Below, piece after piece: positions 1-64,000 of a stretch of DNA of 64,000 nucleotides. The position numbers and the translations under genes are program-made. The DNA comes from a virus. Its lineage: Duplodnaviria; Heunggongvirae; Uroviricota; Caudoviricetes. Under the pieces are notes generated by a model. The model was given only the letters and a program-made list of their open reading frames with translations, had not been told where the DNA came from and did no database searches. The DNA is taken from positions 248,029 through 312,028 of the IMG/VR virus record IMGVR_UViG_3300032007_000003; one strand, 5' to 3'. Within the stretch, counting starts at the first letter, position 1, and every line of letters starts with the position of its first letter.

Positions 1-123
1 CTGAAGACACTTTCTAAGGACTTGAGTGGTATTTCTAAAATTATAGGTGTTGACCTTAACGATGGTATTAAAACAAATAGTTCAATATTTGATATGCTTA
101 AACTTTAAAATAAAATAAATAAA

Positions 124-546
124 ATGGCAATTGTAAATTTTCCAAAAGAAATTAATGGTGTAAGAGTTGTACAGAGTACTGAAGAGGTTGTAGAAGCCTT
201 GGCAAAAGGAGAAACTGTATGCCGCTATGAATGGGGAGATTCTATGACACCAGTGTTGAAGAATGGTGAGTATGCAAATCTTACGCCTATTAAGGATATT
301 AATGAGGTACAGAGGGGTGACGCAGTGTTCTGTAAGATGCCAGAGGGTTATTACATGACCCATATGGTATGGGAAATCTCTCGCTGTGGTCACAATGGAA
401 GACCTTGGTTTAAGATTGGTAGTACTGGAACTTCAATCTATGGTTGGACACAAGATATTCTTGCTATTGCAACTGGAACTGACCATTATCAGAAATTCAC
501 AAGAGAATATCGCAAAATGCTTAAAGGAAGTATTTGGAATCATTAA
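124..546 (+). CDS. S24/LexA-like serine peptidase domain protein
   Basis: 140-aa ORF. 'GDSMTPVLKNGE' resembles the S24 peptidase Ser motif (GDSM). A promoter box lies downstream of its stop. Confidence 0.45.
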   Translation: MAIVNFPKEINGVRVVQSTEEVVEALAKGETVCRYEWGDSMTPVLKNGEYANLTPIKDINEVQRGDAVFCKMPEGYYMTHMVWEISRCGHNGRPWFKIGSTGTSIYGWTQDILAIATGTDHYQKFTREYRKMLKGSIWNH

Positions 547-565
547 AAAACGTTAATTTATAGCG

Positions 566-604
566 AAAAATTTGGTTTTCTCAAATATTTTTCATATATT
601 TGCA
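566..604 (+). promoter_or_regulatory. Bacteroidota sigma-A-type promoter (AAAAATTTGG...TATATTTGCA)
   Basis: A -33 TTTGG box and a -7 TATATTTGCA box about 20 nt apart. This is one of about 28 copies in the window. Confidence 0.55.
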
Positions 605-885
605 ATATAAAACTTGAATTTTTTTAATTAAATACTATATTTATAATAAACAACAAAAATAGAGAATAATATTATGATTACATTTAGTCTACATATAGAA
701 GAGCAGCCTCGTGGTCTTGGATATGGTTATCCAAGATATGAAGGTGTGTCCATATTCTAATGTAGATTTACGTCATTTTATTATTATCATAAACCGAAGT
801 TTCATAGTGTTTATTAAAGATATAATAGGTGGGTAGTCTACGGATTATCCACCTTAAATTGTTTAAAGTTGTTAAAAGTTTGATA

Positions 886-924
886 AAAATTTGGTTATCT
901 CGATTTTTTTTCATATCTTTGCAT
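886..924 (+). promoter_or_regulatory. conserved promoter copy
   Basis: AAAATTTGGTTATCTCG-N-CATATCTTTGCA. Confidence 0.5.
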
Positions 925-1090
925 CGCTGAAGGGTTAAAACACTGATGGTTCAACAACAAGGCGAACAGTGTTTGAGATAAATAGCATAAAAAATTCAGT
1001 GATTACATGGTCGTTCAAATGTTAGGACAAAGCACTTAATACGTGTGGAAGAATGTAGGTACAAACTACCCACCTTCAATTTTTAAATAC

Positions 1091-1163
1091 GGCCCTATCC
1101 TCTAACTGGCTAGGAGGTCTGCCTCTCACGCAGAGAATGGGAGTTCGAGTCTCCCTAGGGCTA
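1091..1163 (+). tRNA. tRNA-Glu(CTC)
   Basis: Acceptor GGCCCTA/TAGGGCT. Anticodon stem TCTGC/GCAGA with loop CTCTCAC. T-arm GGGAG-TTCGAGT-CTCCC. Confidence 0.6.
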
Positions 1164-1314
1164 CAAAAAGATGTTAGAAAAGGTGTAGTTCGAAATGCAC
1201 CGAAGTATATTAAATGTGGAAAGTCGTACCCTTCCAAGCAGACGTGTTTTCCACGCCTCGTTTGGGCTAAAGTGGGCGAGAGATTCACGCCTCCAACACA
1301 GCATCTTTCTTTAA

Positions 1315-1388
1315 TGGCGCATTCGTCTAGTGGCAGGACACCACACTTTCGATGTGAGAACAGGGGTTCGATTCCCCTATGCGCTACT
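1315..1388 (+). tRNA. tRNA-Glu(TTC)
   Basis: Acceptor GGCGCAT/ATGCGCT. D-arm TCTAGTGGCAGGAC. Anticodon loop CTTTCGA. T-arm GGGGTTCGATTCCCC. Confidence 0.65.
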
Positions 1389-1391
1389 AGT

Positions 1392-1470
1392 GGGAACACA
1401 CAGCAAGTATTTCTATTAACAAGTAATTAATTTTGGGTTTTAAGAGTACGGTTAAAAAATGTTCCCTTAT
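1392..1470 (+). ncRNA. motif-initiated structured element (GGGAACACACAGCAAGTAT...TGTTCCC-TT)
   Basis: The 5' 7 nt GGGAACA pair with the downstream TGTTCCC, which is followed by a U-tract. It is one member of a family of at least 11 elements. Confidence 0.35.
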
Positions 1471-1582
1471 AACATAGTTGAAACTGCATTGATTGACTAA
1501 ATTGCCCCACGTCATGATGAGGTGGTGAGAATAGGTAAGGATGCTGCCATGATATGTTACTAGCTAGAGTTTCAACTTACAT

Positions 1583-1657
1583 TGGGGTTTAGTATAACGG
1601 TAGTACGCAAGATTCTGGTCCTTGGTCTGTGGGGGTTCGATTCCCTCAATCCCAACA
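1583..1657 (+). tRNA. tRNA-Gln(CTG)
   Basis: Acceptor TGGGGTT/AATCCCA. Anticodon loop TTCTGGT. T-arm GGGGGTTCGATTCCCTC. Confidence 0.6.
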
Positions 1658-1844
1658 ATTACACGTTACCAAAGGAATGGTTACGAAATGGGAATATTTT
1701 TCTAGAGTATATTCTCTCATAACTGGGACAAATGGGAACGCAGGTCAGTGAAATAAGGGGAATAGAAAGAGAAGACACTGACAACCTCTACCATAAACGT
1801 AATGGTTCTTAAACGAGTAGAATCGCCCTTATTAGATACGGTTC

Positions 1845-1918
1845 GGAAGGTATTGATGTAGTTGCAAATGCATTGGTACAATTACTTCCTTCGATGGGTT
1901 CGAATCCCTCACGTGTAA
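1845..1918 (+). tRNA. tRNA-like (unresolved fold)
   Basis: A GGGTTCGAATCCC T-loop motif is present, but no convincing acceptor or anticodon arm could be assigned by eye. Confidence 0.25.
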
Positions 1919-2115
1919 CATGGAGCTTACTAGTCCCTTAGAGTCGCCAAGCGTCACTAAAACTATGTAAGCCTTGTCGGAGAGCAAGTCTTTTTGAGAC
2001 GTACAATTTTGATACCTAGGGCTGAATGGTAAGTGAGAGATTGTATTATGGCAATAACAGCATATTGGCTTACTTGATTAGATACTGCTCTCCTTTTTTA
2101 GACAATATATAGGAT

Positions 2116-2535
2116 ATGAGTATAGAGAAAAGTTTCGATGGTGCTTTCAAACGAATGAGAGACCGCAATTGGGAGAAGATATATGTGTTGGTAGATATAC
2201 ACGACACCATATTAAAAGCTTGCTACAATGACGAGGAAACGCATCAGTGGTTTCCATATGCTAAAGAGGCTTTGGACATCATGAGTCATGCGCAGCAAAT
2301 ATCGCTCATTCTCTGGACATCAACCTATGATGACATCATCGCTGACTATCTCAAGCACTTTAAGGAGAATGGCATCACATTCGACATGGTGAACATAAAC
2401 CATGAGACAAAGAACACAGATTTGTCTTGTTTCGATGAAAAGACCTATTTCAATGTGGGTATCGATGCAGAAACAGATTGGGAAATATTGTATAACTACC
2501 TTGTTGAAGGAATTAGACTTGGTAAATTTAAGTAA
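2116..2535 (+). CDS. hypothetical protein
   Basis: 139-aa ORF in the gap between tRNA clusters. No confident motif was seen. Confidence 0.45.
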   Translation: MSIEKSFDGAFKRMRDRNWEKIYVLVDIHDTILKACYNDEETHQWFPYAKEALDIMSHAQQISLILWTSTYDDIIADYLKHFKENGITFDMVNINHETKNTDLSCFDEKTYFNVGIDAETDWEILYNYLVEGIRLGKFK

Positions 2536-2735
2536 TATGACTAGTAGTGACTTTGAAATAGCAAATACAAGAATTCATAGTATACTGACAGAGATTGATT
2601 TACATGAGAATAAAATTGTAGAGCTTAAACATGAATTAGAAGATATTAATAATTTCTTAAAAAAATAAAGCATACACAGCTCACCACTGTGGTCAATTCG
2701 AAAGGATTGTGGTTGAGAAACCTATGCTTTTAAAT

Positions 2736-2818
2736 TGTGGAGTTGGGGAGTAGACAAACCCAAGGGTCTGTAAAACCCTCGCCATTTGGCTTCGTAAGTG
2801 CAAATCTTACCTCCACAA
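2736..2818 (+). tRNA. tRNA-Tyr(GTA), type II
   Basis: Acceptor TGTGGAG/CTCCACA. Anticodon stem AGGGT/ACCCT with loop CTGTAAA. Variable arm GCCATTTGGC. T-arm GTAAG-TGCAAAT-CTTAC. Confidence 0.65.
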
Positions 2819-2828
2819 CAAAATAAAT

Positions 2829-2909
2829 CTAGGTGTAACTGGTAATAGGTTTCCAACTGCATTTGGAATGCAGGCGTAATGCATGGGGGTTCGAGTCCCT
2901 TCGCCTAGA
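2829..2909 (+). tRNA. non-canonical type-II tRNA-like gene (anticodon arm TTCCAA-CTGCAT-TTGGAA)
   Basis: Acceptor CTAGGTG/CGCCTAG, a canonical T-arm and a variable arm with a TGCA/TGCA stem. The anticodon arm is a 6-bp stem with a 6-nt loop, or alternatively a 5-bp stem with an 8-nt loop. A paralog lies at 3329-3410. Confidence 0.4.
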
Positions 2910-2942
2910 CAAAGGAATCTTGCAGCAATAGGTATAAGCATC

Positions 2943-3011
2943 AGGCATGTAGCTCAATGGTTAGAGCCTTGGATTTTACCAAGAGATTAGGGTTCGACTC
3001 CCTACGTATCT
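2943..3011 (+). tRNA. tRNA-Lys(TTT)
   Basis: D-arm TAGCTCAATGGTTAGAGC. Anticodon stem CTTGG/CCAAG with loop ATTTTAC. T-arm TAGGGTTCGACTCCCTA. Confidence 0.65.
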
Positions 3012-3039
3012 TTGTTTAAAGGATTCCGATTTTTAACAT

Positions 3040-3113
3040 GGTGGTTGTAGCTCAGTTGGTAGAGTACCAGATTGTGGCTCTGAGGGTCATGGGTTCGAAT
3101 CCCATCTTCCACC
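3040..3113 (+). tRNA. tRNA-His(GTG)
   Basis: An extra G-1 pairs with discriminator C73. D-arm GCTCAGTTGGTAGAGT. Anticodon loop TTGTGGC. T-arm ATGGGTTCGAATCCCAT. Confidence 0.65.
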
Positions 3114-3129
3114 CAAAAAAAAGTTATCA

Positions 3130-3167
3130 AAAAATTTGGAATTTAATTTTTTTTTGTATATCTTTGC
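3130..3167 (+). promoter_or_regulatory. conserved promoter copy upstream of the tRNA-like element
   Basis: AAAATTTGGAATTTAATTTTTTTTTTGTATATCTTTGCA. Confidence 0.5.
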
Positions 3168-3196
3168 AAAGTATTTCATAGGCAACAAATACTAAA

Positions 3197-3323
3197 GGAA
3201 ACATACAGCAAGTATTAATAGGTTATAGCATTAAACTGATAATTTAAGGGTCGTTGGTTCGAGTCCAACCCTCCCCACAAAAAATTAAACTTGGGGAGGT
3301 AGCTAAGATGGATAAATGTTTCC
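3197..3323 (+). ncRNA. permuted tRNA-like element (3' half Ile-GAT-like, then 5' acceptor, closed by GGAAACA...TGTTTCC)
   Basis: Order: motif GGAAACATACAGCAAGTAT; anticodon arm TTAAA-CTGATAA-TTTAA; T-arm GTTGGTTCGAGTCCAAC; 3' acceptor CCTCCCC. A 16-nt loop and the matching 5' acceptor GGGGAGG plus a D-arm-like TAGCTAAGATGG come next, before TGTTTCC. Confidence 0.35.
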
Positions 3324-3328
3324 GAAAA

Positions 3329-3410
3329 TAGGGGAGTAACTGGTAATCGGTTTCCAACTGCATTTGGGGTGCAGGCCTTAGTCGGCATGCGGGTTCGAGT
3401 CCCGTTTCCC
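3329..3410 (+). tRNA. non-canonical type-II tRNA-like gene, paralog of 2829-2909
   Basis: Acceptor AGGGGAG/TTCCCCT. The D-arm ACTGGTAATCGGT and anticodon arm TTCCAA-CTGCAT-TTGGGG match the first copy. T-arm GCGGGTTCGAGTCCCGT. Confidence 0.4.
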
Positions 3411-3465
3411 CTACAAGTTGATGTAAATCAATAAATTACATAAATAGTATAGAGTGTTTTGAATT

Positions 3466-4509
3466 TTGGTTGATTTTTATGAAAGTTCGGCTATATATTA
3501 TATAGAAATGTATAATTATATGGATGAATTAATAAGTAAAATCAGGAAAATGAAATTTGAACAAGGGTGTTCAAATTCTGATATTTCACTTGCGCTAGGT
3601 GTAACAATGGAGAAAATAAAAAGGGTTACTTGCAAGAGTTATGATGAAATACTCAAAAGAAAAGAAACAAAGGAAAAAGCAGAGGAAGAGTTTGTCGAAT
3701 TAGTCAAAAAATATCTTCCACTTTCAAACTCGTTAAATCATTTGTGTAATAACTTAGGTTTAAGAGGTGTGGATGGCTATTATAAGAAGTTAAAAAGAAT
3801 AATAAAAGAATATAACTTGTCAACAGAGCATTTTGGTAGTATTAAGCTATCTAATAATGGCGGTAGTAGAAATATGTACACTGCAATGTCTGATGACGAA
3901 TTCTTTGTAGAAAATTCTAATCGTTATGGAGCATCGATTATCAAAAGACTAGTAGATGGTGGCTATAAGGAATATAAATGCGAGGGAGAAAATTGTGGAA
4001 TTAACGAATGGAATGGAAAGCCATTAAGATTGCAAGTTCATCATATAAATGGAGACCATCACGATAATAGAATAGAAAATTTACAACTATTATGTCCTAA
4101 TTGCCATACACAAACAGATACTTATGCAAGAAACAATATTGCTAAAACAAATAGTTTTAAAATTACAGATAGGGTTAACGAAATATTAACTGGTTCTGAA
4201 AGTTCTTTTAAACCAAAAGATATTGAAGAAATAAAAAAGGAAATATTACCGCCAAAAGAAAAAAAATATTGTCAAAACTGTGGTAAAGAAATAAAAGGTG
4301 ATGGTGAAAAATATTGTTCTCCAGAATGTGCTGAAAAAGCTAGGAGAAAATTTGAAGTCACATCAGAGCAACTTATAAAGGATTTTAAAGAAATTAAGTC
4401 GTTTACTGGTGTTGGAAAAAAATACAATGTTAGTGATAATGCGATAAAAAGAAGAACCAAAAAACTTGGAATATATGATGAAATAAGGCAATTCATCACT
4501 CCAAGGTAA
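3466..4509 (+). CDS. HNH homing endonuclease (paralog 1)
   Basis: 'HHINGDHHDNRIENLQLLCPNCH' is an HNH motif. There are C-terminal CxxC pairs and an N-terminal HTH-like region. The true start is uncertain; the track starts at a TTG. Confidence 0.7.
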   Translation: MVDFYESSAIYYIEMYNYMDELISKIRKMKFEQGCSNSDISLALGVTMEKIKRVTCKSYDEILKRKETKEKAEEEFVELVKKYLPLSNSLNHLCNNLGLRGVDGYYKKLKRIIKEYNLSTEHFGSIKLSNNGGSRNMYTAMSDDEFFVENSNRYGASIIKRLVDGGYKEYKCEGENCGINEWNGKPLRLQVHHINGDHHDNRIENLQLLCPNCHTQTDTYARNNIAKTNSFKITDRVNEILTGSESSFKPKDIEEIKKEILPPKEKKYCQNCGKEIKGDGEKYCSPECAEKARRKFEVTSEQLIKDFKEIKSFTGVGKKYNVSDNAIKRRTKKLGIYDEIRQFITPR

Positions 4510-4523
4510 AGACATTTGATGTT

Positions 4524-4853
4524 ATGGGTGAATATAGGAAAATCACAAAGGAAGACATTAATTTTCCAAAATATTGTCTCTTTTTCATAAAAAAAATACA
4601 AGAGGCTATCGATAAGTCAAAAAATGACTTGAGTTATGTGGAATTCTTAAAGGTAGAAGTTGAGACAACTTATCCATATTGTTCTGATGCCTTTGATTTG
4701 ATAGCAAAGACATTTACTAGGAAGGGTCTTGAATTGAGAACTCCAACGTTTAAGATGGATAAGGTAGATGGAATACCACATTATCTATACAAGTGGGGCG
4801 TAAGGAAGGAGGTTGATTACGATGACCTCCCTTTTGACTATGATGATTGGTAA
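4524..4853 (+). CDS. hypothetical protein
   Basis: 109-aa ORF with an acidic C-terminus. Confidence 0.4.
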   Translation: MGEYRKITKEDINFPKYCLFFIKKIQEAIDKSKNDLSYVEFLKVEVETTYPYCSDAFDLIAKTFTRKGLELRTPTFKMDKVDGIPHYLYKWGVRKEVDYDDLPFDYDDW

Positions 4854-4868
4854 AGAAATAATATACTT

Positions 4869-4957
4869 GGGAACTCACAGCAAGTTTAAAATGGATAATT
4901 TTTTATTTGACCAAAATGAAAATAGATAGTTCGAGCCTATCAAAGTTATAGTTCCCT
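4869..4957 (+). ncRNA. motif-initiated structured element with a T-arm-like hairpin
   Basis: GGGAACTCACAGCAAGTTT ... GATAG-TTCGAGC-CTATC ... TATAGTTCCC-TTTT. The terminal stem is GGGAACT/AGTTCCC. It is homologous to 39308-39414. Confidence 0.35.
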
Positions 4958-5012
4958 TTTAATTGAATAACATTTATAATAATAAAATAGTGATTTTTTA
5001 AGAAAAAAAGTT

Positions 5013-6044
5013 ATGAAGAAAATTCTTTTAATGTTGGCACTGCTTAGTGCCGTAGTGAGTGCGAATGCACAGATTGCAACTGAGAATAGCAATGCTTTGG
5101 ATAACATTAGCTTTGGAGTGACAGCAGGTGTTTCTACACCGCTTGATTTCAACTCAATGTTTCCACTTAACACAAACGTTGGTTTGAAACTTCAGAAGGA
5201 TTTCACACCTTATTTTGGTTTGCAAGTTGAGGGCGTTGCTTTCCTTAACGACAACCATTTCAGTGACCTCAAAACCGCAGTAAAGGCTACTAATGTAGGC
5301 GTGAATGGTGTTTTCAACCTTTCTAATATCTTTGGTGGATATAGAGGTACTCCACGTGTATTCGAGGTTAGTACTGTGACTGGTATTGGTTGGCTACATA
5401 CATGGGACACACCAAACAACTTCTTGACAGCGAAGACTGGTCTTGACTTGGCTTTCAACCTTGGCAAGAAAAAGGCAAGTTCGATTGTAATTACTCCAGC
5501 AGTATATTGGAATCTGAACAAGTTCGGTAATATCTACTTTGATAAGCGTGGTTCACAGCTTGCTATCAATGTATCGTACATTTACCACTTCAAGACAAGC
5601 AATGGAACACATCACTTTAAGACTTATGACATTGGTGCAATGATTGGTGAGATTGACCGTTTGAATGGTGCATTGTCAGAGTGTGAGAGTAGAGAGTCAA
5701 AGGTGATTGAGAAGATTGTTGAGGTTCCAGTTACAAATGCTGAGACAGCAACAGTCGTAACTGATAACGGTGAAAAATGGGTTGTATCATTTGCAAACGC
5801 AAGTGCAAGTCTTACTGACGAAGCTAAGTTCGTTCTCAATGGTGTTGGTGAGGATGCTATCGTGGATATCGTAGCAACTGCATCACCAAGTGGTACAAAG
5901 GCTTTCAATCAGAAGCTTTCTGAGAAGCGTGCCGAGGCTGTTGCAAACTACTTAACCAATCGTGGTGTTAAAGTAAATAGCGCAATCGGTAAGGGCGTAG
6001 ATGCTACAGCTGGTAAAACTGCTGTTGTCACAACAGCACAGTAA
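5013..6044 (+). CDS. OmpA-family outer-membrane protein (signal peptide plus C-terminal OmpA peptidoglycan-binding domain)
   Basis: Signal peptide MKKILLMLALLSAVVSANAQ. The C-terminus 'NQKLSEKRAEAVANYLTNRGV...GKG' fits the OmpA-like domain pattern. Confidence 0.55.
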   Translation: MKKILLMLALLSAVVSANAQIATENSNALDNISFGVTAGVSTPLDFNSMFPLNTNVGLKLQKDFTPYFGLQVEGVAFLNDNHFSDLKTAVKATNVGVNGVFNLSNIFGGYRGTPRVFEVSTVTGIGWLHTWDTPNNFLTAKTGLDLAFNLGKKKASSIVITPAVYWNLNKFGNIYFDKRGSQLAINVSYIYHFKTSNGTHHFKTYDIGAMIGEIDRLNGALSECESRESKVIEKIVEVPVTNAETATVVTDNGEKWVVSFANASASLTDEAKFVLNGVGEDAIVDIVATASPSGTKAFNQKLSEKRAEAVANYLTNRGVKVNSAIGKGVDATAGKTAVVTTAQ

Positions 6045-6245
6045 TTTAGCCAAGTGGCGTTAGGAGAATAAGACTATGCTTTGACGGTGGACATGCAAAA
6101 AAACCGTAAGTTTATCAGTTATCAATTTGTCTACATTCTCCTTTTCTTCAGATAACTAGATAAACGGTTGCTGCGAAAGGTAAACAGCTCACGAACTAAT
6201 ACCAAACTAGATATTGAGTTAATATCACTAAGTTAGTTCACCATT

Positions 6246-6322
6246 GTGGGATTAGTGTAGCTGGAGGGGCACGGCAGACTTCCACTCTGCAAGCATCCGA
6301 GGGTTCGATTCCCTTATCCCAC
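6246..6322 (+). tRNA. tRNA-Gly(TCC)
   Basis: Acceptor GTGGGAT/ATCCCAC. Anticodon stem GCAGA/TCTGC with loop CTTCCAC. T-arm GAGGGTTCGATTCCCTT. Confidence 0.65.
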
Positions 6323-6404
6323 TCAAAATAAAAAAAAAATGTTAGTTCGACTTGATATTTTCGCACATTTCATTATATTTATATATAGGTAATGTATATA
6401 AATT

Positions 6405-7091
6405 ATGAAAAAAGAAGATTTAAGGAAAACTATAAATAAAAGCATTGGAGAACAAAAAAAAATAATTGAAAGTACTAATTCTATTAGTTATGCTGCAAGA
6501 GAAATTTTAGGCACAGATAGCACACTTGCTAGAACTATAATTAAAGAAATATGTGAAGAACAAGGTTGGGATATACCAACTTGGTATAATAGGGTTAGAT
6601 ATTGTTTACATTGTGGAAAACCAATCATAGGTGGGGATAGTAAAAAGAAATTTTGTAATAGTTCTTGTGCAGCATCATATAATAATAAGTTAAGAAGTAC
6701 AAAAAAACACTATTGTATTAATTGTGGTAAAGAAATAAAACGAGGTAAATTTTGTAACAATACTTGTTGTGCAGAATATAATGCAAAACAATATATTGAA
6801 CGTTGGAAAAATGGGGAGGAAAATGGGTTGAGTGGCAAATATGGAATTTCGCAATATGTTAGACATTATATTTTTGAGAAAAATGATAATAAATGCGAGG
6901 TTTGTGGGAAAAGCTATATAAACCCATATACTGGATTATCTGTACTTCAGATTCATCACAAAGATGGAGATTGTACAAATAATAAGGAAGAGAATCTTCA
7001 ACTATTATGCCCAACGCATCATGCAATGACAGAAAACTTTGGAAGTAGAAATCCAAATGCAACTAGAAAGGATAATAGAATGAGATATTAA
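6405..7091 (+). CDS. HNH homing endonuclease (paralog 2)
   Basis: 'IHHKDGDCTNNKEENLQLLCPTHH' plus multiple CxxC zinc-finger pairs. Confidence 0.7.
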   Translation: MKKEDLRKTINKSIGEQKKIIESTNSISYAAREILGTDSTLARTIIKEICEEQGWDIPTWYNRVRYCLHCGKPIIGGDSKKKFCNSSCAASYNNKLRSTKKHYCINCGKEIKRGKFCNNTCCAEYNAKQYIERWKNGEENGLSGKYGISQYVRHYIFEKNDNKCEVCGKSYINPYTGLSVLQIHHKDGDCTNNKEENLQLLCPTHHAMTENFGSRNPNATRKDNRMRY

Positions 7092-7092
7092 A

Positions 7093-7164
7093 TGACGGTG
7101 TAGCACAGTGGCTAGTGCGTCTGCTTGCCATGCAGAGGACGCCAGTTCGATTCTGGTCATCGTC
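7093..7164 (+). tRNA. tRNA-Gly(GCC)
   Basis: Acceptor GACGGTG/CATCGTC. D-arm GCACAGTGGCTAGTGC. Anticodon loop TTGCCAT. T-arm GCCAGTTCGATTCTGGT. Confidence 0.7.
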
Positions 7165-7198
7165 TCACAAACAGTTGTTAAACTGAGGAGTTGCACCA

Positions 7199-7241
7199 TG
7201 CCGTGTTAAAAGGTAATATTGGTTCGAATCCAATACACGGC
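7199..7241 (+). ncRNA. tRNA-like minihelix (acceptor stem plus T-arm only)
   Basis: GCCGTGT-TAAAAGGTAAT-ATTGGTTCGAATCCAAT-ACACGGC-T. The acceptor is a perfect 7 bp with a canonical T-arm, and there are no D or anticodon arms. The element at 26787-26827 is homologous. Confidence 0.3.
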
Positions 7242-7502
7242 TCAAATAAGAATTACATGAAAAGTTGGCGTAGTAAGCCATCTTCTAAAGAGTGGGCAGA
7301 AGCAATAGATAACTATTGTGAGTTGACATTGTAAACTCAATGGTCTGCCACCTATAATGGGGTAAAAGTCCACCCTAAGATAATAGGTGTTGGCAGTATG
7401 GCGAGGTTATGAACTCAGATTTCGGTAGGACACACGAGACTCCTTTGCCTTGAAAGGGACATCAAAGTAATTCTTTCATTAATTAAACTAAAATCTAACA
7501 AT

Positions 7503-7715
7503 ATGGAAAAATGTATGCGTTGTGGTCATGAACTTATCATTGGAGGTAATTTCATGCTCAGTGAAATCAACGGAGAAATTTTGGCAGAGGAGGATGATGC
7601 AATGGTAACAAATGCATCTTGTCCTTATTGCGGAGCAAGGTATGAACTATACGACACACCACAATCTGAAAAAAAGAATTATCCATATTGGAGAGACAAC
7701 AATTTGGAGGCTTAG
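7503..7715 (+). CDS. zinc-ribbon small protein
   Basis: CxxC ... CxxC pairs (MRCGHE ... SCPYCGARYELYD). Confidence 0.4.
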   Translation: MEKCMRCGHELIIGGNFMLSEINGEILAEEDDAMVTNASCPYCGARYELYDTPQSEKKNYPYWRDNNLEA

Positions 7716-7780
7716 TTCAGTAGGTTAGAGCACCAAGCTTATACCTTGGGAGTCGGTGGTTCAAGTCCATCAGCCTCTAC
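7706..7780 (+). tRNA. tRNA-Ile(TAT)
   Basis: Acceptor GGAGGCT/AGCCTCT. D-arm GTTCAGTAGGTTAGAGC. Anticodon stem CCAAG/CTTGG with loop CTTATAC. T-arm GGTGGTTCAAGTCCATC. Confidence 0.55.
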
Positions 7781-7785
7781 TGCAA

Positions 7786-7922
7786 GGAAACATCCAGCAA
7801 ATAAAGAGTTATTATTGTAAATTGCTACCGTAACGGTTTGTGGGTTCGACTCCCACACGTCTATCTTAACGAGGGCGTTGGTGAAATTGGTAAACACGGC
7901 TATTGGAGAATAAAATGTTTCC
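7786..7922 (+). ncRNA. permuted tRNA-like element (T-arm then a Leu/Ser-like 5' half; closed by GGAAACA...TGTTTCC)
   Basis: Motif variant GGAAACATCCAGCAAATAAAG, then T-arm TGTGGGTTCGACTCCCACA, then a type-II-like 5' half GAGGGCG-TT-GGTGAAATTGGTAAACAC, then AAAATGTTTCCG-TCTTTTT. Confidence 0.3.
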
Positions 7923-8453
7923 GTCTTTTTATATTATAGTATAGCTAGAAGCAAATAAAAAATAAAATAACTGTTAAACGGAAAGTTGAAAAGGTTTCCC
8001 TACACAATAGGTAAAGAAGTTATTCACCTTTACTGAGGGATTATACGCAAAGAGAAAACACCTCGACACACTCTCCTACAATAAAATTGGAAGACACGAA
8101 CCGTAACCGTATACCCAGATGTATACGCATCCGACTTTCCTTGTGAAAGTGGCAAAAGCTTGAATCGAAAATGCAACCGTTGTGTGCTTTGGAGCTTGAT
8201 ACCGAATCAAAAATAAGCAGTGTATGATTCTATGACTTAATTTCGCTTAACAGTAACTTGCGCCTATGGGGGAATAAGTAGACCCGTATGTCTTAGGAAC
8301 ATATGTTGAAATACACGTATCAGTGCAAGTCTGATTAGGCGCACAAAAAAAGGTGCTACGACAGACTGTGGAAGCCAATTTGATAGTGGCGAGTTCGTAG
8401 AACGCTGTAGTTAAATGGAATTTGATAAACAGCCTTTTTATTAATAATTCTTA

Positions 8454-8492
8454 AAAAATTTGGTTATTCCAAATATTTTTCGTATATTTGCA
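8454..8492 (+). promoter_or_regulatory. conserved promoter copy
   Basis: AAAAATTTGGTTATTCCAAATATTTTTCGTATATTTGCA. Confidence 0.5.
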
Positions 8493-8685
8493 CAGTAATT
8501 GAAAATGTTATGGGTAGAATACTTTTTATATTGTTCGTAGCTTTTATCATGACACTTGTTGTTGTAGTTATCAATAACTACCTCAATAAGAGAAATGGTA
8601 ATACGATGTCAAGGGAAGAGAAAAGAAAGTCTTTCAATGATGACATTGAGGCTGTAGCCAAGGAAATTAAAATGAGAAGAGAAGT

Positions 8686-8970
8686 ATGATTTTATGTTAT
8701 ATAATTGGTGGTCTCATTCTTGGTGGTTTTATAGTATCACTACTATTCTCCTACGAGATTAGACACGCAATAACAATTCTAGACACAGAGCCTTTCCTTA
8801 AAGGTGATTATGCGGAAGAAGAACCATATGTTAAGTATCATAATGTTTATTGCAAGAACTGTAAATTCTTCGATGGGACAGCAACATGCCTACATGAACA
8901 TAGTTTCGGTATCTTGAGCAATCATAATACAATTATATGCAAAACAGATGGGTTCTTTGAACCAAAATAA
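8686..8970 (+). CDS. small membrane protein with C-terminal Cys cluster
   Basis: A hydrophobic N-terminal segment, then CKNCKF...CLHEH. Confidence 0.35.
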   Translation: MILCYIIGGLILGGFIVSLLFSYEIRHAITILDTEPFLKGDYAEEEPYVKYHNVYCKNCKFFDGTATCLHEHSFGILSNHNTIICKTDGFFEPK

Positions 8971-8978
8971 AACTTAAT

Positions 8979-9005
8979 GGTGGGGTAGCTCAGTTGGATA
9001 GAGCA
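8979..9005 (+). pseudogene. orphan tRNA 5' half (acceptor plus D-arm) abutting an HNH gene
   Basis: GGTGGGG-TA-GCTCAGTTGGATAGAGC is followed by an A-run and the HNH gene at 9074. No matching 3' half was found. Confidence 0.4.
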
Positions 9006-9073
9006 AAAAAAAATGTACGAAAAGTCGTAACTTTCAAAAACTCATAATATTTATATACAAATGTACGAATATT

Positions 9074-9688
9074 ATGAAATGGATAAATAAAAAAAATGAG
9101 TTAGAGCGTTTAATTAATATAGAGCATATTTCTTACGAAGAAATAGGTAGACGTTATGGTGTAAGTGGTCAAGCAGTAAAAAAAGCTGCTCAAAGGTTAG
9201 GAGTTGTAATTCCGCAAAGAAGAGAAATTAATCCAAATGAACATTTTAATAAAGGAACAGCAGAAACTACAAAATGTGTTGAATGTGGTCGTGAATTTAT
9301 AAAATATAAAAGTCATTATGGCAATTTTTGTTCAACAGAATGTGCAAGTAAATATAAACATAAAAAAGCCTATAAAGATTTCTTGGAAAATAATGAGAAA
9401 TATTGTAGGGCTAATTACACACCAAAAGCATTTAAAAAAGAAATATTAGAAGAACAAGGTGGCATTTGTCCATTGTGTAAAGGTAAACCATTTCATAATG
9501 GAAAACCATTGGTCTTTATATTAGACCATATTGATGGTAATGCTGCTAATAACAAAAGAGAAAATCTTAGAATGATTTGTCCAAATTGTGATAGCCAATT
9601 GCCAACTTACAAATCAAAAAATAAAAATGGAGCGAGAAGTTATTATCGCTATCACAAATATGATGAAAACACTAAGATAGGCAAATAA
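9074..9688 (+). CDS. HNH homing endonuclease (paralog 3)
   Basis: 'LDHIDGNAANNKRENLRMICPNCD'. The N-terminal HTH-like 'EIGRRYGVSGQAVKKAAQRLGV' is shared with paralog 4. Confidence 0.7.
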   Translation: MKWINKKNELERLINIEHISYEEIGRRYGVSGQAVKKAAQRLGVVIPQRREINPNEHFNKGTAETTKCVECGREFIKYKSHYGNFCSTECASKYKHKKAYKDFLENNEKYCRANYTPKAFKKEILEEQGGICPLCKGKPFHNGKPLVFILDHIDGNAANNKRENLRMICPNCDSQLPTYKSKNKNGARSYYRYHKYDENTKIGK

Positions 9689-9691
9689 GAT

Positions 9692-9765
9692 GCTCCCATA
9701 GCTCAGTAGATAGTAGCAACTGCCTTCTAAGCAGTAGGTCGTAGGTGCAATTCCTACTGGGAGTA
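9692..9765 (+). tRNA. tRNA-Arg(TCT)
   Basis: Acceptor GCTCCCA/TGGGAGT. Anticodon stem ACTGC/GCAGT with loop CTTCTAA. T-arm GTAGGTGCAATTCCTAC. Confidence 0.65.
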
Positions 9766-9770
9766 CGAAT

Positions 9771-9800
9771 GCGGTTCGAGTCCGCTTCAGTGACCGAGAT
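9771..9800 (+). pseudogene. orphan tRNA T-arm/3' fragment
   Basis: GCGGTTCGAGTCCGC follows directly after tRNA-Arg, with no upstream acceptor or D-arm. Confidence 0.3.
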
Positions 9801-9942
9801 TAGGTAAATTCAACAAAGCAGTGTTCGATTCTTGCTTATCTCCACACTATGAGTTTCCAATGTTAACTCGTGGGGATTATGGTTAAGTTGAGGTCAAAAA
9901 ACGGTGTATCTAGGATGCCCAGTTGCGCCTAGCTGCATCAGT

Positions 9943-10095
9943 AGGAACGTACAGCAATCATTTACTTATTTTAAAACATTGTATTAGATTCGTAAATGAA
10001 GATAAGCGAAGCACTAAATCATAATTGCGAGGCACTTATCTATGCTCTTAGGGGCGAATGTCTAGTCATGACAGTAAATTGACCGTTCCTTTTTA
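9943..10095 (+). ncRNA. motif-initiated structured element
   Basis: AGGAACGTACAGCAATCA ... CGTTCCT-TTTTAT. The terminal stem is AGGAACG/CGTTCCT, followed by a U-tract. Confidence 0.3.
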
Positions 10096-10122
10096 TTTGA
10101 AGCAATTGACACTAAATATAAT

Positions 10123-10320
10123 GGAAGCGTACAGCATGTACTTAATCATCTTATTACTAACTTAAAAGGTTTCCAATTAAACACTTGCAAGGGCAACCAG
10201 TAAGCGTACCTTTTATAAAAATTAGGCAAAGGGCTAAGTACCACATGGTTAGCTGTGAAGACAGTAGCAGTGTACATGATTAAAGGGAAAAATAGTCATA
10301 ATAAACCTACGCTTCCTTTA
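10123..10320 (+). ncRNA. motif-initiated structured element
   Basis: GGAAGCGTACAGCATGTA ... ACGCTTCC-TTTAAAA. The terminal stem is 8 bp. Confidence 0.3.
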
Positions 10321-10437
10321 AAACCATTCACGGCAAGCAGGAGTGCAGAATAGGTGGGAGGCTACGAAAGATATGACAAATGCGCAAGCTTTATCTTGAG
10401 CCATCAGTGAGATACCACTCTCCTCATACCGTGAAAT

Positions 10438-10510
10438 GCACCCATAGCTCAATGGATTAGAGCACTTGTCTACGAAGCAGGGGGTTGTAGGTTCGAGTCC
10501 TACTGGGTGT
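10438..10510 (+). tRNA. tRNA-Arg(ACG)
   Basis: Acceptor GCACCCA/TGGGTGT. D-arm GCTCAATGGATTAGAGC. Anticodon loop CTACGAA, with A34 as expected for Arg-ACG. T-arm GTAGGTTCGAGTCCTAC. Confidence 0.6.
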
Positions 10511-10535
10511 ACATACTTTTTTTAAGGAGAATGTT

Positions 10536-10898
10536 ATGATAATAGAGATAAATAAGAAACTTATTCTAAATGTATTTGAACAATGTTTAGTTGTAAAAGA
10601 TGGTAAGTTGTTCAATACAAATACTAACGAGTACGAAGCCATTGAGGGTGATAAAGTTAAGTTTTGTTTCACCAATTATTTCGGAGTAGATTGTTGGGTT
10701 AGTGGAACAGTCGATGGATATACTTGTAATAGAAGAATCAAGTTAAGGGGTATCCATGATTTATATGCAATTAAATATGGTACTAAGAAAACCATCAAGC
10801 ATTTATCTGTAATAACAGACAGCGATTGCGAAGATGATGAAGCAGATGCTTATGAGGAAATGATGAAAGCTGAATGGGAAGCTGCTTTAAGTGAATGA
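10536..10898 (+). CDS. hypothetical protein (acidic C-terminus)
   Basis: 120-aa ORF with an RBS-like AGGAGA upstream. Confidence 0.4.
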   Translation: MIIEINKKLILNVFEQCLVVKDGKLFNTNTNEYEAIEGDKVKFCFTNYFGVDCWVSGTVDGYTCNRRIKLRGIHDLYAIKYGTKKTIKHLSVITDSDCEDDEADAYEEMMKAEWEAALSE

Positions 10899-10911
10899 AA
10901 AAAAGTTCTCA

Positions 10912-10951
10912 AAAAATTTGGAATTCTCAAAAATTATCTATATCTTTGCAA
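10912..10951 (+). promoter_or_regulatory. conserved promoter copy
   Basis: AAAAAATTTGGAATTCTCAAAAATTATCTATATCTTTGCA. Confidence 0.5.
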
Positions 10952-11341
10952 TGTTATAAGGTAATAATGAAGTAAGAAATTAAGAAAAATACAAAAAAAA
11001 TTCGTCAAAAACGAAACTTTTTAAAATTAAGTATATAATTATAGAAAAAAATCAATACATTTTATATTATGATTACAGTAGTTAAAAATATCGTCAAAGC
11101 CAATGCTAGTTCATTTACATCAAGTAAGTGGAATGATGCCATTGTATCTAATTTTGATACTATGGGGAGGCAACAGCTATGCGGTTATACTGAGATATAA
11201 GATGTAAGATATTAGGCACTTACTTCACTATATATTTCCCAAGCTGTTGAAGAACTCCAAGAAAGTCTTTAGCAGCTTTTTTTGTGCTCTTTACTTTTTT
11301 TAACTTAAAAAATTTGGATAATAAAAAAAATTTTAGTATCT

Positions 11342-11698
11342 TTGCAAAAAATTGTGTTCGGAATGAAAGTAGTAGTATGTATAGAGAAGTTTGAAGGGCA
11401 CGGTCTCACATTTAGAGAGGGGGAAACATACCTTGCTAACATGGTGAATCCAAACTATTGGGTTGTTGATTCAGTAGGTGTTAAGTCAGAGGACTTCATG
11501 CTTCATTTCGAGGTCGTAGAGGAGCTTGTAGAGGACAAGACTAGTGGAAGCACAGTTGAGGTAAATAAGAAGTTTGTAGAGGAAGAGAAGGACTTCAAGG
11601 AGTTTCTTAGGAACTTCGGTTTTAAGGATGAAGACACAGAAGAGAAAGAAGAAAAAGAGTCAATACTCGATAAAATAAGGGATTACATATTTGCGTAA
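11342..11698 (+). CDS. hypothetical acidic protein
   Basis: 118-aa ORF downstream of a promoter copy at 11307-11346. Confidence 0.4.
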   Translation: MQKIVFGMKVVVCIEKFEGHGLTFREGETYLANMVNPNYWVVDSVGVKSEDFMLHFEVVEELVEDKTSGSTVEVNKKFVEEEKDFKEFLRNFGFKDEDTEEKEEKESILDKIRDYIFA

Positions 11699-11705
11699 TC
11701 CATAT

Positions 11706-11779
11706 GGGTAGGTAGCAAAGATGGTCAATGCACCAGACTGAAAATCTGGCAATGGTGGTTCGAGTCCACCCCTACCCAC
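11706..11779 (+). tRNA. tRNA-Phe(GAA)
   Basis: Acceptor GGGTAGG/CCTACCC. Anticodon stem CCAGA/TCTGG with loop CTGAAAA. T-arm GGTGGTTCGAGTCCACC. Confidence 0.7.
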
Positions 11780-11881
11780 AAAGCCAACTTCATACAGATA
11801 ATCAATCCCACTACGTAGTGCTCTAGAGAATATGGGAGATAAAACTGTTTGGACAAACACTACTAAGGTTGGCTTTATAAT

Positions 11882-11955
11882 AGTGGCGTAGCTCAGTTGG
11901 TTAGAGTATTGGCCTGTCACGCCAAGGGTCGTGGGTTCGAACCCCATCGTCACTG
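11882..11955 (+). tRNA. tRNA-Asp(GTC)
   Basis: Acceptor AGTGGCG/CGTCACT. D-arm GCTCAGTTGGTTAGAGT. Anticodon loop CTGTCAC. T-arm GTGGGTTCGAACCCCAT. Confidence 0.7.
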
Positions 11956-11975
11956 CAAAAAAATAAAACTTGAAT

Positions 11976-12052
11976 AGCCTCTGGGGATGCTAGGTGTGTC
12001 CGTCACTCTGTCACAGTGTTCAACCAGGTGGGTTCGAATCCCATAGGGGCTG
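11976..12052 (+). tRNA. tRNA-like, anticodon loop CTGTCAC (GTC), atypical D-arm
   Basis: Acceptor AGCCTCT/AGGGGCT. T-arm GTGGGTTCGAATCCCAT. The anticodon stem is weak. Confidence 0.4.
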
Positions 12053-12217
12053 CAAAGTTGGAACTATACAAAGATAATAGGAAGTTAATTAGATAGGTCT
12101 CGCAAACCTATTATTCGTGGGAAGTCGTTGTATTTGACGTTAACTTATTAATCCCCTGAACGGTCCAAACAGGAGGGGTTTATCTGAGTATTACTTGCAA
12201 GAGTTTCAACTTTATAT

Positions 12218-12288
12218 GTGGGAGTAGCTGAGAGGTTTAGCGGTAGGTTGAAGCCCTACAGACGGTGGTTCGATTCCATCTTCTCACA
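12218..12288 (+). tRNA. tRNA-Phe(GAA)-like second copy
   Basis: Acceptor GTGGGAG/TTCTCAC with G-U pairs. Anticodon stem GTAGG/CCTAC with loop TTGAAGC. T-arm GGTGGTTCGATTCCATC. Confidence 0.5.
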
Positions 12289-12384
12289 CAAAGATTAGAT
12301 TCAGAGTGGGGCATTAGATACACTACATTGGGTAATCTATATAAGTCCGCATCTGTGAGTTGCAACATCTAGTCTTTACCAAAT

Positions 12385-12463
12385 GGATGGGTATGCAAGT
12401 GGTTGAAGCAACTAGTATTACAAACTAGCATTCCACACGTAGGTTCGAATCCTACCCCATCTA
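12385..12463 (+). tRNA. tRNA-Val(TAC)
   Basis: Acceptor GGATGGG/CCCATCT. Anticodon stem CTAGT/ACTAG with loop ATTACAA. T-arm GTAGGTTCGAATCCTAC. The variable region is longer than usual. Confidence 0.55.
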
Positions 12464-12537
12464 CTAAAAAAAAATTGGTTCGAATACTTGATTTTTTCGA
12501 ACTTTTCCTTATATTTATAATAAAGAAAGTTTGAATT

Positions 12538-13137
12538 ATGAAAGTAGATTGGATTAATGAAAAAGAGACTCTTGAGAAACTTATAAAAGAAGGAGTACCA
12601 TATGAGCGTATTGGAAGACATTATGATGTGTCTGGAACTGCTGTTAAAAAAGCAGCAAAAAAATTGGGTATTGAACTTGAGCAGAAGCGAAAGATAAATC
12701 CTAATGAACATTTTAACAAGGGTACAAGTAAAGTTTGTTACTGTCTGAATTGCGGTAAAGAATTAAGTGGTTCACAAGTTAAATATTGTTCGAATGAATG
12801 CCAAATGGAATATCAAAAAACAAAAAAAATAAACGAATGGAAAGAGCATCCAGAAAGATTTTCATCAGAAAATGGGTATTCATTTATTAGAAATTATCTG
12901 TTAGAGAAGTATAACTATAAATGTGAAAAATGCGGTTGGAATGAAGAAAATCCATACACTCATTCAATACCATTAGAGGTTCATCACATAGATGGCGATT
13001 GCACAAATAATAGAGAAGAAAATCTCCAGTTATTATGCCCTAACCATCATTCTTTGACAGAAAATTTTGGTAGTAGAAATAAAAATAATAGCAAAAGATA
13101 TAAATTAATGGAATATAAAAGAAAATTACGTGAATAA
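12538..13137 (+). CDS. HNH homing endonuclease (paralog 4)
   Basis: 'VHHIDGDCTNNREENLQLLCPNHH'. The N-terminus is near-identical to paralog 3. Confidence 0.7.
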   Translation: MKVDWINEKETLEKLIKEGVPYERIGRHYDVSGTAVKKAAKKLGIELEQKRKINPNEHFNKGTSKVCYCLNCGKELSGSQVKYCSNECQMEYQKTKKINEWKEHPERFSSENGYSFIRNYLLEKYNYKCEKCGWNEENPYTHSIPLEVHHIDGDCTNNREENLQLLCPNHHSLTENFGSRNKNNSKRYKLMEYKRKLRE

Positions 13138-13145
13138 ATAATAAT

Positions 13146-13220
13146 TGGGAGTTAGCTACAATGGTTAGAGCAGGGGCCTGTTAAGCCTCAGGTTGTGGGT
13201 TCGAGTCCCACACTCCCAGC
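13146..13220 (+). tRNA. tRNA-Asn(GTT)
   Basis: Acceptor TGGGAGT/ACTCCCA (perfect). Anticodon stem GGGGC/GCCTC with loop CTGTTAA. T-arm GTGGGTTCGAGTCCCAC. Confidence 0.7.
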
Positions 13221-13224
13221 ATAC

Positions 13225-13311
13225 GTTTGGATAGTCAAGAGGTCGAAGACAACAGACTGTTAATCTGTCGTGGCGTTGTCCCCATCGTAGGTTCGAATCC
13301 TACTCCAAACG
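13225..13311 (+). tRNA. tRNA with long variable arm, anticodon loop CTGTTAA (GTT?)
   Basis: Acceptor GTTTGGA/TCCAAAC. Anticodon stem ACAGA/TCTGT. An 18-nt variable region. T-arm GTAGGTTCGAATCCTAC. The identity is ambiguous. Confidence 0.4.
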
Positions 13312-13316
13312 CAATT

Positions 13317-13399
13317 AGGAGGCTGAGAGCACTGGAAAATAGTGTGCTATGCCATTGTTGAGGTGAGCATAGAAGATGGGTTCGATTCCCATAGCCCCC
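13317..13399 (+). tRNA. tRNA-like (unresolved interior)
   Basis: Acceptor GGAGGCT/AGCCCCC at 6 of 7 pairs. T-arm GATGGGTTCGATTCCCAT. Confidence 0.25.
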
Positions 13400-13520
13400 A
13401 CTCCTAGACGTAGGGGATAAAAAGCCTAAAGATGTACATATAGGCTGTTGAGATTTTAAGTATTTTGCAGATACTATTTTAATCAACCGCTTGGGAGCTG
13501 ATAGTCCTGCGATAGTGCGA

Positions 13521-13594
13521 CTAAATATGGGCCATGTAGTGTAACGGCTAGCACTTCACATTTGCAATGTGACAGAGGGGTTCAAATCCCACAT
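13521..13594 (+). tRNA. tRNA-like, anticodon loop TTTGCAA (TGC)
   Basis: Anticodon stem TCACA/TGTGA. T-loop GGTTCAAATCC. The acceptor pairing is weak (GCCATGT/ATGTGTC with G-U pairs). Confidence 0.3.
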
Positions 13595-13612
13595 GTGTCC
13601 ACTTAGAATTTT

Positions 13613-13707
13613 GGTGGGATACCCAAGTGGTTATAAGGGGGGAGACTTGAAATCTCTTAGTTCGGTTGAGATATATCGGAGCGTGGGTTCGAATCCTACT
13701 CCCACCG
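13613..13707 (+). tRNA. tRNA-Ser(TGA), type II
   Basis: Acceptor GGTGGGA/TCCCACC (perfect). D-arm CCCAAGTGGTTATAAGGGG. Anticodon loop CTTGAAA. Long variable arm. T-arm GTGGGTTCGAATCCTAC. Confidence 0.65.
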
Positions 13708-13731
13708 CAAGTTTAACTCATAAATTGAGAA

Positions 13732-14108
13732 TAATGATAACATTTAGAGAAAGTTGTAAAACAATTTTTGCATATGAAAATGATGTTTATTTAGGGGCAA
13801 TTGTTTTATCTGATGATATCGAATACGAGAGATATAAAGACAGATGCAATGGTGATAAACTATTAAAAATTGTTCGACTTGAAACATCTAATGAGTACAC
13901 CAACAAAGGTATTGGAAGTGCTCTTATTCGTAAAGCAATAGAATTGTATCCAGAGCACAATATGTATTTGTTGTGCCATCCAATGCCAAGAGGAAATTGT
14001 GATGCAAAACATAAAACAGTTAGTGATTTGAAAAGATTCTATAGTAAATTTGGTTTTGTTTCTTGTGGGGAACTATTACCAACAATGATTAGAAAAGCTA
14101 CAATATAA
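13732..14108 (+). CDS. GNAT-family N-acetyltransferase (start reassigned downstream of tRNAs)
   Basis: 'NKGIGSALIRKAIE' resembles GNAT motif A. The N-terminal part of the tracked ORF overlaps two tRNAs, so the first in-frame ATG after them was chosen. Confidence 0.45.
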
Positions 14109-14242
14109 TCGTTCTAGAAGGACACGCTAGGAATTAAACCACCTAGAGAAGTTATCGTAGGCAACGAGAGAGCTAGTATCATTCATCAAGGCTAGCTAGC
14201 TACAGTTGTACGAGATAGTGGAATGTAAGGAATCGATTTTAT

Positions 14243-14330
14243 GGAGAGTTACCCAAGTTGGTGAAGGGGGCACATTGCTAACGTGCTAGGTCTGTAACAA
14301 GGCGCAGGGGTTCGAGTCCCTTACTCTCCG
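14243..14330 (+). tRNA. tRNA-Ser(GCT), type II
   Basis: Acceptor GGAGAGT/ACTCTCC. D-arm CCCAAGTTGGTGAAGGGGG. Anticodon loop TTGCTAA. Long variable arm. T-arm AGGGGTTCGAGTCCCTT. Confidence 0.6.
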
Positions 14331-14351
14331 CTTTTATAGTATATTAATGTT

Positions 14352-14651
14352 ATGAATGAAGCAATACCGTTTATATCAATATTCATCGTGATGTTTGGTT
14401 TAGCAATCACCATGAGAAAAAACAAGGGGGTAGCGTCAATAGGATGGGTAATCGTGGCTATCGGTGTAGCAATAAACATGATACATTGTTTTATCCTTGG
14501 AAAAATCATACTTGGTATTTTTAATATGATTTTCTCAATACTTGATGGTTTAGCGGCAGTTGCAACATATAAGGCATATAAAGAGAGTCTTCTCGAAAAT
14601 AGGGAAAAGTTTTTAAACGAAATAATGAACTACAAGAAACAAACAATATGA
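14352..14651 (+). CDS. small integral membrane protein
   Basis: Two hydrophobic segments. Confidence 0.4.
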   Translation: MNEAIPFISIFIVMFGLAITMRKNKGVASIGWVIVAIGVAINMIHCFILGKIILGIFNMIFSILDGLAAVATYKAYKESLLENREKFLNEIMNYKKQTI

Positions 14652-14893
14652 TAGTACATGATATAAAGTCAATCGTGAAAGGTATTGCACAGCTTCAGTA
14701 TATCATGTCTGGAGGAATTGCAGTCTATCATATCACATCAGTTGATGATAAGAAATATCAACTTGAGATTGACCTTAGTGATAAGAAAGATGTTGGGGAA
14801 ACAGCAGCCTTTAAGCCAACTGAAAAAGCAATCCTTCTTATGAGGTGGATTAGAAAGGCAAACGAGAATGATACATTAATTGAAATAAAATAA
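14648..14893 (+). CDS. hypothetical protein
   Basis: 81-aa ORF whose start overlaps the previous stop (ATGA). Confidence 0.4.
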   Translation: MIVHDIKSIVKGIAQLQYIMSGGIAVYHITSVDDKKYQLEIDLSDKKDVGETAAFKPTEKAILLMRWIRKANENDTLIEIK

Positions 14894-15013
14894 AAGAAAT
14901 TTAAATAAGCATATGAGAATGGTTAAAGTCATAAAACGTAAAAAGCGAAAGTGACGCTCTATAAGTTTTCAACCACGTTGAGCTTAGAGCGTTATGGAAA
15001 GATACAAACAAAT

Positions 15014-15085
15014 GCGCTTGTAGCTTAGTGGTAGAGCACGTGTCTCTTAAACATGGGGTCAAGGGTTCGAATCCCTTCAGGCGCA
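15014..15085 (+). tRNA. tRNA-Lys(CTT)
   Basis: Acceptor GCGCTTG/CAGGCGC. Anticodon loop CTCTTAA. T-arm AAGGGTTCGAATCCCTT. Confidence 0.65.
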
Positions 15086-15118
15086 CACTAATATCCGTAT
15101 GTATCTTACATACAATTT

Positions 15119-15193
15119 GCGCCCATAGCTCAGTTGGTAGATGCACGAAACTTTTAATTTCGGGGTCGAGGGTTCGAGTCCCTCTGGGCGCAC
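15119..15193 (+). tRNA. tRNA-Lys(TTT)
   Basis: Acceptor GCGCCCA/TGGGCGC. Anticodon stem CGAAA/TTTCG with loop CTTTTAA. T-arm GAGGGTTCGAGTCCCTC. Confidence 0.7.
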
Positions 15194-15204
15194 TGATTTT
15201 CTAA

Positions 15205-15294
15205 CCTCCGTTAGTTCATCGGTGAGTGCTCGAAAGAGACGAGAACACTAGTCTTTTAAACTAGGTGTGGTTGGTTCGACTCCAACACGGAGGA
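15205..15294 (+). tRNA. tRNA-Lys(TTT)-like with a 25-nt D-loop carrying an extra hairpin
   Basis: Acceptor CCTCCGT/ACGGAGG (perfect). D-stem GTTC/GAAC encloses ATCGGTGAGTGCTCGAAAGAGACGA. Anticodon stem CTAGT/ACTAG with loop CTTTTAA. T-arm GTTGGTTCGACTCCAAC. Confidence 0.4.
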
Positions 15295-15306
15295 CAATTT
15301 TCATAT

Positions 15307-15378
15307 GCTCCTATGGCAGAAGGGTTCATGCACTAGACTCTTAATCTGGCTATCAAGGTTCGAGTCCTTGTGGGAGTA
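15307..15378 (+). tRNA. tRNA-Lys(CTT), second copy
   Basis: Acceptor GCTCCTA/TGGGAGT with G-U pairs. Anticodon stem CTAGA/TCTGG with loop CTCTTAA. T-arm CAAGGTTCGAGTCCTTG. Confidence 0.55.
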
Positions 15379-15401
15379 CGGAATTTATAAATGTTACGAT
15401 A

Positions 15402-15722
15402 ATGGGTAGATGTAAATGTAAAGTTTGTGGCAAAGAATTAGAATATTGTGGGGATAACTCGCCTATGCTTAAAGAAGATGTTTGGTACAAGATAGTTGGT
15501 TTCTATAACTTGGAAGAATACGAAAAAGAAGCTTCTAAACTATTTATGAAAGCTTACAAAAAATGGAGACGAGGAAGAAGCGAGTTCAATGATAAAGATG
15601 AGTATCATTTATATATTTGCACAGATTGTATGGAAAAAGCGTTGGGAAGAAAAATATTGAAATCTGAGTTAATAGGAGAAAATACCCCATTTAATGAAGG
15701 ATTTGAAAAAAATTATTTTTAA
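15402..15722 (+). CDS. zinc-finger small protein
   Basis: CKCKVCGK ... CTDCMEKA CxxC pairs. Confidence 0.45.
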   Translation: MGRCKCKVCGKELEYCGDNSPMLKEDVWYKIVGFYNLEEYEKEASKLFMKAYKKWRRGRSEFNDKDEYHLYICTDCMEKALGRKILKSELIGENTPFNEGFEKNYF

Positions 15723-15727
15723 CTGTT

Positions 15728-16210
15728 ATGATAATGGCTAATTGTGATAAAAACAATTGTAAATTAGAAGAAGGCTCTAACTCAAGGTGGTCAAAGGAAG
15801 AGATAGAGAAAACTTTGAAAGAGTATTGGTCACATGTTGACTATAAGGTCGGTGATTGGGTAGAGACTTGTAACTTCCTTCCAGGAATTGTACAGAAGAT
15901 AAACATTCGTTTCAACGATGACCCAAAGTACAATTGTTTTGAAGATGATGTGTTGATATTCTATCCACATTATGCTTTCACTGAAAAGGAAGGATGGAAA
16001 GGTAAGTATTGTGGTGGTAGCTGTTGTTCAGTAACGCATTGTGGGGTACATAAAATAACTCCAGAATATGCTTGCAAGCTTATGTCACTTGGATATGACC
16101 GTCTTGAGAAACTTTGGGATAAGGCTATTAAGAGCGATAACACTGATAAGAAGTGGTCGGAATACGTAGAAGAATTATATGCGAAAGAGTTCCCAAAGGG
16201 ATTTGAGTAG
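15728..16210 (+). CDS. hypothetical Cys-rich protein
   Basis: 160-aa ORF containing CGGSCCSVTHCG. Confidence 0.4.
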   Translation: MIMANCDKNNCKLEEGSNSRWSKEEIEKTLKEYWSHVDYKVGDWVETCNFLPGIVQKINIRFNDDPKYNCFEDDVLIFYPHYAFTEKEGWKGKYCGGSCCSVTHCGVHKITPEYACKLMSLGYDRLEKLWDKAIKSDNTDKKWSEYVEELYAKEFPKGFE

Positions 16211-16219
16211 CATACTCAT

Positions 16220-16292
16220 GCCTCGTTAGTTCAGTTGATAGAACGACTGATTTGTACTCAGTAGGTCGGGGGTTTGAATCCCTCACGAGGCT
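16220..16292 (+). tRNA. tRNA-Thr(TGT)
   Basis: Acceptor GCCTCGT/ACGAGGC (perfect). Anticodon stem ACTGA/TCAGT with loop TTTGTAC. Confidence 0.7.
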
Positions 16293-16427
16293 CGATGCTA
16301 GGAGAAGTCACATGGTAGATGTACAGACATAGTGCTATGTGGTGAAGAATCTAGAACAGAACATACTAGTCTGTAATAGTATGCCAAAGGTTCAATATCA
16401 GGGAAGGTTACTTTGGATTTTAATAGT

Positions 16428-16509
16428 GGGTACACACAGCAAGTATGAATTTACACTTCAAGCAGACTGTCAATTTGTGTAACGTGGGTTCGATTCCTAA
16501 CGGTGTATA
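16428..16509 (+). ncRNA. motif-initiated tRNA-like element
   Basis: GGGTACACACAGCAAGTAT ... T-arm GTGGGTTCGATTCCTAA. The acceptor-like pairing is GTACACA/GGTGTAT. Confidence 0.3.
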
Positions 16510-16573
16510 AAAAATGCACTTGTTTGTACAACATTTCAAAAGTTCGTGATATTTATATATAAATGTCGAACAA

Positions 16574-17491
16574 ATGAAACAATATAAATATAATTATTTC
16601 TACAGGATAGAAAATTTAATTGATGGTAAATTTTATTACGGAATCCACAGTACTGACAATATTGAAGATGGATATATGGGTTCTGGGCATCGTTTAGTAG
16701 AAGCGATGAAAATTTTTGGGAAAAATAATTTCAAAAAAGAGATATTAAAAAATTTTGAAACACGTGAGAAGGCTTCGGAATATGAGGCATTAATGGTGAC
16801 AGAAAATTTAGTTCACGATAGAAATTGTTATAACGTTAAATGTGGTGGCGATTATGGCACTACTAGTGGAACAATATTAGTAAAGGACAAAAACGGAAAA
16901 TGGTCTAGAGTGTCGGTTGAAGATGAACGTTATAAAAGTGGCGAACTAAAGAATATAATGGCTAGTTTAATATCAGTGTATGATAAAAAAGATAACGGTT
17001 ATAAGACAATAACACCAGACGAATTCCATAGCAATGGCGATAGATATATTGGGGTAACAAAAGGGAAAGTGGTTGTCAAGAATGACAAAGGTGAAATATT
17101 ACTTGTTGATGTTGAAGATGAACGTTATAAACGTGGTGAATTAACTGTGGTGTGGAAAGGAAAAAAACATTCAGAAGAAACAAAGATGAAAATTTCTGAG
17201 ACGCACAAAAGAAACCATCACCAACAAGGCGTAAGTAATTCACAATATGGAACGTGTTGGATAACAAAAAATGGAGAAAATAAAAAGGTAAAGAAAGAAG
17301 ATTTGAATATGTTTTTGTCTGATGGGTGGAAAAATGGTAGAAGTAATTTAAATGTTACAACACCTTCAGATTTAATAGATAAAAATAAAGTTATTAGTTT
17401 ATACAAGAAATATAATAATTGGGGTAAAGTCGCTGAAGAATTAGGAATTAGTAGAATGACAATAATGAGGTACAAGAAACGCAACCTATAA
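16574..17491 (+). CDS. GIY-YIG homing endonuclease with C-terminal HTH
   Basis: 'YFYRIENLIDGKFYYGIHS' is the GIY...YIG module. The C-terminal 'NWGKVAEELGISRMTIMRYKK' is HTH-like. Confidence 0.65.
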   Translation: MKQYKYNYFYRIENLIDGKFYYGIHSTDNIEDGYMGSGHRLVEAMKIFGKNNFKKEILKNFETREKASEYEALMVTENLVHDRNCYNVKCGGDYGTTSGTILVKDKNGKWSRVSVEDERYKSGELKNIMASLISVYDKKDNGYKTITPDEFHSNGDRYIGVTKGKVVVKNDKGEILLVDVEDERYKRGELTVVWKGKKHSEETKMKISETHKRNHHQQGVSNSQYGTCWITKNGENKKVKKEDLNMFLSDGWKNGRSNLNVTTPSDLIDKNKVISLYKKYNNWGKVAEELGISRMTIMRYKKRNL

Positions 17492-17535
17492 TTAAACTGG
17501 AGGGGTTGAAATGTTGGTTTTATGTACCCTTTTAT

Positions 17536-17618
17536 GCTGGGGTGGCTGAGAGGTTGAAAGCACTGGCTTTGTAACCCAGAGGCGAAAGCCCACGCAGGTT
17601 CGAATCCTGTCCCCAGCT
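17536..17618 (+). tRNA. type-II tRNA (Ser/Tyr-like D-arm), anticodon loop region CTTTGTAAC unresolved
   Basis: Acceptor GCTGGGG/CCCCAGC (perfect). D-arm GGCTGAGAGGTTGAAAGCA. Variable arm GGCGAAAGCC. T-arm GCAGGTTCGAATCCTGT. Confidence 0.5.
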
Positions 17619-17627
17619 CTAAAAAAT

Positions 17628-17754
17628 GGTGACGTAGCTCAGTCGGTAGAGCACTAAAAAATCAACGTGTTGCCTCGTGTGCGCAACCCACAGCAAATAT
17701 TATGATGAAAGGCTGTTAACCTAGGGGTCTGTGGTTCGAGTCCACACGTCACCG
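17628..17754 (+). tRNA. interrupted tRNA (about 55-nt insertion after the D-arm carrying the CCACAGCAAATAT motif)
   Basis: 5' GGTGACG-TA-GCTCAGTCGGTAGAGC and 3' TGTGGTTCGAGTCCACA-CGTCACC pair perfectly across 126 nt. An Asn-like CTGTTAA loop lies before the T-arm. Confidence 0.45.
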
Positions 17755-17760
17755 CAACTT

Positions 17761-17833
17761 GCCTCGTTAGCTCAGTTGGTAGAGCGTCACTTTAGTAATG
17801 TGAATGTCGGGGGTTCGAGTCCCTCACGAGGCT
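17761..17833 (+). tRNA. tRNA-Thr-like (anticodon loop TTAGTAA; AGT?)
   Basis: The acceptor GCCTCGT/ACGAGGC is identical to Thr(TGT) at 16220. D-arm GCTCAGTTGGTAGAGC. A34 is unusual. Confidence 0.45.
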
Positions 17834-18029
17834 CAATGGAAGAAAGGAAATGTTATTACGTCTGTTGCTTTATTGAGGGCATAGAGAAGACGATAGAAAT
17901 GCCTCCTAGGACTGGTCCTTTGACTTTACAAGAGGCAGAAGATGTTAGAAAGAGGAAAAGTAGTGGTAGGTATCGTAGAAAACTAAGATATAGGATTCTA
18001 GATGCAGAGAAAAATGAAATAGTAATATT

Positions 18030-18242
18030 ATGAATTTTTGGGTATTTTATATATTAGGTTGCTTAATTGCATTTATATGGGGTACAAGTGACTATTATGA
18101 ATTTAAAGTTAGAAATAAAACTTATAATGGTCGTATATTTGAGGATGCTAAGGATTTACTTAATATGATAGTATTCTCATTAGGCTCATGGTTTGCCGTT
18201 ATTATGCTTATTTTTAGCAACGATGATATTAATTTTTCTTAA
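18030..18242 (+). CDS. small membrane protein
   Basis: Two hydrophobic helices. Confidence 0.35.
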   Translation: MNFWVFYILGCLIAFIWGTSDYYEFKVRNKTYNGRIFEDAKDLLNMIVFSLGSWFAVIMLIFSNDDINFS

Positions 18243-18280
18243 AAAATTTGGATATTCCAATTATTTTCAGTATATTTGCA
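18241..18280 (+). promoter_or_regulatory. conserved promoter copy
   Basis: AAAAAATTTGGATATTCCAATTATTTTCAGTATATTTGCA. Confidence 0.5.
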
Positions 18281-18578
18281 TCATAATGGTGAAAATATGT
18301 TAGAAGTAACGGAAAAAATATTGGCTAGCATACATGCTGTACCAATGTCATATAATGAAATAAGTGCATTACCATATCTCAAAACAATATCTGATTATGG
18401 TATTAGTTTCTCAATTGAAGTTTTATTGAAGGATGATTTAATTGTAGAAAAGGTTATTGATAGGCATCCATTTCGCACAAAAGAGTATAGGGAGAAATAT
18501 GGCGAAGTAGTGAAAATAAAATATCGTGCAACAAAAAAAGGCGAAAGATACCTTATTGAGCATGGTTATTTGGACTAA
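18276..18578 (+). CDS. hypothetical protein
   Basis: 100-aa ORF immediately downstream of a promoter. Confidence 0.4.
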   Translation: MHHNGENMLEVTEKILASIHAVPMSYNEISALPYLKTISDYGISFSIEVLLKDDLIVEKVIDRHPFRTKEYREKYGEVVKIKYRATKKGERYLIEHGYLD

Positions 18579-18604
18579 TAATGTACTAAAAATATTTTAT
18601 TATA

Positions 18605-18732
18605 TGGAACATGTTAAATGTGTAAAATGTGGTAAGGAAACTGAGATTAATCTTCACAATGCATTAGATGAAGAGGGTGAGGTTTTCAAGTGTCAACATT
18701 GTGGGTATATGTTTAGATACACAAAAGAATAA
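18605..18732 (+). CDS. zinc-ribbon mini-protein
   Basis: CVKCGKE ... CQHCGY. The start was chosen at the internal ATG. Confidence 0.3.
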
Positions 18733-18735
18733 CTT

Positions 18736-19125
18736 ATGAAAGATTTGGAAAAGTTTTCGAAAGACGTTGCTATATCGTATAGTAATGCAGTAAAGGAGAG
18801 GATGAATACAAATGTAGATAATGTTGCCAATAAAATTATTGACTACATTTCTTCTAGGTATGAAGGTGTAATCAAGTCAGCGATTGACAATAATTTTAAC
18901 TGCAAGTCAGTTAAAATATCTTTACCAAGGTCATGTTCTCCTAAGAAACTTAGCTCTAATGAGGGTACTAGGAAAGATATTTTGAAAGAATTGAATGAGA
19001 CAGTGAACGCACATTTTAAGAACTTCGGTTTTGCTGTTTTTCTTACTGATGGCGGTTCTTGTAGATGCTTGTTTGATTGTCTGTGTAACCGAAAGGAATT
19101 TGTTGCAGAAATAATATGGGAGTGA
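18736..19125 (+). CDS. hypothetical protein
   Basis: 129-aa ORF. Its 3' end overlaps a tRNA-like minihelix. Confidence 0.4.
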   Translation: MKDLEKFSKDVAISYSNAVKERMNTNVDNVANKIIDYISSRYEGVIKSAIDNNFNCKSVKISLPRSCSPKKLSSNEGTRKDILKELNETVNAHFKNFGFAVFLTDGGSCRCLFDCLCNRKEFVAEIIWE

Positions 19126-19152
19126 ATGTGGGTTCAAGTCCCACTCTTCCAA
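19117..19152 (+). ncRNA. tRNA-like minihelix
   Basis: TGGGAGT-GAAT-GTGGGTTCAAGTCCCAC-TCTTCCA-A. Confidence 0.25.
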
Positions 19153-19226
19153 CACATAAGGCGTTTAATGAGACACTATGAATTGATATATCAGTTCTAG
19201 TTATAGAGATATATTGATTCGTCTCT

Positions 19227-19297
19227 TGTGCGGATAGTACAATGGTGAGTACAACTTCTTATACAAGTTAATTGGGGTTCGAGTCCCCACCGCATGC
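19227..19297 (+). tRNA. tRNA-Ile(TAT)-like second copy
   Basis: Anticodon stem AACTT/AAGTT with loop CTTATAC. T-arm TGGGGTTCGAGTCCCCA. The acceptor TGTGCGG/CCGCATG relies on G-U pairs. Confidence 0.4.
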
Positions 19298-19323
19298 TGA
19301 ATTTAAGAAAAAAAGAAGAAAAA

Positions 19324-19986
19324 ATGATAGTTGCTTTTGATACATACTACTATAACGGTTACTCATACACAGTGGCTGGAGTTTTTAAGTCATGGAATGA
19401 CAAAGAGGTAGCATATTACGCCACTAGTAAGAGGATGTGTATTGATGCAGACTATAAACCAGGTGAACTCTATAAGCGTGAGCTTCCATGCATTATGCAG
19501 TGTTTGGCACTATTACCACTTAAGGACATTACCCTTATCATGGTAGATGGCTTTGTATGGCTTTCTGAGGATGGAAAGACATTAACAAAGGGACTAGGTG
19601 CTCATCTTCAAGAGGCAATACTTGAGAAATATGGTGAGAAAATAACAGTTGTAGGCGTTGCCAAGAACAGATATCATGTGGAGATACCAGATTGCTATGA
19701 TATTGAGCGTGGTTTGGAATCAGCAAAGCCATTATTTGTGACATGCAGTGAACCTTGTCTTGCAGAACATTATTCAAATATGGTGAAAATCATGCATGGT
19801 GATTATAGAATACCATCAATATTGAAAGCTGTTGATACTAAAACAAGGGAACTTGGACATGAGGATAGTGATGAAATTGAAAAAGAACTTGAAGAAGAAT
19901 ATAATTCAAAGCCAATAGATATCTCAATGGGAGACATTGATGAATTCATGGCTACTTGTACTAAAAACGGATTTAAATATAGATAA
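19324..19986 (+). CDS. hypothetical protein
   Basis: The ORF is tracked from 19294, but that start lies within the tRNA 3' end, so the next ATG was used. Confidence 0.45.
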   Translation: MIVAFDTYYYNGYSYTVAGVFKSWNDKEVAYYATSKRMCIDADYKPGELYKRELPCIMQCLALLPLKDITLIMVDGFVWLSEDGKTLTKGLGAHLQEAILEKYGEKITVVGVAKNRYHVEIPDCYDIERGLESAKPLFVTCSEPCLAEHYSNMVKIMHGDYRIPSILKAVDTKTRELGHEDSDEIEKELEEEYNSKPIDISMGDIDEFMATCTKNGFKYR

Positions 19987-20109
19987 GAGAAATGAATAAT
20001 TATGATTGTAGGAAGGATAGCTGTGGATGTTGTAAATCAATTTTCATATTTTGCTTAATATTTGCCTTTTCTGTCTTCATGGCAGTATATGGTAGATAAA
20101 AGAAGATAT

Positions 20110-20183
20110 AGAGGTGTCGGCAATTGGTTAGTCAGTCGGTCTCCAAAACCGAATTAGTGGGGGTTCAAGTCCCTCCACCTCTG
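20110..20183 (+). tRNA. tRNA-Trp(CCA)
   Basis: Acceptor AGAGGTG/CACCTCT (perfect). Anticodon stem TCGGT/ACCGA with loop CTCCAAA. T-arm GGGGGTTCAAGTCCCTC. Confidence 0.7.
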
Positions 20184-20198
20184 CAATAAAAGAAATTT

Positions 20199-20426
20199 TT
20201 GATATTAACTATGGGAATAGAAGCTTTACTAGTTGTCTCATATTGTGTTATTGGATTCGCATTATCGTTTTATTGGTTCAAGCGTGATTACGAAGAGGAA
20301 TATGAGAAAGTAGACGAGGGCGATGAACCAATTGAAAAAGGAATGGCTGGATTATTACTTTTAGCATTTATTATATTCTGGCCTTTTGTATTAATAAAAA
20401 ACCTAATAAAACATAAAACGTTATGA
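20199..20426 (+). CDS. small membrane protein
   Basis: Two transmembrane-like segments. Confidence 0.4.
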   Translation: MILTMGIEALLVVSYCVIGFALSFYWFKRDYEEEYEKVDEGDEPIEKGMAGLLLLAFIIFWPFVLIKNLIKHKTL

Positions 20427-20595
20427 ATTTTCCAAAGTCATATATCAAAAATAGATTATTTGAGATTGGTAAAACAGTATTTGTAAGAAAAAGGAAAAAA
20501 TTAATTGAATTTTATCATAAAAAGTTGACTTGGTGGATTGATATTTATGGTGTCAGATTTAAACATATAGGATACTATATAATGTTCAAAAAGAA

Positions 20596-21192
20596 TTGTT
20601 TTTAATGGAGAATATCATATTTAATAAGAACCACATTAAGATAACCTATGCGGATATGGGCAAATCTTCTGAGAAATTCAGAGTTGCTTGGACAACATCT
20701 TATGAAACCATATATCCAAAAGGTATGACAATCACCGCCATTAATAAAAAATGGGAAAAGGTTATTAAGGAATCTCCATTGGGATTTTATTATAATTCAA
20801 TGGAAGAGGTTGAACATGAGGTAGAAACTCCAGTTAGTTCTAAGATACAATACCATGTAGTATATGTTTATCTTTATGACCATTATTATACAATCACATA
20901 TCCAGTATCATGTAATGATGTTAAGATAGGGTTTGACGCAAGACCTTGGGATATATGCATTGGTGATATGTCCATGAGGGAAAACTTTATAAAGGCATTA
21001 AATAAAATTCTTAATGATATCTTTGTATCTGGTGCCCCAATCAAGGGGATTGCTAGAACCAAGGACAAAGTTTACAAGGAGATATTTGGTAACACCAAAG
21101 GTTATAGCACAGTTGATAATGAGGTAAAGATTATATCTCATGGATTTGACCCAAAGGAATCCTTCAGAAAAGTTAAAAAGAAGAAGAAATGA
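20596..21192 (+). CDS. hypothetical protein
   Basis: 198-aa ORF. Confidence 0.45.
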   Translation: MFLMENIIFNKNHIKITYADMGKSSEKFRVAWTTSYETIYPKGMTITAINKKWEKVIKESPLGFYYNSMEEVEHEVETPVSSKIQYHVVYVYLYDHYYTITYPVSCNDVKIGFDARPWDICIGDMSMRENFIKALNKILNDIFVSGAPIKGIARTKDKVYKEIFGNTKGYSTVDNEVKIISHGFDPKESFRKVKKKKK

Positions 21193-21809
21193 AGCATACA
21201 AAGAGATACATGGTGATATTCGAGAAATGGGGCAGAATAGAATTTCACGAGGATAAGACAGAATTCGATACGCTTACTGAAGCGATAGAAGAAGCTCAAC
21301 TCCTAGAGGAATTCTATGCTGATACGCCAAGTCCGAAGAAACTATCTAGATACGATTGGCGTACTGGAAGACAGACTCCTTACCATGAGTGGGGTGAGCC
21401 ATATCTAGATGAATATCTCTGGGGTTATGTCATTCTAGACTTTGAGGAAGAAAAGGTGATAAAGTGGGGACATGACCAATTGAAGTATGTTAGCAAGAAT
21501 GAGGATATAAGGAAAGTCAAAGACAGATTCTTCAGAAAAGACGGTGAAGTACCAGAGGGCTACAAATGGGACGTGGGAGAATATGAAGGTTGGCTTCAGT
21601 TCCGTTGGGGCAATGGTAGAAACTCAGTTGAATTTGGAGAGGATGCTGTCATAGATAGCAATGATAACACTCAAAAATGTGTAAGACGTTGTAGTATTAA
21701 AAAGAAGAAGTACCGCAATTTCACATATGATGAAAGTGAAGAACTAGAACTTGATAAGCTCAACGAGGAAATATTGGCAGAATCTAAAGTTAGTGTAGAT
21801 GGAAATTGA
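21189..21809 (+). CDS. hypothetical protein
   Basis: 206-aa ORF whose start overlaps the previous stop. Confidence 0.45.
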   Translation: MKHTKRYMVIFEKWGRIEFHEDKTEFDTLTEAIEEAQLLEEFYADTPSPKKLSRYDWRTGRQTPYHEWGEPYLDEYLWGYVILDFEEEKVIKWGHDQLKYVSKNEDIRKVKDRFFRKDGEVPEGYKWDVGEYEGWLQFRWGNGRNSVEFGEDAVIDSNDNTQKCVRRCSIKKKKYRNFTYDESEELELDKLNEEILAESKVSVDGN

Positions 21810-22328
21810 TAAGACGCAACTCAATGACTTATATAAGATTAAGGGAAATATCTTAAATGATATTCTTAATCTTAATGAGCAACTTAGCAAAAAGAAAATG
21901 GCTCTTTCAATTGTCAATAAAAAAATAGAGGAGTTAGAAGACAAAAAATGTTAAAAGACTTGGAAATCTCATTTTTTATATATATCTTTGCATTGTCAAA
22001 CAAATTAAATAAGTAAATACTATGTTAGAGTTTATCATTGGTTTAGTTGGTGGTTGGTTTGCTTACAAGTATAAAGGTAAGGTAGGACTTTAACCAAAAG
22101 GAACAGTGGAACAAGAGAACTGTAATAGTGGAATCTTCGGAAACCTCAGGTCTTGTTGAAAGGTAGACTCACACTCAAAACAAACTATCTTCGATTTTCA
22201 AAGTAAAGTGGTTTGAACCACTCGTACCATGCATAGGTTAGTTATGGCGTATATTGGTCTTAGCAACGTTAGTGCAAGACAAGTGCTCGATGGGCTGTAA
22301 GTGATTATGGTTACAGAGTGCGAAACAT

Positions 22329-22417
22329 GCTTGAGAAGTTTAATAGGTATAAACGCAGACAGAGGCTGACAACAGCCAAACTGAGATAGAAGGTTCAAAT
22401 CCTATCCACAAGCACCA
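22329..22417 (+). tRNA. degenerate tRNA-like with encoded 3' CCA
   Basis: Acceptor GCTTGAG/CACAAGC at 6 of 7 pairs. D-arm GTTTAATAGGTATAAAC. T-loop GGTTCAAATCC. It ends ...A-CCA. Confidence 0.3.
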
Positions 22418-22418
22418 A

Positions 22419-22551
22419 GGAAACAGACAGCAATGGTTATTTTTTAATAAGCCTTGTAAGCAGTAGGTCATGGGTTCAAATCCCATCGAGGGGTGTAAGC
22501 TCCTTGTAGCTCAGTCTGGTTTAGAGCAACTTAAAATGTTAAAAACGTTTC
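22419..22551 (+). ncRNA. permuted tRNA-like element (T-arm, 3' acceptor, then 5' acceptor plus D-arm; GGAAACA...CGTTTCC)
   Basis: GGAAACAGACAGCAATGG ... CATGGGTTCAAATCCCATC-GAGGGGT-GTAA-GCTCCTT-GTAGCTCAGTCTGGTTTAGAGC ... CGTTTCCG-ATTTTTAA. Confidence 0.3.
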
Positions 22552-22577
22552 CGATTTTTAATTAAAACGAAATAGCA

Positions 22578-23138
22578 ATGGCAGTAGGCGTAATTATCGC
22601 AAGACTTCAGCCAATTCATAAGGGACACCTTGAGTTGGTTAGACAAGCTCTTAATGAGAATGACGAGGTTCTTATCCTTGTTGGTTCAGCAGATAAACTG
22701 AATAAGCGTAATCCAATTCCTATCGCAATGCGTTTGGATTTGGCAAACAAGGCTATTACTGAGGAGTTTGGTGAGGACGCTGGCAAAGTTAAAGTAATGC
22801 CACTTAATGACCTTACAGATGAATCAGATAATTCTCATGATTGGGGTTTTTATCTTTACAGTCATATAGTTGGAATCACTAAGTCACCTGAATTCACTAT
22901 TTATTATTCAGATGGATTTGAGATTATCATGCAGTGGTTTCCTCCATTCATTACGAGAGACTTCGTTTCTTTCAAGTTGAATGCTAGAGGCGCAATCCAC
23001 AACAACTTGTCTGCCACAAAGGTAAGACAGATGATTCTCAAAGGTGATGAAGAGGCTCTTGCAGAAGCCGTACCAACTTGTGTCGCTGAGAATGCGATGA
23101 TATTGAAACATTTCATTGAAGCATTTCAAGATGTATGA
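22578..23138 (+). CDS. nicotinamide-nucleotide adenylyltransferase (NadM/NMNAT-like cytidylyltransferase fold)
   Basis: 'VGVIIARLQPIHKGHLELV' is the (H/T)xGH nucleotidyltransferase motif. The protein is 186 aa. Confidence 0.6.
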   Translation: MAVGVIIARLQPIHKGHLELVRQALNENDEVLILVGSADKLNKRNPIPIAMRLDLANKAITEEFGEDAGKVKVMPLNDLTDESDNSHDWGFYLYSHIVGITKSPEFTIYYSDGFEIIMQWFPPFITRDFVSFKLNARGAIHNNLSATKVRQMILKGDEEALAEAVPTCVAENAMILKHFIEAFQDV

Positions 23139-23490
23139 ACTATGAATATGCAGAGCCATACTTGGAAATAGATTTCAGAGATGGCAATAAGACACGAATC
23201 AAAAGGAGTACAATTACTGATATTTACTCATACAAAGAAAATGGTGAGAATAAGGTAAAAGTAAACTTTAATAGAGGAAACAGTTCAACTTGGTATAAAT
23301 TCGCTGGAACACTAGAAGAATTTGAAGAAAACAGTAAGATTGTATATTTATAATAGCTAGTTCCGTAGTACGATATATAAATTGGCAAGCGTATATGCGT
23401 TGCTCCTACAACGAACTCATAGAATATTAGGAGGTTCAGAGAAACTTGTGTGGTGAAGAATCGGAAATCCACAGACTAGCTTTTTTTAAT

Positions 23491-23565
23491 GTTGGTGTAG
23501 CTCAGTTGGTTTAGAGCACTACGCTGATACCGTAGGGGTCAGGGGTTCAAGTCCCTTCACCAACA
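23491..23565 (+). tRNA. tRNA-Ile(GAT)
   Basis: Acceptor GTTGGTG/CACCAAC (perfect). D-arm GCTCAGTTGGTTTAGAGC. Anticodon stem CTACG/CGTAG with loop CTGATAC. T-arm AGGGGTTCAAGTCCCTT. Confidence 0.75.
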
Positions 23566-23984
23566 CAAACATAATGGGCTTGAAACGGTATAGATTGGCT
23601 GTAGTTTGGTAAGAGACAAGCAGTGGGCATACACTTTCAAATAGCAAAAAAATTAAACGCAGAGAACGTAGATTCTCCTGCTTACGAGTTCGCTATTGCA
23701 GCGTAAACGTGAGCCGAGAGGCTAGGCTCTTAGGAACAGAACATCCTAGCAAATTTTTTTTTGATTAGAAGAAAGGTTCCTGGTTCGAGACCTTGGGAGC
23801 ATTGCTTTAGTTCAAAACGCTTAGGTGTGTTGTAGCTGTTGACAGCTTGGTAGAACATTCTGATAATCAAATGGTGGAATCGGTGACTCTAGTCATCCCC
23901 TAGTGTAATGGCGATACACTTTAATAAAACGTTCTGAGGAAGAAAACCTCTTACCAAAAATTGAAAAGTTTGTATAATCTCTTA

Positions 23985-24027
23985 TGGGACGCAGAACAAG
24001 ACGTGGGTTCAACTCCCACCAGGTCCA
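23985..24027 (+). ncRNA. tRNA-like minihelix
   Basis: GGGAC-GCAGAACAAGA-CGTGGGTTCAACTCCCAC-CAGGTCC. Confidence 0.25.
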
Positions 24028-24045
24028 CTAACAATTAGTTACGTT

Positions 24046-24519
24046 ATGCATGGAGAACTATTTAGGGAATGGGTATTATTTTTAAAGGAAAGAAAACTAT
24101 ATTCCAAATTCATTATTCATTATAGAGCTGCAAGTGCAAGTTGCAGAACTTGGGGCAGAGAAAAGCTCAGTTTCAAGTTACTTAATGGAGGTGATTATAT
24201 AATGCCTAATAAGAATGACTCTCTTAGTTTTTCTGGACTTACGTCTTCTATGCAAGTAATGGATTGGTACTTACCATCCAATGTCACATCAAATTGGGTT
24301 TCTTTGGCAACTGAGTTTGGAGAACTTAACGGCTATATTGAGAAAAGAGATACTAGCAATTTATATAGTATCTATTTTGATGACGATGACGATGATGTTA
24401 AGCAATCAAGAAGTGCAACATATCGAGTGAAGAAAGCCGATAAGCAAGAAAGAGAGGCTTTTGGTAAATGGTATGATAGATTTTACGGTGTTAACGTAAA
24501 AAATCGTTATAGAAGATAA
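24046..24519 (+). CDS. hypothetical protein
   Basis: 157-aa ORF with a poly-Asp tract. Confidence 0.4.
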   Translation: MHGELFREWVLFLKERKLYSKFIIHYRAASASCRTWGREKLSFKLLNGGDYIMPNKNDSLSFSGLTSSMQVMDWYLPSNVTSNWVSLATEFGELNGYIEKRDTSNLYSIYFDDDDDDVKQSRSATYRVKKADKQEREAFGKWYDRFYGVNVKNRYRR

Positions 24520-24532
24520 AAAAGTTCTTTGA

Positions 24533-24570
24533 AAATTTGGAAATCTCAAAAATTATCTATATCTTTGCAC
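24533..24570 (+). promoter_or_regulatory. conserved promoter copy
   Basis: AAAATTTGGAAATCTCAAAAATTATCTATATCTTTGCA. Confidence 0.5.
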
Positions 24571-24591
24571 TGTTAAACAAAACAATACATT

Positions 24592-24843
24592 ATGAGTAAG
24601 ATATTAGAGAGCGAATTTAGAAAAGAGTTATATAAGTCTCTTACTGAGGCTGGCTACGAGAAGAAAGAAGCTCAAGCCATTGTAGGTAAGAAATACTATG
24701 AGGCACTTAAAGTTGACCTTATAGATAGAATGAAGAAACAGATTGCAAATATAGAGAGTGACAATTCTGAATTACTTCTAAGTGCGGATGAGTATAACAA
24801 TGCTCTTTCTGAATTAGAGAAATTGAAAGAATTTGCAAAGTAA
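24592..24843 (+). CDS. hypothetical coiled-coil protein
   Basis: 83-aa ORF with heptad-like K/E periodicity. Confidence 0.4.
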   Translation: MSKILESEFRKELYKSLTEAGYEKKEAQAIVGKKYYEALKVDLIDRMKKQIANIESDNSELLLSADEYNNALSELEKLKEFAK

Positions 24844-24999
24844 ATGAAAAAAGTTCCTAAAAAATTTGGAATTCTCAAAAAAAAGATATATCTTTGCAAA
24901 GTTGGAACGAAATAAATGAGGAAACTAACAGCAAACATTTAAACATCAAACTGCTAATTTGAACAACGTTTAAAAAGTTTCCGTTTTATATATAATATC

Positions 25000-25070
25000 G
25001 TGGAGTGGTGAAGTAGTATCATGCTAGGCTCATAACCTAGAGTTCGTAGGTGCAATCCCTACCTCCGCAA
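25000..25070 (+). tRNA. tRNA(CAT) Met/Ile2-like
   Basis: Anticodon stem CTAGG/CCTAG with loop CTCATAA. T-arm GTAGG-TGCAATC-CCTAC. The acceptor is about 6 of 7 pairs. It is a paralog of 27304-27381. Confidence 0.5.
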
Positions 25071-26164
25071 CAAATGTAACATAAATACTCAGGTGCAATC
25101 GGTAGTAAAGGTTGGCGAGGAAAGTGAGGTTGCGACAAACATACAACCGTATGAAATAAAGCGGATGTCCTTTACCATTAAATTGGTTCTGTAAAATGAA
25201 TCAGCCTTTACAATGTTACATACAATATACTTGGAAGATACCAGAGGAGAAACGGTAGTGTAACAACTAACGGTGTAGACAAATGGGCATCAAGTTCGTG
25301 CTTAGTGTGCTCTTTCGAGAGCTTCGGTGATTCAAATTCACCTCGTTCAACAACTCTCACATTGTAGGCTTCGGCTGAAAATGAGGAGTTTGGCTAGCTT
25401 TCGTAGCCAAATGAAGGATAATCCAGTGATGGGATTAAATGTGATGTGAAGTTGACCATAGTAGCATTACAGATATGTAGGGGCAACCCTATGTATTTCA
25501 CTGAAAAGCATATGGCACGGTCTACATTGGGGGTAACACCTTGGATGTAGGCTCTCAAGGGCTGAATGTCTTTGAGTGAGTGGTAACACAATAGATTGTC
25601 ATATGGAACTTGATGCAATAATCACCAGTTGGCGTGTTGGGTTCAGTTATGTGCTAGTCTTAAGTAGAAATGCTTGAGAACCGTAAGGCTGATAGTATGT
25701 AATAGCAATTGGACTTGTGGTGAGTCTTTGTAGGGAGGCGATTTCGTGGGTCGTGCTCAAAAGGCACGAATGCGATGGGTCGCACCTCGTCTTCCAATGG
25801 TCGCAGAAAAGGTTTGAAATTAATAGGGTTCAAAAGTTTACAAAGCAAAAGTGTGCGACACTAGGCAGCTAAAATGCACTTATCCTTCTGCAATATGAAG
25901 GGGTTGGGGACTCGCAAGGAATCCAACAAGAGAGTAAAAGTACTCGTCTGAGTTAGTAGGAGGCATCCTATGAATCCGCAAGAGCTTGGCGAAGAACTGA
26001 AATCTATGATGCTGTACCGAAAGGTTTAAACTAGTAAGTGTTTGGTTGTTTTCGCAAAACCTCCGTGCATGGTGTCTACGGCTATCGTAAGGTAGCGTGT
26101 GAACAACAACGTCCAACCGTTGTGAAATGGCATCAACAATAAGACAATGTTCTCAGTCTTTTTG

Positions 26165-26297
26165 TGTTTATATAGGGATATAGCTCAGTGGTAGAGTAAT
26201 TTTGTTGCGATTTAAGCTATACACAATACTAACTTCGGAACGTATTGATGCTTTAACTGATAATGAAACGGTCATTGGTTCGAATCCAGTTGTCCCT
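26165..26297 (+). tRNA. interrupted tRNA-Ile(GAT)-like (about 53-nt insertion between the D-arm and anticodon stem)
   Basis: 5' AGGGATA-TA-GCTCAGTGGTAGAGT; 3' TTTAA-CTGATAA-TGAAA-CGGTC-ATTGGTTCGAATCCAGT-TGTCCCT. The acceptor pairs across 133 nt. Confidence 0.4.
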
Positions 26298-26459
26298 GCG
26301 TACCGTGATTATGATGCTTCCACGTATGATAAGCATCTTACTTATTATAGTAGGTTAACATGCTATAGTAGATTGGAGAAGTTTTGGCTACTAATTGTGG
26401 CTAGTAAAATGAAAGTTTTCATCCAATCGTTTTTTATACGGCTTAATATTTAATTATAT

Positions 26460-26786
26460 ATGAGAGATTTTACTTATAGTGGTTTCGAAAACCAAGAAAC
26501 ATGTAACCATTTAAGAAACGGAGAAACATGTAAGGTTACTGGAATTGGAAACTCTATGACTCCCATATTAAAATCAAGGCAAGCAGTAATATGCGAACCA
26601 GTGAAAAATGATACTGAACTTAATAAAAAAGACATTGTGCTTTGTAAAGTTAGAGGTCATCACTATTTGCATTTAATACATGCAATCAAGAATGATAATG
26701 AATACCTTATTGGTAATAATCATGGTCATATGAATGGTTGGGTATCTAAAAAGCAAATCTATGGTAAAGTCGTAGAAGTTCTCTAA
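26460..26786 (+). CDS. S24/LexA-like peptidase-domain mini-protein (second copy)
   Basis: 'GIGNSMTPILKS' has the same G-x-SM-TP motif as 124-546. Confidence 0.4.
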   Translation: MRDFTYSGFENQETCNHLRNGETCKVTGIGNSMTPILKSRQAVICEPVKNDTELNKKDIVLCKVRGHHYLHLIHAIKNDNEYLIGNNHGHMNGWVSKKQIYGKVVEVL

Positions 26787-26827
26787 GGTCACAAAAGGCA
26801 AATGAGGGTTCGATTCCCTAGTGACTG
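26787..26827 (+). ncRNA. tRNA-like minihelix (homolog of 7199-7241)
   Basis: GGTCAC-AAAAGGCAAAT-GAGGGTTCGATTCCCTA-GTGACT. The linker AAAAGG(C/T)AAAT is shared with the first minihelix. Confidence 0.3.
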
Positions 26828-26964
26828 ACAATCATATTACGAGACAACAATCACATGTTTGGTAGATACCGCCAACTGAGTAGCAAATTGTACGATTCAT
26901 TCTAGATAGAGTACAAGATGTGAATGTGGTTCTAGGTAATATCTAGTTTAAATCGGTATCTTAT

Positions 26965-27038
26965 GGGGTCATAGCTCAGTTGGCTAGAGCACTTGCTTTG
27001 CAAGCAAGGGGTCGTGGGTTCGACTCCCACTGGCTCCA
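26965..27038 (+). tRNA. tRNA-Ala(TGC)
   Basis: Acceptor GGGGTCA/TGGCTCC with the G3-U70 Ala identity pair. Anticodon stem CTTGC/GCAAG with loop TTTGCAA. T-arm GTGGGTTCGACTCCCAC. Confidence 0.75.
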
Positions 27039-27303
27039 CATAAAACCTACGATGTAGGCGTAGATATGAAAGCGTGGGCACATTTGTCGCAAGGGTTCAC
27101 ACTAAGAAGAATGTAGGGAGAGATATGTAACAATGTCTATGCAGTACCACTAGCGTATAGAATACTATTTCTTTCGATGCTGCCTAATGGTGTGAGAAGC
27201 ACTCTGTGAAGTTCCTATGAGTGGATAGGTAAAAATAAGTCTTCAGCAGAGGTTAAGCTAGATTCCTGATAAATCATATCCGTAGGTTTTTTAAAGATTG
27301 TGG

Positions 27304-27381
27304 AGTAGAGAAGTAGTTAAACTCGCTAGGCTCATAACCTAGTCCCATGTGGTTCGTGGGTGCAAATCCCACCTCCGCTAC
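27304..27381 (+). tRNA. tRNA(CAT) Met/Ile2-like
   Basis: Anticodon stem CTAGG/CCTAG with loop CTCATAA. T-arm GTGGG-TGCAAAT-CCCAC. Acceptor AGTAGAG/CTCCGCT at 6 of 7 pairs. Confidence 0.45.
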
Positions 27382-27386
27382 AAATA

Positions 27387-27440
27387 GGAAGCTCACAGCA
27401 ATATTATATAGATTGCAACTCTAGGTTTAACATAGCTTCC
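27387..27440 (+). ncRNA. motif-initiated hairpin element
   Basis: GGAAGCTCACAGCAATATT ... AGCTTCC-GCTTTTT. The terminal stem is 7 bp. Confidence 0.3.
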
Positions 27441-27558
27441 GCTTTTTAATAACAATTTAAAAAATTAATTAATTATGAAGAAAATTAGTTTTTGGTAGAT
27501 TTTTGATTCTTTTTGGTAGCTAAAAAAGATTCGTGGTCCTGATGTATTCTTAATTTGG

Positions 27559-27936
27559 ATGGGAAAGGTAGTGAATAAATTAAAATCATTAGTTAATAAC
27601 AAACAAATTAAAGAATATATTAATATGGAAAAGAAAATTTTTACAGATAAGGAGACCACTAGAGAACAGTATCTTAAGTTTAAGGAATTCATTAAGTCAG
27701 ACGCATACAAAGACCATTCTGACTATGTAGCTTACTACATTTTTAAGCATCGTATTGAGGGTGCAGACCGTGACGCATATCTTGAGGATGAGGTTAGAAA
27801 CCGTTGTTACAAGATGTTGTACAGTGGTCGTTGGGGTGTAAGCGGTGGTGACATGACCGAGAGTTATGTTATCCCAGCATTCAAGAACGCAGTAATCAAG
27901 GTGTATAACAAGTATGCAGACCCAACAGAAGAGTAA
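27559..27936 (+). CDS. hypothetical protein
   Basis: 125-aa ORF. The true start may be the internal Met at about 27622. Confidence 0.4.
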   Translation: MGKVVNKLKSLVNNKQIKEYINMEKKIFTDKETTREQYLKFKEFIKSDAYKDHSDYVAYYIFKHRIEGADRDAYLEDEVRNRCYKMLYSGRWGVSGGDMTESYVIPAFKNAVIKVYNKYADPTEE

Positions 27937-28235
27937 TGGAGAAGAGAAAATTATACATTTTGATTGACAAGTCGCTCAAACCAGTGTACGGATGCGTACA
28001 AGGTGGTCATGCAGTTGCGCAATGGATGCTAGAACATCCTCACAGTAGAGAGTGGCAAAATGATTATTTGATTTACTTAAGTGCTGATGTGCCTAAGTGG
28101 AGGAAAAGACTAAAGGGTTTTGGTGTTGAGTATACAGAGTTCAAAGAACCTGACCTCGACTTTAAAACAACTGCTTTAGCGGTTTTCGGACACGAAGAGC
28201 TATTCAAAAGGTTGAAGGTTGTTACCGAAGACTAA
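27936..28235 (+). CDS. PTH2-family peptidyl-tRNA hydrolase-like protein
   Basis: 'LYILIDKSLKPVYGCVQGGHAVAQW' and '...TALAVFGHEE' resemble the PTH2 'GKxAAQxxHA' and 'TVLAIGP' blocks. The call is tentative. Confidence 0.35.
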   Translation: MEKRKLYILIDKSLKPVYGCVQGGHAVAQWMLEHPHSREWQNDYLIYLSADVPKWRKRLKGFGVEYTEFKEPDLDFKTTALAVFGHEELFKRLKVVTED

Positions 28236-28243
28236 AAACAATA

Positions 28244-28281
28244 TAAAAACGTCATAGGCTCTTCGCTTATGACGTTTTTTT
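28244..28281 (+). terminator. rho-independent terminator
   Basis: AACGTCATA...TATGACGTT stem followed by TTTTTTT. Confidence 0.6.
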
Positions 28282-28294
28282 ATTTAATTTACTT

Positions 28295-28334
28295 AAAAAA
28301 TTTGGTTATTTCAATTTTTTTCCATATATTTGCA
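28295..28334 (+). promoter_or_regulatory. conserved promoter copy
   Basis: AAAAAATTTGGTTATTTCAATTTTTTTCCATATATTTGCA. Confidence 0.5.
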
Positions 28335-28380
28335 GCATGAATGTGTTGGGGCTAAGATTGTATTAATTAAATAAAGTATA

Positions 28381-28456
28381 TGGGCATATGGCAGAGTGGT
28401 CGATTGCAACGGCTTCTAGGACCGTAAAAGGCGTGGGTTCGAATCCTACTATGCTC
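28381..28456 (+). tRNA. candidate amber-suppressor tRNA (anticodon CTA)
   Basis: Acceptor GGGCATA/TATGCTC. D-arm GGCAGAGTGGTCGATTGC. The anticodon stem ACGGC/ACCGT (C-A mismatch at 31-39) with loop TTCTAGG gives CTA. An alternative is a 4-bp stem with the 9-nt loop CTTCTAGGA. T-arm GTGGGTTCGAATCCTAC. Confidence 0.4.
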
Positions 28457-28840
28457 ACTACGGCTTGGCGTACCCATATTGGGTGCTGAAATAGGTTAGA
28501 CAAGCACAAGCCACGTAAGAAATGGCAGACATGCAGTAATGCGGTGCGAGGATTAGTCCCTTGCCCTAGTTCCTTGATGGTTAAGAGGATACCTTTATGG
28601 TTGGTATAGGCAAACCTATTTTATGTTATGGCAAGCGAAAATAAAAAGAAAAAAGCAAAGAATTCTTATTTAGCCAATGCTAATAAGACTACTGATAAAT
28701 TGAAGAGAATTAACTTTTACAATAAGATAAATAGAGCAGAAAATAAGTGTAAAGTTAAGGATTGTTAAAGTTGAATTAATCATTTGGTTGGTTCAACTTT
28801 TTTTCGTATCTTTACATCAGAAATTTAAAAACAAGGAAAT

Positions 28841-29326
28841 ATGAAGAAAGTAATTTTATTTACAGTGGCTTTGGTAACGATGTGTCTCACATCTTGTAAC
28901 CATGATGTTATTATGGCTGATTTTATGTATGCTTTTGCTGATTATGAATATCGTGAGAGCCAAATCAATTGTGAGTGTATCCAAAAGGTATATGATACAA
29001 AGGGTGAGTATAGACCAAATGCAAAGGAACTGAGTGATTCACTTACCTCTGTTTTCGAGAATGTTGTAACTGAATGCTTTGACTCACTGTATATCAAGTA
29101 TGGCGATAAGATAGTCGCAAAGATGGTATATAGGCAAAACGGTATTGTTCTTGAGAATAAGGAAATGTTGCATAAGTTCTACGTCAATAAATCCGTATCA
29201 AAGATAATGAACAACGTAGCTTTGCAGATTAAGACTCAAAGTATCCTTAACCCTTCTGAAGAGGACAAACTAGAGGCAATCAGAGAGGCTTTCGGAGAAG
29301 GTTGGTATAATTATTACAAAGACTAG
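28841..29326 (+). CDS. lipoprotein
   Basis: Signal peptide plus lipobox MKKVILFTVALVTMCLTSC. Confidence 0.5.
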   Translation: MKKVILFTVALVTMCLTSCNHDVIMADFMYAFADYEYRESQINCECIQKVYDTKGEYRPNAKELSDSLTSVFENVVTECFDSLYIKYGDKIVAKMVYRQNGIVLENKEMLHKFYVNKSVSKIMNNVALQIKTQSILNPSEEDKLEAIREAFGEGWYNYYKD

Positions 29327-29347
29327 ATTGTTAATGTCCTATAATTA

Positions 29348-29803
29348 ATGTTAATATTGAGTAAGGTATTTGCCTTTCTCAATTTTTTTTTATATATTTG
29401 CCAAAAATATTGTGTTGTTATGAAGGAAATAGAATACAAACTTGCCAAGAATTTTAATGAGATATTAAATACCAAGAGTAAAACTGATTTTTTTGAGGTG
29501 TTCGTTCTTACTCCTAGCGGTGCAACAGCAAAGAGAAGACTTGCTAGATGTAGGATAGAATATGGCTTTTATTGTAAACGTTTGACACTCGTGTATTTCG
29601 ATACATATGGCAGAATGACTACTAGTTTTACTTATCAAATAAATTCTAATAATAAGATAGATTCGAATGTCTTATATGATTATGAGATTGTAACAACATC
29701 ACGAGATTTCGCTTATAAGCATTGCATGGAAGAGATAAAGAAACAAATAAAGAGATTAAGAGGAAAAGAATGTCAATTGCATAAAACAATATATCATGTC
29801 TAG
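29348..29803 (+). CDS. hypothetical protein
   Basis: 151-aa ORF. The likely start is the MKEIEYK Met at about 29420. Confidence 0.4.
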   Translation: MLILSKVFAFLNFFLYICQKYCVVMKEIEYKLAKNFNEILNTKSKTDFFEVFVLTPSGATAKRRLARCRIEYGFYCKRLTLVYFDTYGRMTTSFTYQINSNNKIDSNVLYDYEIVTTSRDFAYKHCMEEIKKQIKRLRGKECQLHKTIYHV

Positions 29804-29857
29804 AGAAAAGAAAAAATAGATTATAAAACTACAAAACGAATTATATTCAGTAGAATA

Positions 29858-30349
29858 ATGGAAATAGAAGAATTGGCAAAGAGAGTAGCGTTTGCTCTTA
29901 TGGATAAGAACTATAAGATTGCAACTGCTGAAGAGTGTACTGCTGGACTTGTTGGCGCTGCTATTGCAAGTCAAGACTATGCTCAGAGGTGGTATAAGGG
30001 TACTATTGTTACATATGATGAAGCTAGTGCTTGTAAAGTTTTAGAAGTTCAAGACTACACCATTAAAAGGAATGACTTTGTTAGCACTCAAGTGGTGAGT
30101 CAAATGGCATTAACAACATTATATAGGTTTGATGTAAATATTGCATTGGCAATTAATGGGTATGTTGATGGATATGGAAGTACCAATGTTCCAGCTGGGG
30201 ATGTACAAATCTGTGTAGCAAAATTAGTTGGAAAATCAGTGTCTTTCAAAAATAAGAAGCTGTTAGTTAGAGGAAAGGATAGAGGGAAGAATATTGAAGA
30301 AGCAATTAAGGAGGCTCTTATCCTTATAATGGAATCAATTGTAGATTAA
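29858..30349 (+). CDS. CinA C-terminal domain protein (PncC-like NMN deamidase)
   Basis: 'IATAEECTAGLVGAAIAS ... GTIVTYDEASACKVL ... VVSQMA' matches the CinA_C pattern (AESCTGG...G.V.YS...VS..A). Confidence 0.55.
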   Translation: MEIEELAKRVAFALMDKNYKIATAEECTAGLVGAAIASQDYAQRWYKGTIVTYDEASACKVLEVQDYTIKRNDFVSTQVVSQMALTTLYRFDVNIALAINGYVDGYGSTNVPAGDVQICVAKLVGKSVSFKNKKLLVRGKDRGKNIEEAIKEALILIMESIVD

Positions 30350-30350
30350 T

Positions 30351-30734
30351 ATGGAAGGTTGCGCATTTTGTGATATAGAGAAAAGAATAGATGAATCGAG
30401 AATAATATATCAAGATTCAACTTGGATTGCGATATTAGATGGGTATCCAGTTTCAGAGGGGCATACATTATTAATACCAAAGAGACATTGTGAAACATAT
30501 TTTGATTTAAATTATCTTGAACTTGAATCTCTTGGCGTAACAATTGGTATTGTTAAAAGACTATTGGATACCAAATACCATCCAAATGGATATAATGTGG
30601 GAGTTAACTGTGGTGAGGCTGCTGGTCAAACCATCATGCATTGTCATGTACATATCATACCACGTTATAATGGTGATTGCGAAAATCCTAGAGGTGGTGT
30701 CAGAGGTGTTATACCAAATAAGATGTCATATTAG
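30351..30734 (+). CDS. HIT-family nucleotide hydrolase
   Basis: The histidine triad 'HCHVHIIPR' and an upstream 'HTLLIPKRH'. Confidence 0.65.
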   Translation: MEGCAFCDIEKRIDESRIIYQDSTWIAILDGYPVSEGHTLLIPKRHCETYFDLNYLELESLGVTIGIVKRLLDTKYHPNGYNVGVNCGEAAGQTIMHCHVHIIPRYNGDCENPRGGVRGVIPNKMSY

Positions 30735-30800
30735 GTTAAAAAGTATTAAATAATTTTGTTATATCAATCATTTTCCGTATATTTGCATGGTGAATGAATA

Positions 30801-30877
30801 GGACTCGTATCGGCTCTGTCTCATAAGCAGTTGAAACCGTAGTTGGTTACAGGTGGGTTCAAGCCCCTCCGAGTCCA
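30801..30877 (+). tRNA. tRNA-like (perfect acceptor and T-arm, interior unresolved)
   Basis: Acceptor GGACTCG/CGAGTCC. T-loop GGTTCAAGCCC. No clear anticodon arm. Confidence 0.35.
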
Positions 30878-31003
30878 CAATATACATTTGGTGGAGATAG
30901 AGCAAGTTGGTAATCAGGCCTTTACCTTCTTGAAGTTCATTAACACTGGGGTATATTCTAGACATGTTTAGGCTTTGCTTGTTGGGCGTTATCAATAAGT
31001 ACT

Positions 31004-31078
31004 TGCGGGGTGGCGCAGTTGGTTAGCGCACTAGGGGGCATGCCCTAGAGGTCAATGGTTCGAATCCATTCTCCGCTA
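31004..31078 (+). tRNA. tRNA with CAT in a 6-nt anticodon loop (CTAGGG-GGCATG-CCCTAG)
   Basis: D-arm GCGCAGTTGGTTAGCGC. The anticodon arm has a 6-bp stem and a 6-nt loop. T-arm AATGGTTCGAATCCATT. Acceptor TGCGGGG/CTCCGCT. Confidence 0.4.
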
Positions 31079-31094
31079 CATAAAAGATGAAGAA

Positions 31095-31505
31095 ATGAAT
31101 GTATTTGTTACAAAGGATGGATGTACGACATTACACAATGTAGATTTTTCCATCGGAGACGTTGTTAGGATAACTGACTATGGCTCTAGGGCAGCTAATC
31201 AAGCTAGTTGTGCAAGGGATACTTTATTTCCTACTGGTCGTACTGTTAACTTGGATGAAGTGATTGTTAATACTGAATATCACAAATGCAATGAACTATA
31301 TCATTCGATGTGGTGGAAAATTGTTGATGTTGGTTGTTTTAAAAGCGATATTCCAACAAACAATAGTCGTGTTATATTGAGACTTATGAATAGGACAAAG
31401 GGGGAATTGATTTTTATATATGACCCTAGAGAAACCAAACATGATATTGCTTTAGTGAGGAAAAGTAAGAAACAAATTGATACATACGACATTAACTTTT
31501 ATTAA
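31095..31505 (+). CDS. hypothetical protein
   Basis: 136-aa ORF. Confidence 0.4.
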   Translation: MNVFVTKDGCTTLHNVDFSIGDVVRITDYGSRAANQASCARDTLFPTGRTVNLDEVIVNTEYHKCNELYHSMWWKIVDVGCFKSDIPTNNSRVILRLMNRTKGELIFIYDPRETKHDIALVRKSKKQIDTYDINFY

Positions 31506-31588
31506 CTGAAATAATTTGGTTTTTCCAAATGTTTTTCATATATTTGCACCGAATTTAATATTAACTTTTAAATAGAGAATAAAATAGT

Positions 31589-32422
31589 ATGAAGAAGTTT
31601 TTAACAATGTTTTCATTCGTCATTATGTTGACGATGAGTATGACAATGACATCTTGTATCGGTTGCACAACAGCAAATGCTGACGAGGAAATTGTTTTGA
31701 TTGACAAGCCTTGGTTCTTAGGTCATGGTGGTGTACAAAGTGAACCAGTTGAAACTGGTCTTGAGTGGATTTGGTGGTCTACTGACACAGAGACTTTCAA
31801 GATTGTGCCTTTTAAGCATCAAGTGGATATGGATGATTTGTTCAGTGATGACAATACTCCGTTGGATTTCCATACCATTATAATTACACAGATTCAAAAG
31901 GGTAAATCACCAATTCTATTGCAGAACTACGGTACTGATTGGTTCAATACCAACCTTTATAATTACTACTGCAATCTTGTGCGAGACCATATTTCACAGC
32001 ATAGTCCATTTGACCTTATGTCGAATCGAGCGATTCTGAATGAGATTGATGCAAAGGTGCTTAAGCAGATGCAGAGTTATGTGGCTGAGTTATCCAAGGA
32101 GAAGGAGTTTCCAGTAACGGTTCGCCAAGTAACTATTGGTAAGGCAATTCCTAACAAGGAGCAGCTTGCGGAAATGAATAAGACAGCGAAGGCAGTGCAA
32201 GCAAAGCAGACTCAAGAGCGACAAGTTGAGGTTGAGTTGGCTCGTGAGAAAGCTGAGAGACAGAGAGCAAAGGCTGATAAGGCTTATAGGGAAGAGCTTG
32301 GTCTTAGTACGCAAGACTTCATTAGTTTGAAGTGGATTGAGACTATCGCAGCTAAGAATGGCGCAAATATTGATGTGATGGTTGGTGGTGGTTCTACCCC
32401 AATGTGGAATATCAAACATTAA
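31589..32422 (+). CDS. lipoprotein with C-terminal coiled coil
   Basis: Signal/lipobox ...MTSCIGC. The C-terminal K/E/Q/R-rich coiled coil is AKAVQAKQTQERQVEVELAREKAERQRAKADKAY. Confidence 0.45.
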   Translation: MKKFLTMFSFVIMLTMSMTMTSCIGCTTANADEEIVLIDKPWFLGHGGVQSEPVETGLEWIWWSTDTETFKIVPFKHQVDMDDLFSDDNTPLDFHTIIITQIQKGKSPILLQNYGTDWFNTNLYNYYCNLVRDHISQHSPFDLMSNRAILNEIDAKVLKQMQSYVAELSKEKEFPVTVRQVTIGKAIPNKEQLAEMNKTAKAVQAKQTQERQVEVELAREKAERQRAKADKAYREELGLSTQDFISLKWIETIAAKNGANIDVMVGGGSTPMWNIKH

Positions 32423-32631
32423 TAATACAAGGATGGGCGAGTTTTCCTTTTTTAACAAGACATTAGGGTGAAGTGTCTTTAAAAAACTCGTAAGATTGGC
32501 TTGTCTTAAGGAGCTGAGTGGGTTGTCGGAATTCGACTCTGTGGGGTGAACTAAACCGTCTCGTTAGCTGAGTACAGCCGTTGCCTTTGGGGAAGTGAGC
32601 AACATACTAGTTAAAATCATTTCCCCATTTT

Positions 32632-32718
32632 TATATCTCCTTCGTCTATCGGTTAGGACACCTAGGGGTAACTCACGTGGTAAGAGAGGTTCGATTCCTC
32701 TAGGAGATTCTATAGCAG
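32632..32718 (+). tRNA. tRNA-like (perfect acceptor and T-arm, interior unresolved)
   Basis: Acceptor ATCTCCT/AGGAGAT. T-arm AGAGGTTCGATTCCTCT. It is 87 nt long. Confidence 0.3.
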
Positions 32719-32992
32719 TCTTGTAGGTCAAGATATAAGGGAAATACCCAATTATCTTTGCGAGGTGGAAAAACATTCACAAAGGATGTCATTTTCGCAA
32801 TGCCGATTCATAAATTAGAATAACAACTACTAGTGAGTGAGTCAAAGGGTAAAGTAACGAAAGACTTGGGTAACGCCAAAGCGCTGCTAGCAGCATAAAA
32901 GTCATGGTGGTGTAGCACGTGATACTTAATAAGACTTCGGTTGACCATCATAGTTCGTGAGACATGCGTATATCGTTTATAGCGAACATCAT

Positions 32993-33129
32993 GTGCGGTT
33001 CGTCTAGTGGTTCAGGACAACGTTTAAAAAAGTTTTTTAACGTTTCCGTTAGGAAATAGACAGCAGATGTATTATTGAAAAATTATGCATTCCAAGCCGT
33101 AAACAGAGGTTCGAATCCTCTACCGCACT
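32993..33129 (+). tRNA. interrupted tRNA (Glu-like D-arm; about 70-nt insertion with ...CGTTTCC-GTTA-GGAAATAGACAGCAG...)
   Basis: 5' GTGCGGT-TC-GTCTAGTGGTTCAGGAC; 3' AGAGGTTCGAATCCTCT-ACCGCAC. The acceptor pairs perfectly. The insertion holds a hairpin and the motif pair. Confidence 0.4.
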
Positions 33130-33151
33130 CTAATCATTTATTTTATTAATA

Positions 33152-34120
33152 ATGGCAGAATTAACAGACATCTTTAGTGCAATGACAGCCAACGAGACAA
33201 TCGAGGTGGCGAAAGAGCAGAAGAATCCAAAGAAGCTCTATAAGGAGTTCTGGTTTGAGAATGAGGTGTGCTGCTTATTTGCAGATGCTAATGTTGGTAA
33301 GAGTATTCTTGCCGTACAGATTAGCAATGCTATTGCTGAAAAGCTACCAAAGAATGAATATATATTATATTATGACTTTGAGTTAAGCAAGAAGCAGTTT
33401 GAGCTTCGTTACACTGACGAGAAGAATAAGAGTACTTTTAAGTTCAATGATAGATTTATTCGAGTTGAGCTTAATACAGATAAGGTAAAAGAGTATTGTG
33501 AATCTTCAAAAGCTAGCTTTGATGACATCATCATGGATGCTATTGAAGCCAATATTCAGAAATACAACTCAAAGATTCTGATTGTTGATAACCTCAGTTG
33601 GTTGGTTAATATGAAAGACACCGCTACTACTGCTGGTAAACTCATGCAGAAGCTTTGCACTATCAAAAAGAAATATGGTGCTAGCGTTCTAGTACTTTCT
33701 CATACACCGAAGAGAAACTTGGGTTCTCCATTAACTCAGAATAGCCTTAGTGGTAGCAAGAAATTGACTAACTTCTTTGATGCAATGTTCGCAGTTGGAA
33801 TGAGTATTAAAGACCCTTCAGTGAGATACATCAAGCAGATTAAGGTGCGTACTGGTGAGTTCAAGTATGGCGCTAACCATGTTTACCTCTGTAAGATTGA
33901 GAAGAGTGGTAGTTTCTTAGGGTTCACACACATTGGTTTCTCAAGTGAGGATGAACAGCTTAAGAAAGATAGTGTTTCTAGAGGAACAAAAGCTGTAAAG
34001 GCTCACAAGGGTAAAAGGGGACGTAAGTCTAGAAGGATGTATAGAAGTGTATTAGCGTCAGCACAGATAGACTTAGTAAGCCAAATGGCAAATGAAGCTT
34101 TTGAAACATTTTATAAATAA
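33152..34120 (+). CDS. RecA-like P-loop NTPase (DnaB/RepA-like AAA_25 family)
   Basis: Walker A 'ADANVGKS'. Walker B-like 'ILIVDNLSW'. 'VLVLSHTPK' is typical of RecA-fold helicase/RepA proteins. Confidence 0.5.
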   Translation: MAELTDIFSAMTANETIEVAKEQKNPKKLYKEFWFENEVCCLFADANVGKSILAVQISNAIAEKLPKNEYILYYDFELSKKQFELRYTDEKNKSTFKFNDRFIRVELNTDKVKEYCESSKASFDDIIMDAIEANIQKYNSKILIVDNLSWLVNMKDTATTAGKLMQKLCTIKKKYGASVLVLSHTPKRNLGSPLTQNSLSGSKKLTNFFDAMFAVGMSIKDPSVRYIKQIKVRTGEFKYGANHVYLCKIEKSGSFLGFTHIGFSSEDEQLKKDSVSRGTKAVKAHKGKRGRKSRRMYRSVLASAQIDLVSQMANEAFETFYK

Positions 34121-34123
34121 GGT

Positions 34124-34744
34124 ATGAAAAAAAATTTTACATTATACGGCTGTTTGGGAAAATTACTGTTTGCGGTAATCCTATTGATGGGATTTGTTTG
34201 GGGATTTTCCAAGTTATTTCCAAGAGCATACGATACTTTGGAAACAAAAGCACTAGGTATAAAAGAAGACAGTGTTATAGCAATAATTCAGAAAAAGGAT
34301 AGTGTACCAAAGAAATGTAATCTAAACGATAGTATACAATGGGCACAAGTAGACAGTCCGAAGTTAGCGGTTAAATTGGAACATGAAGACAATTGTTACA
34401 TCGTTCCAGTAAAACTCAACGGAATACCAATGAAGATGATGCTTGATACTGGTGCAGCAAACATATCAATCTCAATAATAGAATATGAATTCTTCAAAAA
34501 ACAGAATCTATTGTCTGAAAAATGTGTTGGCGAAACTGAATGTTCCATTGCTGATGGCAGTATAGTGAAAGCATATACAACTAAGATTGCCGAAGTAGAG
34601 CTTGGAGGAGAGGTTGTTAATGACATTGAATGCGTTGTGATGCCTCAATCAGATGCTCCATTACTCCTTGGAATGAATGTTTTGCGCAAGTTTGGTAATA
34701 TTCGCATTGATTATAACCGAAATCTTCTGATTTTAAAGGAATAA
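34124..34744 (+). CDS. membrane-anchored retropepsin-like aspartyl protease
   Basis: An N-terminal TM helix; 'MMLDTGAANISIS' (DTGA catalytic motif); C-terminal 'LLLGMNVL'. Confidence 0.45.
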   Translation: MKKNFTLYGCLGKLLFAVILLMGFVWGFSKLFPRAYDTLETKALGIKEDSVIAIIQKKDSVPKKCNLNDSIQWAQVDSPKLAVKLEHEDNCYIVPVKLNGIPMKMMLDTGAANISISIIEYEFFKKQNLLSEKCVGETECSIADGSIVKAYTTKIAEVELGGEVVNDIECVVMPQSDAPLLLGMNVLRKFGNIRIDYNRNLLILKE

Positions 34745-34771
34745 TCAATAATTTTACAAAAGTTAACATTT

Positions 34772-34809
34772 AAAATTTGGAAGTTACGAAAATTATCTAT
34801 ATCTTTGCA
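34772..34809 (+). promoter_or_regulatory. conserved promoter copy (first of a tandem pair; the second is at 34905-34942)
   Basis: AAAATTTGGAAGTTACGAAAATTATCTATATCTTTGCA. A second copy lies about 130 nt downstream. Confidence 0.5.
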
Positions 34810-35012
34810 TTGTCAATGAGACAATTGTGAGAAACACATTATCTAATACTGTGGAAAACACAAAAGATAAATTCCTTAAGAGATTTTAACAAAAAAAACT
34901 TCTCAAAAATTTGGAAATAAGAAAAAAAGGATATATCTTTGCAATGTCAATGAGACAAACAACAAACATATAAAATTACAGTTCACATTATTAACTTTTA
35001 AACTTAAACAAA

Positions 35013-35366
35013 ATGGGAAAGTTTTTACAGATGATGAGTCAGAATGACTCAAAGGCTCTTGTAGCACGTGCGTCACAGATTAACATGCAGGCTTCAATTG
35101 CACAAGCAAACATCGTTCAGAAGCTGAAGAACGATATTGCTGAGGTGGAGATTGAGATTCAGAATCTCACTGATTTCGCACCAGACACAACTCAGTCACT
35201 CCGTCCAGGTGTAAAGGGTTGGCAGCCAGCTAAGTGGGCATCTGACCTTCAGGATGCTAAGACTCGTCTTTACGAGTTGAACATCGAGTTGAAGATTGCT
35301 GAGGCTACTCAGAAGGAGTTCTTCGGTGATGATGAGGATGCAGCTCTTGCTCCTACTGAGGACTAA
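35013..35366 (+). CDS. hypothetical protein
   Basis: 117-aa ORF downstream of the tandem promoters. Confidence 0.4.
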   Translation: MGKFLQMMSQNDSKALVARASQINMQASIAQANIVQKLKNDIAEVEIEIQNLTDFAPDTTQSLRPGVKGWQPAKWASDLQDAKTRLYELNIELKIAEATQKEFFGDDEDAALAPTED

Positions 35367-35474
35367 GAACTAGTGATAGCTCTTATTACTGAGTGAAAAC
35401 AAGGTGGGTGTTCAGCCTTGAGCACCCACCTTTAGTCTAAAATTAAGTATTAACAAAAAAACACAAAGAGACTT

Positions 35475-36008
35475 ATGTGGAATTACAGAAAACTTAGTCG
35501 CAGAGAGAGTCCTATGGCAGAGATTCTTGCCAAGTGCTCTTGCAAAGCTAACATTAATCTAGTGATTTACCACCTCTCTGAGAATCATGTGGAGTGTGCG
35601 ACAGTTCCTAACGTTGACCAGTTCCGTTTAGGTGAGACTGCACGTACTATTAAGGCTGATTCACAGCACAATCACGCAATTCTTGCATACGACCTTGGTA
35701 CTAACGAGGTTTACAAGATTGAGGATGTACCAGAACTGCCAGTAGCATCTGCGGTATTGCTTTGCGTAGTTACCGAGTTGATGAATGGCGCAGTTATGCC
35801 TCGTGAGAATCAGTATGGCGCTCCAGTTGCAGCTCGTAAGGTTGCAGCTCCTACAAACAACGTTGCTCGTGCAGCAAACGGACGTTTCGTAAGACAAGAG
35901 CCTCAGTACGAAGAGAGGTTTGAAGAGCCAGCACCAAGACCTACTAGAGTCGTTGACGAGGGCGCACCCCTCATCAGAGGTCATCGCTTCCGTCTTGGTA
36001 AGCACTAA
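35475..36008 (+). CDS. hypothetical protein
   Basis: 177-aa ORF with higher GC and an Ala/Pro-rich C-terminus. Confidence 0.4.
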   Translation: MWNYRKLSRRESPMAEILAKCSCKANINLVIYHLSENHVECATVPNVDQFRLGETARTIKADSQHNHAILAYDLGTNEVYKIEDVPELPVASAVLLCVVTELMNGAVMPRENQYGAPVAARKVAAPTNNVARAANGRFVRQEPQYEERFEEPAPRPTRVVDEGAPLIRGHRFRLGKH

Positions 36009-36018
36009 AAATCTAAAC

Positions 36019-36066
36019 AAAGGTTTATCATTTCGGAGAATGGATGATAAACCTTTTATTTTTTAC
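36019..36066 (+). terminator. rho-independent terminator
   Basis: AAGGTTTATCAT...ATGATAAACCTT stem followed by TTATTTTTT. Confidence 0.55.
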
Positions 36067-36077
36067 GGTTGGGTGGC

Positions 36078-36140
36078 TGAACTGAATTAGGCACAGCTCT
36101 CCTAAAGCTGTTTATATGGGTTTGAGTCCCATCCCAATCA
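36078..36140 (+). tRNA. tRNA-Arg(CCT)
   Basis: Acceptor GGTTGGG/CCCAATC. Anticodon stem CAGCT/AGCTG with loop CTCCTAA. T-arm ATGGGTTTGAGTCCCAT. Confidence 0.55.
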
Positions 36141-36141
36141 C

Positions 36142-36327
36142 ATGGATAGATTATTTGGAGAAGAATTTCAGAAATACTTATGGAATATGCACTGTAATGG
36201 TGACATATTTGCTGAATATTGGAGACCATTTACATATGATGAATGGATAAGGAACGGTAAGCCAATTGAAGATGGTGGCGTTAAATTAGATGATAACACA
36301 GAACATCTTAAGACATTTCGTTATTAA
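36142..36327 (+). CDS. hypothetical protein
   Basis: 61-aa ORF. Confidence 0.3.
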   Translation: MDRLFGEEFQKYLWNMHCNGDIFAEYWRPFTYDEWIRNGKPIEDGGVKLDDNTEHLKTFRY

Positions 36328-36344
36328 TATTTCAGTATATTTAT

Positions 36345-36647
36345 ATGAGTAAAAAAAGAGGTAGAGCTTATAGAAGGTGGAAAACCTTCACAAAGTATGT
36401 GGCCAAACTTAAGGAACGTATGGGTTGGCTTGTAGATGACCCAAACGCACCAAGAGGGCATAGGCATCCAAACAGTTGGAAAGAACTAGATGTGGATGAA
36501 AACAATAACTATGTTAAGATGCTCAAGAAAACATCTACGAAGTGGTCTTCTAAGTGGGAAGATTCAGATGACCATATACGCATTAAGAAGATGCGTAGAG
36601 ACAATAAGAACCTTATAGACAATGAATTAAAGGGTGAGGAAAAATAA
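36345..36647 (+). CDS. hypothetical basic protein
   Basis: 100-aa ORF, K/R-rich. Confidence 0.4.
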   Translation: MSKKRGRAYRRWKTFTKYVAKLKERMGWLVDDPNAPRGHRHPNSWKELDVDENNNYVKMLKKTSTKWSSKWEDSDDHIRIKKMRRDNKNLIDNELKGEEK

Positions 36648-36830
36648 CACGCTTAAAATCTAATTCTAATGATTATTTGCAACGAAACTTGTCAGTTATA
36701 TAACAGATGCGATTGTAGGGATTTACGTCAAAGATGTATTTTTGATACTGGTATACCATCCGAGAAGAAAGATGATGATAATGAGGCATATATAGATAGA
36801 TTTACATATTAATTTAAAAATACAACTGTT

Positions 36831-37076
36831 ATGTTAAAACTTATTTCTAAGTTATTATTACCAATTGCAATGGTATTTGCTGCTTTATTTGGGGTTTCAT
36901 GGTCACAAGGTTGTCCTCAGTATTGGTATCTAGTTGGTATCGTGATTCTTTTTGTGATGAGTTGTGCTATCGACTATGTTATTGACAAATTGGGTAGTGT
37001 TGAATTCTATAAAGATTGCAGATTAACAGTATGGAAATTTGCTAATAAAATAAAAATAAGAAAAAAGAAAGATTAA
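36831..37076 (+). CDS. small membrane protein
   Basis: Two hydrophobic helices. Confidence 0.4.
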   Translation: MLKLISKLLLPIAMVFAALFGVSWSQGCPQYWYLVGIVILFVMSCAIDYVIDKLGSVEFYKDCRLTVWKFANKIKIRKKKD

Positions 37077-37080
37077 AGAC

Positions 37081-38382
37081 ATGAAGAAAATTGTTTTTTG
37101 TTTAATTTCTGTGTTAGCAATGGTTGGATGTCACCCATCATTTCAAACCATCAGTTATCAAGAGCAGCAGAAGCAAGATTTTAATTACAGATTTGAGAGA
37201 AGATTTGGAACACCAGCTTCTGACCAAGATTGGGGTTTTGATGGACTTGAAATCGTAGATTTATCTCTTAAGGCTACTACACGTAGTCACGATGTCAATC
37301 GCAATCAATGGAAGGATAAGTTTGTTGTTCCATCTAATGTTACAGCTAATGAACATGATTTAGTAGTTGCTGAATTTAGTAAAGAGCGTGTTGGTGCAGT
37401 TAATGAGGAAAACATAAATTGGACTGACTATTTCATTTATGAAGTATATAAAGGTGAAGATGTTTATCCAGACGGAAATGGACAAGATGTGAAGGGTTCA
37501 GACCACATGAATCATCTTCAAGTAAAGTATGCTGAAGGTACATTAGCACCACCTAATAATGCTTGTTGGGAGCATGCTAATGATTTCAATAATGGAACAT
37601 CTAGTGGTAATTGGGAAACAATTGAGGGGGCTACCTTAATGGTTAATAGTGGTACATTAGATTTTGCATATCATAATAGTACTGATAGTAAATACCATAG
37701 TGAATATATTATCATTGCTGGAGCAGACATTGACCCTTCTCTTGATGGGTACTACTATGTAGGCTTTGATTTCTATGCAACACATCCAGAGGGACAAGAA
37801 GCAAATAAGAATATGGATGTCGAGCGAAATTGGGTATTCAATGATTGGATTGTAAGAATTAGTCCAGCAACGTTTAAGAATGCCAAACGTATTATTGCTG
37901 AAGACTTGGCAAGCAGTAGTGGTAGTGATTTCGATTATAACGATGTTGTATTTGATGCTACTTTGGCTAACGAATGGATACCTAGTATGAATGACAATAA
38001 ATTGGTAGCGCATATTACGTTAAGAGCAGCTGGAGGAACAATGCCTTTATATGTGGCAGATAGAGAGGTTCACGAACTATTTGGTATTGATACAAGAATA
38101 ATGGTTAACACTGGACAATACTCTCTACCATGTGTTCAGTTTACTGCTATACTTGGTGATGCTGATTGGAATAACACAAAGACAATAAAGGATATTCCAG
38201 TTAAGGTAGTAACCTATAATGGAACTATTACACTTGAGAGTAATAAGGGTGAAGCTTCTGAAAAACTATGTGTTGATAAAACATATGAATGGTGTCTAGA
38301 GCGTGAACCAATTCAAGAGAAATATCCTGACTTTGTAAGATATGTCAGTGATAGAAATGTACAATGGTATCAAGTCCAATAA
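37081..38382 (+). CDS. lipoprotein (large, secreted)
   Basis: MKKIVFCLISVLAMVGC lipobox. 433 aa. Confidence 0.5.
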   Translation: MKKIVFCLISVLAMVGCHPSFQTISYQEQQKQDFNYRFERRFGTPASDQDWGFDGLEIVDLSLKATTRSHDVNRNQWKDKFVVPSNVTANEHDLVVAEFSKERVGAVNEENINWTDYFIYEVYKGEDVYPDGNGQDVKGSDHMNHLQVKYAEGTLAPPNNACWEHANDFNNGTSSGNWETIEGATLMVNSGTLDFAYHNSTDSKYHSEYIIIAGADIDPSLDGYYYVGFDFYATHPEGQEANKNMDVERNWVFNDWIVRISPATFKNAKRIIAEDLASSSGSDFDYNDVVFDATLANEWIPSMNDNKLVAHITLRAAGGTMPLYVADREVHELFGIDTRIMVNTGQYSLPCVQFTAILGDADWNNTKTIKDIPVKVVTYNGTITLESNKGEASEKLCVDKTYEWCLEREPIQEKYPDFVRYVSDRNVQWYQVQ

Positions 38383-38478
38383 ATAACAAGCCACAATGAA
38401 TATTTTATAAACATTGTGGCTTACATTATATTTATTATATACAATTGGGTAAATAATAAGTATAAAAAGTAAGGCAAA

Positions 38479-39078
38479 ATGGTAATAGGTTCAACTAGTT
38501 CATTAACTTACCAACAGCCAAAAAATTGGTGGAAACACTTAATTTGGAGGTTTACAAGACATCAAGAAGTTGATTATGAAATTCAATATAAATTCTATGG
38601 TGTTAGGCTGTTTGAACTAAAATTGTATGTAAACAATAAGAATAAACTAGTTATCAAAAATAAGGGTATGACATATAATGTATTCTCACTATATCAAATT
38701 TTAGATTTTTTTGATAAAATGGGTGATGTGTCAGTATTAGTTACTCTTGATGAAAGTTTTGAGGATTACGTTTATCATGGGGACATACACTCAGTGGAGA
38801 AAAAATTCATAGATAGTTGTAAAGCATTTGAAACAATCTATGAGAATATTATGTTTTATGGCGGCTATAGAGAGTTTGATAAAAAGCAACTATTTAAGTT
38901 TACTTGGGAAGAAGAACATGATGAAATTAGTGTGATAAAACCAGATGATTGGTCTATTATATATAGATTAGCTCAAAGGTTCTGCCCTTTCTTAGTAAGA
39001 AAACTGAATAAAGCATATATAAAGAAATATGATAAATTAAAAGGTTTCTTAATGCTTAGTTATGTAAATAGGCGTTGA
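38479..39078 (+). CDS. hypothetical protein
   Basis: 199-aa ORF. Confidence 0.4.
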   Translation: MVIGSTSSLTYQQPKNWWKHLIWRFTRHQEVDYEIQYKFYGVRLFELKLYVNNKNKLVIKNKGMTYNVFSLYQILDFFDKMGDVSVLVTLDESFEDYVYHGDIHSVEKKFIDSCKAFETIYENIMFYGGYREFDKKQLFKFTWEEEHDEISVIKPDDWSIIYRLAQRFCPFLVRKLNKAYIKKYDKLKGFLMLSYVNRR

Positions 39079-39087
39079 GAAATAACT

Positions 39088-39199
39088 AGGGAGATAGTGT
39101 AACGGTAACACGCTGTAGTTTCCGTTACCTTTGAGGTAACATTACAGCAGTCGTTAGGAAAATAGCTTGTGGTGCCAGTATTGGAGGTTCGAATCCTTC
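39088..39199 (+). tRNA. interrupted tRNA (insertion carrying TTTCCGTTACC-TTTGA-GGTAACATTACAGCAG)
   Basis: 5' AGGGAGA-TA-GTGTAACGGTAACAC; 3' GGAGGTTCGAATCCTTC-TCTCCCT. The acceptor is perfect. GCTGT...ACAGC flank the inserted hairpin. Confidence 0.35.
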
Positions 39200-39212
39200 T
39201 CTCCCTACAAAA

Positions 39213-39305
39213 TGGCGAGGTGGCAGAGTGGTCTATCGCACTTCTCTCATAAGGAAGCGGGTTTAAACTATACCCACCGTTGGTTCAAATCCAACCCTCG
39301 CTACC
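39213..39305 (+). tRNA. type-II-bodied tRNA with anticodon CAT and encoded CCA
   Basis: Acceptor GGCGAGG/CCTCGCT. The D-arm GGCAGAGTGGTCTATCGCA is shared with the CTA tRNA at 28381. Anticodon stem CTTCT/GGAAG with loop CTCATAA. Long variable arm. T-arm GTTGGTTCAAATCCAAC. It ends A-CCA. Confidence 0.45.
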
Positions 39306-39307
39306 AA

Positions 39308-39414
39308 GGGAACTTACAGCAAGTATAACTCGTGAAGGAATGGTCTACTTGAAAGTCTAGAAAACTTTTGCGCATTTGCGCTTGTGGGTTCGAATCCCAC
39401 CGACTATAGTTCTC
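39308..39414 (+). ncRNA. motif-initiated tRNA-like element (type-II-like)
   Basis: GGGAACTTACAGCAAGTATAA ... AAAGT-CTAGAAA-ACTTT ... GCGCATTTGCGC ... GTGGGTTCGAATCCCAC-CGACTAT-AGTTCTC-GTTTT. Confidence 0.3.
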
Positions 39415-39523
39415 GTTTTAGAAAGGAGTATCCAGATAATGGGTGCTCCATTTTTATGTAAATTGATTTTAATCAAAACTATGATATATGTCAAGATAGA
39501 GTGTGTTTTTTATGTTTTTTCTT

Positions 39524-39563
39524 GAAAAATTTTGGGTAAATGATTTTTTTTCCATATCTTTGC
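39524..39563 (+). promoter_or_regulatory. conserved promoter copy
   Basis: AAAATTTTGGGTAAATGATTTTTTTTCCATATCTTTGCA. Confidence 0.45.
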
Positions 39564-39881
39564 ATCGTTAAACAAAAACAATGTGTTCGCACACAGTTCA
39601 AATTGACATATGTCAAAATAGAATGGTCTTTAGATAAAAAATAGTATTTAAATACTTGATAAAGAATAAAATAATAATATATATTAAATGAAGTGCAAGA
39701 CCAAATGTATGATTAACGGCTTGGGAAATTAATAGTCTAGGCTAAAATAAGTAAGTGCATTGTGGTTGGTTATCGGTTAAAATCGGAAGTAAGTGTACCG
39801 ATTTCGACCACAATAAAAAAAAAGAAGTGAGTAAGTAAAATAAGTGAGTGTAAAATTAAAAAAAAAGAAAGGGAAATTATT

Positions 39882-40250
39882 ATGAAGAAGTATTTGATTA
39901 TGTTGGTGATGTTGTTCACCATGAGCGTTAATATGTTCGCAGAGGATAATAACGCAGCAGAGATTGAGCGTATCGAGAGATACAATGTTAAGGTTAATAC
40001 CAATAAGTTGGCTGATTACCTTCAGTTAACTAGTGACCAGTTTGATGCAGTAGAAACTATTACTGATGAGTTTTCAAACGATTTGATGTTTGCTGCTGTA
40101 CAGAACAGTGATTCAACTCGTAGCATGATTACTAAGAACTTGATTGAGAAGAATGTTAAGTATATGTCTTACATTCTTAACAAGAATCAGATGCGTAAGT
40201 ATTTGGTTGTTCTTAATGCAACTATGAACAATAGAGAAATTTTGAAGTAA
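39882..40250 (+). CDS. secreted small protein
   Basis: Signal peptide MKKYLIMLVMLFTMSVNMFA. There is a long structured 5' UTR. Confidence 0.45.
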   Translation: MKKYLIMLVMLFTMSVNMFAEDNNAAEIERIERYNVKVNTNKLADYLQLTSDQFDAVETITDEFSNDLMFAAVQNSDSTRSMITKNLIEKNVKYMSYILNKNQMRKYLVVLNATMNNREILK

Positions 40251-40470
40251 ATAATTGTTATGGGATTGATAAAAAAATGTATCAAATGGTATTTTAAAGC
40301 GTTTGGAGACGCTTACAATACAGAAAAAGGCTATAGGTACTATAGATTATATTAAAATTTCTTTTCAATGGCCGGTGTTGTGAAACACTGACCATTTTAT
40401 AGGTTAAAGTGTGTTAATTAATTTGGATATCTCATTTTTTTTATGTATCTTTGCATAAACTAATAAGTGT

Positions 40471-41016
40471 GTGATGAAAGAACATAGTGCAGTACAAACC
40501 CATCTATATTTCATCTTTAATAGTTTTGATGTTGTAAAGAAAGACAATGAGTTCTGGGCAGAGAGACTTAAAAAAGAGTACGATATTAGGGAAAAGCAAA
40601 AAGGTACACCATACACCAAATGGCTAAAGTACTTGAAGGAAAAGCATTTGTACTGTGAATATGTGAAGGATATTAAGATACTTATGAAAGAATGCTGTAG
40701 TAAGGGTGGTTATTTTGACCAATTCATATCTCAAGTGGTCTTTACCCCTTGTACAATGCATCAAGTAGAAGAAGTCGCAATGCATTTGGATAGTCATGTT
40801 CCTTTTAGGTATTATAATGGGGGATATTGGAAATCAAAATTCAATGACTTTGAAGCTGAAGGAAACCTTGAGGTAAGAAAGAGATTATTGGCAAATAGAC
40901 TCTATCACATGAATACCCCAAGTGTTACACATCACAAGTATCTTGGTAGTGTTAAGCCAACATCACATTTTTTGGACGATTTAATAGACAAAATATTTTT
41001 TATTAAGAGAAAATAA
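40471..41016 (+). CDS. hypothetical protein
   Basis: 181-aa ORF downstream of the promoter at 40420-40455. Confidence 0.45.
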   Translation: MMKEHSAVQTHLYFIFNSFDVVKKDNEFWAERLKKEYDIREKQKGTPYTKWLKYLKEKHLYCEYVKDIKILMKECCSKGGYFDQFISQVVFTPCTMHQVEEVAMHLDSHVPFRYYNGGYWKSKFNDFEAEGNLEVRKRLLANRLYHMNTPSVTHHKYLGSVKPTSHFLDDLIDKIFFIKRK

Positions 41017-41018
41017 GA

Positions 41019-41573
41019 ATGGATAAGAAATTGGTTAACCAACCTTGTTATGACAAAGAAGGAAACCTTATTGGGTGGTTTAGCCGTTCAATGGCATCTG
41101 CAATCTTCATCTATTGTAGAGACAAAGATGGCGATTGGTGTGTTCTTGCGTCAGAACGAGGTGAAGAAGCTGCTGATTTTAGAGGCTTTTGGAATTGCAC
41201 ATGTGGTTATTTAGATTTTAATGAAACAACCAAAGATTGTGCAATGAGAGAACTTTATGAGGAAACTGGACTTCTTATAGATGAAGGGTTAGTTAAACTA
41301 GTAGGTTATGAGGACAGCCCAGAAGCTAACAGACAGAATGTCACATTCCGTTTTGCAGCTTTCATTGAGGATGCTATTACAGATGAATTTACATTCTCTA
41401 GGAAGAATAACGAAGGAAAAGAAGTTGGAGAGATTAAGTGGATTAAAATGTCAGATGTTGATAAATACATGTGGGCATTTAACCATGATAAGCGTATTAA
41501 GGAAATCTTTGAAACTAGAGAGGTGAAACCCACATTGGTTGATAAGTTAAAGCGTTGGATTAGAAACAAGTAA
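41019..41573 (+). CDS. Nudix hydrolase
   Basis: The Nudix box 'GGYLDFNETTKDCAMRELYEETGL' fits GX5EX7REUXEEXGU. Confidence 0.65.
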   Translation: MDKKLVNQPCYDKEGNLIGWFSRSMASAIFIYCRDKDGDWCVLASERGEEAADFRGFWNCTCGYLDFNETTKDCAMRELYEETGLLIDEGLVKLVGYEDSPEANRQNVTFRFAAFIEDAITDEFTFSRKNNEGKEVGEIKWIKMSDVDKYMWAFNHDKRIKEIFETREVKPTLVDKLKRWIRNK

Positions 41574-41575
41574 TT

Positions 41576-41935
41576 ATGAGGACGTTTGAATTTGCAATGC
41601 CATCAATTTCTATTATTGAACAAGCTAGAAAGAATTCCAAGTACAACACTAGGAAAAGTGGTCTTAATAAGAAGTGGGCTAGGTACTTAAAGAACAGAAA
41701 ACTGTTTGATGAGTATATGGTTTATCTTGCAGGGCACGATGCCATTGGAGTTGAGCCAAAGACATATAAGCATATTTCCAATATCTGTTATAATATGAAT
41801 GGAAAAGTATTTGCCGTTCATTCTAGTGACAGAAGTATTACTGTTGACTGGATTAAGGAATTCTGTCAGTTCTTTAAGGAAACTGTGAAGTGGTATGACA
41901 TTAAAAATAAACTCTGGTTTAAATCAAATTTTTAA
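41576..41935 (+). CDS. hypothetical protein
   Basis: 119-aa ORF. Confidence 0.4.
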   Translation: MRTFEFAMPSISIIEQARKNSKYNTRKSGLNKKWARYLKNRKLFDEYMVYLAGHDAIGVEPKTYKHISNICYNMNGKVFAVHSSDRSITVDWIKEFCQFFKETVKWYDIKNKLWFKSNF

Positions 41936-42045
41936 AAAATAAGCAAATATTTATTGAAACATTTGGAATTCTCAAATATTTTATATATCTTTGCAAACGA
42001 CAAATGGAAATTAATAAAATAATAAATTAAAAAAAGAAGAAAGAA

Positions 42046-42219
42046 ATGAAGAAGTTAGTTTATGCTTTCATTGCTACTGTGGCAATGACATTTGCAGCTT
42101 GCGGTGGTCAGACTGCATCAAATCAGACTGCAAAGGATTCTGATAGTATTGCAGTAGTTGACTCTATCGATTCAATCGCAGTTGATTCTGCTGTTGTTGA
42201 TAGTGTTGTTGCAAAGTAA
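42046..42219 (+). CDS. small lipoprotein (57 aa; not in the ORF track)
   Basis: MKKLVYAFIATVAMTFAACGG lipobox. Repeated (S/A)I(A/D)VVDS units. Promoter at 41959-41995 and a hairpin after the stop. Confidence 0.4.
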   Translation: MKKLVYAFIATVAMTFAACGGQTASNQTAKDSDSIAVVDSIDSIAVDSAVVDSVVAK

Positions 42220-42304
42220 TCTAGATTAAGACTACAAACACAACTAAAAAACGCTAGCTGATGGTATGGAACATATTATCAACTAGCGTTTAATCGTTTA
42301 ATAT

Positions 42305-43057
42305 ATGACTAAAAAAAAGATAGATAAATCCCAGAGGATTGGAACTACTGAGGTTGGTGAGATTGCTTTTAACTTGGATGCATTCGACCATTTATACGAG
42401 GGCAATATTATTATTACAAAAAGGTTAAGCAATGGCTTAATTGAAAAACTTATCGAATATCAAGATAAGGTAATATTACATCTTTCTTGCACTGGTTTTG
42501 GCGGTTCTCGCATTGAACCATTTGTGCCAAAGTCCGATGAGACATATAAGAAGCTAGTAGAATTACTTGAGAAAGGGTTTCCCGTATCTCATGTTGTTCT
42601 TAGGGTTGACCCAATAGTTCCCACAGAGAAAGGAATAGAGACTGCTCTAGGCATTATAGTAGCCTTTAGTGGGCTTGGTATCAAAAGGCTTAGATTCTCC
42701 TTCCTAGATAACTATAAACACGTTAAGAAACGTTTTAAGGAAGAGGGAATAGAGGAACTATATGGTGGCGAGTTCCATGCTCCATTGGAATTAAGAAAGG
42801 AATATGCAGCTAAAATTGAAAAAGTTGCTAATGATGGAGGCTTTGAAAGTGTAGAAGCTTGTGGGGAACCAGGAATTGAAAGTGTTTCTTGCCTCTCACA
42901 GAAAGATATTGATATATTAGGACTTACAGACAAAATAACCCTTGAAGGTTCAGCAGAACAAAGGGATAGCTGTGGTTGTCCAGCGAACAAATCGGAACTA
43001 ATTAGAATAAGACCACATAGGTGCGAACACAAGTGTCTATATTGTTATTGGAGGTAA
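42305..43057 (+). CDS. hypothetical protein with C-terminal CxxxCxxC Fe-S-type motif
   Basis: C-terminus 'CGCPANKSE...RCEHKCLYCYW'. This looks radical-SAM-like but sits in an atypical position. DUF1848-like is only a guess. Confidence 0.3.
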   Translation: MTKKKIDKSQRIGTTEVGEIAFNLDAFDHLYEGNIIITKRLSNGLIEKLIEYQDKVILHLSCTGFGGSRIEPFVPKSDETYKKLVELLEKGFPVSHVVLRVDPIVPTEKGIETALGIIVAFSGLGIKRLRFSFLDNYKHVKKRFKEEGIEELYGGEFHAPLELRKEYAAKIEKVANDGGFESVEACGEPGIESVSCLSQKDIDILGLTDKITLEGSAEQRDSCGCPANKSELIRIRPHRCEHKCLYCYWR

Positions 43058-43060
43058 CTT

Positions 43061-43855
43061 ATGAAAATTATAACACGAGGAAAAATCAAGGATTTTTATG
43101 ACTATCTAATGGGTGTTTTGGGACAAGATGAATTGGTTGTATATGACCGTAGAGAGTGTTTCCCAATTGACCCAACAAAGAAATGGGATAACTGCTATGG
43201 TAGCAAACATTGTTATCCTTGTTCTAGTTCTGACTATCAGAACAGTAATGTAGAGAAATGGTTTAGTAAGAATCGTGTTTACGGTGATAAGAAAAGAGAA
43301 ACTATTCACAGATGGTCTACAAAGAAAGTTCTTGAATATAAGGAACAGAACGATGCAACTGAAGGACTAAGCTGGCGAAAGAAAGACAGCGTTAGAAACT
43401 CTTGGCAAGACATTAAGGAAGGAGAGGTGCTTCATTTCGTTCTTGAAGTAGGCTACCACCATTATTATTTCGAGGTGGAAAGATACATTGACGATGAGGA
43501 TGAAAACAGAATACACCTTAATTATGGGCTTGTAGAAAAGAAGGATATTAATAAGGAAGATAAGATTTCGTATGCTCCAATATGTCTTTGTCCTATAACC
43601 CATCATAAGTATTGGTATGCTGGTAGCAATGACCGTTTTGAGGTTAGTGAAAGGGATAAAGAACAAGCAATTCATAATCCTATTCTTTATTCTACATACA
43701 TTCCTAAGTTCATTGATGCATACGAAATGTGGAATAACCTGTATGAGTATATTTCATCATTGAGGGATAAGGATTTTGAAGATACAAGAACAAACGAACA
43801 ACACATAGAATCACATGGATTTGATAAAAAAATCAGCTTCCGTCACAGAAAATGA
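43061..43855 (+). CDS. hypothetical protein
   Basis: 264-aa ORF. Confidence 0.45.
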   Translation: MKIITRGKIKDFYDYLMGVLGQDELVVYDRRECFPIDPTKKWDNCYGSKHCYPCSSSDYQNSNVEKWFSKNRVYGDKKRETIHRWSTKKVLEYKEQNDATEGLSWRKKDSVRNSWQDIKEGEVLHFVLEVGYHHYYFEVERYIDDEDENRIHLNYGLVEKKDINKEDKISYAPICLCPITHHKYWYAGSNDRFEVSERDKEQAIHNPILYSTYIPKFIDAYEMWNNLYEYISSLRDKDFEDTRTNEQHIESHGFDKKISFRHRK

Positions 43856-44258
43856 CTATAAACGTGTAACCATATTATTTTTTAGAGAAATAAAGGTATT
43901 GAAATATTGGTATGATTATACTAATACATATGAATATGAGAAACATGTTAAATGCTATCTCAAAAATAATAAGAATAGAACAGTTAAATGGTATGATAGA
44001 GGTGGATGCATGAAAATTCTAGGAATGTGTAGCTTTGGTGATTATCTCAAAGATAGAGGAATTATTCATGTATCTGACGTTTATAATTTATATGCTGCCT
44101 TCTTAGCTATTTTTTGGGAAGATGAATATTACAAGTGGACTATAGAATTTGGTGATGACAAAACACCACTAGAGCACATTAATTGGGTTGGGCGTTTTAG
44201 TAAACAAAACGAAAAATTAATAGACAATTGGATTAAACTTAAAAATACTTTAGAATGA
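43815..44258 (+). CDS. hypothetical protein
   Basis: 147-aa ORF that overlaps the previous gene by 41 nt. The start is uncertain. Confidence 0.35.
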   Translation: MDLIKKSASVTENDYKRVTILFFREIKVLKYWYDYTNTYEYEKHVKCYLKNNKNRTVKWYDRGGCMKILGMCSFGDYLKDRGIIHVSDVYNLYAAFLAIFWEDEYYKWTIEFGDDKTPLEHINWVGRFSKQNEKLIDNWIKLKNTLE

Positions 44259-44539
44259 ATATTAACATTGAACTTGATGATAGATATGTCGCATCATTGC
44301 TTGATATGTTTGATTATACAACTGAAAAGGTGCTTGTATGGTACAATAAATTAGATGATTGCTGCCGTGTTGAAGAGTTGGGTAATTATTGGAAAACTGT
44401 TGTTTATCCAAAGTATCATAGACCAGATGTTCTTGATAAGGAAAGGGTTATGTTTGATGATGTTAAGGATATGGGAATGACAGAAGTTGTTAATCGTCTC
44501 TTCAACGAATTACTGATGAATAGATTATTTAAAAATTAA
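44255..44539 (+). CDS. hypothetical protein
   Basis: 94-aa ORF. Confidence 0.4.
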   Translation: MNINIELDDRYVASLLDMFDYTTEKVLVWYNKLDDCCRVEELGNYWKTVVYPKYHRPDVLDKERVMFDDVKDMGMTEVVNRLFNELLMNRLFKN

Positions 44540-44547
44540 CATTAATT

Positions 44548-44580
44548 AACGTGAGATATTTGCTTATCTCACGTTTTTTT
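44548..44580 (+). terminator. terminator hairpin fused to the next promoter
   Basis: AACGTGAGATATTTGCTTATCTCACGTT followed by TTTTTTTT, then TATATATTTGCA. The same module recurs at 54681-54722 and 63146-63190. Confidence 0.5.
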
Positions 44581-44617
44581 TATATATTTGCACAAACGTT
44601 TAATATAAAAAACATTT

Positions 44618-45151
44618 ATGACCAATTTTAAAATTATTGCTTGCATTAACCAAAAGAGAGTTTTAGGTAATGAGGGTAAACTTTTGTATCACATTGGTAA
44701 TGACTTAGCCAATTTTAAACGTATGACTGTTGGTAATGTCGTAATCATGGGTAGGAAAACATTTGATTCATTACCGAATGGTGAACCATTAAAGGACAGA
44801 GTTAACATTATTATTACTGCTGATGAGGAGTATAGTATTGATGCAAAGTTCGATAATGTTTACATCGTACACTCAGTGGAAGATGCTGTAGAGTTATGTG
44901 ATGCTTTCTTCTCAGATAAGGAAGTATTCGTTATTGGAGGTGAAAGTATTTACCGTCAGTTTATGGAAAAAGACCTTATTAATGAAATGAGGCTGACTAT
45001 TGTTAATGATAGTGCTGATGGTGATGTAGTGTTTCCAGAGTATGACGAAGAGGATTGGTATGTATATTACAAGTCAATGGCTCAAGTTAGCTCATGGGAA
45101 GGTGTTGACAAATCATTCTATTTTGAGATTTTACTTAAGAAAAGGGTATAA
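44618..45151 (+). CDS. folA: dihydrofolate reductase
   Basis: 'IIACINQKRVLGNEGKLLYHIGNDLANFKRMTVGNVVIMGRKTFDSLP' is the DHFR N-terminal signature. 177 aa. Confidence 0.75.
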   Translation: MTNFKIIACINQKRVLGNEGKLLYHIGNDLANFKRMTVGNVVIMGRKTFDSLPNGEPLKDRVNIIITADEEYSIDAKFDNVYIVHSVEDAVELCDAFFSDKEVFVIGGESIYRQFMEKDLINEMRLTIVNDSADGDVVFPEYDEEDWYVYYKSMAQVSSWEGVDKSFYFEILLKKRV

Positions 45152-45510
45152 TGGCTGAACACAATGAAAACGTAGAAACATTATTGTCACGTGAGTCCAT
45201 TGTAAGTAGGGCAAAAGAAAAATGGGATGCCAAGCCAAGTGCTGAGAAAGTTCGTTCAAGTCATAAGTATAAGCATATTTTCGAAAAACTTAAACTTCCA
45301 TCTGTTAATTGGGACAACGAATTTTCAAAACTCTCAAAAAGTCAAACTAATATCTTAATAAAGGGTGAGTTGATTCGTACATATGATTCAATGCCCAATA
45401 GAGAAAAGACAAAAATTAAAAACCATTTTGGATTATCGTCTTTCTCAAGCAAATGGTTTAGATTATCCCCTAGTGACAAAAAGATTTTGCTTAATTCGAT
45501 ATTAAAATGA
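45151..45510 (+). CDS. hypothetical protein
   Basis: 119-aa ORF. Confidence 0.4.
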   Translation: MAEHNENVETLLSRESIVSRAKEKWDAKPSAEKVRSSHKYKHIFEKLKLPSVNWDNEFSKLSKSQTNILIKGELIRTYDSMPNREKTKIKNHFGLSSFSSKWFRLSPSDKKILLNSILK

Positions 45511-45851
45511 AACTGAGCAAAAAAGAAAAGTTCCAAAGAGATTATAGGGATATATGTTACTTCGTTGACCATGTTCGTAATATAGATTTTAGAATTAGTC
45601 TTATAAGAAGTCTTGGATATAAGATAGGTGTTAATATTGTTACATCAAAAGACGATAAGGAAAAGTCAATTACAATTGGAAAACGAAAAGAATATAGAAT
45701 ACAGATTGCTCCAGTGTTGCCACGTTCACAGATAGTGCAATGTGCAATTGTGGAATGACTTGTATTAATAAATGTTAAAGTTTAAGCAATATTTTGGTTT
45801 AATTAAAAAAATACTATATCTTTGCAAAAAATAATCAAACGTATATTAGAA

Positions 45852-47384
45852 ATGAATGACTCTAAAGATTTAAATGAGAAGAAAGAGGGTATCGTTGATA
45901 CTACTCCAAAAGTGGACAATAACTCTAGTGAGGACAATAACATCAAATCTGGTGTGATTGTCGCATTGATTCTTAACCAAGAAGTCACTGTCAAATTTGA
46001 TGGTGATAAGGAATGTGGTACATTGCCTTATGACAAATTCGAAAACGCTCCTCTGGTTGGTGACATTGTAAAGGTTCGCCTTGAGGAAAAAAATGGCGAA
46101 ATGGTAATCACTGAGATTGTGGCGCATGAAAAGCCCCATGAAGAGGCAGAGTCTGAAATCTCTAATGAAGAGGATGATGTGGAAGAAGTTGAAGTAGAGA
46201 CTGACCCCATCGATGATGAAATGGATTTGGCTTATTTGGATAAGAACTTTGTCCTTGAAACCATGTCTGTTCCTAGCGATAGCCATAACGAATTCCGTTT
46301 GGTGGTTTATGTCATTCAGTTTGCAAGACGCAATGGCATTAAGTATGAATTTGATGATTACGGAAACGTATATCTTACAAAGGGTGAACTCGCAGAGGGT
46401 GAGTATTATCCTTGTGTAACCTCTCACCTTGATAGTGTTCAACACAAACAGCAGCCTTATATCTATGCTGGTGTAAACCTCGACCTTAAGTGTGAACGCA
46501 CTAAGGATAATGAGCATAAGGTATATGTTGATACCAAGGGACAAGATAAGATTGGTATTGGTGCTGATGATAAGGGTGGTGTATGTATCTGTCTTTCAAT
46601 GTTTGAGCACCTTGAGAAACTTAAGGCTTGTTTCTTCCTCTGTGAAGAGATTGGTTGCTGTGGTTCTAAGGAACTCAACAAGGAATGGTTCAATGACGTT
46701 GGTTACTGCATTGGTTATGACTCTCCAGACTTGATTCGTGCCGCATGGTCATGTGCAGGTGTTAAACTCTTCTCATATGAGTTCTATGAGAAGTGGATGA
46801 AACCAGTATGTGACGAGTGGGGTCTCAAGGATTGTTTCTACTCAGAGCCAATCACTGATGTAATGGAGATTCGTAAGCAGACTGGAGTTATGTGTATGAA
46901 CTTTGGTAATGGTGGTTATAACGCTCACTGCGAAAGTGAATACATTATTCTAGAGCACATGGACCACGCTTGTGGCATGGGTCTTGCCCTCATAGACCAT
47001 ATTGGTTGCACACGTCATTACTTAAAGCACACCTCTACTACTTGGAGTGCATCTAAGGGTACATATAGAAAGGAGAATGGTTTGCTAATCCGTACTGATG
47101 TGGATGATACCAAGCAGTTAGAGAGCCTTGGTGATTGCAAACGTAGAGGTAGTAGCACCTACTATGGTGGCAGTTACAATACATCTAAGACTACTGCAAC
47201 TAAGGATGAACAGCTTGGCTTTGAGATTGTTAAGTATATCGTCAATCGTTATGATGGTCACATCTTGGCGATTAAGGACGAGGTTCTTGAAACAATCAAG
47301 GGAATCTGTGAGAAGTCTGGTGTTGATTTCTCATTATTCGAGACAGAGGTAAGTGAAAAGTTCAGTAATGATATTAAATTTTAA
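45852..47384 (+). CDS. M20/M28/M42-family zinc metallopeptidase-like protein with acidic N-terminal extension
   Basis: Metal ligand pattern 'SHLDSV', 'GADDKGG' and 'CEEIGCCGS' (EE), with a C-terminal His. The N-terminal 130 aa are D/E-rich. The start was set at the first ATG after the promoter at 45792-45825. Confidence 0.45.
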   Translation: MNDSKDLNEKKEGIVDTTPKVDNNSSEDNNIKSGVIVALILNQEVTVKFDGDKECGTLPYDKFENAPLVGDIVKVRLEEKNGEMVITEIVAHEKPHEEAESEISNEEDDVEEVEVETDPIDDEMDLAYLDKNFVLETMSVPSDSHNEFRLVVYVIQFARRNGIKYEFDDYGNVYLTKGELAEGEYYPCVTSHLDSVQHKQQPYIYAGVNLDLKCERTKDNEHKVYVDTKGQDKIGIGADDKGGVCICLSMFEHLEKLKACFFLCEEIGCCGSKELNKEWFNDVGYCIGYDSPDLIRAAWSCAGVKLFSYEFYEKWMKPVCDEWGLKDCFYSEPITDVMEIRKQTGVMCMNFGNGGYNAHCESEYIILEHMDHACGMGLALIDHIGCTRHYLKHTSTTWSASKGTYRKENGLLIRTDVDDTKQLESLGDCKRRGSSTYYGGSYNTSKTTATKDEQLGFEIVKYIVNRYDGHILAIKDEVLETIKGICEKSGVDFSLFETEVSEKFSNDIKF

Positions 47385-47393
47385 TCTAATATT

Positions 47394-49925
47394 ATGATAG
47401 GTACAAGCATTAGAAGCGTCAGACACTTATTCAGAGTGTCTGATGCCTCTTTGAAAACAATTCTAGTTAAATTCAAAGATAACGCATGGGATATTTGTAA
47501 GGTAGTAAAATTCCCTAAAGATAGTTCATTTGGAGAAACGATGTTTATCTTCAATAACTATTATCGTCAAAGTCATTGGAACTTTGATACAATTCTTTTG
47601 TCTAATGACTTTAGAAATAATTTCAAAACAGAAGATGTAACTAATTATGCTTGTAGAGTGATGTCTATCAATAGTAATGAACTTTCATCTTTTGGCGGTT
47701 ATTTCCAAGAAATTACCTTACTTCCAGATTCTTTCAATAAGGATTATGACAAATTCTTGAAAGACAACAATAAGATGGTAAGGAACTTGGTTGATAAGTT
47801 CGGTTTATCAACAAACGACATAAGACTAAAGAGATTATATATCTATTCTGATGGTTCTAAGAATTTCTTTCAGTGGGCAGTTACATCTTGTTATCAGAAT
47901 GGCACATCTATCTCCGTTCTAAAGAATATTTTCATTTGGAATGAGTCTTATAAACAGCTTGCAAAGAATCTTTCAAAGGGCACAATCACAGCATATACTT
48001 CGAGAGAATCTATTTATAAACTTCTCAGTGAGTTAAGCGAATTAAGAAAAGAAAAGAGAATTAACGACTCTATTAATTCGTTTAATACAGCCCAAAAGAA
48101 ACTATTCAAAAGCAACGAATTGTCTGAAAACGACAAGCAAGCTCTCTGGCGTCTTTATCGTCTTTCAGAAGCAAAAAGATTGAATTTCGTTAAAAAGGTA
48201 TCTTCAATTACCGATTTCAATGAACTATTAAGACAGCTTCGTTTCGTGACTAGTGTACATTTCTCATGGAGCAAGGAATCGTTTATGGATTTTCTTGAGA
48301 ATGTAGATGGCATTAAGTACGAAAAGATTTGTGAAAATGAAAAGGTTGTTTTAGTTAAGGTTCTTGATTATGAAACCATTAAACAGCTTGGTAAAACTAC
48401 CAACTGGTGTATTTCAAAGAACAAGACCTATTGGAATAATTACATTGAGGGATATCATGGTGCTACAACACAATATATGATTTTTGATTTCTCTAAATTG
48501 GAGGATGATAAATTGTCTATTGTTGGTTTCACAACAACACGTAATAAGGGTATTACTTCAGCACATAATTTTGTGAATGAAAACCTTATGGGCGGTGATG
48601 AAGGTGAACAAGTTTTCCTTAACTCATTCATATCTAGATTCAAGGATATTAAAAATATTTATTCGATACTTGCTGATGATGGTATTGATATTACCCTTGT
48701 GGTACAGTATGATATGCCACCTTATAAGTGGGATGAGAACAGTCTTATGGATTACTTATATGAGTGTGTAAATCCAGAAAATGTAGACATTATCAAGAAG
48801 AAAGATGGAAAAATCGTTCTTTCTATAATGGATGAAAACATTCGTTATTTCCTTGGTGATACCTATTATGACAATATCTCTTCTGAATATTGGAGTTATC
48901 AGCACATCCTATTTATTGATTTCAATAAGAGCCTATACGATATTAATAAGCTACAGTTTGCAATTATTGAAGAAACTGGTGGTGACGAAGACTATTGTGT
49001 CGGTTTATATAATGAAAGGTCACTTAATTCTAATCAAAACTTCGATACGAAACTTATTGAGTTTGGTTTGCCTTATAACACAATAAGGAGAACAAATGAC
49101 CCATATGTGAGGTTAAGAAACGGTTTGTACTCATATAACACTCCTATGATTAAAGATAGTATCAAAGAGTGTGGTAGTACCGTATTGAGGAACATGATTA
49201 AGAGTGACATAGGAACTGATACATTCTATGATATGGTTCTGAGGACTGTAAGACAACACATGTCATTTGACTATTTACATTTGATTTACGATAATGGTCT
49301 CAAACTTACAGATATATTCTCTGCCTCATATGTGGGAGATATTATTAAGCAGTTTGCCCATGATATGAGAAACATGAGTAGAGCAACTACAACATTCACC
49401 AAACTTGAAGGTATTAATGAAGATAACATTAAAAACTTCTATGATGGTAACTATGGAAGGGATGATACCAAGTATATTGGTTTCTTCGAGGCAATTAGAA
49501 TGATTGTTAAGAACGAAGAGGGACTGTCAAAGAAAGACTACCAAGCTATGTTCAGAAGACTGTTTAACTTCCTAGGAAATGATGGCAAAACTGCTCAAGT
49601 ATATGACCAACTGTTTGATATGGTTAAGGATAAACTAGATTATTCATTGTCAGATGATACAAATTATTCTCTTGCTAAGTTTGCAATTTACTTTGGTAAC
49701 GATGAGACTAAGAAATTTGTTGAGAATAAATCCAAGGAATATAGCGGTTTTAGAAAATGTTATGAAGCCATTTCTAAGGAATATGAAAAATACCTTACTT
49801 TTATTGGTAAACAGAACCAAAAGAATAATAATGCTGGGGTATATACAGTAAGAATTGATGACAACCATGTCAACAATGTTGATTTTGAATATGCCATTGC
49901 CCCAAATGATGAACACGTCTTTTAA
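47394..49925 (+). CDS. large hypothetical protein (843 aa), paralog of 50214-52277
   Basis: Shared block 'TNWCISKNKTYWNNY...YMIFDFSK...GFTTTRNKG...MGG' versus 'TKWCIAREESYFSQY...YFLFDFSR...GFTMENGRG...MGG'. Confidence 0.5.
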   Translation: MIGTSIRSVRHLFRVSDASLKTILVKFKDNAWDICKVVKFPKDSSFGETMFIFNNYYRQSHWNFDTILLSNDFRNNFKTEDVTNYACRVMSINSNELSSFGGYFQEITLLPDSFNKDYDKFLKDNNKMVRNLVDKFGLSTNDIRLKRLYIYSDGSKNFFQWAVTSCYQNGTSISVLKNIFIWNESYKQLAKNLSKGTITAYTSRESIYKLLSELSELRKEKRINDSINSFNTAQKKLFKSNELSENDKQALWRLYRLSEAKRLNFVKKVSSITDFNELLRQLRFVTSVHFSWSKESFMDFLENVDGIKYEKICENEKVVLVKVLDYETIKQLGKTTNWCISKNKTYWNNYIEGYHGATTQYMIFDFSKLEDDKLSIVGFTTTRNKGITSAHNFVNENLMGGDEGEQVFLNSFISRFKDIKNIYSILADDGIDITLVVQYDMPPYKWDENSLMDYLYECVNPENVDIIKKKDGKIVLSIMDENIRYFLGDTYYDNISSEYWSYQHILFIDFNKSLYDINKLQFAIIEETGGDEDYCVGLYNERSLNSNQNFDTKLIEFGLPYNTIRRTNDPYVRLRNGLYSYNTPMIKDSIKECGSTVLRNMIKSDIGTDTFYDMVLRTVRQHMSFDYLHLIYDNGLKLTDIFSASYVGDIIKQFAHDMRNMSRATTTFTKLEGINEDNIKNFYDGNYGRDDTKYIGFFEAIRMIVKNEEGLSKKDYQAMFRRLFNFLGNDGKTAQVYDQLFDMVKDKLDYSLSDDTNYSLAKFAIYFGNDETKKFVENKSKEYSGFRKCYEAISKEYEKYLTFIGKQNQKNNNAGVYTVRIDDNHVNNVDFEYAIAPNDEHVF

Positions 49926-50213
49926 TTATGCTAAAGATAATATTACTTTTTATAGCAATAGGTCTTACTGTTTTCTCAGTAAACTATAAATTCAGTAAAG
50001 CAGTAAGGCTTATTGCTTATAACGAAGAAGAAACACAAGCTGGTGCCTATGCAGACATCTTTCTAATGCTTGGTATTACAATTTTATGGACATTATATTT
50101 TTCGTTATTTTAAGAATTGTTAACATGAAAAATTTGTTATTCAATTTTTTTTTGTATAACTTTGCATCGAAAAACATAATTTGAATTTAAAACATACTTA
50201 ATAGAATAAAAAA

Positions 50214-52277
50214 ATGACTTACAACAAGAAACAAATGCAGCCTTTGATTGATAAGTATGCTATCAATCCTGAAACCAACAAGCTGTTTACTGATGTGTGC
50301 GAAATGTTTGACGGTCAGCCAAACTATCAGATTTGGGCAGTGAAGATGGTTTTCTCCAAATCTTTATCTATTGAACAGCTTGAGACAATTCACGAATGGG
50401 TTGGAAAGAACCAGACATTAGTGAAATCACTTGAGAAGCAGAACATCGTATCTTATTCATCAAAGAATGCTATTTCTCAGTTATTTAAGGAAATGGAAGG
50501 TCTTGATAATCTTTCAATCATCAAGAATACCATTAATCACTTTAATACTGACCAGCGTAAGATGCTTACTAGTAGTTTGCTCCCAAAAGAGTATACTGCT
50601 TTGGAAGGGTATAATAATGGAAACGTTAAAAAGTGGGCTGACATTTTCAGAAAGTTCAACCGTCTTCCTCTTGACCGTAAGAATAAGTTCTATAGCAACT
50701 GTTCTAAGTTGAGAGACCTCAACGATTTACAGTCTGCCATTAAGAGTTGTCTTGAGACCACTTACGACTGGAATAAGGAAGATTTATTGGCATACGTGGC
50801 AAACGTTACAACTGATTGTGAGGTTATTCTTGATAACGGTAACTTCGTAATCGTACATGTACCTTCATTTAAATCAAGTAAACTTCTTTGTGGTAACGGA
50901 CGTACAAAGTGGTGTATCGCACGTGAGGAAAGTTATTTCTCTCAGTATGTAACTGGTCAGAACAACCGTGACCAATACTTCTTGTTCGATTTCAGCCGTA
51001 AGGAAAGTGATGCATTCGCACACATTGGTTTCACTATGGAGAATGGACGTGGTTTCTATTGCGCTCAGACTTGTAACAACAACAGTATGATGGGTGGCTA
51101 TACTCAGAATGGCGAGACTATGAACATAAATCAAGCACTTGAAAAAGCTGGATGTAAGATGTCTCTCTTCTTGCGTCTTAACGCTCTCACGAATTATAAG
51201 TGGGAACTTGAGTCTATTTTGAAGCTTGTTAAGAATAAGCCAAACGACTTTGCTATAGCATATGAGAAAGATGGACGTTTAATTATTAATGTCCTCAATT
51301 CACAAGCAATAAAGACCCTTATCTCTCATTCACTTATTAACTTGGGCAACTTCATGGTTGACAATAACAATAAGGTGTATGTGTTCATCGATACCAATGT
51401 TAAGTATAACGATGAGAGAGCACTCATTGCAATGCACTATCAGAAAGACCAATATGGTACGCTTTCATTGAAGAGAATGAATGACCCATTCAACACTGAT
51501 ATTACCAAGTTGGGTTATCTCTCAAAGGTAGGTATTACCACTGACAACTATCTCAACCGTGAGGCTATTGACCCACAAGTATTGCTTCATAAGCTTATCG
51601 ATGAAAACGATGAGATTGGCGCAATCAAGTTGCTTGAGAAAGAGGGTAAGGACTTCAATGTTAACTATGAATTCAACCAGAGAGTTCCTATTATCTCTGC
51701 CGTAAATAACAAGATGTACACCTTGTTTGAGAAGATTGTAAGTCATCCTAAGTTTGACTCTTCAATTGAGGATGGTTTCGGTGAGACACTTCTTGAATCA
51801 CTTATCTACCTCTATGGTAGTGACGAGATTTCAGCTTCTAAGGAAGAAGAGAAGTCTCTCAAGAGAATGATTATTGCAATCTTGAAGTCTGATACATATG
51901 ACTTCAATGCAAAAGACCTTAACTCTGACACTGCAATCAACATTGCATGTGAGTATCCTAAGATGCTTTGGATTGTTGAGGCTCTTGCATCAAAGAAGAA
52001 CGTTGACATCAATATTGTGAATGATTTCGAGTGTGCTGCACTTGGTGATTGTATTCGTAACAAGAACCTTGAGGCATTGAAGATAATCGGTAAGAGACCT
52101 GATGTAAAGGTGAGAGAAGAGGATAAGAAACTCGCTAAGACCTATGGTATCAACTTGAGTGATTACATTAAGCCAGATGAGAAAATCTTTGGCAGCTTCA
52201 AGTTTGAAGAGGTTGCGGATGAGGCTGAAACCAAATCTACATCAGAAATGGAAATGGCTATGGCTGCTGCATTCTAA
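50214..52277 (+). CDS. large hypothetical protein (687 aa) with C-terminal ankyrin-like repeats
   Basis: Paralogous N-terminal domain; see 47394. The C-terminal repeats '...TLLESLIYLYG...', '...DTAINIACEYP...' and '...ALGDCIRNKNLEALKIIG' are ankyrin-like. Confidence 0.5.
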   Translation: MTYNKKQMQPLIDKYAINPETNKLFTDVCEMFDGQPNYQIWAVKMVFSKSLSIEQLETIHEWVGKNQTLVKSLEKQNIVSYSSKNAISQLFKEMEGLDNLSIIKNTINHFNTDQRKMLTSSLLPKEYTALEGYNNGNVKKWADIFRKFNRLPLDRKNKFYSNCSKLRDLNDLQSAIKSCLETTYDWNKEDLLAYVANVTTDCEVILDNGNFVIVHVPSFKSSKLLCGNGRTKWCIAREESYFSQYVTGQNNRDQYFLFDFSRKESDAFAHIGFTMENGRGFYCAQTCNNNSMMGGYTQNGETMNINQALEKAGCKMSLFLRLNALTNYKWELESILKLVKNKPNDFAIAYEKDGRLIINVLNSQAIKTLISHSLINLGNFMVDNNNKVYVFIDTNVKYNDERALIAMHYQKDQYGTLSLKRMNDPFNTDITKLGYLSKVGITTDNYLNREAIDPQVLLHKLIDENDEIGAIKLLEKEGKDFNVNYEFNQRVPIISAVNNKMYTLFEKIVSHPKFDSSIEDGFGETLLESLIYLYGSDEISASKEEEKSLKRMIIAILKSDTYDFNAKDLNSDTAINIACEYPKMLWIVEALASKKNVDINIVNDFECAALGDCIRNKNLEALKIIGKRPDVKVREEDKKLAKTYGINLSDYIKPDEKIFGSFKFEEVADEAETKSTSEMEMAMAAAF

Positions 52278-52421
52278 CCAATTCCAATGCATAAATGAAA
52301 AAAGTGATATGAACGACAAACATATCACTTTTTTTATACCCAAAAGTTTGGAAATTAACAAAAATTTATATATCTTTGCATATATGATATATTTTATGTT
52401 AAACTTTAAACCTAATAAATT

Positions 52422-53903
52422 ATGAATGTTTATAATTTTAAGAAAATTGAGAAATGTTATGTATTCGGTAATATAGATAGAAATATGGATAGATTTATCA
52501 AGAATCTAACATCTAACATTTCTAAGTTTAAGAAAGAAGAACATCCAAAGGAAATTGAAAGACAAGAGAGATTAAAGAAGCGTGAGGAAGAAATGCATAA
52601 TATTGGCATTGGTGGTATTGGGCATTTACATAATCCGTTTGATGGTGGTCCTGGTCGCCCTATGCGCAGAGCCGATAGAGTTGGAGACGATATGCGTATT
52701 GCACAAGCACCGACATTTGCTTCGACTTGGGATGATGGAAGAACCTTCTTGAAGAAAGGTAATAATAAGATAGACTCTACCTATAATGATAGCGTAATTA
52801 TTGTTAGTGGTAACTGTGGTATCGGTAATAAGAGTAAGAAATATTACGATGAGACATTTGGAAAACTAGATAAAATTCTTGGCGATAATAATTGTTTCAT
52901 CTTATTCGTAAGAGGTAATAATGACAATCCTTCTATCTTCAATAATAGAGAAATTGACTTTGAACATATAAAGGCAATTCCAGATTATTCAGTGGTTGCT
53001 CTTAAGACATTTAATTGCTTATGCATTGGAGGTAGTGTTTCAATGGATAAGGAATGGAAACTAGCTCAAGAGGAACTTTACGGAAAAAAGTTATATTGGG
53101 AAGATGAAGCACCTCAGTATGATGAAGATAAACTCAACGAGATTCTTGAGGCATATAACATCAATTGCGTTATTACAAGCACATGTCCAAGCTTTGCATA
53201 TCCTGGAACCAACGCCTTTAAAAAAAGCAAATGGTTCTATCGTGATAAGAAGATTATTAATGAGTTTTCAAATGAAAGGAAGATAATGGACAAAATCTAT
53301 GAGAAAATAATGGATTCAGATTCAAAACCGTATATGTGGGTTTATGGTAGATTTAAGATGTCCAATACCAACAAACTTAATGATATGGTATTCATTTCAT
53401 TATCTGCCTACAACATGATACAAGTTAATTCTCAACTTGAAGCATTCTTTGGATTGGACACATCAAAGAAAGTAGATATCAATGCATATACATTTGATAA
53501 CATTATCACAGATGGAATAAATAGGGTATCATATGATGAGCATTACGACGATGCGATGGAAATGGGAGAACCTGAAATGGATGAGGAAGAATTCGAAGAT
53601 TTTGATGATGAACCAAAAGAAGAGGAACATGAGGGAATAGAAGAAGAGGCAGCTACACCAATTCAAGGTTTAAATACTAGAAGAGAAACATTAGATAGAT
53701 TTGATAGAATGATACAAGAATTAACAGCAGTGGATAACGCCACGTTAAGGGGTTATGCTGATTATGCTAGATTGTATGATGCAGGTGTTTATGCAACACA
53801 AAATGAACCAATGGCTGTAAATTATGGAGAACTAAGAGCTATAACACTAGAAGACATAAATAGAGCTGCTACGCTTGTTACAAACAGAACTACCAATGGC
53901 TAA
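52422..53903 (+). CDS. hypothetical protein (weak metallophosphoesterase-like GNxD motifs), acidic C-terminus
   Basis: 'VRGNNDNP' and 'VIIVSGNCGIG'. The assignment is tentative. Confidence 0.35.
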   Translation: MNVYNFKKIEKCYVFGNIDRNMDRFIKNLTSNISKFKKEEHPKEIERQERLKKREEEMHNIGIGGIGHLHNPFDGGPGRPMRRADRVGDDMRIAQAPTFASTWDDGRTFLKKGNNKIDSTYNDSVIIVSGNCGIGNKSKKYYDETFGKLDKILGDNNCFILFVRGNNDNPSIFNNREIDFEHIKAIPDYSVVALKTFNCLCIGGSVSMDKEWKLAQEELYGKKLYWEDEAPQYDEDKLNEILEAYNINCVITSTCPSFAYPGTNAFKKSKWFYRDKKIINEFSNERKIMDKIYEKIMDSDSKPYMWVYGRFKMSNTNKLNDMVFISLSAYNMIQVNSQLEAFFGLDTSKKVDINAYTFDNIITDGINRVSYDEHYDDAMEMGEPEMDEEEFEDFDDEPKEEEHEGIEEEAATPIQGLNTRRETLDRFDRMIQELTAVDNATLRGYADYARLYDAGVYATQNEPMAVNYGELRAITLEDINRAATLVTNRTTNG

Positions 53904-54663
53904 TACAAATAGTAAATTCTTCTCTGTAATGGTTATAGGAGAAAACCACAGAGAATTGATGTCTAAATATTCACTTGATTTAGAGGTTGATTCCTATGTC
54001 AAATACGAATATCTTAAGGCTGATAAATACCTAAACAATTCAATCAAGGCTCTAGATAATATCTTATCCAATGCTGATAAGATAGGTCTGGAACCTTCAG
54101 TGAAGGAAAGTCTATCGAATAGGATTAAAACCCTTAATCAGATGACACCATTTGAATACTACAGAGAGTTGACAGATGGTATGTACTATGATGAGAATGG
54201 CAATGCTCTTTCAACAGAGAATAAAGAGGGACATTGGAAGACTGCTAGGATAGGTAGGAATTTCTCACTACCACTTAAGCTAAAGGATGGCAGTGAGGTA
54301 TATTCAGCAAAAGTTGGTGATGTTGATTGGGAAACCATGAATGAACCACCAAGACTATACGAGGCTGCATGGGAAATGGTAATGGAAGGACGAGAACCTA
54401 CTGACGAAGAGGAAGAACAAGTCTATAATTCCATGAAGGATAAGACAGTCTATTTCTCTAAGTTCAAAAGCAAGGAAGATTACGTCACATACAGTACCTC
54501 TTACTGGAATTATGCCTTTGTAGACGAAAACGGATGGGTAGATGTAGATAGTGATAAGGATGGGGAGCAACATTGGATTGCAACATTCAATGATAGGTTT
54601 ATAAAGAACTTAGACCCTAACCAATTGGTCACAATCTATGAATGTAGTGTTAATAATGGTTAA
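53875..54663 (+). CDS. hypothetical protein
   Basis: 262-aa ORF. Confidence 0.45.
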   Translation: MLQTELPMANTNSKFFSVMVIGENHRELMSKYSLDLEVDSYVKYEYLKADKYLNNSIKALDNILSNADKIGLEPSVKESLSNRIKTLNQMTPFEYYRELTDGMYYDENGNALSTENKEGHWKTARIGRNFSLPLKLKDGSEVYSAKVGDVDWETMNEPPRLYEAAWEMVMEGREPTDEEEEQVYNSMKDKTVYFSKFKSKEDYVTYSTSYWNYAFVDENGWVDVDSDKDGEQHWIATFNDRFIKNLDPNQLVTIYECSVNNG

Positions 54664-54742
54664 TTTTATTTAAGGGAATGGGATAACGTTTTGTTATCTC
54701 ATTTTTTTTTCATATATTTGCATAGAGGAATATTGTAGTGAA

Positions 54743-55123
54743 ATGGAAAAATTGTCAGAATATGGTGAACAGTATAGGAGAATCCTAACATACTTCCTTA
54801 AAAAGAATGGAATATACAAGATTTTTGTAGCTAATACCAAATATCAACACAGTGTAATTGACAAGCACAGCGTGTTTTTCAAAAGGCAATATTACAATGG
54901 TATATTCAATCAAGCTGCATGGGACAATAATGGTCTTGTAAATCTTTTCGGTAACTTCTTTGCTTTCACGAGTACTAAATATCCAGAAACAATAAGACTA
55001 TTTGATGGTACTTTCGTAGATTCAAACATATTCTCTAGATATGAATTTTGGGTTATGAAACGTAGTCAATGGGAAGATTTCATATATAAAAGAGAATACG
55101 AAGAAATAACAACATTAAAATAA
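54743..55123 (+). CDS. hypothetical protein
   Basis: 126-aa ORF after a terminator/promoter module. Confidence 0.4.
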   Translation: MEKLSEYGEQYRRILTYFLKKNGIYKIFVANTKYQHSVIDKHSVFFKRQYYNGIFNQAAWDNNGLVNLFGNFFAFTSTKYPETIRLFDGTFVDSNIFSRYEFWVMKRSQWEDFIYKREYEEITTLK

Positions 55124-56074
55124 ATGGAATTAATACTTAAACAATTAAGGGGACGATTCATAGAAGACAATCAACTGCCCATTACAACAGTTGAAGACCC
55201 CTATTTCGATGAAAGAATTAAGATGCTTGAGGGTGAATGCGGTGCTAAAACCAAATATCTATCTCTTATGGAAGTAATTAGAGATAGATTTGATGGCAAC
55301 ATGCAGAAATTCCTTGAGCATAGACATAGCGTTAAAGACCAAATTTTAGCCCATATTCTTAATTCTGATGGTTATAAAGCAATGTTGGCTGATAAATCCC
55401 CATTGGAGGATTATAAGCCCATTGTAGGCTCAAATGAACTATATACGGAACAGCAAGATGGCGGTTTGTTTATATCATTCGATATGATTAAGGCAAACTT
55501 CCAAGCCTTACGTTATGTTGACCCAAGCATTGTATGTGATTGTAATACTTGGGAAGAATTCGTGGCTCGTTTTAGTGATGTAGAATACCTCGCTTCTGCA
55601 AAACAAGTAAGACAAGAGGTATTGGGCAAACTCAATGGTAAGAGATTGGCAGCAATTGAAAAAAGGGCTTCAAATGATTTTGGAAAAGAGTTCAAATATA
55701 GATTAAGTATATATGGTTTCTCATTGTTCTCAATCAAAACTGATGAAATAATCTTCAAGTTTGAAGGTACTGAGAAGGAATTTGAGTCATTCCACGCTGG
55801 AGACCAAGAGTATAATGGTTTCAAGTTCCGTGTGAACAAATTCAAACTCAACATGAGAACCTTCAAGAGAGCATTCTCAGATAAGCGCATAAATATCTTT
55901 GAGAAGGAAGACTTCTTAGATGGTCATAGACGCAATTTAAAGTGCGTTCCTGCCACTTATTACCCTCAAGTGTATAAACTACTCAATGGGATAAAAATAA
56001 ACGATTCTGACCTAGTTTTTACTAGTGACCATGAATTATGTTCTTATATGAAACCATTGGAGTTAGTAAAATGA
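55124..56074 (+). CDS. hypothetical protein
   Basis: 316-aa ORF. Confidence 0.45.
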   Translation: MELILKQLRGRFIEDNQLPITTVEDPYFDERIKMLEGECGAKTKYLSLMEVIRDRFDGNMQKFLEHRHSVKDQILAHILNSDGYKAMLADKSPLEDYKPIVGSNELYTEQQDGGLFISFDMIKANFQALRYVDPSIVCDCNTWEEFVARFSDVEYLASAKQVRQEVLGKLNGKRLAAIEKRASNDFGKEFKYRLSIYGFSLFSIKTDEIIFKFEGTEKEFESFHAGDQEYNGFKFRVNKFKLNMRTFKRAFSDKRINIFEKEDFLDGHRRNLKCVPATYYPQVYKLLNGIKINDSDLVFTSDHELCSYMKPLELVK

Positions 56075-56302
56075 CGAAGGAATTAGGAATAAGTAAGGAC
56101 TTTGCGTACTACCTCAAAGAGAAAGGTTTGTATTCAAACTATATCGCCAAGCTTAAAAAATATGGCTATAAAAAGGCTGCGGTCATCTATTTTGGCGCAT
56201 GGAATGATAACGAACAAAAAGAGTTTTGGAAGGGAGTATATATTGGTTTTTTCGAATACTTGAAAAAGAAATATCCATGTGAAATAATAACATATAATTA
56301 GA

Positions 56303-57697
56303 ATGGAATTATTCAAAGAAGATAAACATAAAAAGCTTTTAAAGAAGTTACAAGATTGCATTAAGGGCACTGCATTTGAAAATAACGTCTATCTTGTAGG
56401 TGGTTGTGTGAGAGACGCTTTGCTAAATGAACCCATTAAGGATTTTGATATTGTGGTATCAATAAAAAATGGTGGCATTATGCTTGCTAACCTATTGGCT
56501 GCAAAGGAAAAGTGCTATAAATTGGGTAGCAATCCAGTGGTATATCCCAAATACGGTACTGCAAAGGTTACTCTGTATAATGATGAAGACCTTAAGGACT
56601 TGGACATTGAGTTTGTTCAGACTCGTAAGGAGCAATATCATGAGGATAGTAGAAATCCAGAACAAGTATTTGGTACAGTTGAAGAGGATGCAAAACGCAG
56701 AGATTTAACCATCAATTCATTGTATTATAATATAAGTGATGAAAAGATATATGATTTTAACTTAGGTATTGATGACTTGGTTAATCAAGTTATTAAAACA
56801 CCGACTGACCCAGATATCACATTCAATGATGACCCATTACGTATATTGAGGGTTATCAGATTCTCTTGTCGTTATGGATGGGGTATTGAAAAGAATACTT
56901 GGTTAGGTATGGTTAAGAATGCTCATCGTATTAAAATTATCTCACAAGAGAGAATCACTGATGAAATTTCAAAGATTATAACTAGTCCAAACCCTTCAGT
57001 TGGTATAAGGAAAATGTTGTTCTGTGGTCTTCTGAATAAGGTGATGCCAGACATATATGACTTAACCAATGCATATGAATCAAGGAATCCAATGCTAACG
57101 TCATTTGACCATACCATGATGGTTCTTGATAAGGTACAGCCTTATATTGAGACTAGATTGGCTGCGTTATTCCATGATGTTGGTAGAATCGCAAGTGAAG
57201 CCAATAGAGGAATCTCACAAGATTTGTTTAGTGCTGATGTGGCTGTTTGTGACTTGAAACTCATGAAGTTCCCAAATGCAATAGCAGATTCTGTTGAGAA
57301 TTCAATTAAGTATCATAGATTCTTTAGAAACTATGCTGATGGTACTGTTCCACCAGATAAGAAGATAAGAAAGTTCATCAACTTATGTGGTGACAACATT
57401 GGGAACGTTGTTGACTTGATGAATGCCAACAACTTGTGTCAAACTTATGACAAGAAAAAGAGACAAGCATTGGACATTCTGAATAGGATTGAAGAACTTG
57501 ATGAGCTTGAAGAGGCTAAGAATGTTAAACTACCCATCGATGGAAAAGATATCATGAAGGAGTTTAATCTTAAGTCTGGACCTCATATTGGTAAACTTAT
57601 GGATTGTTTGAAGGAAGCTTACTTTGATAATCCTAAAATTACTAAAGAAGAGTGCTTTAAGTTGATAGAGGAAAAGATAAAGGTCTTGGCGGTATGA
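56303..57697 (+). CDS. cca: CCA-adding tRNA nucleotidyltransferase with HD domain
   Basis: 'VYLVGGCVRDALLNEPIKDFDIVV' is the class-II nucleotidyltransferase head. An 'LFHDVGR' HD motif is present. Confidence 0.75.
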   Translation: MELFKEDKHKKLLKKLQDCIKGTAFENNVYLVGGCVRDALLNEPIKDFDIVVSIKNGGIMLANLLAAKEKCYKLGSNPVVYPKYGTAKVTLYNDEDLKDLDIEFVQTRKEQYHEDSRNPEQVFGTVEEDAKRRDLTINSLYYNISDEKIYDFNLGIDDLVNQVIKTPTDPDITFNDDPLRILRVIRFSCRYGWGIEKNTWLGMVKNAHRIKIISQERITDEISKIITSPNPSVGIRKMLFCGLLNKVMPDIYDLTNAYESRNPMLTSFDHTMMVLDKVQPYIETRLAALFHDVGRIASEANRGISQDLFSADVAVCDLKLMKFPNAIADSVENSIKYHRFFRNYADGTVPPDKKIRKFINLCGDNIGNVVDLMNANNLCQTYDKKKRQALDILNRIEELDELEEAKNVKLPIDGKDIMKEFNLKSGPHIGKLMDCLKEAYFDNPKITKEECFKLIEEKIKVLAV

Positions 57698-57859
57698 CAA
57701 CTGCCAAGTCTTTTTTCTTTAATATATTTCTTTTTTAAGTATATAATATTATTATATATTAATTAAAATATATTATAATATATTAAAAAATAATAAATAT
57801 CTCAATAATATTTTTTATTTAGGAAAATTTTTCGTATATTTGCAAAAAGTATAAACAAC

Positions 57860-58090
57860 ATGGGAACATTATGTAAGAATTGTCCCGTAAGGGATATACG
57901 TAAGAAAACTGGAGAACCTTGTACCATTGCTTTTGCAACTAGGTACGGAAATAGTTGTGTTAACCTCGACATAACAGAACAATTGTTCAATAAAGAGTTA
58001 GAGGAATTCTCCAAGAAGAAAAAGACTGAAGCCAAAAAGGTTAATAAACCTAAGACAACAAAGAAAAAAGAAACTATTAAAACAGAATAA
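57860..58090 (+). CDS. Cys-rich small protein with basic K-rich tail
   Basis: CKNCPV ... CTIAF ... C, then a KKKKTEAKKVNKPKTTKKK tail. Confidence 0.35.
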   Translation: MGTLCKNCPVRDIRKKTGEPCTIAFATRYGNSCVNLDITEQLFNKELEEFSKKKKTEAKKVNKPKTTKKKETIKTE

Positions 58091-58093
58091 AAT

Positions 58094-58669
58094 ATGGGAA
58101 GAAAAATTTTAATTATCGTTGATGGTCAATACAGCTTTATTGAGGGTGGCTCTTTAGCAGTAGAGGGGGGCAGAAAAGCATTAGATAATCTTGTAGAGTT
58201 CATAAAGAACCATTATAAAGAATATGATGGTATATTCTTAACTGCCGATTGGCATCCAATTACCCACTGTTCTTTCAAAGATAACGGTGGTATCTGGCCT
58301 CCTCACTGTGTACAGTTCTCACAAGGTGCAGCGATATATCAACCAATTCTTGATGTATTAGATGAATTAAGGATTGATTATGATGTTCTCACCAAGGGTT
58401 GTGATGAAGACCATGAAGAGTATTCAATCTTCAAGAATGTTACTTCTGAGGCATACCTTAAGGCAATGAATAAACACAATGAGATTGGGGTTGTTGACAT
58501 TGCTGGAATTGCTGGTGATTATTGTGTCCTTGATACAATAAAGGATGGACTCATGGAATTTCCAAATACTGAGTTCCATGTTATCAATGAGTGTGTTGCA
58601 TCCATTGATGGTGGAGCAACTTTAAGTAAATTCGTTGATGAAAACGAGAGAGTATTATGGCACGAATAG
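58094..58669 (+). CDS. pncA: nicotinamidase / isochorismatase-family hydrolase (PncA-like)
   Basis: 'ILIIVDGQYSF', 'TADWHPITHCSF' and 'WPPHCVQFSQGAAI' match PncA signature blocks. Confidence 0.7.
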   Translation: MGRKILIIVDGQYSFIEGGSLAVEGGRKALDNLVEFIKNHYKEYDGIFLTADWHPITHCSFKDNGGIWPPHCVQFSQGAAIYQPILDVLDELRIDYDVLTKGCDEDHEEYSIFKNVTSEAYLKAMNKHNEIGVVDIAGIAGDYCVLDTIKDGLMEFPNTEFHVINECVASIDGGATLSKFVDENERVLWHE

Positions 58670-58878
58670 AAGTTGATTTAGCGGAATATCAAGGCATGAG
58701 AAACAAGATTAAGAGCTTGGAATCTGCCTTGAATTCTGTATCTGTTGAGGCTGCTACCAATAAGGAGATTATCGAAAATATCAAAGCTTTGGTAGTTGAC
58801 CTTGAGAAAGAAGGATTTTTAAATCGTTTATTTGCTTGGAAAAATGTCATTAAACCATTTAAAGAATTATTAACATAA

Positions 58879-58916
58879 AATTTTTGGTAGATTTGATATT
58901 TTTTCGTATCTTTGCA
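58879..58916 (+). promoter_or_regulatory. conserved promoter copy
   Basis: TTTTTGGTAGATTTGATATTTTTTCGTATCTTTGCA. Confidence 0.45.
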
Positions 58917-59392
58917 TGGAGAAATTAACATTAGATGTATTTAAGCATTTTAGGTTCTTCTTGAAAAAGAACAAGATATATGACCTATTTATGCGGAATT
59001 TCAGAAGCCAACCATATGAGAAGATTCATAATGTAGATGCATTCTTACCTAATTACATAAACATAATGAGAGAGTATTCTACAACACGTATGGGTAAAGA
59101 ATATCTCAGTGTATATGGAGCGATGTATCTAACGTTTAGGTCTTTTTGTTGGGCGAATAGAGCAGCATATAAGACACCAAATTCATGGAGCAAGTATTGG
59201 GCTACTATTTGTTTAAAATGGGCACTATATTGCATTAGGCATAATATTGAGATATGCACAGACGAAGACCTTGGCAGACTTATAGAATATTGGGATTCAT
59301 GCAAGTGGATTGACATAAGCAAATTATCATTTCAAGATAGAATAGTTATACAACAATTAAAGTGTAAACACAATAATGGAGACATATACTAA
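58916..59392 (+). CDS. hypothetical protein
   Basis: 158-aa ORF. Confidence 0.4.
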   Translation: MEKLTLDVFKHFRFFLKKNKIYDLFMRNFRSQPYEKIHNVDAFLPNYINIMREYSTTRMGKEYLSVYGAMYLTFRSFCWANRAAYKTPNSWSKYWATICLKWALYCIRHNIEICTDEDLGRLIEYWDSCKWIDISKLSFQDRIVIQQLKCKHNNGDIY

Positions 59393-60323
59393 AATAGATA
59401 CAATGCTAAAAAGATATATCTTTGATGGCAAGGAGTGTCCGAATAAGGATTGGTTGAAGTTCAAGAATAAGATTATCCTTGGCGAGTTCTCATTTAATGA
59501 GGCTGAGTATTTGTTCAATTGTCTTTGGGAAGCCACAAGTAAAATAGACGGTACAAATTCCAAGATTGCTTTCTTTCCTTCAGATGGACACATCGAAGTA
59601 GGTGGCAAGACCGACAAAGCTAGTTCACAGCATGGACAGTTTGAAATGCTCCAAGAGATTGGTGAGCGTATCAAGCCACAACTCTGCGCTATGTTCCCCA
59701 AGGAGTCAGCACGTTTTGTTCCAGTTAAGGGAAATGACAATAAGGTACAGTATTATGACGTACATGCTGATTTTAACGAGTATGACGAAAAGACTATGAT
59801 TGCTAAGTTGCAAGCCAAGTTCGATAAGAAGGATACTGTTATATCAGAAGGCTTATATGGTGTGGAACTTGAGGAAGTTCCTATCTACATCTACGGTGAG
59901 TATTTCGGTACTGGTATTCAGAAGTGTGGTTCTCGTTACATTCAGAATGGTAACGGCTTCCGTGTATTCGACATCAAGCAGCAAGGTTGGTGGTTGCCAA
60001 AGGAAAATCGTGATGCAATGTGCAAAGGTCTTGGTCTTGAGCAAGTACCATTCTTGGGCGTTATGACCTTGCGTGACATTGAGGATATGGTTCGTAGTGG
60101 TTTCACCACAAAGTTTGAGGGGGCTGCTGACCCAACCATGATTGAAGAGGGTATTGTAGCACGTCCTATCATTCCTCTTTGTAGTGGTAATGGTAATCGT
60201 ATTATCGTTAAGGTAAAGTATTGCGATTACATTGAGTATGACACTGTTCGCAAACAGTTCTCTGATGAAGAGTTTGCTGAGTTCGATAAGTGGTATCATG
60301 AGAATATTGAAAATAAGAAATAG
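59376..60323 (+). CDS. ATP-dependent RNA ligase (Rnl2-like nucleotidyltransferase)
   Basis: Motif I 'SKIDGTN' (KxDG without the Arg typical of DNA ligases). Motif IV-like 'EGIVARP'. Motif V 'VKVKY'. Confidence 0.5.
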   Translation: METYTKIDTMLKRYIFDGKECPNKDWLKFKNKIILGEFSFNEAEYLFNCLWEATSKIDGTNSKIAFFPSDGHIEVGGKTDKASSQHGQFEMLQEIGERIKPQLCAMFPKESARFVPVKGNDNKVQYYDVHADFNEYDEKTMIAKLQAKFDKKDTVISEGLYGVELEEVPIYIYGEYFGTGIQKCGSRYIQNGNGFRVFDIKQQGWWLPKENRDAMCKGLGLEQVPFLGVMTLRDIEDMVRSGFTTKFEGAADPTMIEEGIVARPIIPLCSGNGNRIIVKVKYCDYIEYDTVRKQFSDEEFAEFDKWYHENIENKK

Positions 60324-60595
60324 TATATGAGAGATTTAACAAGGGTACTATTAAGGTCACTCATGTTTATTTTCCTACTTGTTGGATGTGGTGGTAACAT
60401 CTACTATATGTCTAGCATAACTAGTGATAACCAGTATGCTAGATATAATAGTAGAAGAACCCATTCAACTGTTACGTATGATGAAAATGGATATAATGAG
60501 TACCAACAGCCTCAGTCAGACACAATCAGTATTAATTCAGATGATGACGAGAGAGAATATTTAGATTCAAGACCTACTAGGCAATTTTACTACTG

Positions 60596-61033
60596 ATGAT
60601 ATATGTCGTTTGTAAATTAGGCAATGGGGAAACATTACACACAAATTCCAAATATGGCATTGGAGATTATGTGGAGATAGTTGATGGTGGTCATCAATAT
60701 AGTGGTTATACTGCTGCCTATCAATATTTTTGGGGCGGTGTTGAACGTTATTATATCAATTACAATTTTGATAATGGAGAACCACATAAGGAAGTTCCTA
60801 AATATTGGAAGATTATCAATATGGCACTTGACCCTTCAGGAAGAACCATCTTATACCACATAAGAAGTGTTGATGGGAAAAATAGTGTGGTCGATGAAGG
60901 CGCTATTAAGTTATCTAATTTTCATAGTAGAAACAGAATACCGATTGGTGACGTTAAGATTAATCAACTGCCTTTCAATGGTAATGTTATGCCACATAAA
61001 TGGACAGATAAACTATATAAGGTTCTAACATGA
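60596..61033 (+). CDS. hypothetical protein
   Basis: 145-aa ORF. Confidence 0.4.
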   Translation: MIYVVCKLGNGETLHTNSKYGIGDYVEIVDGGHQYSGYTAAYQYFWGGVERYYINYNFDNGEPHKEVPKYWKIINMALDPSGRTILYHIRSVDGKNSVVDEGAIKLSNFHSRNRIPIGDVKINQLPFNGNVMPHKWTDKLYKVLT

Positions 61034-61455
61034 AACTCATAATTGAAAATTTTGGAACAGTTGAAGTACCTATCAAGATAGGCTATATCGTCACAATTAA
61101 AAAAGGTAGATATGGTTCAGCATTCTATTGGGATTACGTTCAGACATTACCTAAACTGTTAAAGGTTTGTCCATATCAATATGGCGAAGGAATGTACTCA
61201 TTCTATGTTGATGAGCATGGTAATAGAAAAGCGCATGTTCCAAAGGAATGGAAAATTAAACATATTTTTTTCAATGGTGGTAGTATTCATCATCTTTCTC
61301 TTATTGTGGTGTTGGTAAGTAGGTTTAAGGACACATTATCCGTATCCTATATGATGAATCACTCAAACGGTGTATGGGAAGAATATAATTCACCTTTCGA
61401 AGTAATTAACAGAGATAGGAAAGGATTGGAAGAAATTAAAGTGGAAAGGGTTTAA
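61030..61455 (+). CDS. hypothetical protein
   Basis: 141-aa ORF. Possible distant paralog of 61472-61855, with similar W/Y-rich blocks. Confidence 0.4.
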   Translation: MKLIIENFGTVEVPIKIGYIVTIKKGRYGSAFYWDYVQTLPKLLKVCPYQYGEGMYSFYVDEHGNRKAHVPKEWKIKHIFFNGGSIHHLSLIVVLVSRFKDTLSVSYMMNHSNGVWEEYNSPFEVINRDRKGLEEIKVERV

Positions 61456-61471
61456 AATAATAAAAAAAAAC

Positions 61472-61855
61472 ATGCTTGCTAATGTTTTTACATTTCATTG
61501 TATAAAAGACTTTGGTATTGTCTGGAATTACCAATTTCGTGTTGGTGATATTGTAACTGTTAAAAACTGGGGAAATAGATACACATATTACCCATCAGCA
61601 CACAATTATTTTAAAAGAAAACTTGGTATTCCTTATTATAATTCTGATGAATATTACAGTTGGAAACCAAATGACCTCTTCAAAATTAGAGCGATTGCTA
61701 GGCATCATAGGATGGAAAATAGGCTTCTTGCACTTATTGAAGATAGAAATAAAAGAGGAGTAATAATCAACATGGATGGTTTGAGTTTAGCCAAACAATA
61801 CCCATTAAGAAAGGACGAGAAATTAAATAAAAACATTGAAATAATAAAATATTAA
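61472..61855 (+). CDS. hypothetical protein
   Basis: 127-aa ORF. Confidence 0.4.
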   Translation: MLANVFTFHCIKDFGIVWNYQFRVGDIVTVKNWGNRYTYYPSAHNYFKRKLGIPYYNSDEYYSWKPNDLFKIRAIARHHRMENRLLALIEDRNKRGVIINMDGLSLAKQYPLRKDEKLNKNIEIIKY

Positions 61856-61859
61856 AAAA

Positions 61860-63104
61860 ATGGGAAAAATTAAGCAAATTGTTACGCATTTTACTGACAA
61901 TGACCTCTACACTTTTACGTGCCAGTATTACATTTTACACACGTATCCACGTGCAGAGGTGAGGTATGCATTCTTTGACCGTAATCACACTCGTTATCCG
62001 AAAGGATTTGGCGAGTTGCTTCAAGAGCAGATTAACGGCATGAAGGATGTTATTATCACAGAGGAAGAGATTGCCTTTATGAAAAGAAAAATTTACTTCC
62101 TTCCAGATTGGTATTACAATTTCCTTCGTGGATTCAGATTCAATCCCTCTGAGGTGCATATTTCACAAGACCAAAGTGGCTACTTATCAATCGTTATTGA
62201 GGGTAAATGGTATTCCACTATTATGTGGGAAATGCCAATTCTTTCTACAATATCTGAATTGATGCATGTCATCAATGGTGATATTGAGAAAGTGGATTGG
62301 GAAGCAGAATGGAACAGAGCATACGATAAGTGTTTTAAATGCCTTGAAAATGGTATTAGGGTTTCAGACATGGGCACTAGGAGAAGGTTTTGTTTCTATA
62401 ATCAACAAGTGGTTCTTGAGGCTTTTAAGCAAGCAAGACATGACATTGATTTGAAATCAGTTGCAAACGTTAGGACTGGAGATTTCATAGGTACATCAAA
62501 TGTTTGGTTTGCCAAGGGATTTGACCTTACACCTATTGGAACAATGTCCCATCAGTTATGTTCATTTGAAGAGTGTGTAAGTGGTGTGTTCGAGTGTAAC
62601 CATCAGTTAATGAAAAAGTGGTCAGACGTGTATTCTGGAGACCTTGGTATTTTCCTTCCAGATTGTTTTGGAAGTAAGGTATTCCTTTCCAATTTCTCTA
62701 AGGACATGGCTAAGATGTTCGATGGTATCCGAATTGACAGTGGTGATGAAAGGGAGGAAACCGAAAAGATGATTGAGAAATATCGTTCTCTTGGTATTGA
62801 CCCATCTACAAAGTCAATTGTTTATTCAAATGCCCTTACCATCGATAAAGCCATAGAACTTCATGAGTGGCTTGACGGACGTATGAAAGATTCATATGGT
62901 ATTGGTACGCACCTCATGGCTGATGTGACTAACACAGAAACCAAAGAAAAGTTCCCATACTCAAATATTGTTATCAAGCTTGTTGGTATGAGAATAACAG
63001 AGTCTCGTGAATGGCATGATTGTATTAAGCTGTCAAACGACAAGGGTAAAACATTGGGTGATAAGACTAAGTGTGAATATCTAGTGAAACAAATAGGGGA
63101 ATAA
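61860..63104 (+). CDS. pncB: nicotinate phosphoribosyltransferase
   Basis: N-terminal 'FTDNDLYTFTCQYYIL' corresponds to the NAPRTase 'TDxYKxTM' block. 414 aa. Confidence 0.7.
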   Translation: MGKIKQIVTHFTDNDLYTFTCQYYILHTYPRAEVRYAFFDRNHTRYPKGFGELLQEQINGMKDVIITEEEIAFMKRKIYFLPDWYYNFLRGFRFNPSEVHISQDQSGYLSIVIEGKWYSTIMWEMPILSTISELMHVINGDIEKVDWEAEWNRAYDKCFKCLENGIRVSDMGTRRRFCFYNQQVVLEAFKQARHDIDLKSVANVRTGDFIGTSNVWFAKGFDLTPIGTMSHQLCSFEECVSGVFECNHQLMKKWSDVYSGDLGIFLPDCFGSKVFLSNFSKDMAKMFDGIRIDSGDEREETEKMIEKYRSLGIDPSTKSIVYSNALTIDKAIELHEWLDGRMKDSYGIGTHLMADVTNTETKEKFPYSNIVIKLVGMRITESREWHDCIKLSNDKGKTLGDKTKCEYLVKQIGE

Positions 63105-63122
63105 CTCTCCCCTATTTTTTTT
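63092..63122 (+). terminator. rho-independent terminator
   Basis: ATAGGGGA...TCCCCTAT stem followed by TTTTTTTT. Confidence 0.55.
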
Positions 63123-63169
63123 GTTGTATTTGTATTAAATAAAATTAACGTGGGATATTTGGTTATCTC

Positions 63170-63553
63170 ATGTTTTTTTCATATCTTTGCAATATGGTAT
63201 TGGAGAAAGACAAAGTTTATAAGATAAAACATGAAAGCCAAGAACATCACCATGTCTATGCTTGGAGGACTTATATAATATGTTCTCCAATGAGAAGCAT
63301 TGACATTGATAATTTAGAGTGTATTAATCTCTCAAAAATAGAAAGATATACTCAGTTTGACTGCCATTTCGTAGTATGCTTTGATGGCGAGATTAGGACT
63401 AATAGAGAAGGTAAAGATAGTCAAACTGCTTTCTTCGAAAGTTGTGAGGTTATGCCCTTGGAGGAAGAAGACCTTAACGATGTGAGAAAGGCAGTAACTA
63501 TGATGGGAGCAAAATATAACAGAAAATTAAATAAATTAATACTAAATGCTTAA
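63170..63553 (+). CDS. hypothetical protein, tandem paralog 1 of 3
   Basis: Shares a 'YI(I/M)(C/F)SP' block and a C-terminal 'KYNRKLNKLIL' with the next two ORFs. Confidence 0.4.
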   Translation: MFFSYLCNMVLEKDKVYKIKHESQEHHHVYAWRTYIICSPMRSIDIDNLECINLSKIERYTQFDCHFVVCFDGEIRTNREGKDSQTAFFESCEVMPLEEEDLNDVRKAVTMMGAKYNRKLNKLILNA

Positions 63554-63881
63554 ACGAGAACATATATATAAAGCAATATATAGTAGTGTTGGAAGAAGTT
63601 GTTTGAGAAACTATATTATTTTTTCTCCAAAACGTGATATTGAGAATATACTTCTTTTTAATAAAAGTATGGTAAATTCTTTTAATATATTTCAGATAAA
63701 TTTAGCTGGCGATATTTCTCGTGGCATGTGTATCGGCTTTGGTAATTTAGTTAAACTTACCAAATCATTTACTGAACAAGATTTATGCGAAATAGAAAGG
63801 GCAATGAAGAAGTATGGTTGGAAATACGATAGAAAATTAAATAAGATAATATTAGATGTTGAAACGAGGACACGTATATAA
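63546..63881 (+). CDS. hypothetical protein, tandem paralog 2 of 3
   Basis: 'RNYIIFSPKRD' ... 'KYDRKLNKIILD'. Confidence 0.4.
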   Translation: MLKREHIYKAIYSSVGRSCLRNYIIFSPKRDIENILLFNKSMVNSFNIFQINLAGDISRGMCIGFGNLVKLTKSFTEQDLCEIERAMKKYGWKYDRKLNKIILDVETRTRI

Positions 63882-63915
63882 AGGTATATTCAATGTGCCT
63901 AGTCGTGGTCTTTCC

Positions 63916-64000
63916 ATGACTGGAAGACAATTTCGAAATTATATGATTTTCTCACCAAGAGAAGATACAATGAATCTTTCCATTTTTGGAAAGACATACG
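63916..64000 (+). CDS. hypothetical protein, tandem paralog 3 (truncated by the window end)
   Basis: 'MTGRQFRNYMIFSPREDTMNLSIFGKTY' continues past the window. Confidence 0.3.
   Translation, partial: MTGRQFRNYMIFSPREDTMNLSIFGKTY

What the first reader, a model, noticed from the sequence alone, without database searches (positions are those of the whole stretch)
1392..39414. Recurrent 19-nt motif GGRAAC-nn-ACAGCAAGTAT initiates at least 11 structured elements
Copies start at 1392, 3197, 4869, 7786, 9943, 10123, 16428, 22419, 27387 and 39308. Degenerate copies lie inside tRNA insertions at about 17683, 33051 and 39150. In each free-standing copy the first 7-8 nt pair with a downstream complement, for example GGGAACA with TGTTCCC, or GGAAGCGT with ACGCTTCC. 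The complement is immediately followed by a U-rich tract. Several copies enclose a canonical T-arm hairpin. Lengths range from 55 to 195 nt. The motif is not the host-type promoter and does not code for protein. It could be a processing or splicing signal, a small mobile element with its terminal-inverted-repeat ends, a homing-endonuclease target, or a family of small RNAs.
Basis: seen in the sequence. Interest (0 to 1): 0.8.

Follow-up and report, generated by a model that had tools for sequence, protein, structure and literature searches.

The report
Phage clamp RNAs carrying permuted tRNAs
The repeated 19-base motif is one end of a conserved RNA "clamp" that closes more than a hundred small RNA genes in a group of giant gut/rumen-type phages; many of them are transfer RNAs written in scrambled (circularly permuted) or interrupted order, which has not been described for viruses of bacteria.

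Summary
The motif occurs 11 times at 3 or fewer mismatches, all on the + strand, against 0.32 expected. I count 14 copies, all inside the tRNA array.

It is the 5' half of an RNA clamp:
- a 6-9 bp terminal helix P1 (GGRAACnn / nnGTTYCC) that covaries;
- an invariant unpaired ACAGCA(A) on the 5' strand;
- usually an A-rich 3' strand and a U-rich tail.

Related roughly 0.1-0.4 Mb phage contigs yield 113 distinct copies. 185,579 bacterial and archaeal genomes yield none.

The clamp closes mostly tRNA-derived cargo:
- whole tRNAs in circularly permuted order;
- tRNA-like RNAs without an acceptor stem;
- bare anticodon stem-loops;
- a few non-tRNA RNAs.

The same clamp sits as a hairpin arm between nucleotides 29 and 30 of three colinear tRNA-like genes. 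"Intron" and "permuted" genes are therefore two linearisations of one RNA circle.

There is no bulge-helix-bulge (BHB) motif, no Rfam family and no Ro-binding motif. Function is inferred. I favour stable tRNA-mimic or decoy RNAs with a constant protein-binding handle. The support is mismatched identity elements, closed acceptor stems and anticodons that change between close relatives. The main rival is that they are precursors matured by a new splicing or circularisation route. Either way this is a new RNA family.

The parts
1392..1466 (+). Clamp element, 75 nt. P1 is GGGAACA/TGTTCCC. The bulge is CACAGCAA. The cargo is not a tRNA; it contains the hairpin ATTAA-CAAGTAA-TTAAT and a conserved TTTGGGTTTTA. 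It follows tRNA-Arg(UCG) directly.
   Evidence: Orthologues occur in at least 8 related contigs with GTAT/RTAC covariation.
3197..3323 (+). Clamp closing a circularly permuted tRNA with an Ile(GAU)-type anticodon loop. Order: D loop, D-stem 3' strand, anticodon arm TTAAA-CTGATAA-TTTAA, T arm, acceptor 3' strand CCTCCCC, A73, 15-nt linker, acceptor 5' strand GGGGAGG, D-stem 5' strand. The break is at the start of the D loop.
   Evidence: Partial Rfam tRNA hit at 3212-3270. The orthologue L026 has a wholly different but complementary acceptor, GGCGTGA/TCACGCT.
4869..4956 (+). Clamp element, 88 nt, with a T arm (GATAG-TTCGAGC-CTATC) and no acceptor stem. P2 is ATAATTTT/AAAGTTAT, adjacent to P1'.
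   Evidence: Orthologues are L031:9854, L038:9861 and L050:7292.
7786..7922 (+). Clamp closing a permuted class II tRNA with a Tyr(GUA)-type loop and a long variable arm (ACCG-TAA-CGGT). The T arm is GTGGG-TTCGACT-CCCAC and the acceptor is GGGCGT/ACGTCT. It follows tRNA-Ile(UAU).
   Evidence: Orthologue L038:12608. My parse of its break point is tentative: the automated parse does not handle class II tRNAs.
9943..10090 (+). Clamp (AGGAACG/CGTTCCT) closing about 130 nt of structured cargo that is not a tRNA.
   Evidence: z-score -2.1. Orthologues L038:14159, L032:15718, L051:7176 and L035:17801 share internal blocks. No Rfam hit.
10123..10316 (+). Clamp (GGAAGCGTA/TACGCTTCC, 9 bp) closing about 175 nt of cargo that is not a tRNA.
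   Evidence: 0.009 of shuffles close as well.
16428..17529 (+). Permuted tRNA with an Asp(GUC)-type loop, split in two. The 5' part is 16428-16497, from P1 GGGTACA to the T loop. The 3' part is 17489-17529, with acceptor 5' strand CTGGAGGGG region and P1' TGTACCC. A 991-bp insertion (16498-17488) carrying the GIY-YIG ORF 16574-17491 separates them.
   Evidence: alignment with the intact 132-nt orthologue L038:19837-19968. Pfam GIY-YIG hit.
17628..17755 (+). Colinear tRNA-like gene with an Asn(GUU) anticodon loop. A 54-nt clamp arm (17657-17710) sits between nt 29 and 30: CTA | ...GTTGC-ctcgtgtgc-GCAAC CC ACAGCAAAT... | GG-CTGTTAA-CC-TAG.
   Evidence: (Rfam tRNA, 47 bits, 127 nt).
22419..22552 (+). 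Clamp closing a permuted tRNA with a Thr(UGU)-type loop. The break is at 29/30: ACT | ... | GC-CTTGTAA-GC-AGT. The acceptor CTCCTTG/CGAGGGG is closed by a 6-nt loop.
   Evidence: Weak full-length YrlA hit at 22440-22549 (29.5 bits).
24920..24982 (+). Minimal clamp, 63 nt. P1 is GGAAACT/AGTTTCC, P2 is TTTAAAC/GTTTAAA, and the cargo is a bare anticodon stem-loop, TCAAA-CTGCTAA-TTTGA. A TAnnTTTG box ends 25 nt upstream.
   Evidence: The orthologue L056:15158 differs only at two anticodon positions, GCT to GTA.
27387..27440 (+). Minimal clamp, 54 nt. P1 is GGAAGCT/AGCTTCC. The cargo is an anticodon-loop-like hairpin, AGA-TTGCAAC-TCT. It follows tRNA-Met.
   Evidence: Orthologue L055:17537.
32993..33130 (+). 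Colinear tRNA-like gene with a Gly(UCC) loop. A 64-nt clamp arm (33023-33086) sits between nt 29 and 30: ACG | TTTAAAAAAGTTTTTTAAC-GTTTCC-gtta-GGAAAT-AG-ACAGCAG... | GC-ATTCCAA-GC-CGT.
   Evidence: z-score -3.6. The break point and flanks match the permuted Gly-type copies (L005:2790 and others).
39088..39208 (+). Colinear tRNA-like gene with a His(GUG) loop. A 49-nt clamp arm (39116-39164) sits between nt 29 and 30: CTG | TAGTTTCC-GTTACC-tttg-AGGTAAC-ATT-ACAGCAG... | GC-TTGTGGT-GC-CAG. It lacks the G(-1)/C73 identity pair of tRNA-His.
   Evidence: z-score -3.1. Compare the canonical tRNA-His at 3041.
39308..39414 (+). Clamp attached at the acceptor end of a colinear class II tRNA-like RNA. 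Order: D-like arm, anticodon arm GAAAGT-CTAGAAA-ACTTTT, variable arm GCGC-ATTT-GCGC, T arm. P1 is GGGAACT/AGTTCTC, with one G-U pair.
   Evidence: Weak tRNA-Sec hit at 39324-39408. Orthologues L011, L012, L027 and L058 have covarying stems and differing anticodons.
56303..57697 (+). Context gene and possible partner: CCA-adding tRNA nucleotidyltransferase. None of the tRNAs or permuted tRNAs here encodes CCA at the acceptor end.
   Evidence: The link to the clamp RNAs is inferred, not shown.
59376..60323 (+). Context gene and possible partner: ATP-dependent RNA ligase (PF09414, phrog_548).
   Evidence: The link to the clamp RNAs is inferred, not shown.

Best explanation
**Shown.** The motif is the 5' half of a conserved RNA clamp. 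P1 is a 6-9 bp helix between the first bases (GGRAACnn) and the last bases (nnGTTYCC) of the element. An always-unpaired ACAGCA(A) follows on the 5' strand. The next bases (GTAT or similar) open an inner helix, P2. The 3' strand is usually A-rich, and a U-rich tail follows.

The clamp bounds small RNA genes in the tRNA arrays of one clade of jumbo phages. They are either co-transcribed after a tRNA or carry their own Bacteroidota-type promoter. The cargo is modular and mostly tRNA-derived:
- complete tRNAs in circularly permuted order, opened at the D loop, at 29/30 or near 31/32;
- colinear tRNA-like RNAs clamped at the acceptor end;
- T-arm plus anticodon-arm fragments;
- bare anticodon stem-loops.

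In three colinear genes the same clamp is a hairpin arm between nt 29 and 30. The intron-type and permuted genes therefore encode the same RNA circle, opened at different places.

**Inferred.** These are not ordinary decoding tRNAs. I read them as stable tRNA-mimic small RNAs built like Y RNAs. The constant clamp protects the ends and serves as the sequence-specific handle for a dedicated, probably phage-encoded, protein. The variable tRNA or anticodon-loop module is a bait for proteins that read anticodon loops, most plausibly host anticodon nucleases or other tRNA-targeting defences. They would then belong to the same counter-defence block as the tRNA array, tmRNA, CCA-adding enzyme, RNA ligase and NAD-salvage genes.

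Copies with long linkers carry the same end signals as the real tRNAs. They are probably cut by RNase P and the 3' processing enzymes and then CCA-tailed. That would leave two-piece tRNA-like molecules held together by the clamp.
For: **Structure and family (strong).**
- 11 matches against 0.32 expected, all on the + strand.
- 113 distinct clamp-closed copies in the window plus related phage loci.
- P1 is 92.6% paired against 19-59% in slid controls. Pair 3 is AU57/GC33, pair 5 is AU76/GC9/UA5. Pair 7, which my filter did not require, is AU29/UA29/GC15/UG3, with 78 of 91 paired.
- ACAGCA is invariant.
- 34 elements have a T arm plus an acceptor hairpin with at least 6 of 7 pairs; 28 of them have 7 of 7. 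About 20 different acceptor sequences occur.
- 15 of 34 fit the 29/30 geometry exactly.
- No genuine copy among the matches inspected from 185,579 bacterial and archaeal genomes.
- Copies track tRNA arrays across loci.

**Not ordinary tRNAs.**
- The His-loop gene at 39088 has T(-1)/A73, whereas the canonical tRNA-His at 3041 has G(-1)/C73.
- The same acceptor GGGGAGG/CCTCCCC-A73 is combined with Ile-type and Gly-type anticodon arms.
- Many acceptors are closed by 4-9-nt loops and start with C or U.
- Minimal copies of 41-68 nt carry only an anticodon-like hairpin yet keep their own promoter and a perfect clamp.
- Some cargo is not tRNA at all (9943, 10123).
- All clamp-borne anticodon types that I assigned in the window also exist as canonical tRNAs there.

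**Anticodon is the fast-evolving part.**
- 10 of 98 differences in 12 orthologue pairs fall in the 3-nt anticodon, which is 2.8% of the aligned columns.
- In two pairs the only changes are in the anticodon.
- At the orthologous locus upstream of the AAA_25 gene, other phages carry non-anticodon hairpins instead.

**Architecture as in YrlA.** Full-length though sub-threshold RF02553 alignment.

**End signals.** Long-linker copies have T at -1 and an N73-CAA trailer, like the 42 canonical tRNAs.

**Context.** CCA enzyme, RNA ligase and NAD-salvage genes in the window. This gene set is described as a tRNA-centred counter-defence in jumbo phages (PMC7824862).
Against: - No protein partner was identified, and no TROVE/Ro gene is in the window.
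- The decoy role is inferred from sequence patterns only; there are no expression data.
- The permuted tRNAs keep every canonical tRNA feature (7-bp covarying acceptor, G18G19, T loop, U33, mostly purine 37). They also keep a strikingly constant break point inside a stem (29/30). Both are what one would expect of precursors that are spliced into working tRNAs.
- Anticodon-dependent synthetases (Ile, Met, Thr) could still charge some of them correctly.
- The anticodon enrichment rests on 12 pairs that are not independent.
- Positions 1-6 of P1 were required to pair by my own filter, so only pairs 7-8 and the compensatory pair types are unbiased.
Confidence: 0.42

Rival explanations
1. **Precursors of working tRNAs.** The clamp is the leader-trailer (or intron) helix that marks disrupted tRNA genes for a dedicated maturation route. 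It would be a functional analogue of the archaeal and algal bulge-helix-bulge (BHB) system. An endonuclease removes the clamp. The exon ends, held as a nick inside the anticodon stem (29/30), are sealed by the phage ATP-dependent RNA ligase. This gives a spliced tRNA from intron-type genes, or a circle from permuted genes. RNase P and the 3' processing enzymes then open the circle at the acceptor, and the CCA enzyme finishes it.
For: - Complete, canonical, covarying cloverleaves in permuted order.
- The same break point, 29/30, in Gly-, Thr-, Met-, Asn- and His-type genes, in both intron-type and permuted form.
- A break inside a helix would leave a nicked duplex. That is the preferred substrate of Rnl2-type ligases (own knowledge).
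- A PF09414 RNA ligase and a CCA-adding enzyme are encoded in the window.
- RNase P-type and trailer signals at the permuted acceptor ends match those of the real tRNAs.
- Precedent: permuted and split tRNA genes in algae and archaea (PMC3978253, PMC3218864).
- Homing-endonuclease genes riddle the array. Disrupted genes might escape them, as has been argued for archaea.
Against: - There is no BHB motif, and no splicing endonuclease or RtcB in the window.
- The distance from the clamp to the tRNA junction is not constant: 11-27 nt on the 5' side and 0-15 nt on the 3' side. A ruler from the clamp is therefore excluded.
- Minimal copies, acceptor-less copies and non-tRNA cargo have nothing to splice, yet they keep the clamp perfectly.
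- Acceptor and discriminator identity elements do not match the anticodon. The His type lacks G-1/C73.
- Many acceptors are closed by 4-9-nt loops.
- All the clamp-borne anticodon types that I assigned are redundant with canonical tRNAs.
- No clamp-free allele with the predicted exon-exon junction exists in IMG/VR.
Confidence: 0.27
2. **Punctuation only.** P1 plus the U tract is a long-range intrinsic terminator and end-protecting helix. It may also be a minihelix that RNase P and RNase Z cut like a tRNA. On this view the cargo is decaying tRNA debris with no function of its own.
For: - A U-rich tract follows 71 of 113 copies.
- 45 of 112 sit directly after a tRNA.
- P1 (7-8 bp) stacked on P2, with the bulge on the 5' strand, has the topology of an acceptor/T-stem minihelix (reading).
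- One copy is clearly a pseudogene (16428).
Against: - A terminator needs no invariant ACAGCA bulge and no conserved GGRAAC sequence.
- 42 of 113 copies lack a T-rich tail, for example 3197, which runs straight into the next tRNA.
- Cargo stems covary between phages in the acceptor, anticodon and variable arms. Debris would not.
- The base at -1 is mostly A, unlike the T at -1 of the real tRNAs.
Confidence: 0.12
3. **DNA-level element.** A miniature mobile element with terminal inverted repeats, or a recombination or homing-endonuclease site that shuffles tRNA gene pieces.
For: - The two ends are inverted repeats.
- Copies are numerous and their cargo is modular.
- Four HNH genes and one GIY-YIG gene lie in the array.
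- One element is split by the GIY-YIG gene.
Against: - All 14 window copies, and all the tRNAs, are on one strand.
- P1 contains G-U pairs and compensatory changes, which matter only in RNA.
- No target-site duplication is seen; the flanks are CAA or AGT upstream and T/G plus T-rich downstream.
- In intron-type copies the arms are in the order 3' strand, loop, 5' strand.
- The GIY-YIG insertion lies in the T arm and acceptor, not at the motif.
Confidence: 0.05

Closest known systems
Circularly permuted tRNA genes of Cyanidioschyzon merolae, other algae and Thermofilum pendens (PMC3978253, PMC3218864)
   Same: The 3' part of the tRNA lies upstream of the 5' part in one transcript, joined by a short linker at the acceptor ends. 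Leader and trailer pair with each other. Break points fall at several positions, including the D loop and the anticodon arm. Intron-containing and permuted versions of the same architecture coexist.
   Different: The known cases carry a bulge-helix-bulge (BHB) motif, which the archaeal or eukaryal splicing endonuclease cuts and which is then ligated into a circle. Here there is no BHB. Instead there is a sequence-conserved helix plus an ACAGCA bulge. The host is a virus of bacteria, where that endonuclease is not known (own knowledge). Many members have no tRNA to mature, and identity elements do not fit the anticodons.
YrlA-type bacterial and phage Y RNAs, Rfam RF02553 (PMC4201824)
   Same: A modular small RNA whose 5' and 3' ends form a long stem with internal loops, attached to a tRNA-like module in the order T arm, closed acceptor-like stem-loop, D arm. 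M. smegmatis YrlA is cut by RNase P and CCA-tailed. These RNAs also occur in phages and in an RNA-repair context. The RF02553 model aligns full-length to 22440-22549.
   Different: The score is far below the gathering threshold (29.5 against 69 bits). The Ro/Rsr-binding motif GNCGAAN0-1G is absent. No TROVE gene is in the window. Most clamp RNAs keep a complete anticodon stem-loop, which YrlA lacks. The clamp attaches at several different tRNA positions.
"Enigmatic introns" of Lak megaphage tRNAs (PMC6784885, Table S6)
   Same: Large phages of Bacteroidota-type hosts carry tRNA genes interrupted by 50-90-nt insertions. These insertions are highly conserved, themselves contain tRNA-like hairpins, and have no Rfam match and no known splicing route.
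   Different: The two Lak insertions I read (Tyr and Phe) are predicted at 37/38 in the anticodon loop and lack the ACAGCA motif. No permuted or free-standing forms were reported.
Split tRNA genes of Nanoarchaeum equitans and two-piece (permuted) tmRNA
   Same: tRNA or tRNA-like molecules assembled from pieces held together by complementary flanking sequences. As I recall, the N. equitans tRNA-His is split at 29/30 (own knowledge, not checked here). Two-piece tmRNA shows that bacteria can use a permuted tRNA-like RNA without ligation.
   Different: N. equitans uses a BHB motif plus a splicing endonuclease. tmRNA has an mRNA module and SmpB. Neither has the clamp sequence.

Membership tests
Circularly permuted tRNA gene (algal/archaeal type) | The 3' part (T arm, acceptor 3' strand) lies upstream of the 5' part (acceptor 5' strand, D arm) on one strand, joined by a short linker | tested here: met
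   34 elements, with linkers of 3-22 nt. Window copies: 3197, 7786, 22419 and 16428 (split).
Circularly permuted tRNA gene (algal/archaeal type) | The two parts rebuild a cloverleaf, supported by compensatory changes | tested here: met
   28 elements have 7 of 7 acceptor pairs, with about 20 different acceptor sequences. 15 of 34 have all five anticodon-stem pairs formed across the break. 33 of 34 in-silico un-permuted constructs are called as tRNAs by ARAGORN.
Circularly permuted tRNA gene (algal/archaeal type) | Bulge-helix-bulge (BHB) motif (3-nt bulge, 4-bp helix, 3-nt bulge) at the leader/trailer junction | tested here: not met
   Junction sequences and folds show P1, then an 8-9-nt one-sided bulge, then an AT-rich P2 of variable length. 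No 4-bp helix flanked by two 3-nt bulges can be drawn at the 29/30 junctions. This was checked by hand, not with a dedicated BHB scanner.
Circularly permuted tRNA gene (algal/archaeal type) | A circular RNA intermediate, with a splicing endonuclease and an RtcB-type ligase available | not testable with these tools
   No such Pfam domains in the roughly 50 window ORFs scanned. No RNA data.
YrlA / bacterial Y RNA (RF02553) | tRNA-like module (T arm, closed acceptor-like hairpin, D arm) carried on a stem formed by the 5' and 3' ends | tested here: met
   Full-length alignment to the model at 22440-22549. The same topology is seen in all permuted copies.
YrlA / bacterial Y RNA (RF02553) | Reaches the Rfam gathering score | tested here: not met
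   29.5 and 26.9 bits against 69.
YrlA / bacterial Y RNA (RF02553) | Ro/Rsr-binding motif GNCGAAN0-1G in the stem, and an adjacent rsr (TROVE) gene | tested here: not met
   The motif occurs in 1 of 113 elements and not in the stem. No TROVE hit in the window ORFs. The rest of the genome was not tested.
Canonical tRNA (RF00005) | Colinear cloverleaf reaching the model threshold, with identity elements that fit the anticodon | tested here: not met
   Only a partial hit at 3212-3270 (31 bits), plus hits with a 50-60-nt insertion at 17628. The His-loop gene lacks G-1/C73.
Known self-cleaving ribozymes and group I introns (Rfam) | Match to any curated model | tested here: not met
   No ribozyme or intron family at any clamp copy, even at E up to 5 over 1-41000.
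Intrinsic terminator | A stable hairpin immediately followed by a U tract | tested here: inconclusive
   P1' is followed by at least 4 T in 8 nt in 71 of 113 copies. The helix is long-range (41-220 nt), and 42 copies lack the tract.
MITE-like mobile DNA element | Terminal inverted repeats with target-site duplication, homogeneous copies, both orientations | tested here: not met
   One strand only. No duplication in the flanks. Cargo of 20-200 nt of unrelated kinds. G-U pairs in P1.

The most novel reading that the evidence does not exclude
The clamp is the recognition element of a BHB-independent RNA excision and end-joining pathway in a virus of bacteria. This pathway would turn circularly permuted and stem-interrupted (29/30) genes into working tRNAs through nick sealing and a circular intermediate. 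It would be protein-dependent (an unknown phage endonuclease plus the PF09414 ligase) or partly RNA-catalysed. It would amount to a third, independent solution to tRNA splicing, alongside group I self-splicing and the archaeal/eukaryal endonuclease system.
Probability: 0.22. Interest if true: 0.95.

Novelty: new variant of a known kind. Interest (0 to 1): 0.8.

Why it matters
- Circularly permuted tRNA genes are known only from a few algae and one archaeon. There they depend on the bulge-helix-bulge (BHB) splicing machinery, which bacteria lack. Dozens of them in phages of bacteria, tied to a different and sequence-conserved module, point to one of two things. Either there is a new way to mature disrupted tRNA genes, or there is a large new class of tRNA-mimic RNAs used in the conflict over host tRNA-targeting defences.
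- The finding gives the "enigmatic introns" of megaphage tRNAs a concrete, testable anatomy: arm position 29/30, the clamp, and equivalence with the permuted genes.
- It yields a defined RNA handle of about 25 nt (P1 plus ACAGCA) that can be used to fish for the partner protein.
- The anticodon-focused divergence in RNAs that cannot decode is an unusual signature. It suggests selection by anticodon-reading proteins.

Tried and rejected
1. **Clamp-only covariance model** (R1, built from the first 20 plus last 16 nt of 91 copies). With filters off it recovered only fragments, at E of 0.17 or worse, because it cannot bridge cargo of 20-180 nt. It is useless as a search tool.
2. **ARAGORN on a grid of trimmed, un-permuted constructs**. 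It calls tRNAs for 33 of 34 elements but is too permissive to fix the junction. Break points were set by an explicit pairing parse and by hand.
3. **Rfam** at gathering and at E up to 5. Nothing at the clamp itself; only tRNA, YrlA and tRNA-Sec echoes of the cargo.
4. **BHB motif.** Not drawable at the junctions.
5. **Bacterial and archaeal genomes**. 99 exact matches. The 37 read in context were mostly coding-sequence or otherwise chance matches, and none has the clamp architecture.
6. **GenBank phages.** No near relative. Only a 26%-identity protein hit to a 635-kb uncultured phage.
7. **A trans target complementary to the bulge** (ATACTTGCTGT). No + strand excess beyond the copies themselves.
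8. **Cis pairing of ACAGC.** It can pair with GCUGU of some anticodon loops or exons (17628, 39088), but the partner is not general.
9. **Clamp-free alleles.** Exact exon-exon junctions for the three interrupted genes are absent from IMG/VR.
10. **Neighbours of the ligase and CCA genes.** No PDB or Pfam matches. The ligase subtype was not resolved; there is only a weak hit to the archaeal ATP-dependent RNA ligase 5d1o (E = 0.15).
11. **Literature.** No paper in the held library describes permuted tRNAs in phages or this sequence.

Full report

Yes. GGRAACNNACAGCAAGTAT with up to 3 mismatches occurs 11 times, always on the + strand. Dinucleotide shuffles give a mean of 0.32 and a maximum of 2. 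A looser scan adds 27387 and 33052. Reading the sequence adds the arm inside 39088-39208. That makes 14 copies, all between 1.3 and 39.4 kb. This is exactly the span of the tRNA array: 42 ARAGORN tRNAs, plus a tmRNA at 23576-24030.

Ten of the eleven free-standing copies have a complement of their first 6-9 bases 54-194 nt downstream. Singly these closures are unimpressive, since 0.009-0.38 of shuffles do as well. Jointly the product is 9e-11.

The eleventh copy (16428) has its closing strand at 17523-17529. A 991-bp insertion carrying the GIY-YIG gene has split the element. The intact 132-nt orthologue is L038:19837-19968.

The window comes from a 412,231-bp metagenomic contig with 35.5% G+C. 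It has no close relative among GenBank phages.

**2. Anatomy of the constant part**

An exact-pattern scan of IMG/VR found 16 genuine loci in contigs of up to 413 kb. Three protein-anchored scans added 32 loci from the same clade. Across the window and these loci I found 113 non-redundant motif copies with a closing helix, 41-220 nt long.

The consensus runs as follows:
- upstream, (C)AA or AGT;
- P1 5' strand, G G R A A C n n;
- A CAGCA A, with C10-A14 invariant in 91 of 91;
- then a G/T-rich, T-rich stretch;
- at the 3' end, five or six A-rich positions, n, G T T Y C C;
- then T or G and a T-rich tract, with at least 4 T in 8 nt in 71 of 113 copies.

P1 covaries. 92.6% of cells are paired, against 19-59% when the partner is slid. 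Pair 1 is GC83/AU8, pair 3 is AU57/GC33/CG1, and pair 5 is AU76/GC9/UA5/GU1. Pair 7, which my selection did not require, is AU29/UA29/GC15/UG3/CG1/GU1, paired in 78 of 91. G-U pairs and one-strand bias make this an RNA structure, not a DNA repeat.

ACAGCA never has a fixed partner. The bases after it (GTAT and similar) open the next helix, whose partner changes with the sub-family. It is RTAC in the 1392 type, TTACT in the L037 type, and ATA just before P1' in the 39308 type.

The constant module is therefore a terminal helix with an 8-9-nt one-sided bulge, nnACAGCAA. Opposite it lie 0-8 mostly A residues.

**3. What the clamp encloses**

- **Whole tRNAs in circularly permuted order.** 34 elements contain, in this order: an anticodon arm, a variable region, a canonical T arm, a 7-nt acceptor 3' strand, a discriminator, a 3-22-nt AT-rich linker, the complementary acceptor 5' strand, and a D arm. 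28 have 7 of 7 acceptor pairs, with about 20 different acceptor sequences. One orthologue pair shows CCTCCCC/GGGGAGG against TCACGCT/GGCGTGA. Window examples are 3197-3323 (Ile-type loop), 7786-7922 (class II, Tyr-type), 22419-22552 (Thr-type) and the split 16428 (Asp-type).
- **Colinear tRNA-like RNAs clamped at the acceptor end** (39308-39414), or lacking an acceptor (4869-4956).
- **Minimal elements of 41-68 nt.** Their only cargo is a hairpin, very often a perfect anticodon stem-loop mimic such as CTGCAAA, CTGTAAA, CTGTGAA or CTTGAAA. Window examples are 24920 and 27387.
- **Cargo that is not a tRNA** (1392, 9943, 10123).

**4. Break points, and the link to the "tRNA insertions"**

An explicit parse shows that 15 of 34 permuted tRNAs are opened exactly between nt 29 and 30. 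Three anticodon-stem pairs (27-29 with 41-43) form between the two pieces. Two pairs (30-31 with 39-40) plus the 7-nt loop lie in the 3' piece. About nine more are opened at the start of the D loop, and three near 31/32.

The three interrupted colinear genes of the window carry the same clamp, as a hairpin, at the same place:
- Asn-type 17628-17755: CTA | ... | GG-CTGTTAA-CC-TAG;
- Gly-type 32993-33130: ACG | ... GTTTCC-gtta-GGAAAT-AG-ACAGCAG ... | GC-ATTCCAA-GC-CGT;
- His-type 39088-39208: CTG | ... | GC-TTGTGGT-GC-CAG.

The Gly and Thr types occur in both forms with the same flanks (L005:2790 against the window copy at 32993; L002:12058 against L052:8198). Intron-type and permuted genes are thus two linearisations of one RNA circle. 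One is opened at the acceptor, the other at the P1 loop.

**5. Comparison with known systems**

*Permuted tRNA genes.* The gene order is that of the permuted tRNA genes of algae and Thermofilum. Their defining bulge-helix-bulge (BHB) motif, however, cannot be drawn at the junctions. No splicing endonuclease or RtcB is found among about 50 window ORFs.

*YrlA Y RNAs.* The topology, a tRNA-like module on a stem made by the two ends, is that of YrlA Y RNAs. RF02553 aligns full-length to 22440-22549 but at 29.5 bits against a threshold of 69. The Ro-binding motif GNCGAAN0-1G is absent, occurring in 1 of 113 copies and not in the stem (motif from PMC4201824). No TROVE gene is in the window.

*Other families.* No ribozyme or intron family matches, even at E up to 5.

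*Lak megaphage introns.* The two that I read (Tyr and Phe) sit at 37/38, contain T-arm-like hairpins and lack ACAGCA (PMC6784885 Table S6). They are a related phenomenon but not the same family.

*Distribution.* 99 exact matches in 185,579 bacterial and archaeal genomes were found. The 37 read in context were mostly coding-sequence or otherwise chance matches, and none has the clamp architecture. Clamp copies track tRNA arrays across related loci.

**6. How it most likely works**

*Shown.* This is an RNA-level, sequence-conserved clamp with modular tRNA-derived cargo and consistent attachment points.

*Inferred, with good support.* The long-linker permuted copies are cut at the acceptor ends like real tRNAs. 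They have T at -1 and the trailer N73-C-A-A, the same signatures as the 42 canonical tRNAs of the window. The phage encodes a CCA-adding enzyme. M. smegmatis YrlA is a precedent for RNase P cutting and CCA addition on such a topology.

*Several facts argue that these are not decoders:*
- The His-loop gene lacks G-1/C73, while the canonical tRNA-His has it.
- One acceptor/D module is combined with different anticodon arms.
- Many acceptors are closed by 4-9-nt loops and begin with C or U.
- Minimal and non-tRNA members keep the clamp perfectly.
- An arm at 29/30 would sit where the ribosome contacts the anticodon stem (own knowledge).
- In 12 orthologue pairs, 10 of 98 differences hit the 3-nt anticodon, which is 2.8% of the columns. 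In two pairs, including an acceptor-less minimal element, the only changes are in the anticodon.
- At one orthologous locus, other phages replace the anticodon arm by unrelated hairpins.

*Preferred reading (confidence about 0.4).* I therefore favour stable tRNA-mimic RNAs. The clamp is the handle for a dedicated protein and protects the ends. The anticodon module is a bait for anticodon-reading proteins such as host anticodon nucleases. This fits the surrounding counter-defence genes: RNA ligase, CCA enzyme and an NAD-salvage set (PMC7824862).

*Main rival (about 0.27).* The clamp marks precursors for a new excision and ligation route. The constant in-stem break point would leave a nick suited to an Rnl2-type ligase, and the fully canonical cloverleaves speak for it. 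Against it stand the variable clamp-to-junction distances, the members with nothing to splice and the identity mismatches.

*Weaker alternatives.* Pure terminator or punctuation (0.12) and DNA-level mobility (0.05) are less likely.

**7. Verdict**

This is a genuine, abundant, phage-restricted RNA family. Neither Rfam nor the searchable literature contains it. It includes what appear to be the first circularly permuted tRNA-type genes in a virus of bacteria. It unifies them with stem-inserted "introns". Its function is unresolved, but it can now be tested directly.

Noticed in passing
window 25733-26159 (+): Full-length match to GOLLD RNA (RF02032) at 79 bits, E = 5e-19. This is below the gathering score of 150. 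It lies directly upstream of an interrupted tRNA.
   Followed up: no
window 26174-26299 (+): Another interrupted tRNA (Rfam 41.6 bits, 125 nt) with a 52-nt insertion on the 5' side of a CTGATAA loop. It lacks ACAGCA and has only a GGAACGTA remnant. It may be a decayed clamp or a second insertion family.
   Followed up: partly
window 16498-17488 (+): A 991-bp insertion carrying a GIY-YIG homing-endonuclease ORF (16574-17491). Relative to L038, it replaces 21 nt (T-stem 3' strand, acceptor 3' strand, start of the linker) of a permuted tRNA gene. This is a free-standing endonuclease gene that has inactivated a clamp element.
   Followed up: yes
window 23491-24030 (+); 28382-28458 (+): A phage tmRNA (RF00023, 56.9 bits) sits directly after tRNA-Ile(GAU). 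An amber-suppressor tRNA(CUA) suggests TAG recoding, so ORFs called with the standard code may be split.
   Followed up: no
window 1476-1577 (+): A roughly 100-nt element closed by a 10-bp helix (AGTTGAAACT/AGTTTCAACT), between the 1392 clamp and tRNA-Gln. It contains a C-box-like ATGATGA. L001, L017 and L028 have the same closing helix with a different interior. No Rfam hit.
   Followed up: no
window 22328-22417 (+): A tRNA-like 3' end (GATAG..GGTTCAAATCC..CTATC, CACAAGC-ACCA) that neither ARAGORN nor Rfam calls. It has an encoded CCA and lies immediately upstream of the 22419 clamp.
   Followed up: no
window 32558-32710 and L059/L061 9900-10000: A family of tRNA-like bodies (TTCGTCTAKYGGTTMAGGAC ... 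AGAGGTTCGAWTCCTCT). Their anticodon arm is hypervariable between related phages: a clamp arm plus Gly-type loop in the window, L057 and L011:3749; a 3-nt-loop or 4-nt-loop hairpin in L059 and L061.
   Followed up: partly
window 2829-2910, 3330-3414, 13225-13312, 17536-17619, 27299-27381, 39214-39306: Otherwise canonical class I tRNAs (Pro, Asn, Thr, Met) of 82-93 nt with 10-20-nt hairpin insertions in the variable region. All tRNAs lack an encoded CCA and have the trailer N73-C-A-A and T at -1.
   Followed up: no
window 19294-19986; 22578-23138; 41019-41573; 58094-58669; 61860-63104: An endonuclease V-like gene sits inside the tRNA array. There is also an NAD-salvage set: a cytidylyltransferase-like (possibly NMNAT) gene, NUDIX, isochorismatase/nicotinamidase and NAPRTase. 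The last two (58-63 kb) flank the RNA ligase and lie just downstream of the CCA-adding enzyme gene.
   Followed up: no
window 17690-17715 and 39110-39150: The invariant ACAGC can pair in cis with GCUGU. In the Asn-type gene that is nt 31-35, covering the anticodon. In the His-type gene it is nt 26-30 of the 5' exon. Both pairings appear in the minimum-free-energy folds. The partner is not general across the family.
   Followed up: partly

Follow-up and report, generated by a model that had tools for sequence, protein, structure and literature searches.

Probable tRNA-Pro(UGG) genes with a class II-like body and a standard anticodon arm in the tRNA array carried by an uncultured huge phage

Non-canonical cloverleaves, comprising the 8/4 and 9/3 allo-tRNAs as well as 8/4 forms of tRNA-Ser and tRNA-His, have been described in bacteria and in the tRNA clusters of phages (PMC5389517), and a natural 8-nt anticodon loop is found in the mitochondrial tRNA-Thr(UAG) of yeast (PMC7609411). 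Changes in the anticodon loop may also serve a phage tRNA as a means of escape from an anticodon nuclease, as in the case of the T5 tRNA-Lys and PARIS (PMC11464382). We found no description of a class II-like phage tRNA-Pro in the literature, the coverage of which was incomplete, and this is therefore weak evidence of novelty.

The window analysed here, i.e. the whole stretch of 64,000 nt from positions 248,029 to 312,028 of the IMG/VR record IMGVR_UViG_3300032007_000003, is a tRNA array of an uncultured huge phage. ARAGORN identifies 42 tRNA genes in it, all on the + strand and between 1 and 40 kb, and an Rfam scan yields 39 tRNA matches and one tmRNA at 23576-24030. Genes for HNH and GIY-YIG-like endonucleases are interspersed among the tRNAs, and the array includes degenerate tRNAs, such as a D-armless Met-like sequence at 30801-30877 (22.7 bits) and a degenerate His in the related locus L001. 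The nearest contigs are uncultured viral sequences of about 410 kb (IMGVR_UViG_3300028048_000038 and IMGVR_UViG_3300021387_000463). The GenBank phage set yielded no cultured or close relative: the DNA at 2600-3500 gave only generic tRNA-His matches, and an 843-aa ORF matched a single sequence, with 26% identity, from an uncultured 635-kb phage. Therefore, the comparison drew on IMG/VR and metagenome contigs, in which 18 related loci were retrieved through the 139-aa protein encoded at 2116-2535; 16 of these loci extend to the slots discussed below.

A sequence-only reading of this DNA had singled out three loci as one class of tRNA-like genes, in which the near-universal 5-bp stem and 7-nt loop of the anticodon arm would be replaced by a 6-bp stem and a 6-nt loop. 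We conclude that two of them, referred to as copies 1 and 2, are likely tRNA-Pro(UGG) genes with a standard 5-bp/7-nt anticodon arm, remodelled from ordinary 74-nt genes of the kind found at the same slots in related phages. The third locus has a different body and a different history and is not their paralog. The parts of both copies, together with two enzyme genes of the window, are as follows:

2829..2909, + strand: copy 1, tRNA-Pro(UGG), 81 nt to A73, CCA not encoded (ARAGORN, Rfam RF00005, minimum free energy (MFE) fold)
2829-2835/2902-2908: acceptor stem of copy 1, CTAGGTG/CGCCTAG with C1-G72, followed by U8 and A9
2838-2839: 2-nt insert AC of copy 1, after U8-A9
2840-2855: D-arm of copy 1, UGGU/UCCA with U13·U22, loop AAUAGGUU, followed by A26
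2857-2873: anticodon arm of copy 1, CTGCA-TTTGGAA-TGCAG
2864..2866, + strand: anticodon TGG of copy 1, in the loop TTTGGAA with U33, A37 and A38
2874-2884: variable arm of copy 1, 11 nt with the stem GCG/UGC
2885-2901: T-arm of copy 1
3330..3413, + strand: copy 2, tRNA-Pro(UGG), 84 nt to A73, CCA not encoded (ARAGORN, Rfam, MFE fold); acceptor stem AGGGGAG/TTCCCCT with A1-U72
3358-3374: anticodon arm of copy 2, CTGCA-TTTGGGG-TGCAG with G37
3365..3367, + strand: anticodon TGG of copy 2
3375-3388: variable arm of copy 2, 14 nt with the stem GCC/GGC
3389-3405: T-arm of copy 2
56303..57697, + strand: CCA-adding enzyme (tRNA nucleotidyltransferase; Pfam PF01743, E = 4.7e-27, and PF12627, E = 1.6e-15)
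59376-60323: RNA ligase, downstream of the tRNA array

Copies 1 and 2 are indeed paralogous tRNA genes with a common 5' module, different acceptor stems and a long variable region, as had been noticed from the sequence. The D-arms that were then called identical are nearly so: from position 8 to the anticodon the copies agree in all but one base of the D-loop (A2847 versus C3348). Of the coordinates, those of copy 1 stand, while copy 2 extends over 3330-3413 and not 3329-3410; both copies terminate in A73-CAA. Each contains a 5-bp anticodon stem closing a 7-nt loop with U33 and a purine at position 37, and ARAGORN assigns both to tRNA-Pro(tgg). Covariance-model scoring, which had been proposed as a check of the 6-bp/6-nt arm, places both copies among tRNAs in the 5-bp/7-nt fold: Rfam RF00005 aligns copy 1 (scanned alone) with 35.3 bits and copy 2 with 32.0 bits, the gathering score being 29, and A14, G18 and G19 fall in their usual places. 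The MFE structure computed by RNAfold is the Pro cloverleaf in copy 1, in copy 2 and in the variant from the related locus L006, with anticodon stem pair probabilities of 0.77, 0.95 and 0.38, respectively.

In the related loci, Tyr and Pro(UGG) precede a 6-nt-loop tRNA, which is followed by His and a second Pro(UGG) gene; after a small conserved ORF come Gly(UCC) and Gly(GCC). In 12 of the 16 loci the Pro slots are filled by canonical tRNA-Pro(UGG) genes of 74-75 nt; copies 1 and 2 occupy the same two slots, and their acceptor, T- and anticodon arms are homologous to those of the canonical genes. Copy 1 shares the acceptor stem CTAGGTG/C[G/A]CCTAG and the T-arm GGGGG-TTCGAGT-CCCTT with a canonical gene (L016:8887), the acceptor strand AGGGGAG is common to copy 2 and L014:7733, and the anticodon arm of the odd type, CNGCA-TTTGGNN-TGCNG, matches the canonical CGGCA-TTTGGGA-TGCTG. 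The odd form also retains the D-loop A.TAGGT. of the canonical genes, and the canonical G15-C48 is replaced by A15-U48, as read off the sequences. According to the proposed scenario, ordinary tRNA-Pro(UGG) genes would have contributed the acceptor stem and the T-arm together with the D-loop and the anticodon arm, and a shared 5' module would have been gained. This module would comprise two extra nucleotides inserted between positions 9 and 10, the D-stem UGG(U)/(U)CCA and the A15-U48 pair, along with a variable arm that measures 11 or 14 nt and has a stem of 3 bp. Because the module is near-identical in two different acceptor/T backgrounds, we infer gene conversion between Pro genes located about 500 bp apart. 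In the window (3520-4509) and in L014 a Pro gene of the AGGGGAG type is followed by an HNH endonuclease gene, of which a remnant is found in L006; in L013 the slot contains a canonical CGGGGTG Pro and no HNH gene. This pattern would fit a locus shaped by the traffic of homing endonucleases.

Pattern searches of viral and metagenome contigs provided six distinct sequences of the odd type, three per subtype. Over this set the Pro cloverleaf has 99.3% of its cells paired, with both-sided changes in four pairs of the acceptor stem, one of the anticodon stem (where L006 and L037 have C-G for the U-A of the window), two of the variable stem (GCC/GGC versus ACC/GGU, and GCG/UGC) and two of the T stem. 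Few sequences are involved, in two subtypes of three variants each, and the covariation is accordingly to be taken as support and not as proof. The pairing of the D-arm is invariant across the six variants, hence without support from covariation, and its exact form rests on the covariance-model alignment and on the conserved tertiary positions. Copy 1 recurs unchanged in at least four independent contigs (L013, L014 and L041 among the matches), and its versions in L043 and L048 differ from it solely by compensated changes of the acceptor stem. In the variants of copy 2, found in L006/L040 and L037/L042, the stems of the anticodon, variable and T arms show compensatory changes.

With respect to the body, the D-stem of both copies is effectively reduced to 3 bp by the U13·U22 mismatch, and the covariance-model scores are low, 32-35 bits as compared to 45-72 for most other tRNAs of the window. 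The variable region is longer than 10 nt and forms a stem-loop in both copies, as in class II tRNAs, but by family they fall outside this class, as shown by the UGG anticodon and by orthologs that are class I tRNA-Pro genes. According to ARAGORN, the combination of a 3-bp D-stem with a long variable region is found also in extra tRNAs for Asn (88 nt), Thr (84 nt), Met (83 nt) and Val (80 nt), and enlarged variable regions are found in another Met (93 nt, with a 4-bp D-stem) and in Gly (79 nt). An amber-suppressor tRNA has 77 nt in the window and 86-92 nt in the relatives, and lengths of the variable arm differ between orthologs. The presence of a class II-like build in many tRNAs of this phage suggests either a lineage-wide tolerance or selection.

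Both copies can be taken, judging from their sequences, as probably working tRNA-Pro(UGG) genes. They would be transcribed within the array and processed at their ends, and the CCA would be added post-transcriptionally, given that it is not encoded and that the phage has its own CCA-adding enzyme. In E. coli, prolyl-tRNA synthetase (ProRS) recognizes its substrate by G35, G36, A73 and C1-G72. The UGG anticodon provides G35 and G36 in both copies, and A73 is also present in both; the C1-G72 pair occurs in copy 1 only, its counterpart in copy 2 being A1-U72, although the rules of E. coli may not be those of the host. Position 37, normally G in tRNA-Pro, is A in copy 1 and G in copy 2. The host synthetase would thus be expected to charge them via G35, G36 and A73, with C1-G72 as an additional element in copy 1, and the charged tRNAs would read CCN codons. 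Among the 166 proline codons of 17 long ORFs, CCA is the most frequent (91), ahead of CCT (53), CCC (12) and CCG (10). Mischarging by the seryl- or leucyl-tRNA synthetase via the long arm seems unlikely in view of A73, the variable stem of only 3 bp and the Pro anticodon.

The third locus does depart from the 5-bp/7-nt rule, as both ARAGORN and Rfam confirm, and only for this locus does the earlier claim that all three loci break the rule stand:

31004..31078, + strand: initiator-like tRNA(CAU) (ARAGORN; Rfam, 51.4 bits, gathering score 29)
31031-31048: its anticodon arm of 18 nt, CTAGGG-GGCATG-CCCTAG, with CAT at 31039-31041

The arm can be read either as 6 bp plus the 6-nt loop GGCATG or as 5 bp plus the 8-nt loop GGGCATGC, and in both cases lacks U33; ARAGORN opts for the 6-nt loop and a two-base 'anticodon', Rfam for a 5-bp stem and an 8-nt loop. 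Bacterial initiator tRNAs are characterized by a mismatch at 1:72, three G-C pairs that close the anticodon stem, the anticodon CAU and A11:U24. The third locus has a U1·U72 mismatch, GGG/CCC beside the loop and CAU, and its 11:24 pair is C-G. A syntenic gene in L050 is identical, and the ortholog in L051 also has an abnormal loop, GGTACATGT, to be read as 5+9 or 6+7. In two more distant relatives the loop has 7 nt, with the sequence CGCATAA in L052 and, above a 6-bp stem, TTCATAA in L053, and a near-identical body with the canonical loop CTCATAA or TTCATAA is found in unrelated phage contigs. The window and L051 show covariation in the T stem (AATGG/CCATT versus AGTGG/CCACT), and the body of this tRNA is thus conserved while the 5' side of its loop changes. 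The anomaly of the loop is real, and candidate causes are relaxed constraint, escape from a nuclease directed at initiator tRNA, and a non-decoding role.

Other elements of unusual build lie next to the two copies. The tRNA at 2943-3012, located between copy 1 and His, has a 5-bp anticodon stem and a 6-nt loop, ATTTTA. This arm is almost invariant in thirteen distinct orthologs, with compensated changes in the stem, and RNAalifold applied to them predicts the 6-nt loop, with nucleotide 26 absent. Directly upstream of copy 2, at 3197-3323, there is a circularly permuted tRNA-like gene, enclosed as a whole by the 8-bp helix GGAAACAT...ATGTTTCC. Its interior is made up successively of the 3' strand of the D-stem, an anticodon arm (loop CTGATAA), a T-arm, the 3' strand of the acceptor stem, a 14-nt linker and the 5' strands of first the acceptor stem and then the D-stem. 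This structure is 96% paired in nine relatives, with both-sided changes in four of seven acceptor pairs across the linker, and ARAGORN recognizes tRNA-Ile(GAU) when the parts are joined in rotated order. A second, similarly built element is located at 7786-7922. A closing helix with a conserved (A/T)(C/G)CAGCAA motif is found in about eleven instances in the array, its strands covarying, and one of these instances brackets the 6-nt-loop tRNA at 2943-3012. The bracketed elements were considered as possible Y-RNAs (YrlA), but with Rfam RF02553, the gathering score of which is 69, they reach no more than 15-27 bits and were not classed as such; neither Ro60/TROVE nor RtcB was found among the 20 ORFs scanned. 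In the literature, as far as our incomplete coverage goes, permuted tRNA genes are reported from algae (and their viruses) and archaea only, and from no phage.

The 6-bp/6-nt arm proposed for copies 1 and 2 corresponds to the following hairpins:

2851..2868, + strand: hairpin of copy 1, TTCCAA-CTGCAT-TTGGAA, in which the 3' strand of the D-stem and A26 are paired with the anticodon loop
3352-3369: hairpin of copy 2, TTCCAA-CTGCAT-TTGGGG

Each overlaps the 5-bp/7-nt arm, and the two pairings are mutually exclusive. The full version of this model combines the 6-bp stem TTCCAA/TTGGAA and the loop CTGCAT with a long variable arm and a short D-arm in which ACT pairs with GGT, and has the molecule serve in unusual decoding or as a non-translational tRNA-like RNA; we give it next to no credence. 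The two copies and all six variants are compatible with the hairpin (100% paired), but it shows no both-sided change at all, only two one-sided changes from A-U to G·U, which weaken it, and the variable-arm stem that goes with it is broken in three of the six sequences. Its share of the ensemble is about 20% in copy 1, where RNAfold gives a stem pair probability of around 0.2, yet this value falls to 0.025 in copy 2 and 0.01 in the L006 variant (1-2.5%). The loop CTGCAT includes GCA, and ARAGORN calls no tRNA-Cys in the window; still, neither ARAGORN nor the Rfam model ever picks the fold, which would abolish the very arm that the copies share by homology with the anticodon arms of their canonical orthologs, begin the D-loop with GG and lose A14. 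The hairpins of the two copies do not exceed what is expected by chance: when the 42 ARAGORN tRNAs of the window were searched for ungapped hairpins with a stem of 6 bp or more and a loop of 3-9 nt, G·U pairs included, comparable alternatives turned up in about 30 of them, by our reading mostly off the cloverleaf. The mere existence of such a hairpin therefore weighs little, and its occurrence in both copies is due to common descent and counts only once. The standard 7-nt loop, which the sequence-only reading had left to covariation to decide, is backed by the U-A to C-G change in the Pro anticodon stem. With ARAGORN, Rfam, the MFE structures and the pair probabilities all favouring the 5-bp/7-nt arm, the 6-bp/6-nt arm is a mis-fold: the hairpin is an incidental complementarity of UUCCAA (D-stem 3' strand plus A26) to UUGGAA (anticodon loop) and not a functional fold. 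The CAT seen at the 3' side of all three loops consists, in copies 1 and 2, of the last two bases of the 5' strand of the stem and position 32, and the loop geometry of these copies lends no support to nuclease evasion, unusual decoding or a non-translational RNA; each of the three may still apply to the third locus. The idea that copies 1 and 2 are natural tRNAs breaking the near-universal rule thus fails and is best abandoned. That the RNA might switch between the two hairpins was judged unlikely: only copy 1, with about 20% of the ensemble, would permit such a change of conformation, which is negligible in sequences of the copy 2 types. Likewise rejected was an alternative D-arm that pairs AACUG with NGGUU (5 bp) around a 5-nt loop and belongs to the MFE structure of copy 2 alone: G18 and G19 leave the loop, a 5-nt linker precedes the anticodon stem, and the arm mispairs in copy 1.

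If the Pro cloverleaf is accepted, the copies could still be decaying duplicates, pseudogenes in a fast-changing array subject, e.g., to homing-endonuclease traffic. The low covariance-model scores, the non-standard insert and the U13·U22 mismatch are in line with this possibility, as are the degenerate tRNAs and the HNH and GIY-YIG-like genes of the array. We find it improbable, as four stems are kept paired by compensatory substitutions in six variants, U8, A14, G18G19, U33, the T-loop and A73 are all intact, and copy 1 persists unchanged in at least four independent contigs and with only compensated acceptor changes in two more. Besides, both Pro slots of the window (64 kb seen of a genome of about 410 kb) contain the odd type only, and in L006 it is the sole Pro of the region. 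Quite improbable, in our opinion, is a specific adaptive role of the remodelled body, be it resistance to a host tRNA nuclease, action as a decoy, or altered acceptance by a synthetase or a modification enzyme. A published hypothesis holds that phage tRNAs escape anticodon nucleases via loop changes (PMC10264068), and positions 37 and 38 of the copies do depart from the canonical UUUGGGA; the encoded RNA ligase and CCA-adding enzyme amount to a toolkit for tRNA repair and maturation, and long variable arms with 3-bp D-stems are found in many class I tRNAs of this phage. Against this, nothing links the odd features to any nuclease, the anticodon loop is otherwise canonical, the variable stem is short (3 bp), and the discriminator is A73 and not the G73 of the SerRS type (PMC7609411). 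A broader proposal, according to which the remodelled tRNA-Pro is one part of a lineage-wide, selection-maintained re-engineering of tRNAs in a clade of huge phages, is unlikely, if conceivable. It would unite the class II-like class I tRNAs, the 6-nt-loop tRNA, the initiator-like tRNA with the expanded loop, the insertion-bearing tRNAs and the permuted tRNA-like genes with their helix-ACAGCAA bracket. The altered bodies would then be adaptive rather than a result of drift and might evade or decoy host defences that target tRNA, or else they might reflect a phage-specific processing pathway that makes use of the encoded RNA ligase and CCA-adding enzyme.

Under our preferred interpretation, i.e. 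remodelled tRNA-Pro(UGG) genes with a standard anticodon arm, a tRNA-Pro with a class II-like body and an enlarged 8-9 connector appears, from the pattern of substitutions, to be kept by selection in several phage genomes. Such a molecule bears on the question of how much structural deviation is tolerated by ProRS, EF-Tu and the ribosome. Since the odd Pro genes score near the cut-offs for tRNA, they are also of relevance for automatic annotation. The objects in the neighbourhood are stranger than the loci originally flagged, and together with the third locus they point to a phage clade rich in non-standard tRNA gene structures.

Among known tRNAs, the third locus is most readily set beside tRNA-fMet, with which it has in common the 1:72 mismatch, the three G-C pairs beside the loop and CAU, and from which it differs by the missing U33, the loop of 6 or 8 nt and C-G instead of A-U at 11:24; with regard to the loop, it may be compared to tRNAs, natural ones or suppressors, in which the anticodon loop is enlarged. 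Copies 1 and 2 resemble canonical tRNA-Pro(UGG) in the 7-bp acceptor stem, the 5-bp T stem with its TTCGAGT loop, the anticodon loop UUUGGRR, A73, the A14/G18/G19 positions, and the genomic slot with its neighbours. The canonical tRNA lacks their 2-nt insert between positions 9 and 10, U13·U22 and A15-U48, and has a variable region of 5 nt, as opposed to 11-14 nt with a stem. With class II tRNAs (bacterial Leu, Ser and Tyr) the copies share a variable arm of more than 10 nt, a D-stem of about 3 bp and an R15-Y48 pair of the A-U type, but they carry the anticodon of proline, a class I family, and their variable stem has 3 bp only; to our knowledge, no class II tRNA contains extra nucleotides between positions 9 and 10. 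Like the allo-tRNAs of phage clusters (PMC5389517), they are deviant yet apparently functional, and long variable arms are frequent among the former. The 8/4, 9/3 or 8/5 geometry of allo-tRNAs and of tRNA-Sec-like molecules was considered for the copies and rejected, since all six variants are 7/5 and an eighth pair would be U8·U. Finally, like the phage tRNAs credited with escape from anticodon nucleases, the copies are phage-encoded and deviate from canonical relatives at positions 37 and 38, and the phage has an RNA ligase of its own; their deviation, however, resides mainly in the body of the tRNA and not in the loop.

The best-supported 6-nt anticodon loop in the window is that of a tRNA gene at 2943-3012, which is represented by 13 distinct orthologs in its alignment (A2). 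The anticodon stem comprises 5 bp (CTTGG/CCAAG) and encloses the 6-nt loop ATTTTA, nucleotide 26 is absent, and the acceptor stem exhibits repeated irregularities at 3:70 and 4:69 (G·U, A·C or C·A). Compensated changes are seen in the anticodon stem, the Rfam score is 45.6 bits, and the gene is kept between the first tRNA-Pro slot and tRNA-His in the majority of related contigs that were examined. This tRNA was missing from the list of tRNA-like genes with 6-nt loops in the sequence-only reading.

Copy 2, an odd-bodied tRNA-Pro(UGG) gene at 3330-3413, is immediately followed downstream by an HNH endonuclease gene (3520-4509). In the related contig L014 a full HNH homolog (7915-8841) is found after a Pro gene whose acceptor stem is of the AGGGGAG type, and in L006 a 42-aa HNH remnant (4442-4567) follows a gene of the same type, whereas L013 is without the HNH gene and carries a canonical CGGGGTG Pro gene at that site. 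The presence of the HNH gene or its remnant with the AGGGGAG-type Pro gene, and its absence with the CGGGGTG one, therefore suggests that the Pro gene was replaced through homing-endonuclease traffic.

Further tRNAs and tRNA calls, some of them with insertions, long variable regions or possible decay, are:

17628-17754: Rfam tRNA match (47.1 bits), missed by ARAGORN
26174-26298: Rfam tRNA match (41.6 bits), missed by ARAGORN
28382-28458: tRNA with anticodon CTA (amber suppressor), labeled 'Pyl' by ARAGORN
30801-30877: weak tRNA-like sequence (22.7 bits)
32316-32411: 96-nt 'tRNA-Leu(aag)' of ARAGORN, inside a 277-aa ORF (31589-32422)
6246, 12385, 13225, 17536, 27299, 39214: starts of class I tRNAs with long variable regions

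The first of these reads as an Asn-like tRNA (GTT) with an insertion of ~54 nt within the anticodon stem, between positions 29 and 30, which holds a hairpin and then ACAGCAA; the second is similar in length and, by our reading of its sequence, carries a comparable insertion. The class I tRNAs with long variable regions are Gly (79 nt), Val (80), Asn (88), Thr (84) and two Met (83 and 93), with 3-bp D-stems too in Val, Asn, Thr and the 83-nt Met. Often a canonical gene for the isoacceptor in question lies next to them, and among the orthologs in relatives long variable arms have been both gained and lost. The CTA tRNA is 77 nt long in the window, whereas in relatives it spans 86-92 nt and has a long variable arm; TAG serves as the stop in only one of 17 long ORFs, and may be recoded. 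In the weak sequence at 30801-30877 the loop reads CTCATAA, the variable arm is long and the D-arm is nearly absent; its position in the relative L051 is occupied by a normal tRNA-Met, and it may be a decaying gene. The 'tRNA-Leu(aag)' has no Rfam match and is probably a false positive.

A recurring bracket was found in the array, with the form RGGAAMNN-(A/T)(C/G)CAGCAAR, a payload, a complementary NNKTTCCY and then a T-rich tract; the ACAGCAA in the insertion at 17628-17754 resembles its motif. Brackets are located at about 1391, 2913, 3197, 4868, 7785, 9942, 16427, 22418, 24919, 27386 and 39307, and usually start immediately past the 3' end of one tRNA and stop shortly ahead of the next. Their helix strands covary (GGGAACA/TGTTCCC, GGAAGCT/AGCTTCC, GGGTACA/TGTACCC and others), and no Rfam family matches the bracket. 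As payload they carry, among others, the 6-nt-loop tRNA, permuted tRNA-like RNAs and, in one case, a GIY-YIG-like ORF. This ORF (16574-17491), with weak matches to GIY-YIG and helix-turn-helix domains, lies just upstream of tRNA-Thr at 17536 and is enclosed by GGGTACA at 16427 and TGTACCC at 17523.

The permuted or permuted-looking payloads and other features of the window are:

3197-3323: circularly permuted tRNA-like gene, directly upstream of copy 2
3238-3240: GAT in its anticodon arm
3270-3276: its acceptor 3' strand
3293-3299: its acceptor 5' strand
7786-7922: second element with the same closing helix (also at L013 11580 and L014 11967)
3135-3166: promoter-like sequence, upstream of the element at 3197-3323
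5013-6044: OmpA-family lipoprotein-like ORF
56303-57697: phage-encoded CCA-adding enzyme (PF01743, PF12627), adjoining the array
59376-60323: phage-encoded RNA ligase (PF09414), adjoining the array

In the first element a closing helix of 8 bp (GGAAACAT/ATGTTTCC) surrounds all other parts, which follow in the order D-stem 3' strand, anticodon arm, T-arm, acceptor 3' strand, linker, acceptor 5' strand and D-stem 5' strand. Counterparts are present at L013 7703, L014 7605, L016 8657, L019 11233, L023 8645, L029 1643, L026 7617 and L028 7455. The acceptor helix that spans the linker covaries strongly among nine relatives, and the anticodon loops vary (GAU, AAU, CAU and others). The promoter-like sequence, TTTG-N20-TATCTTTG, is conserved in L013, L014 and L019. 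The sequence at 3135-3166 is similar to the Bacteroidota promoter consensus, TTTG / TAnnTTTG; this likeness, together with the OmpA-family ORF, hints at a Bacteroidota host. The CCA-adding enzyme and the RNA ligase may function in the maturation or repair of tRNAs, and perhaps also in joining disrupted ones.

The second element carries, within its helix, an acceptor-like hairpin that is closed, together with a T-arm, a hairpin for the variable arm and a D-arm (GTG...CAC). Its appearance is that of a permuted class II tRNA-like RNA; its three available sequences are near-identical and thus yield no covariation. In our literature searches, permuted tRNA genes were found only for archaea and for algae, together with the viruses of algae.
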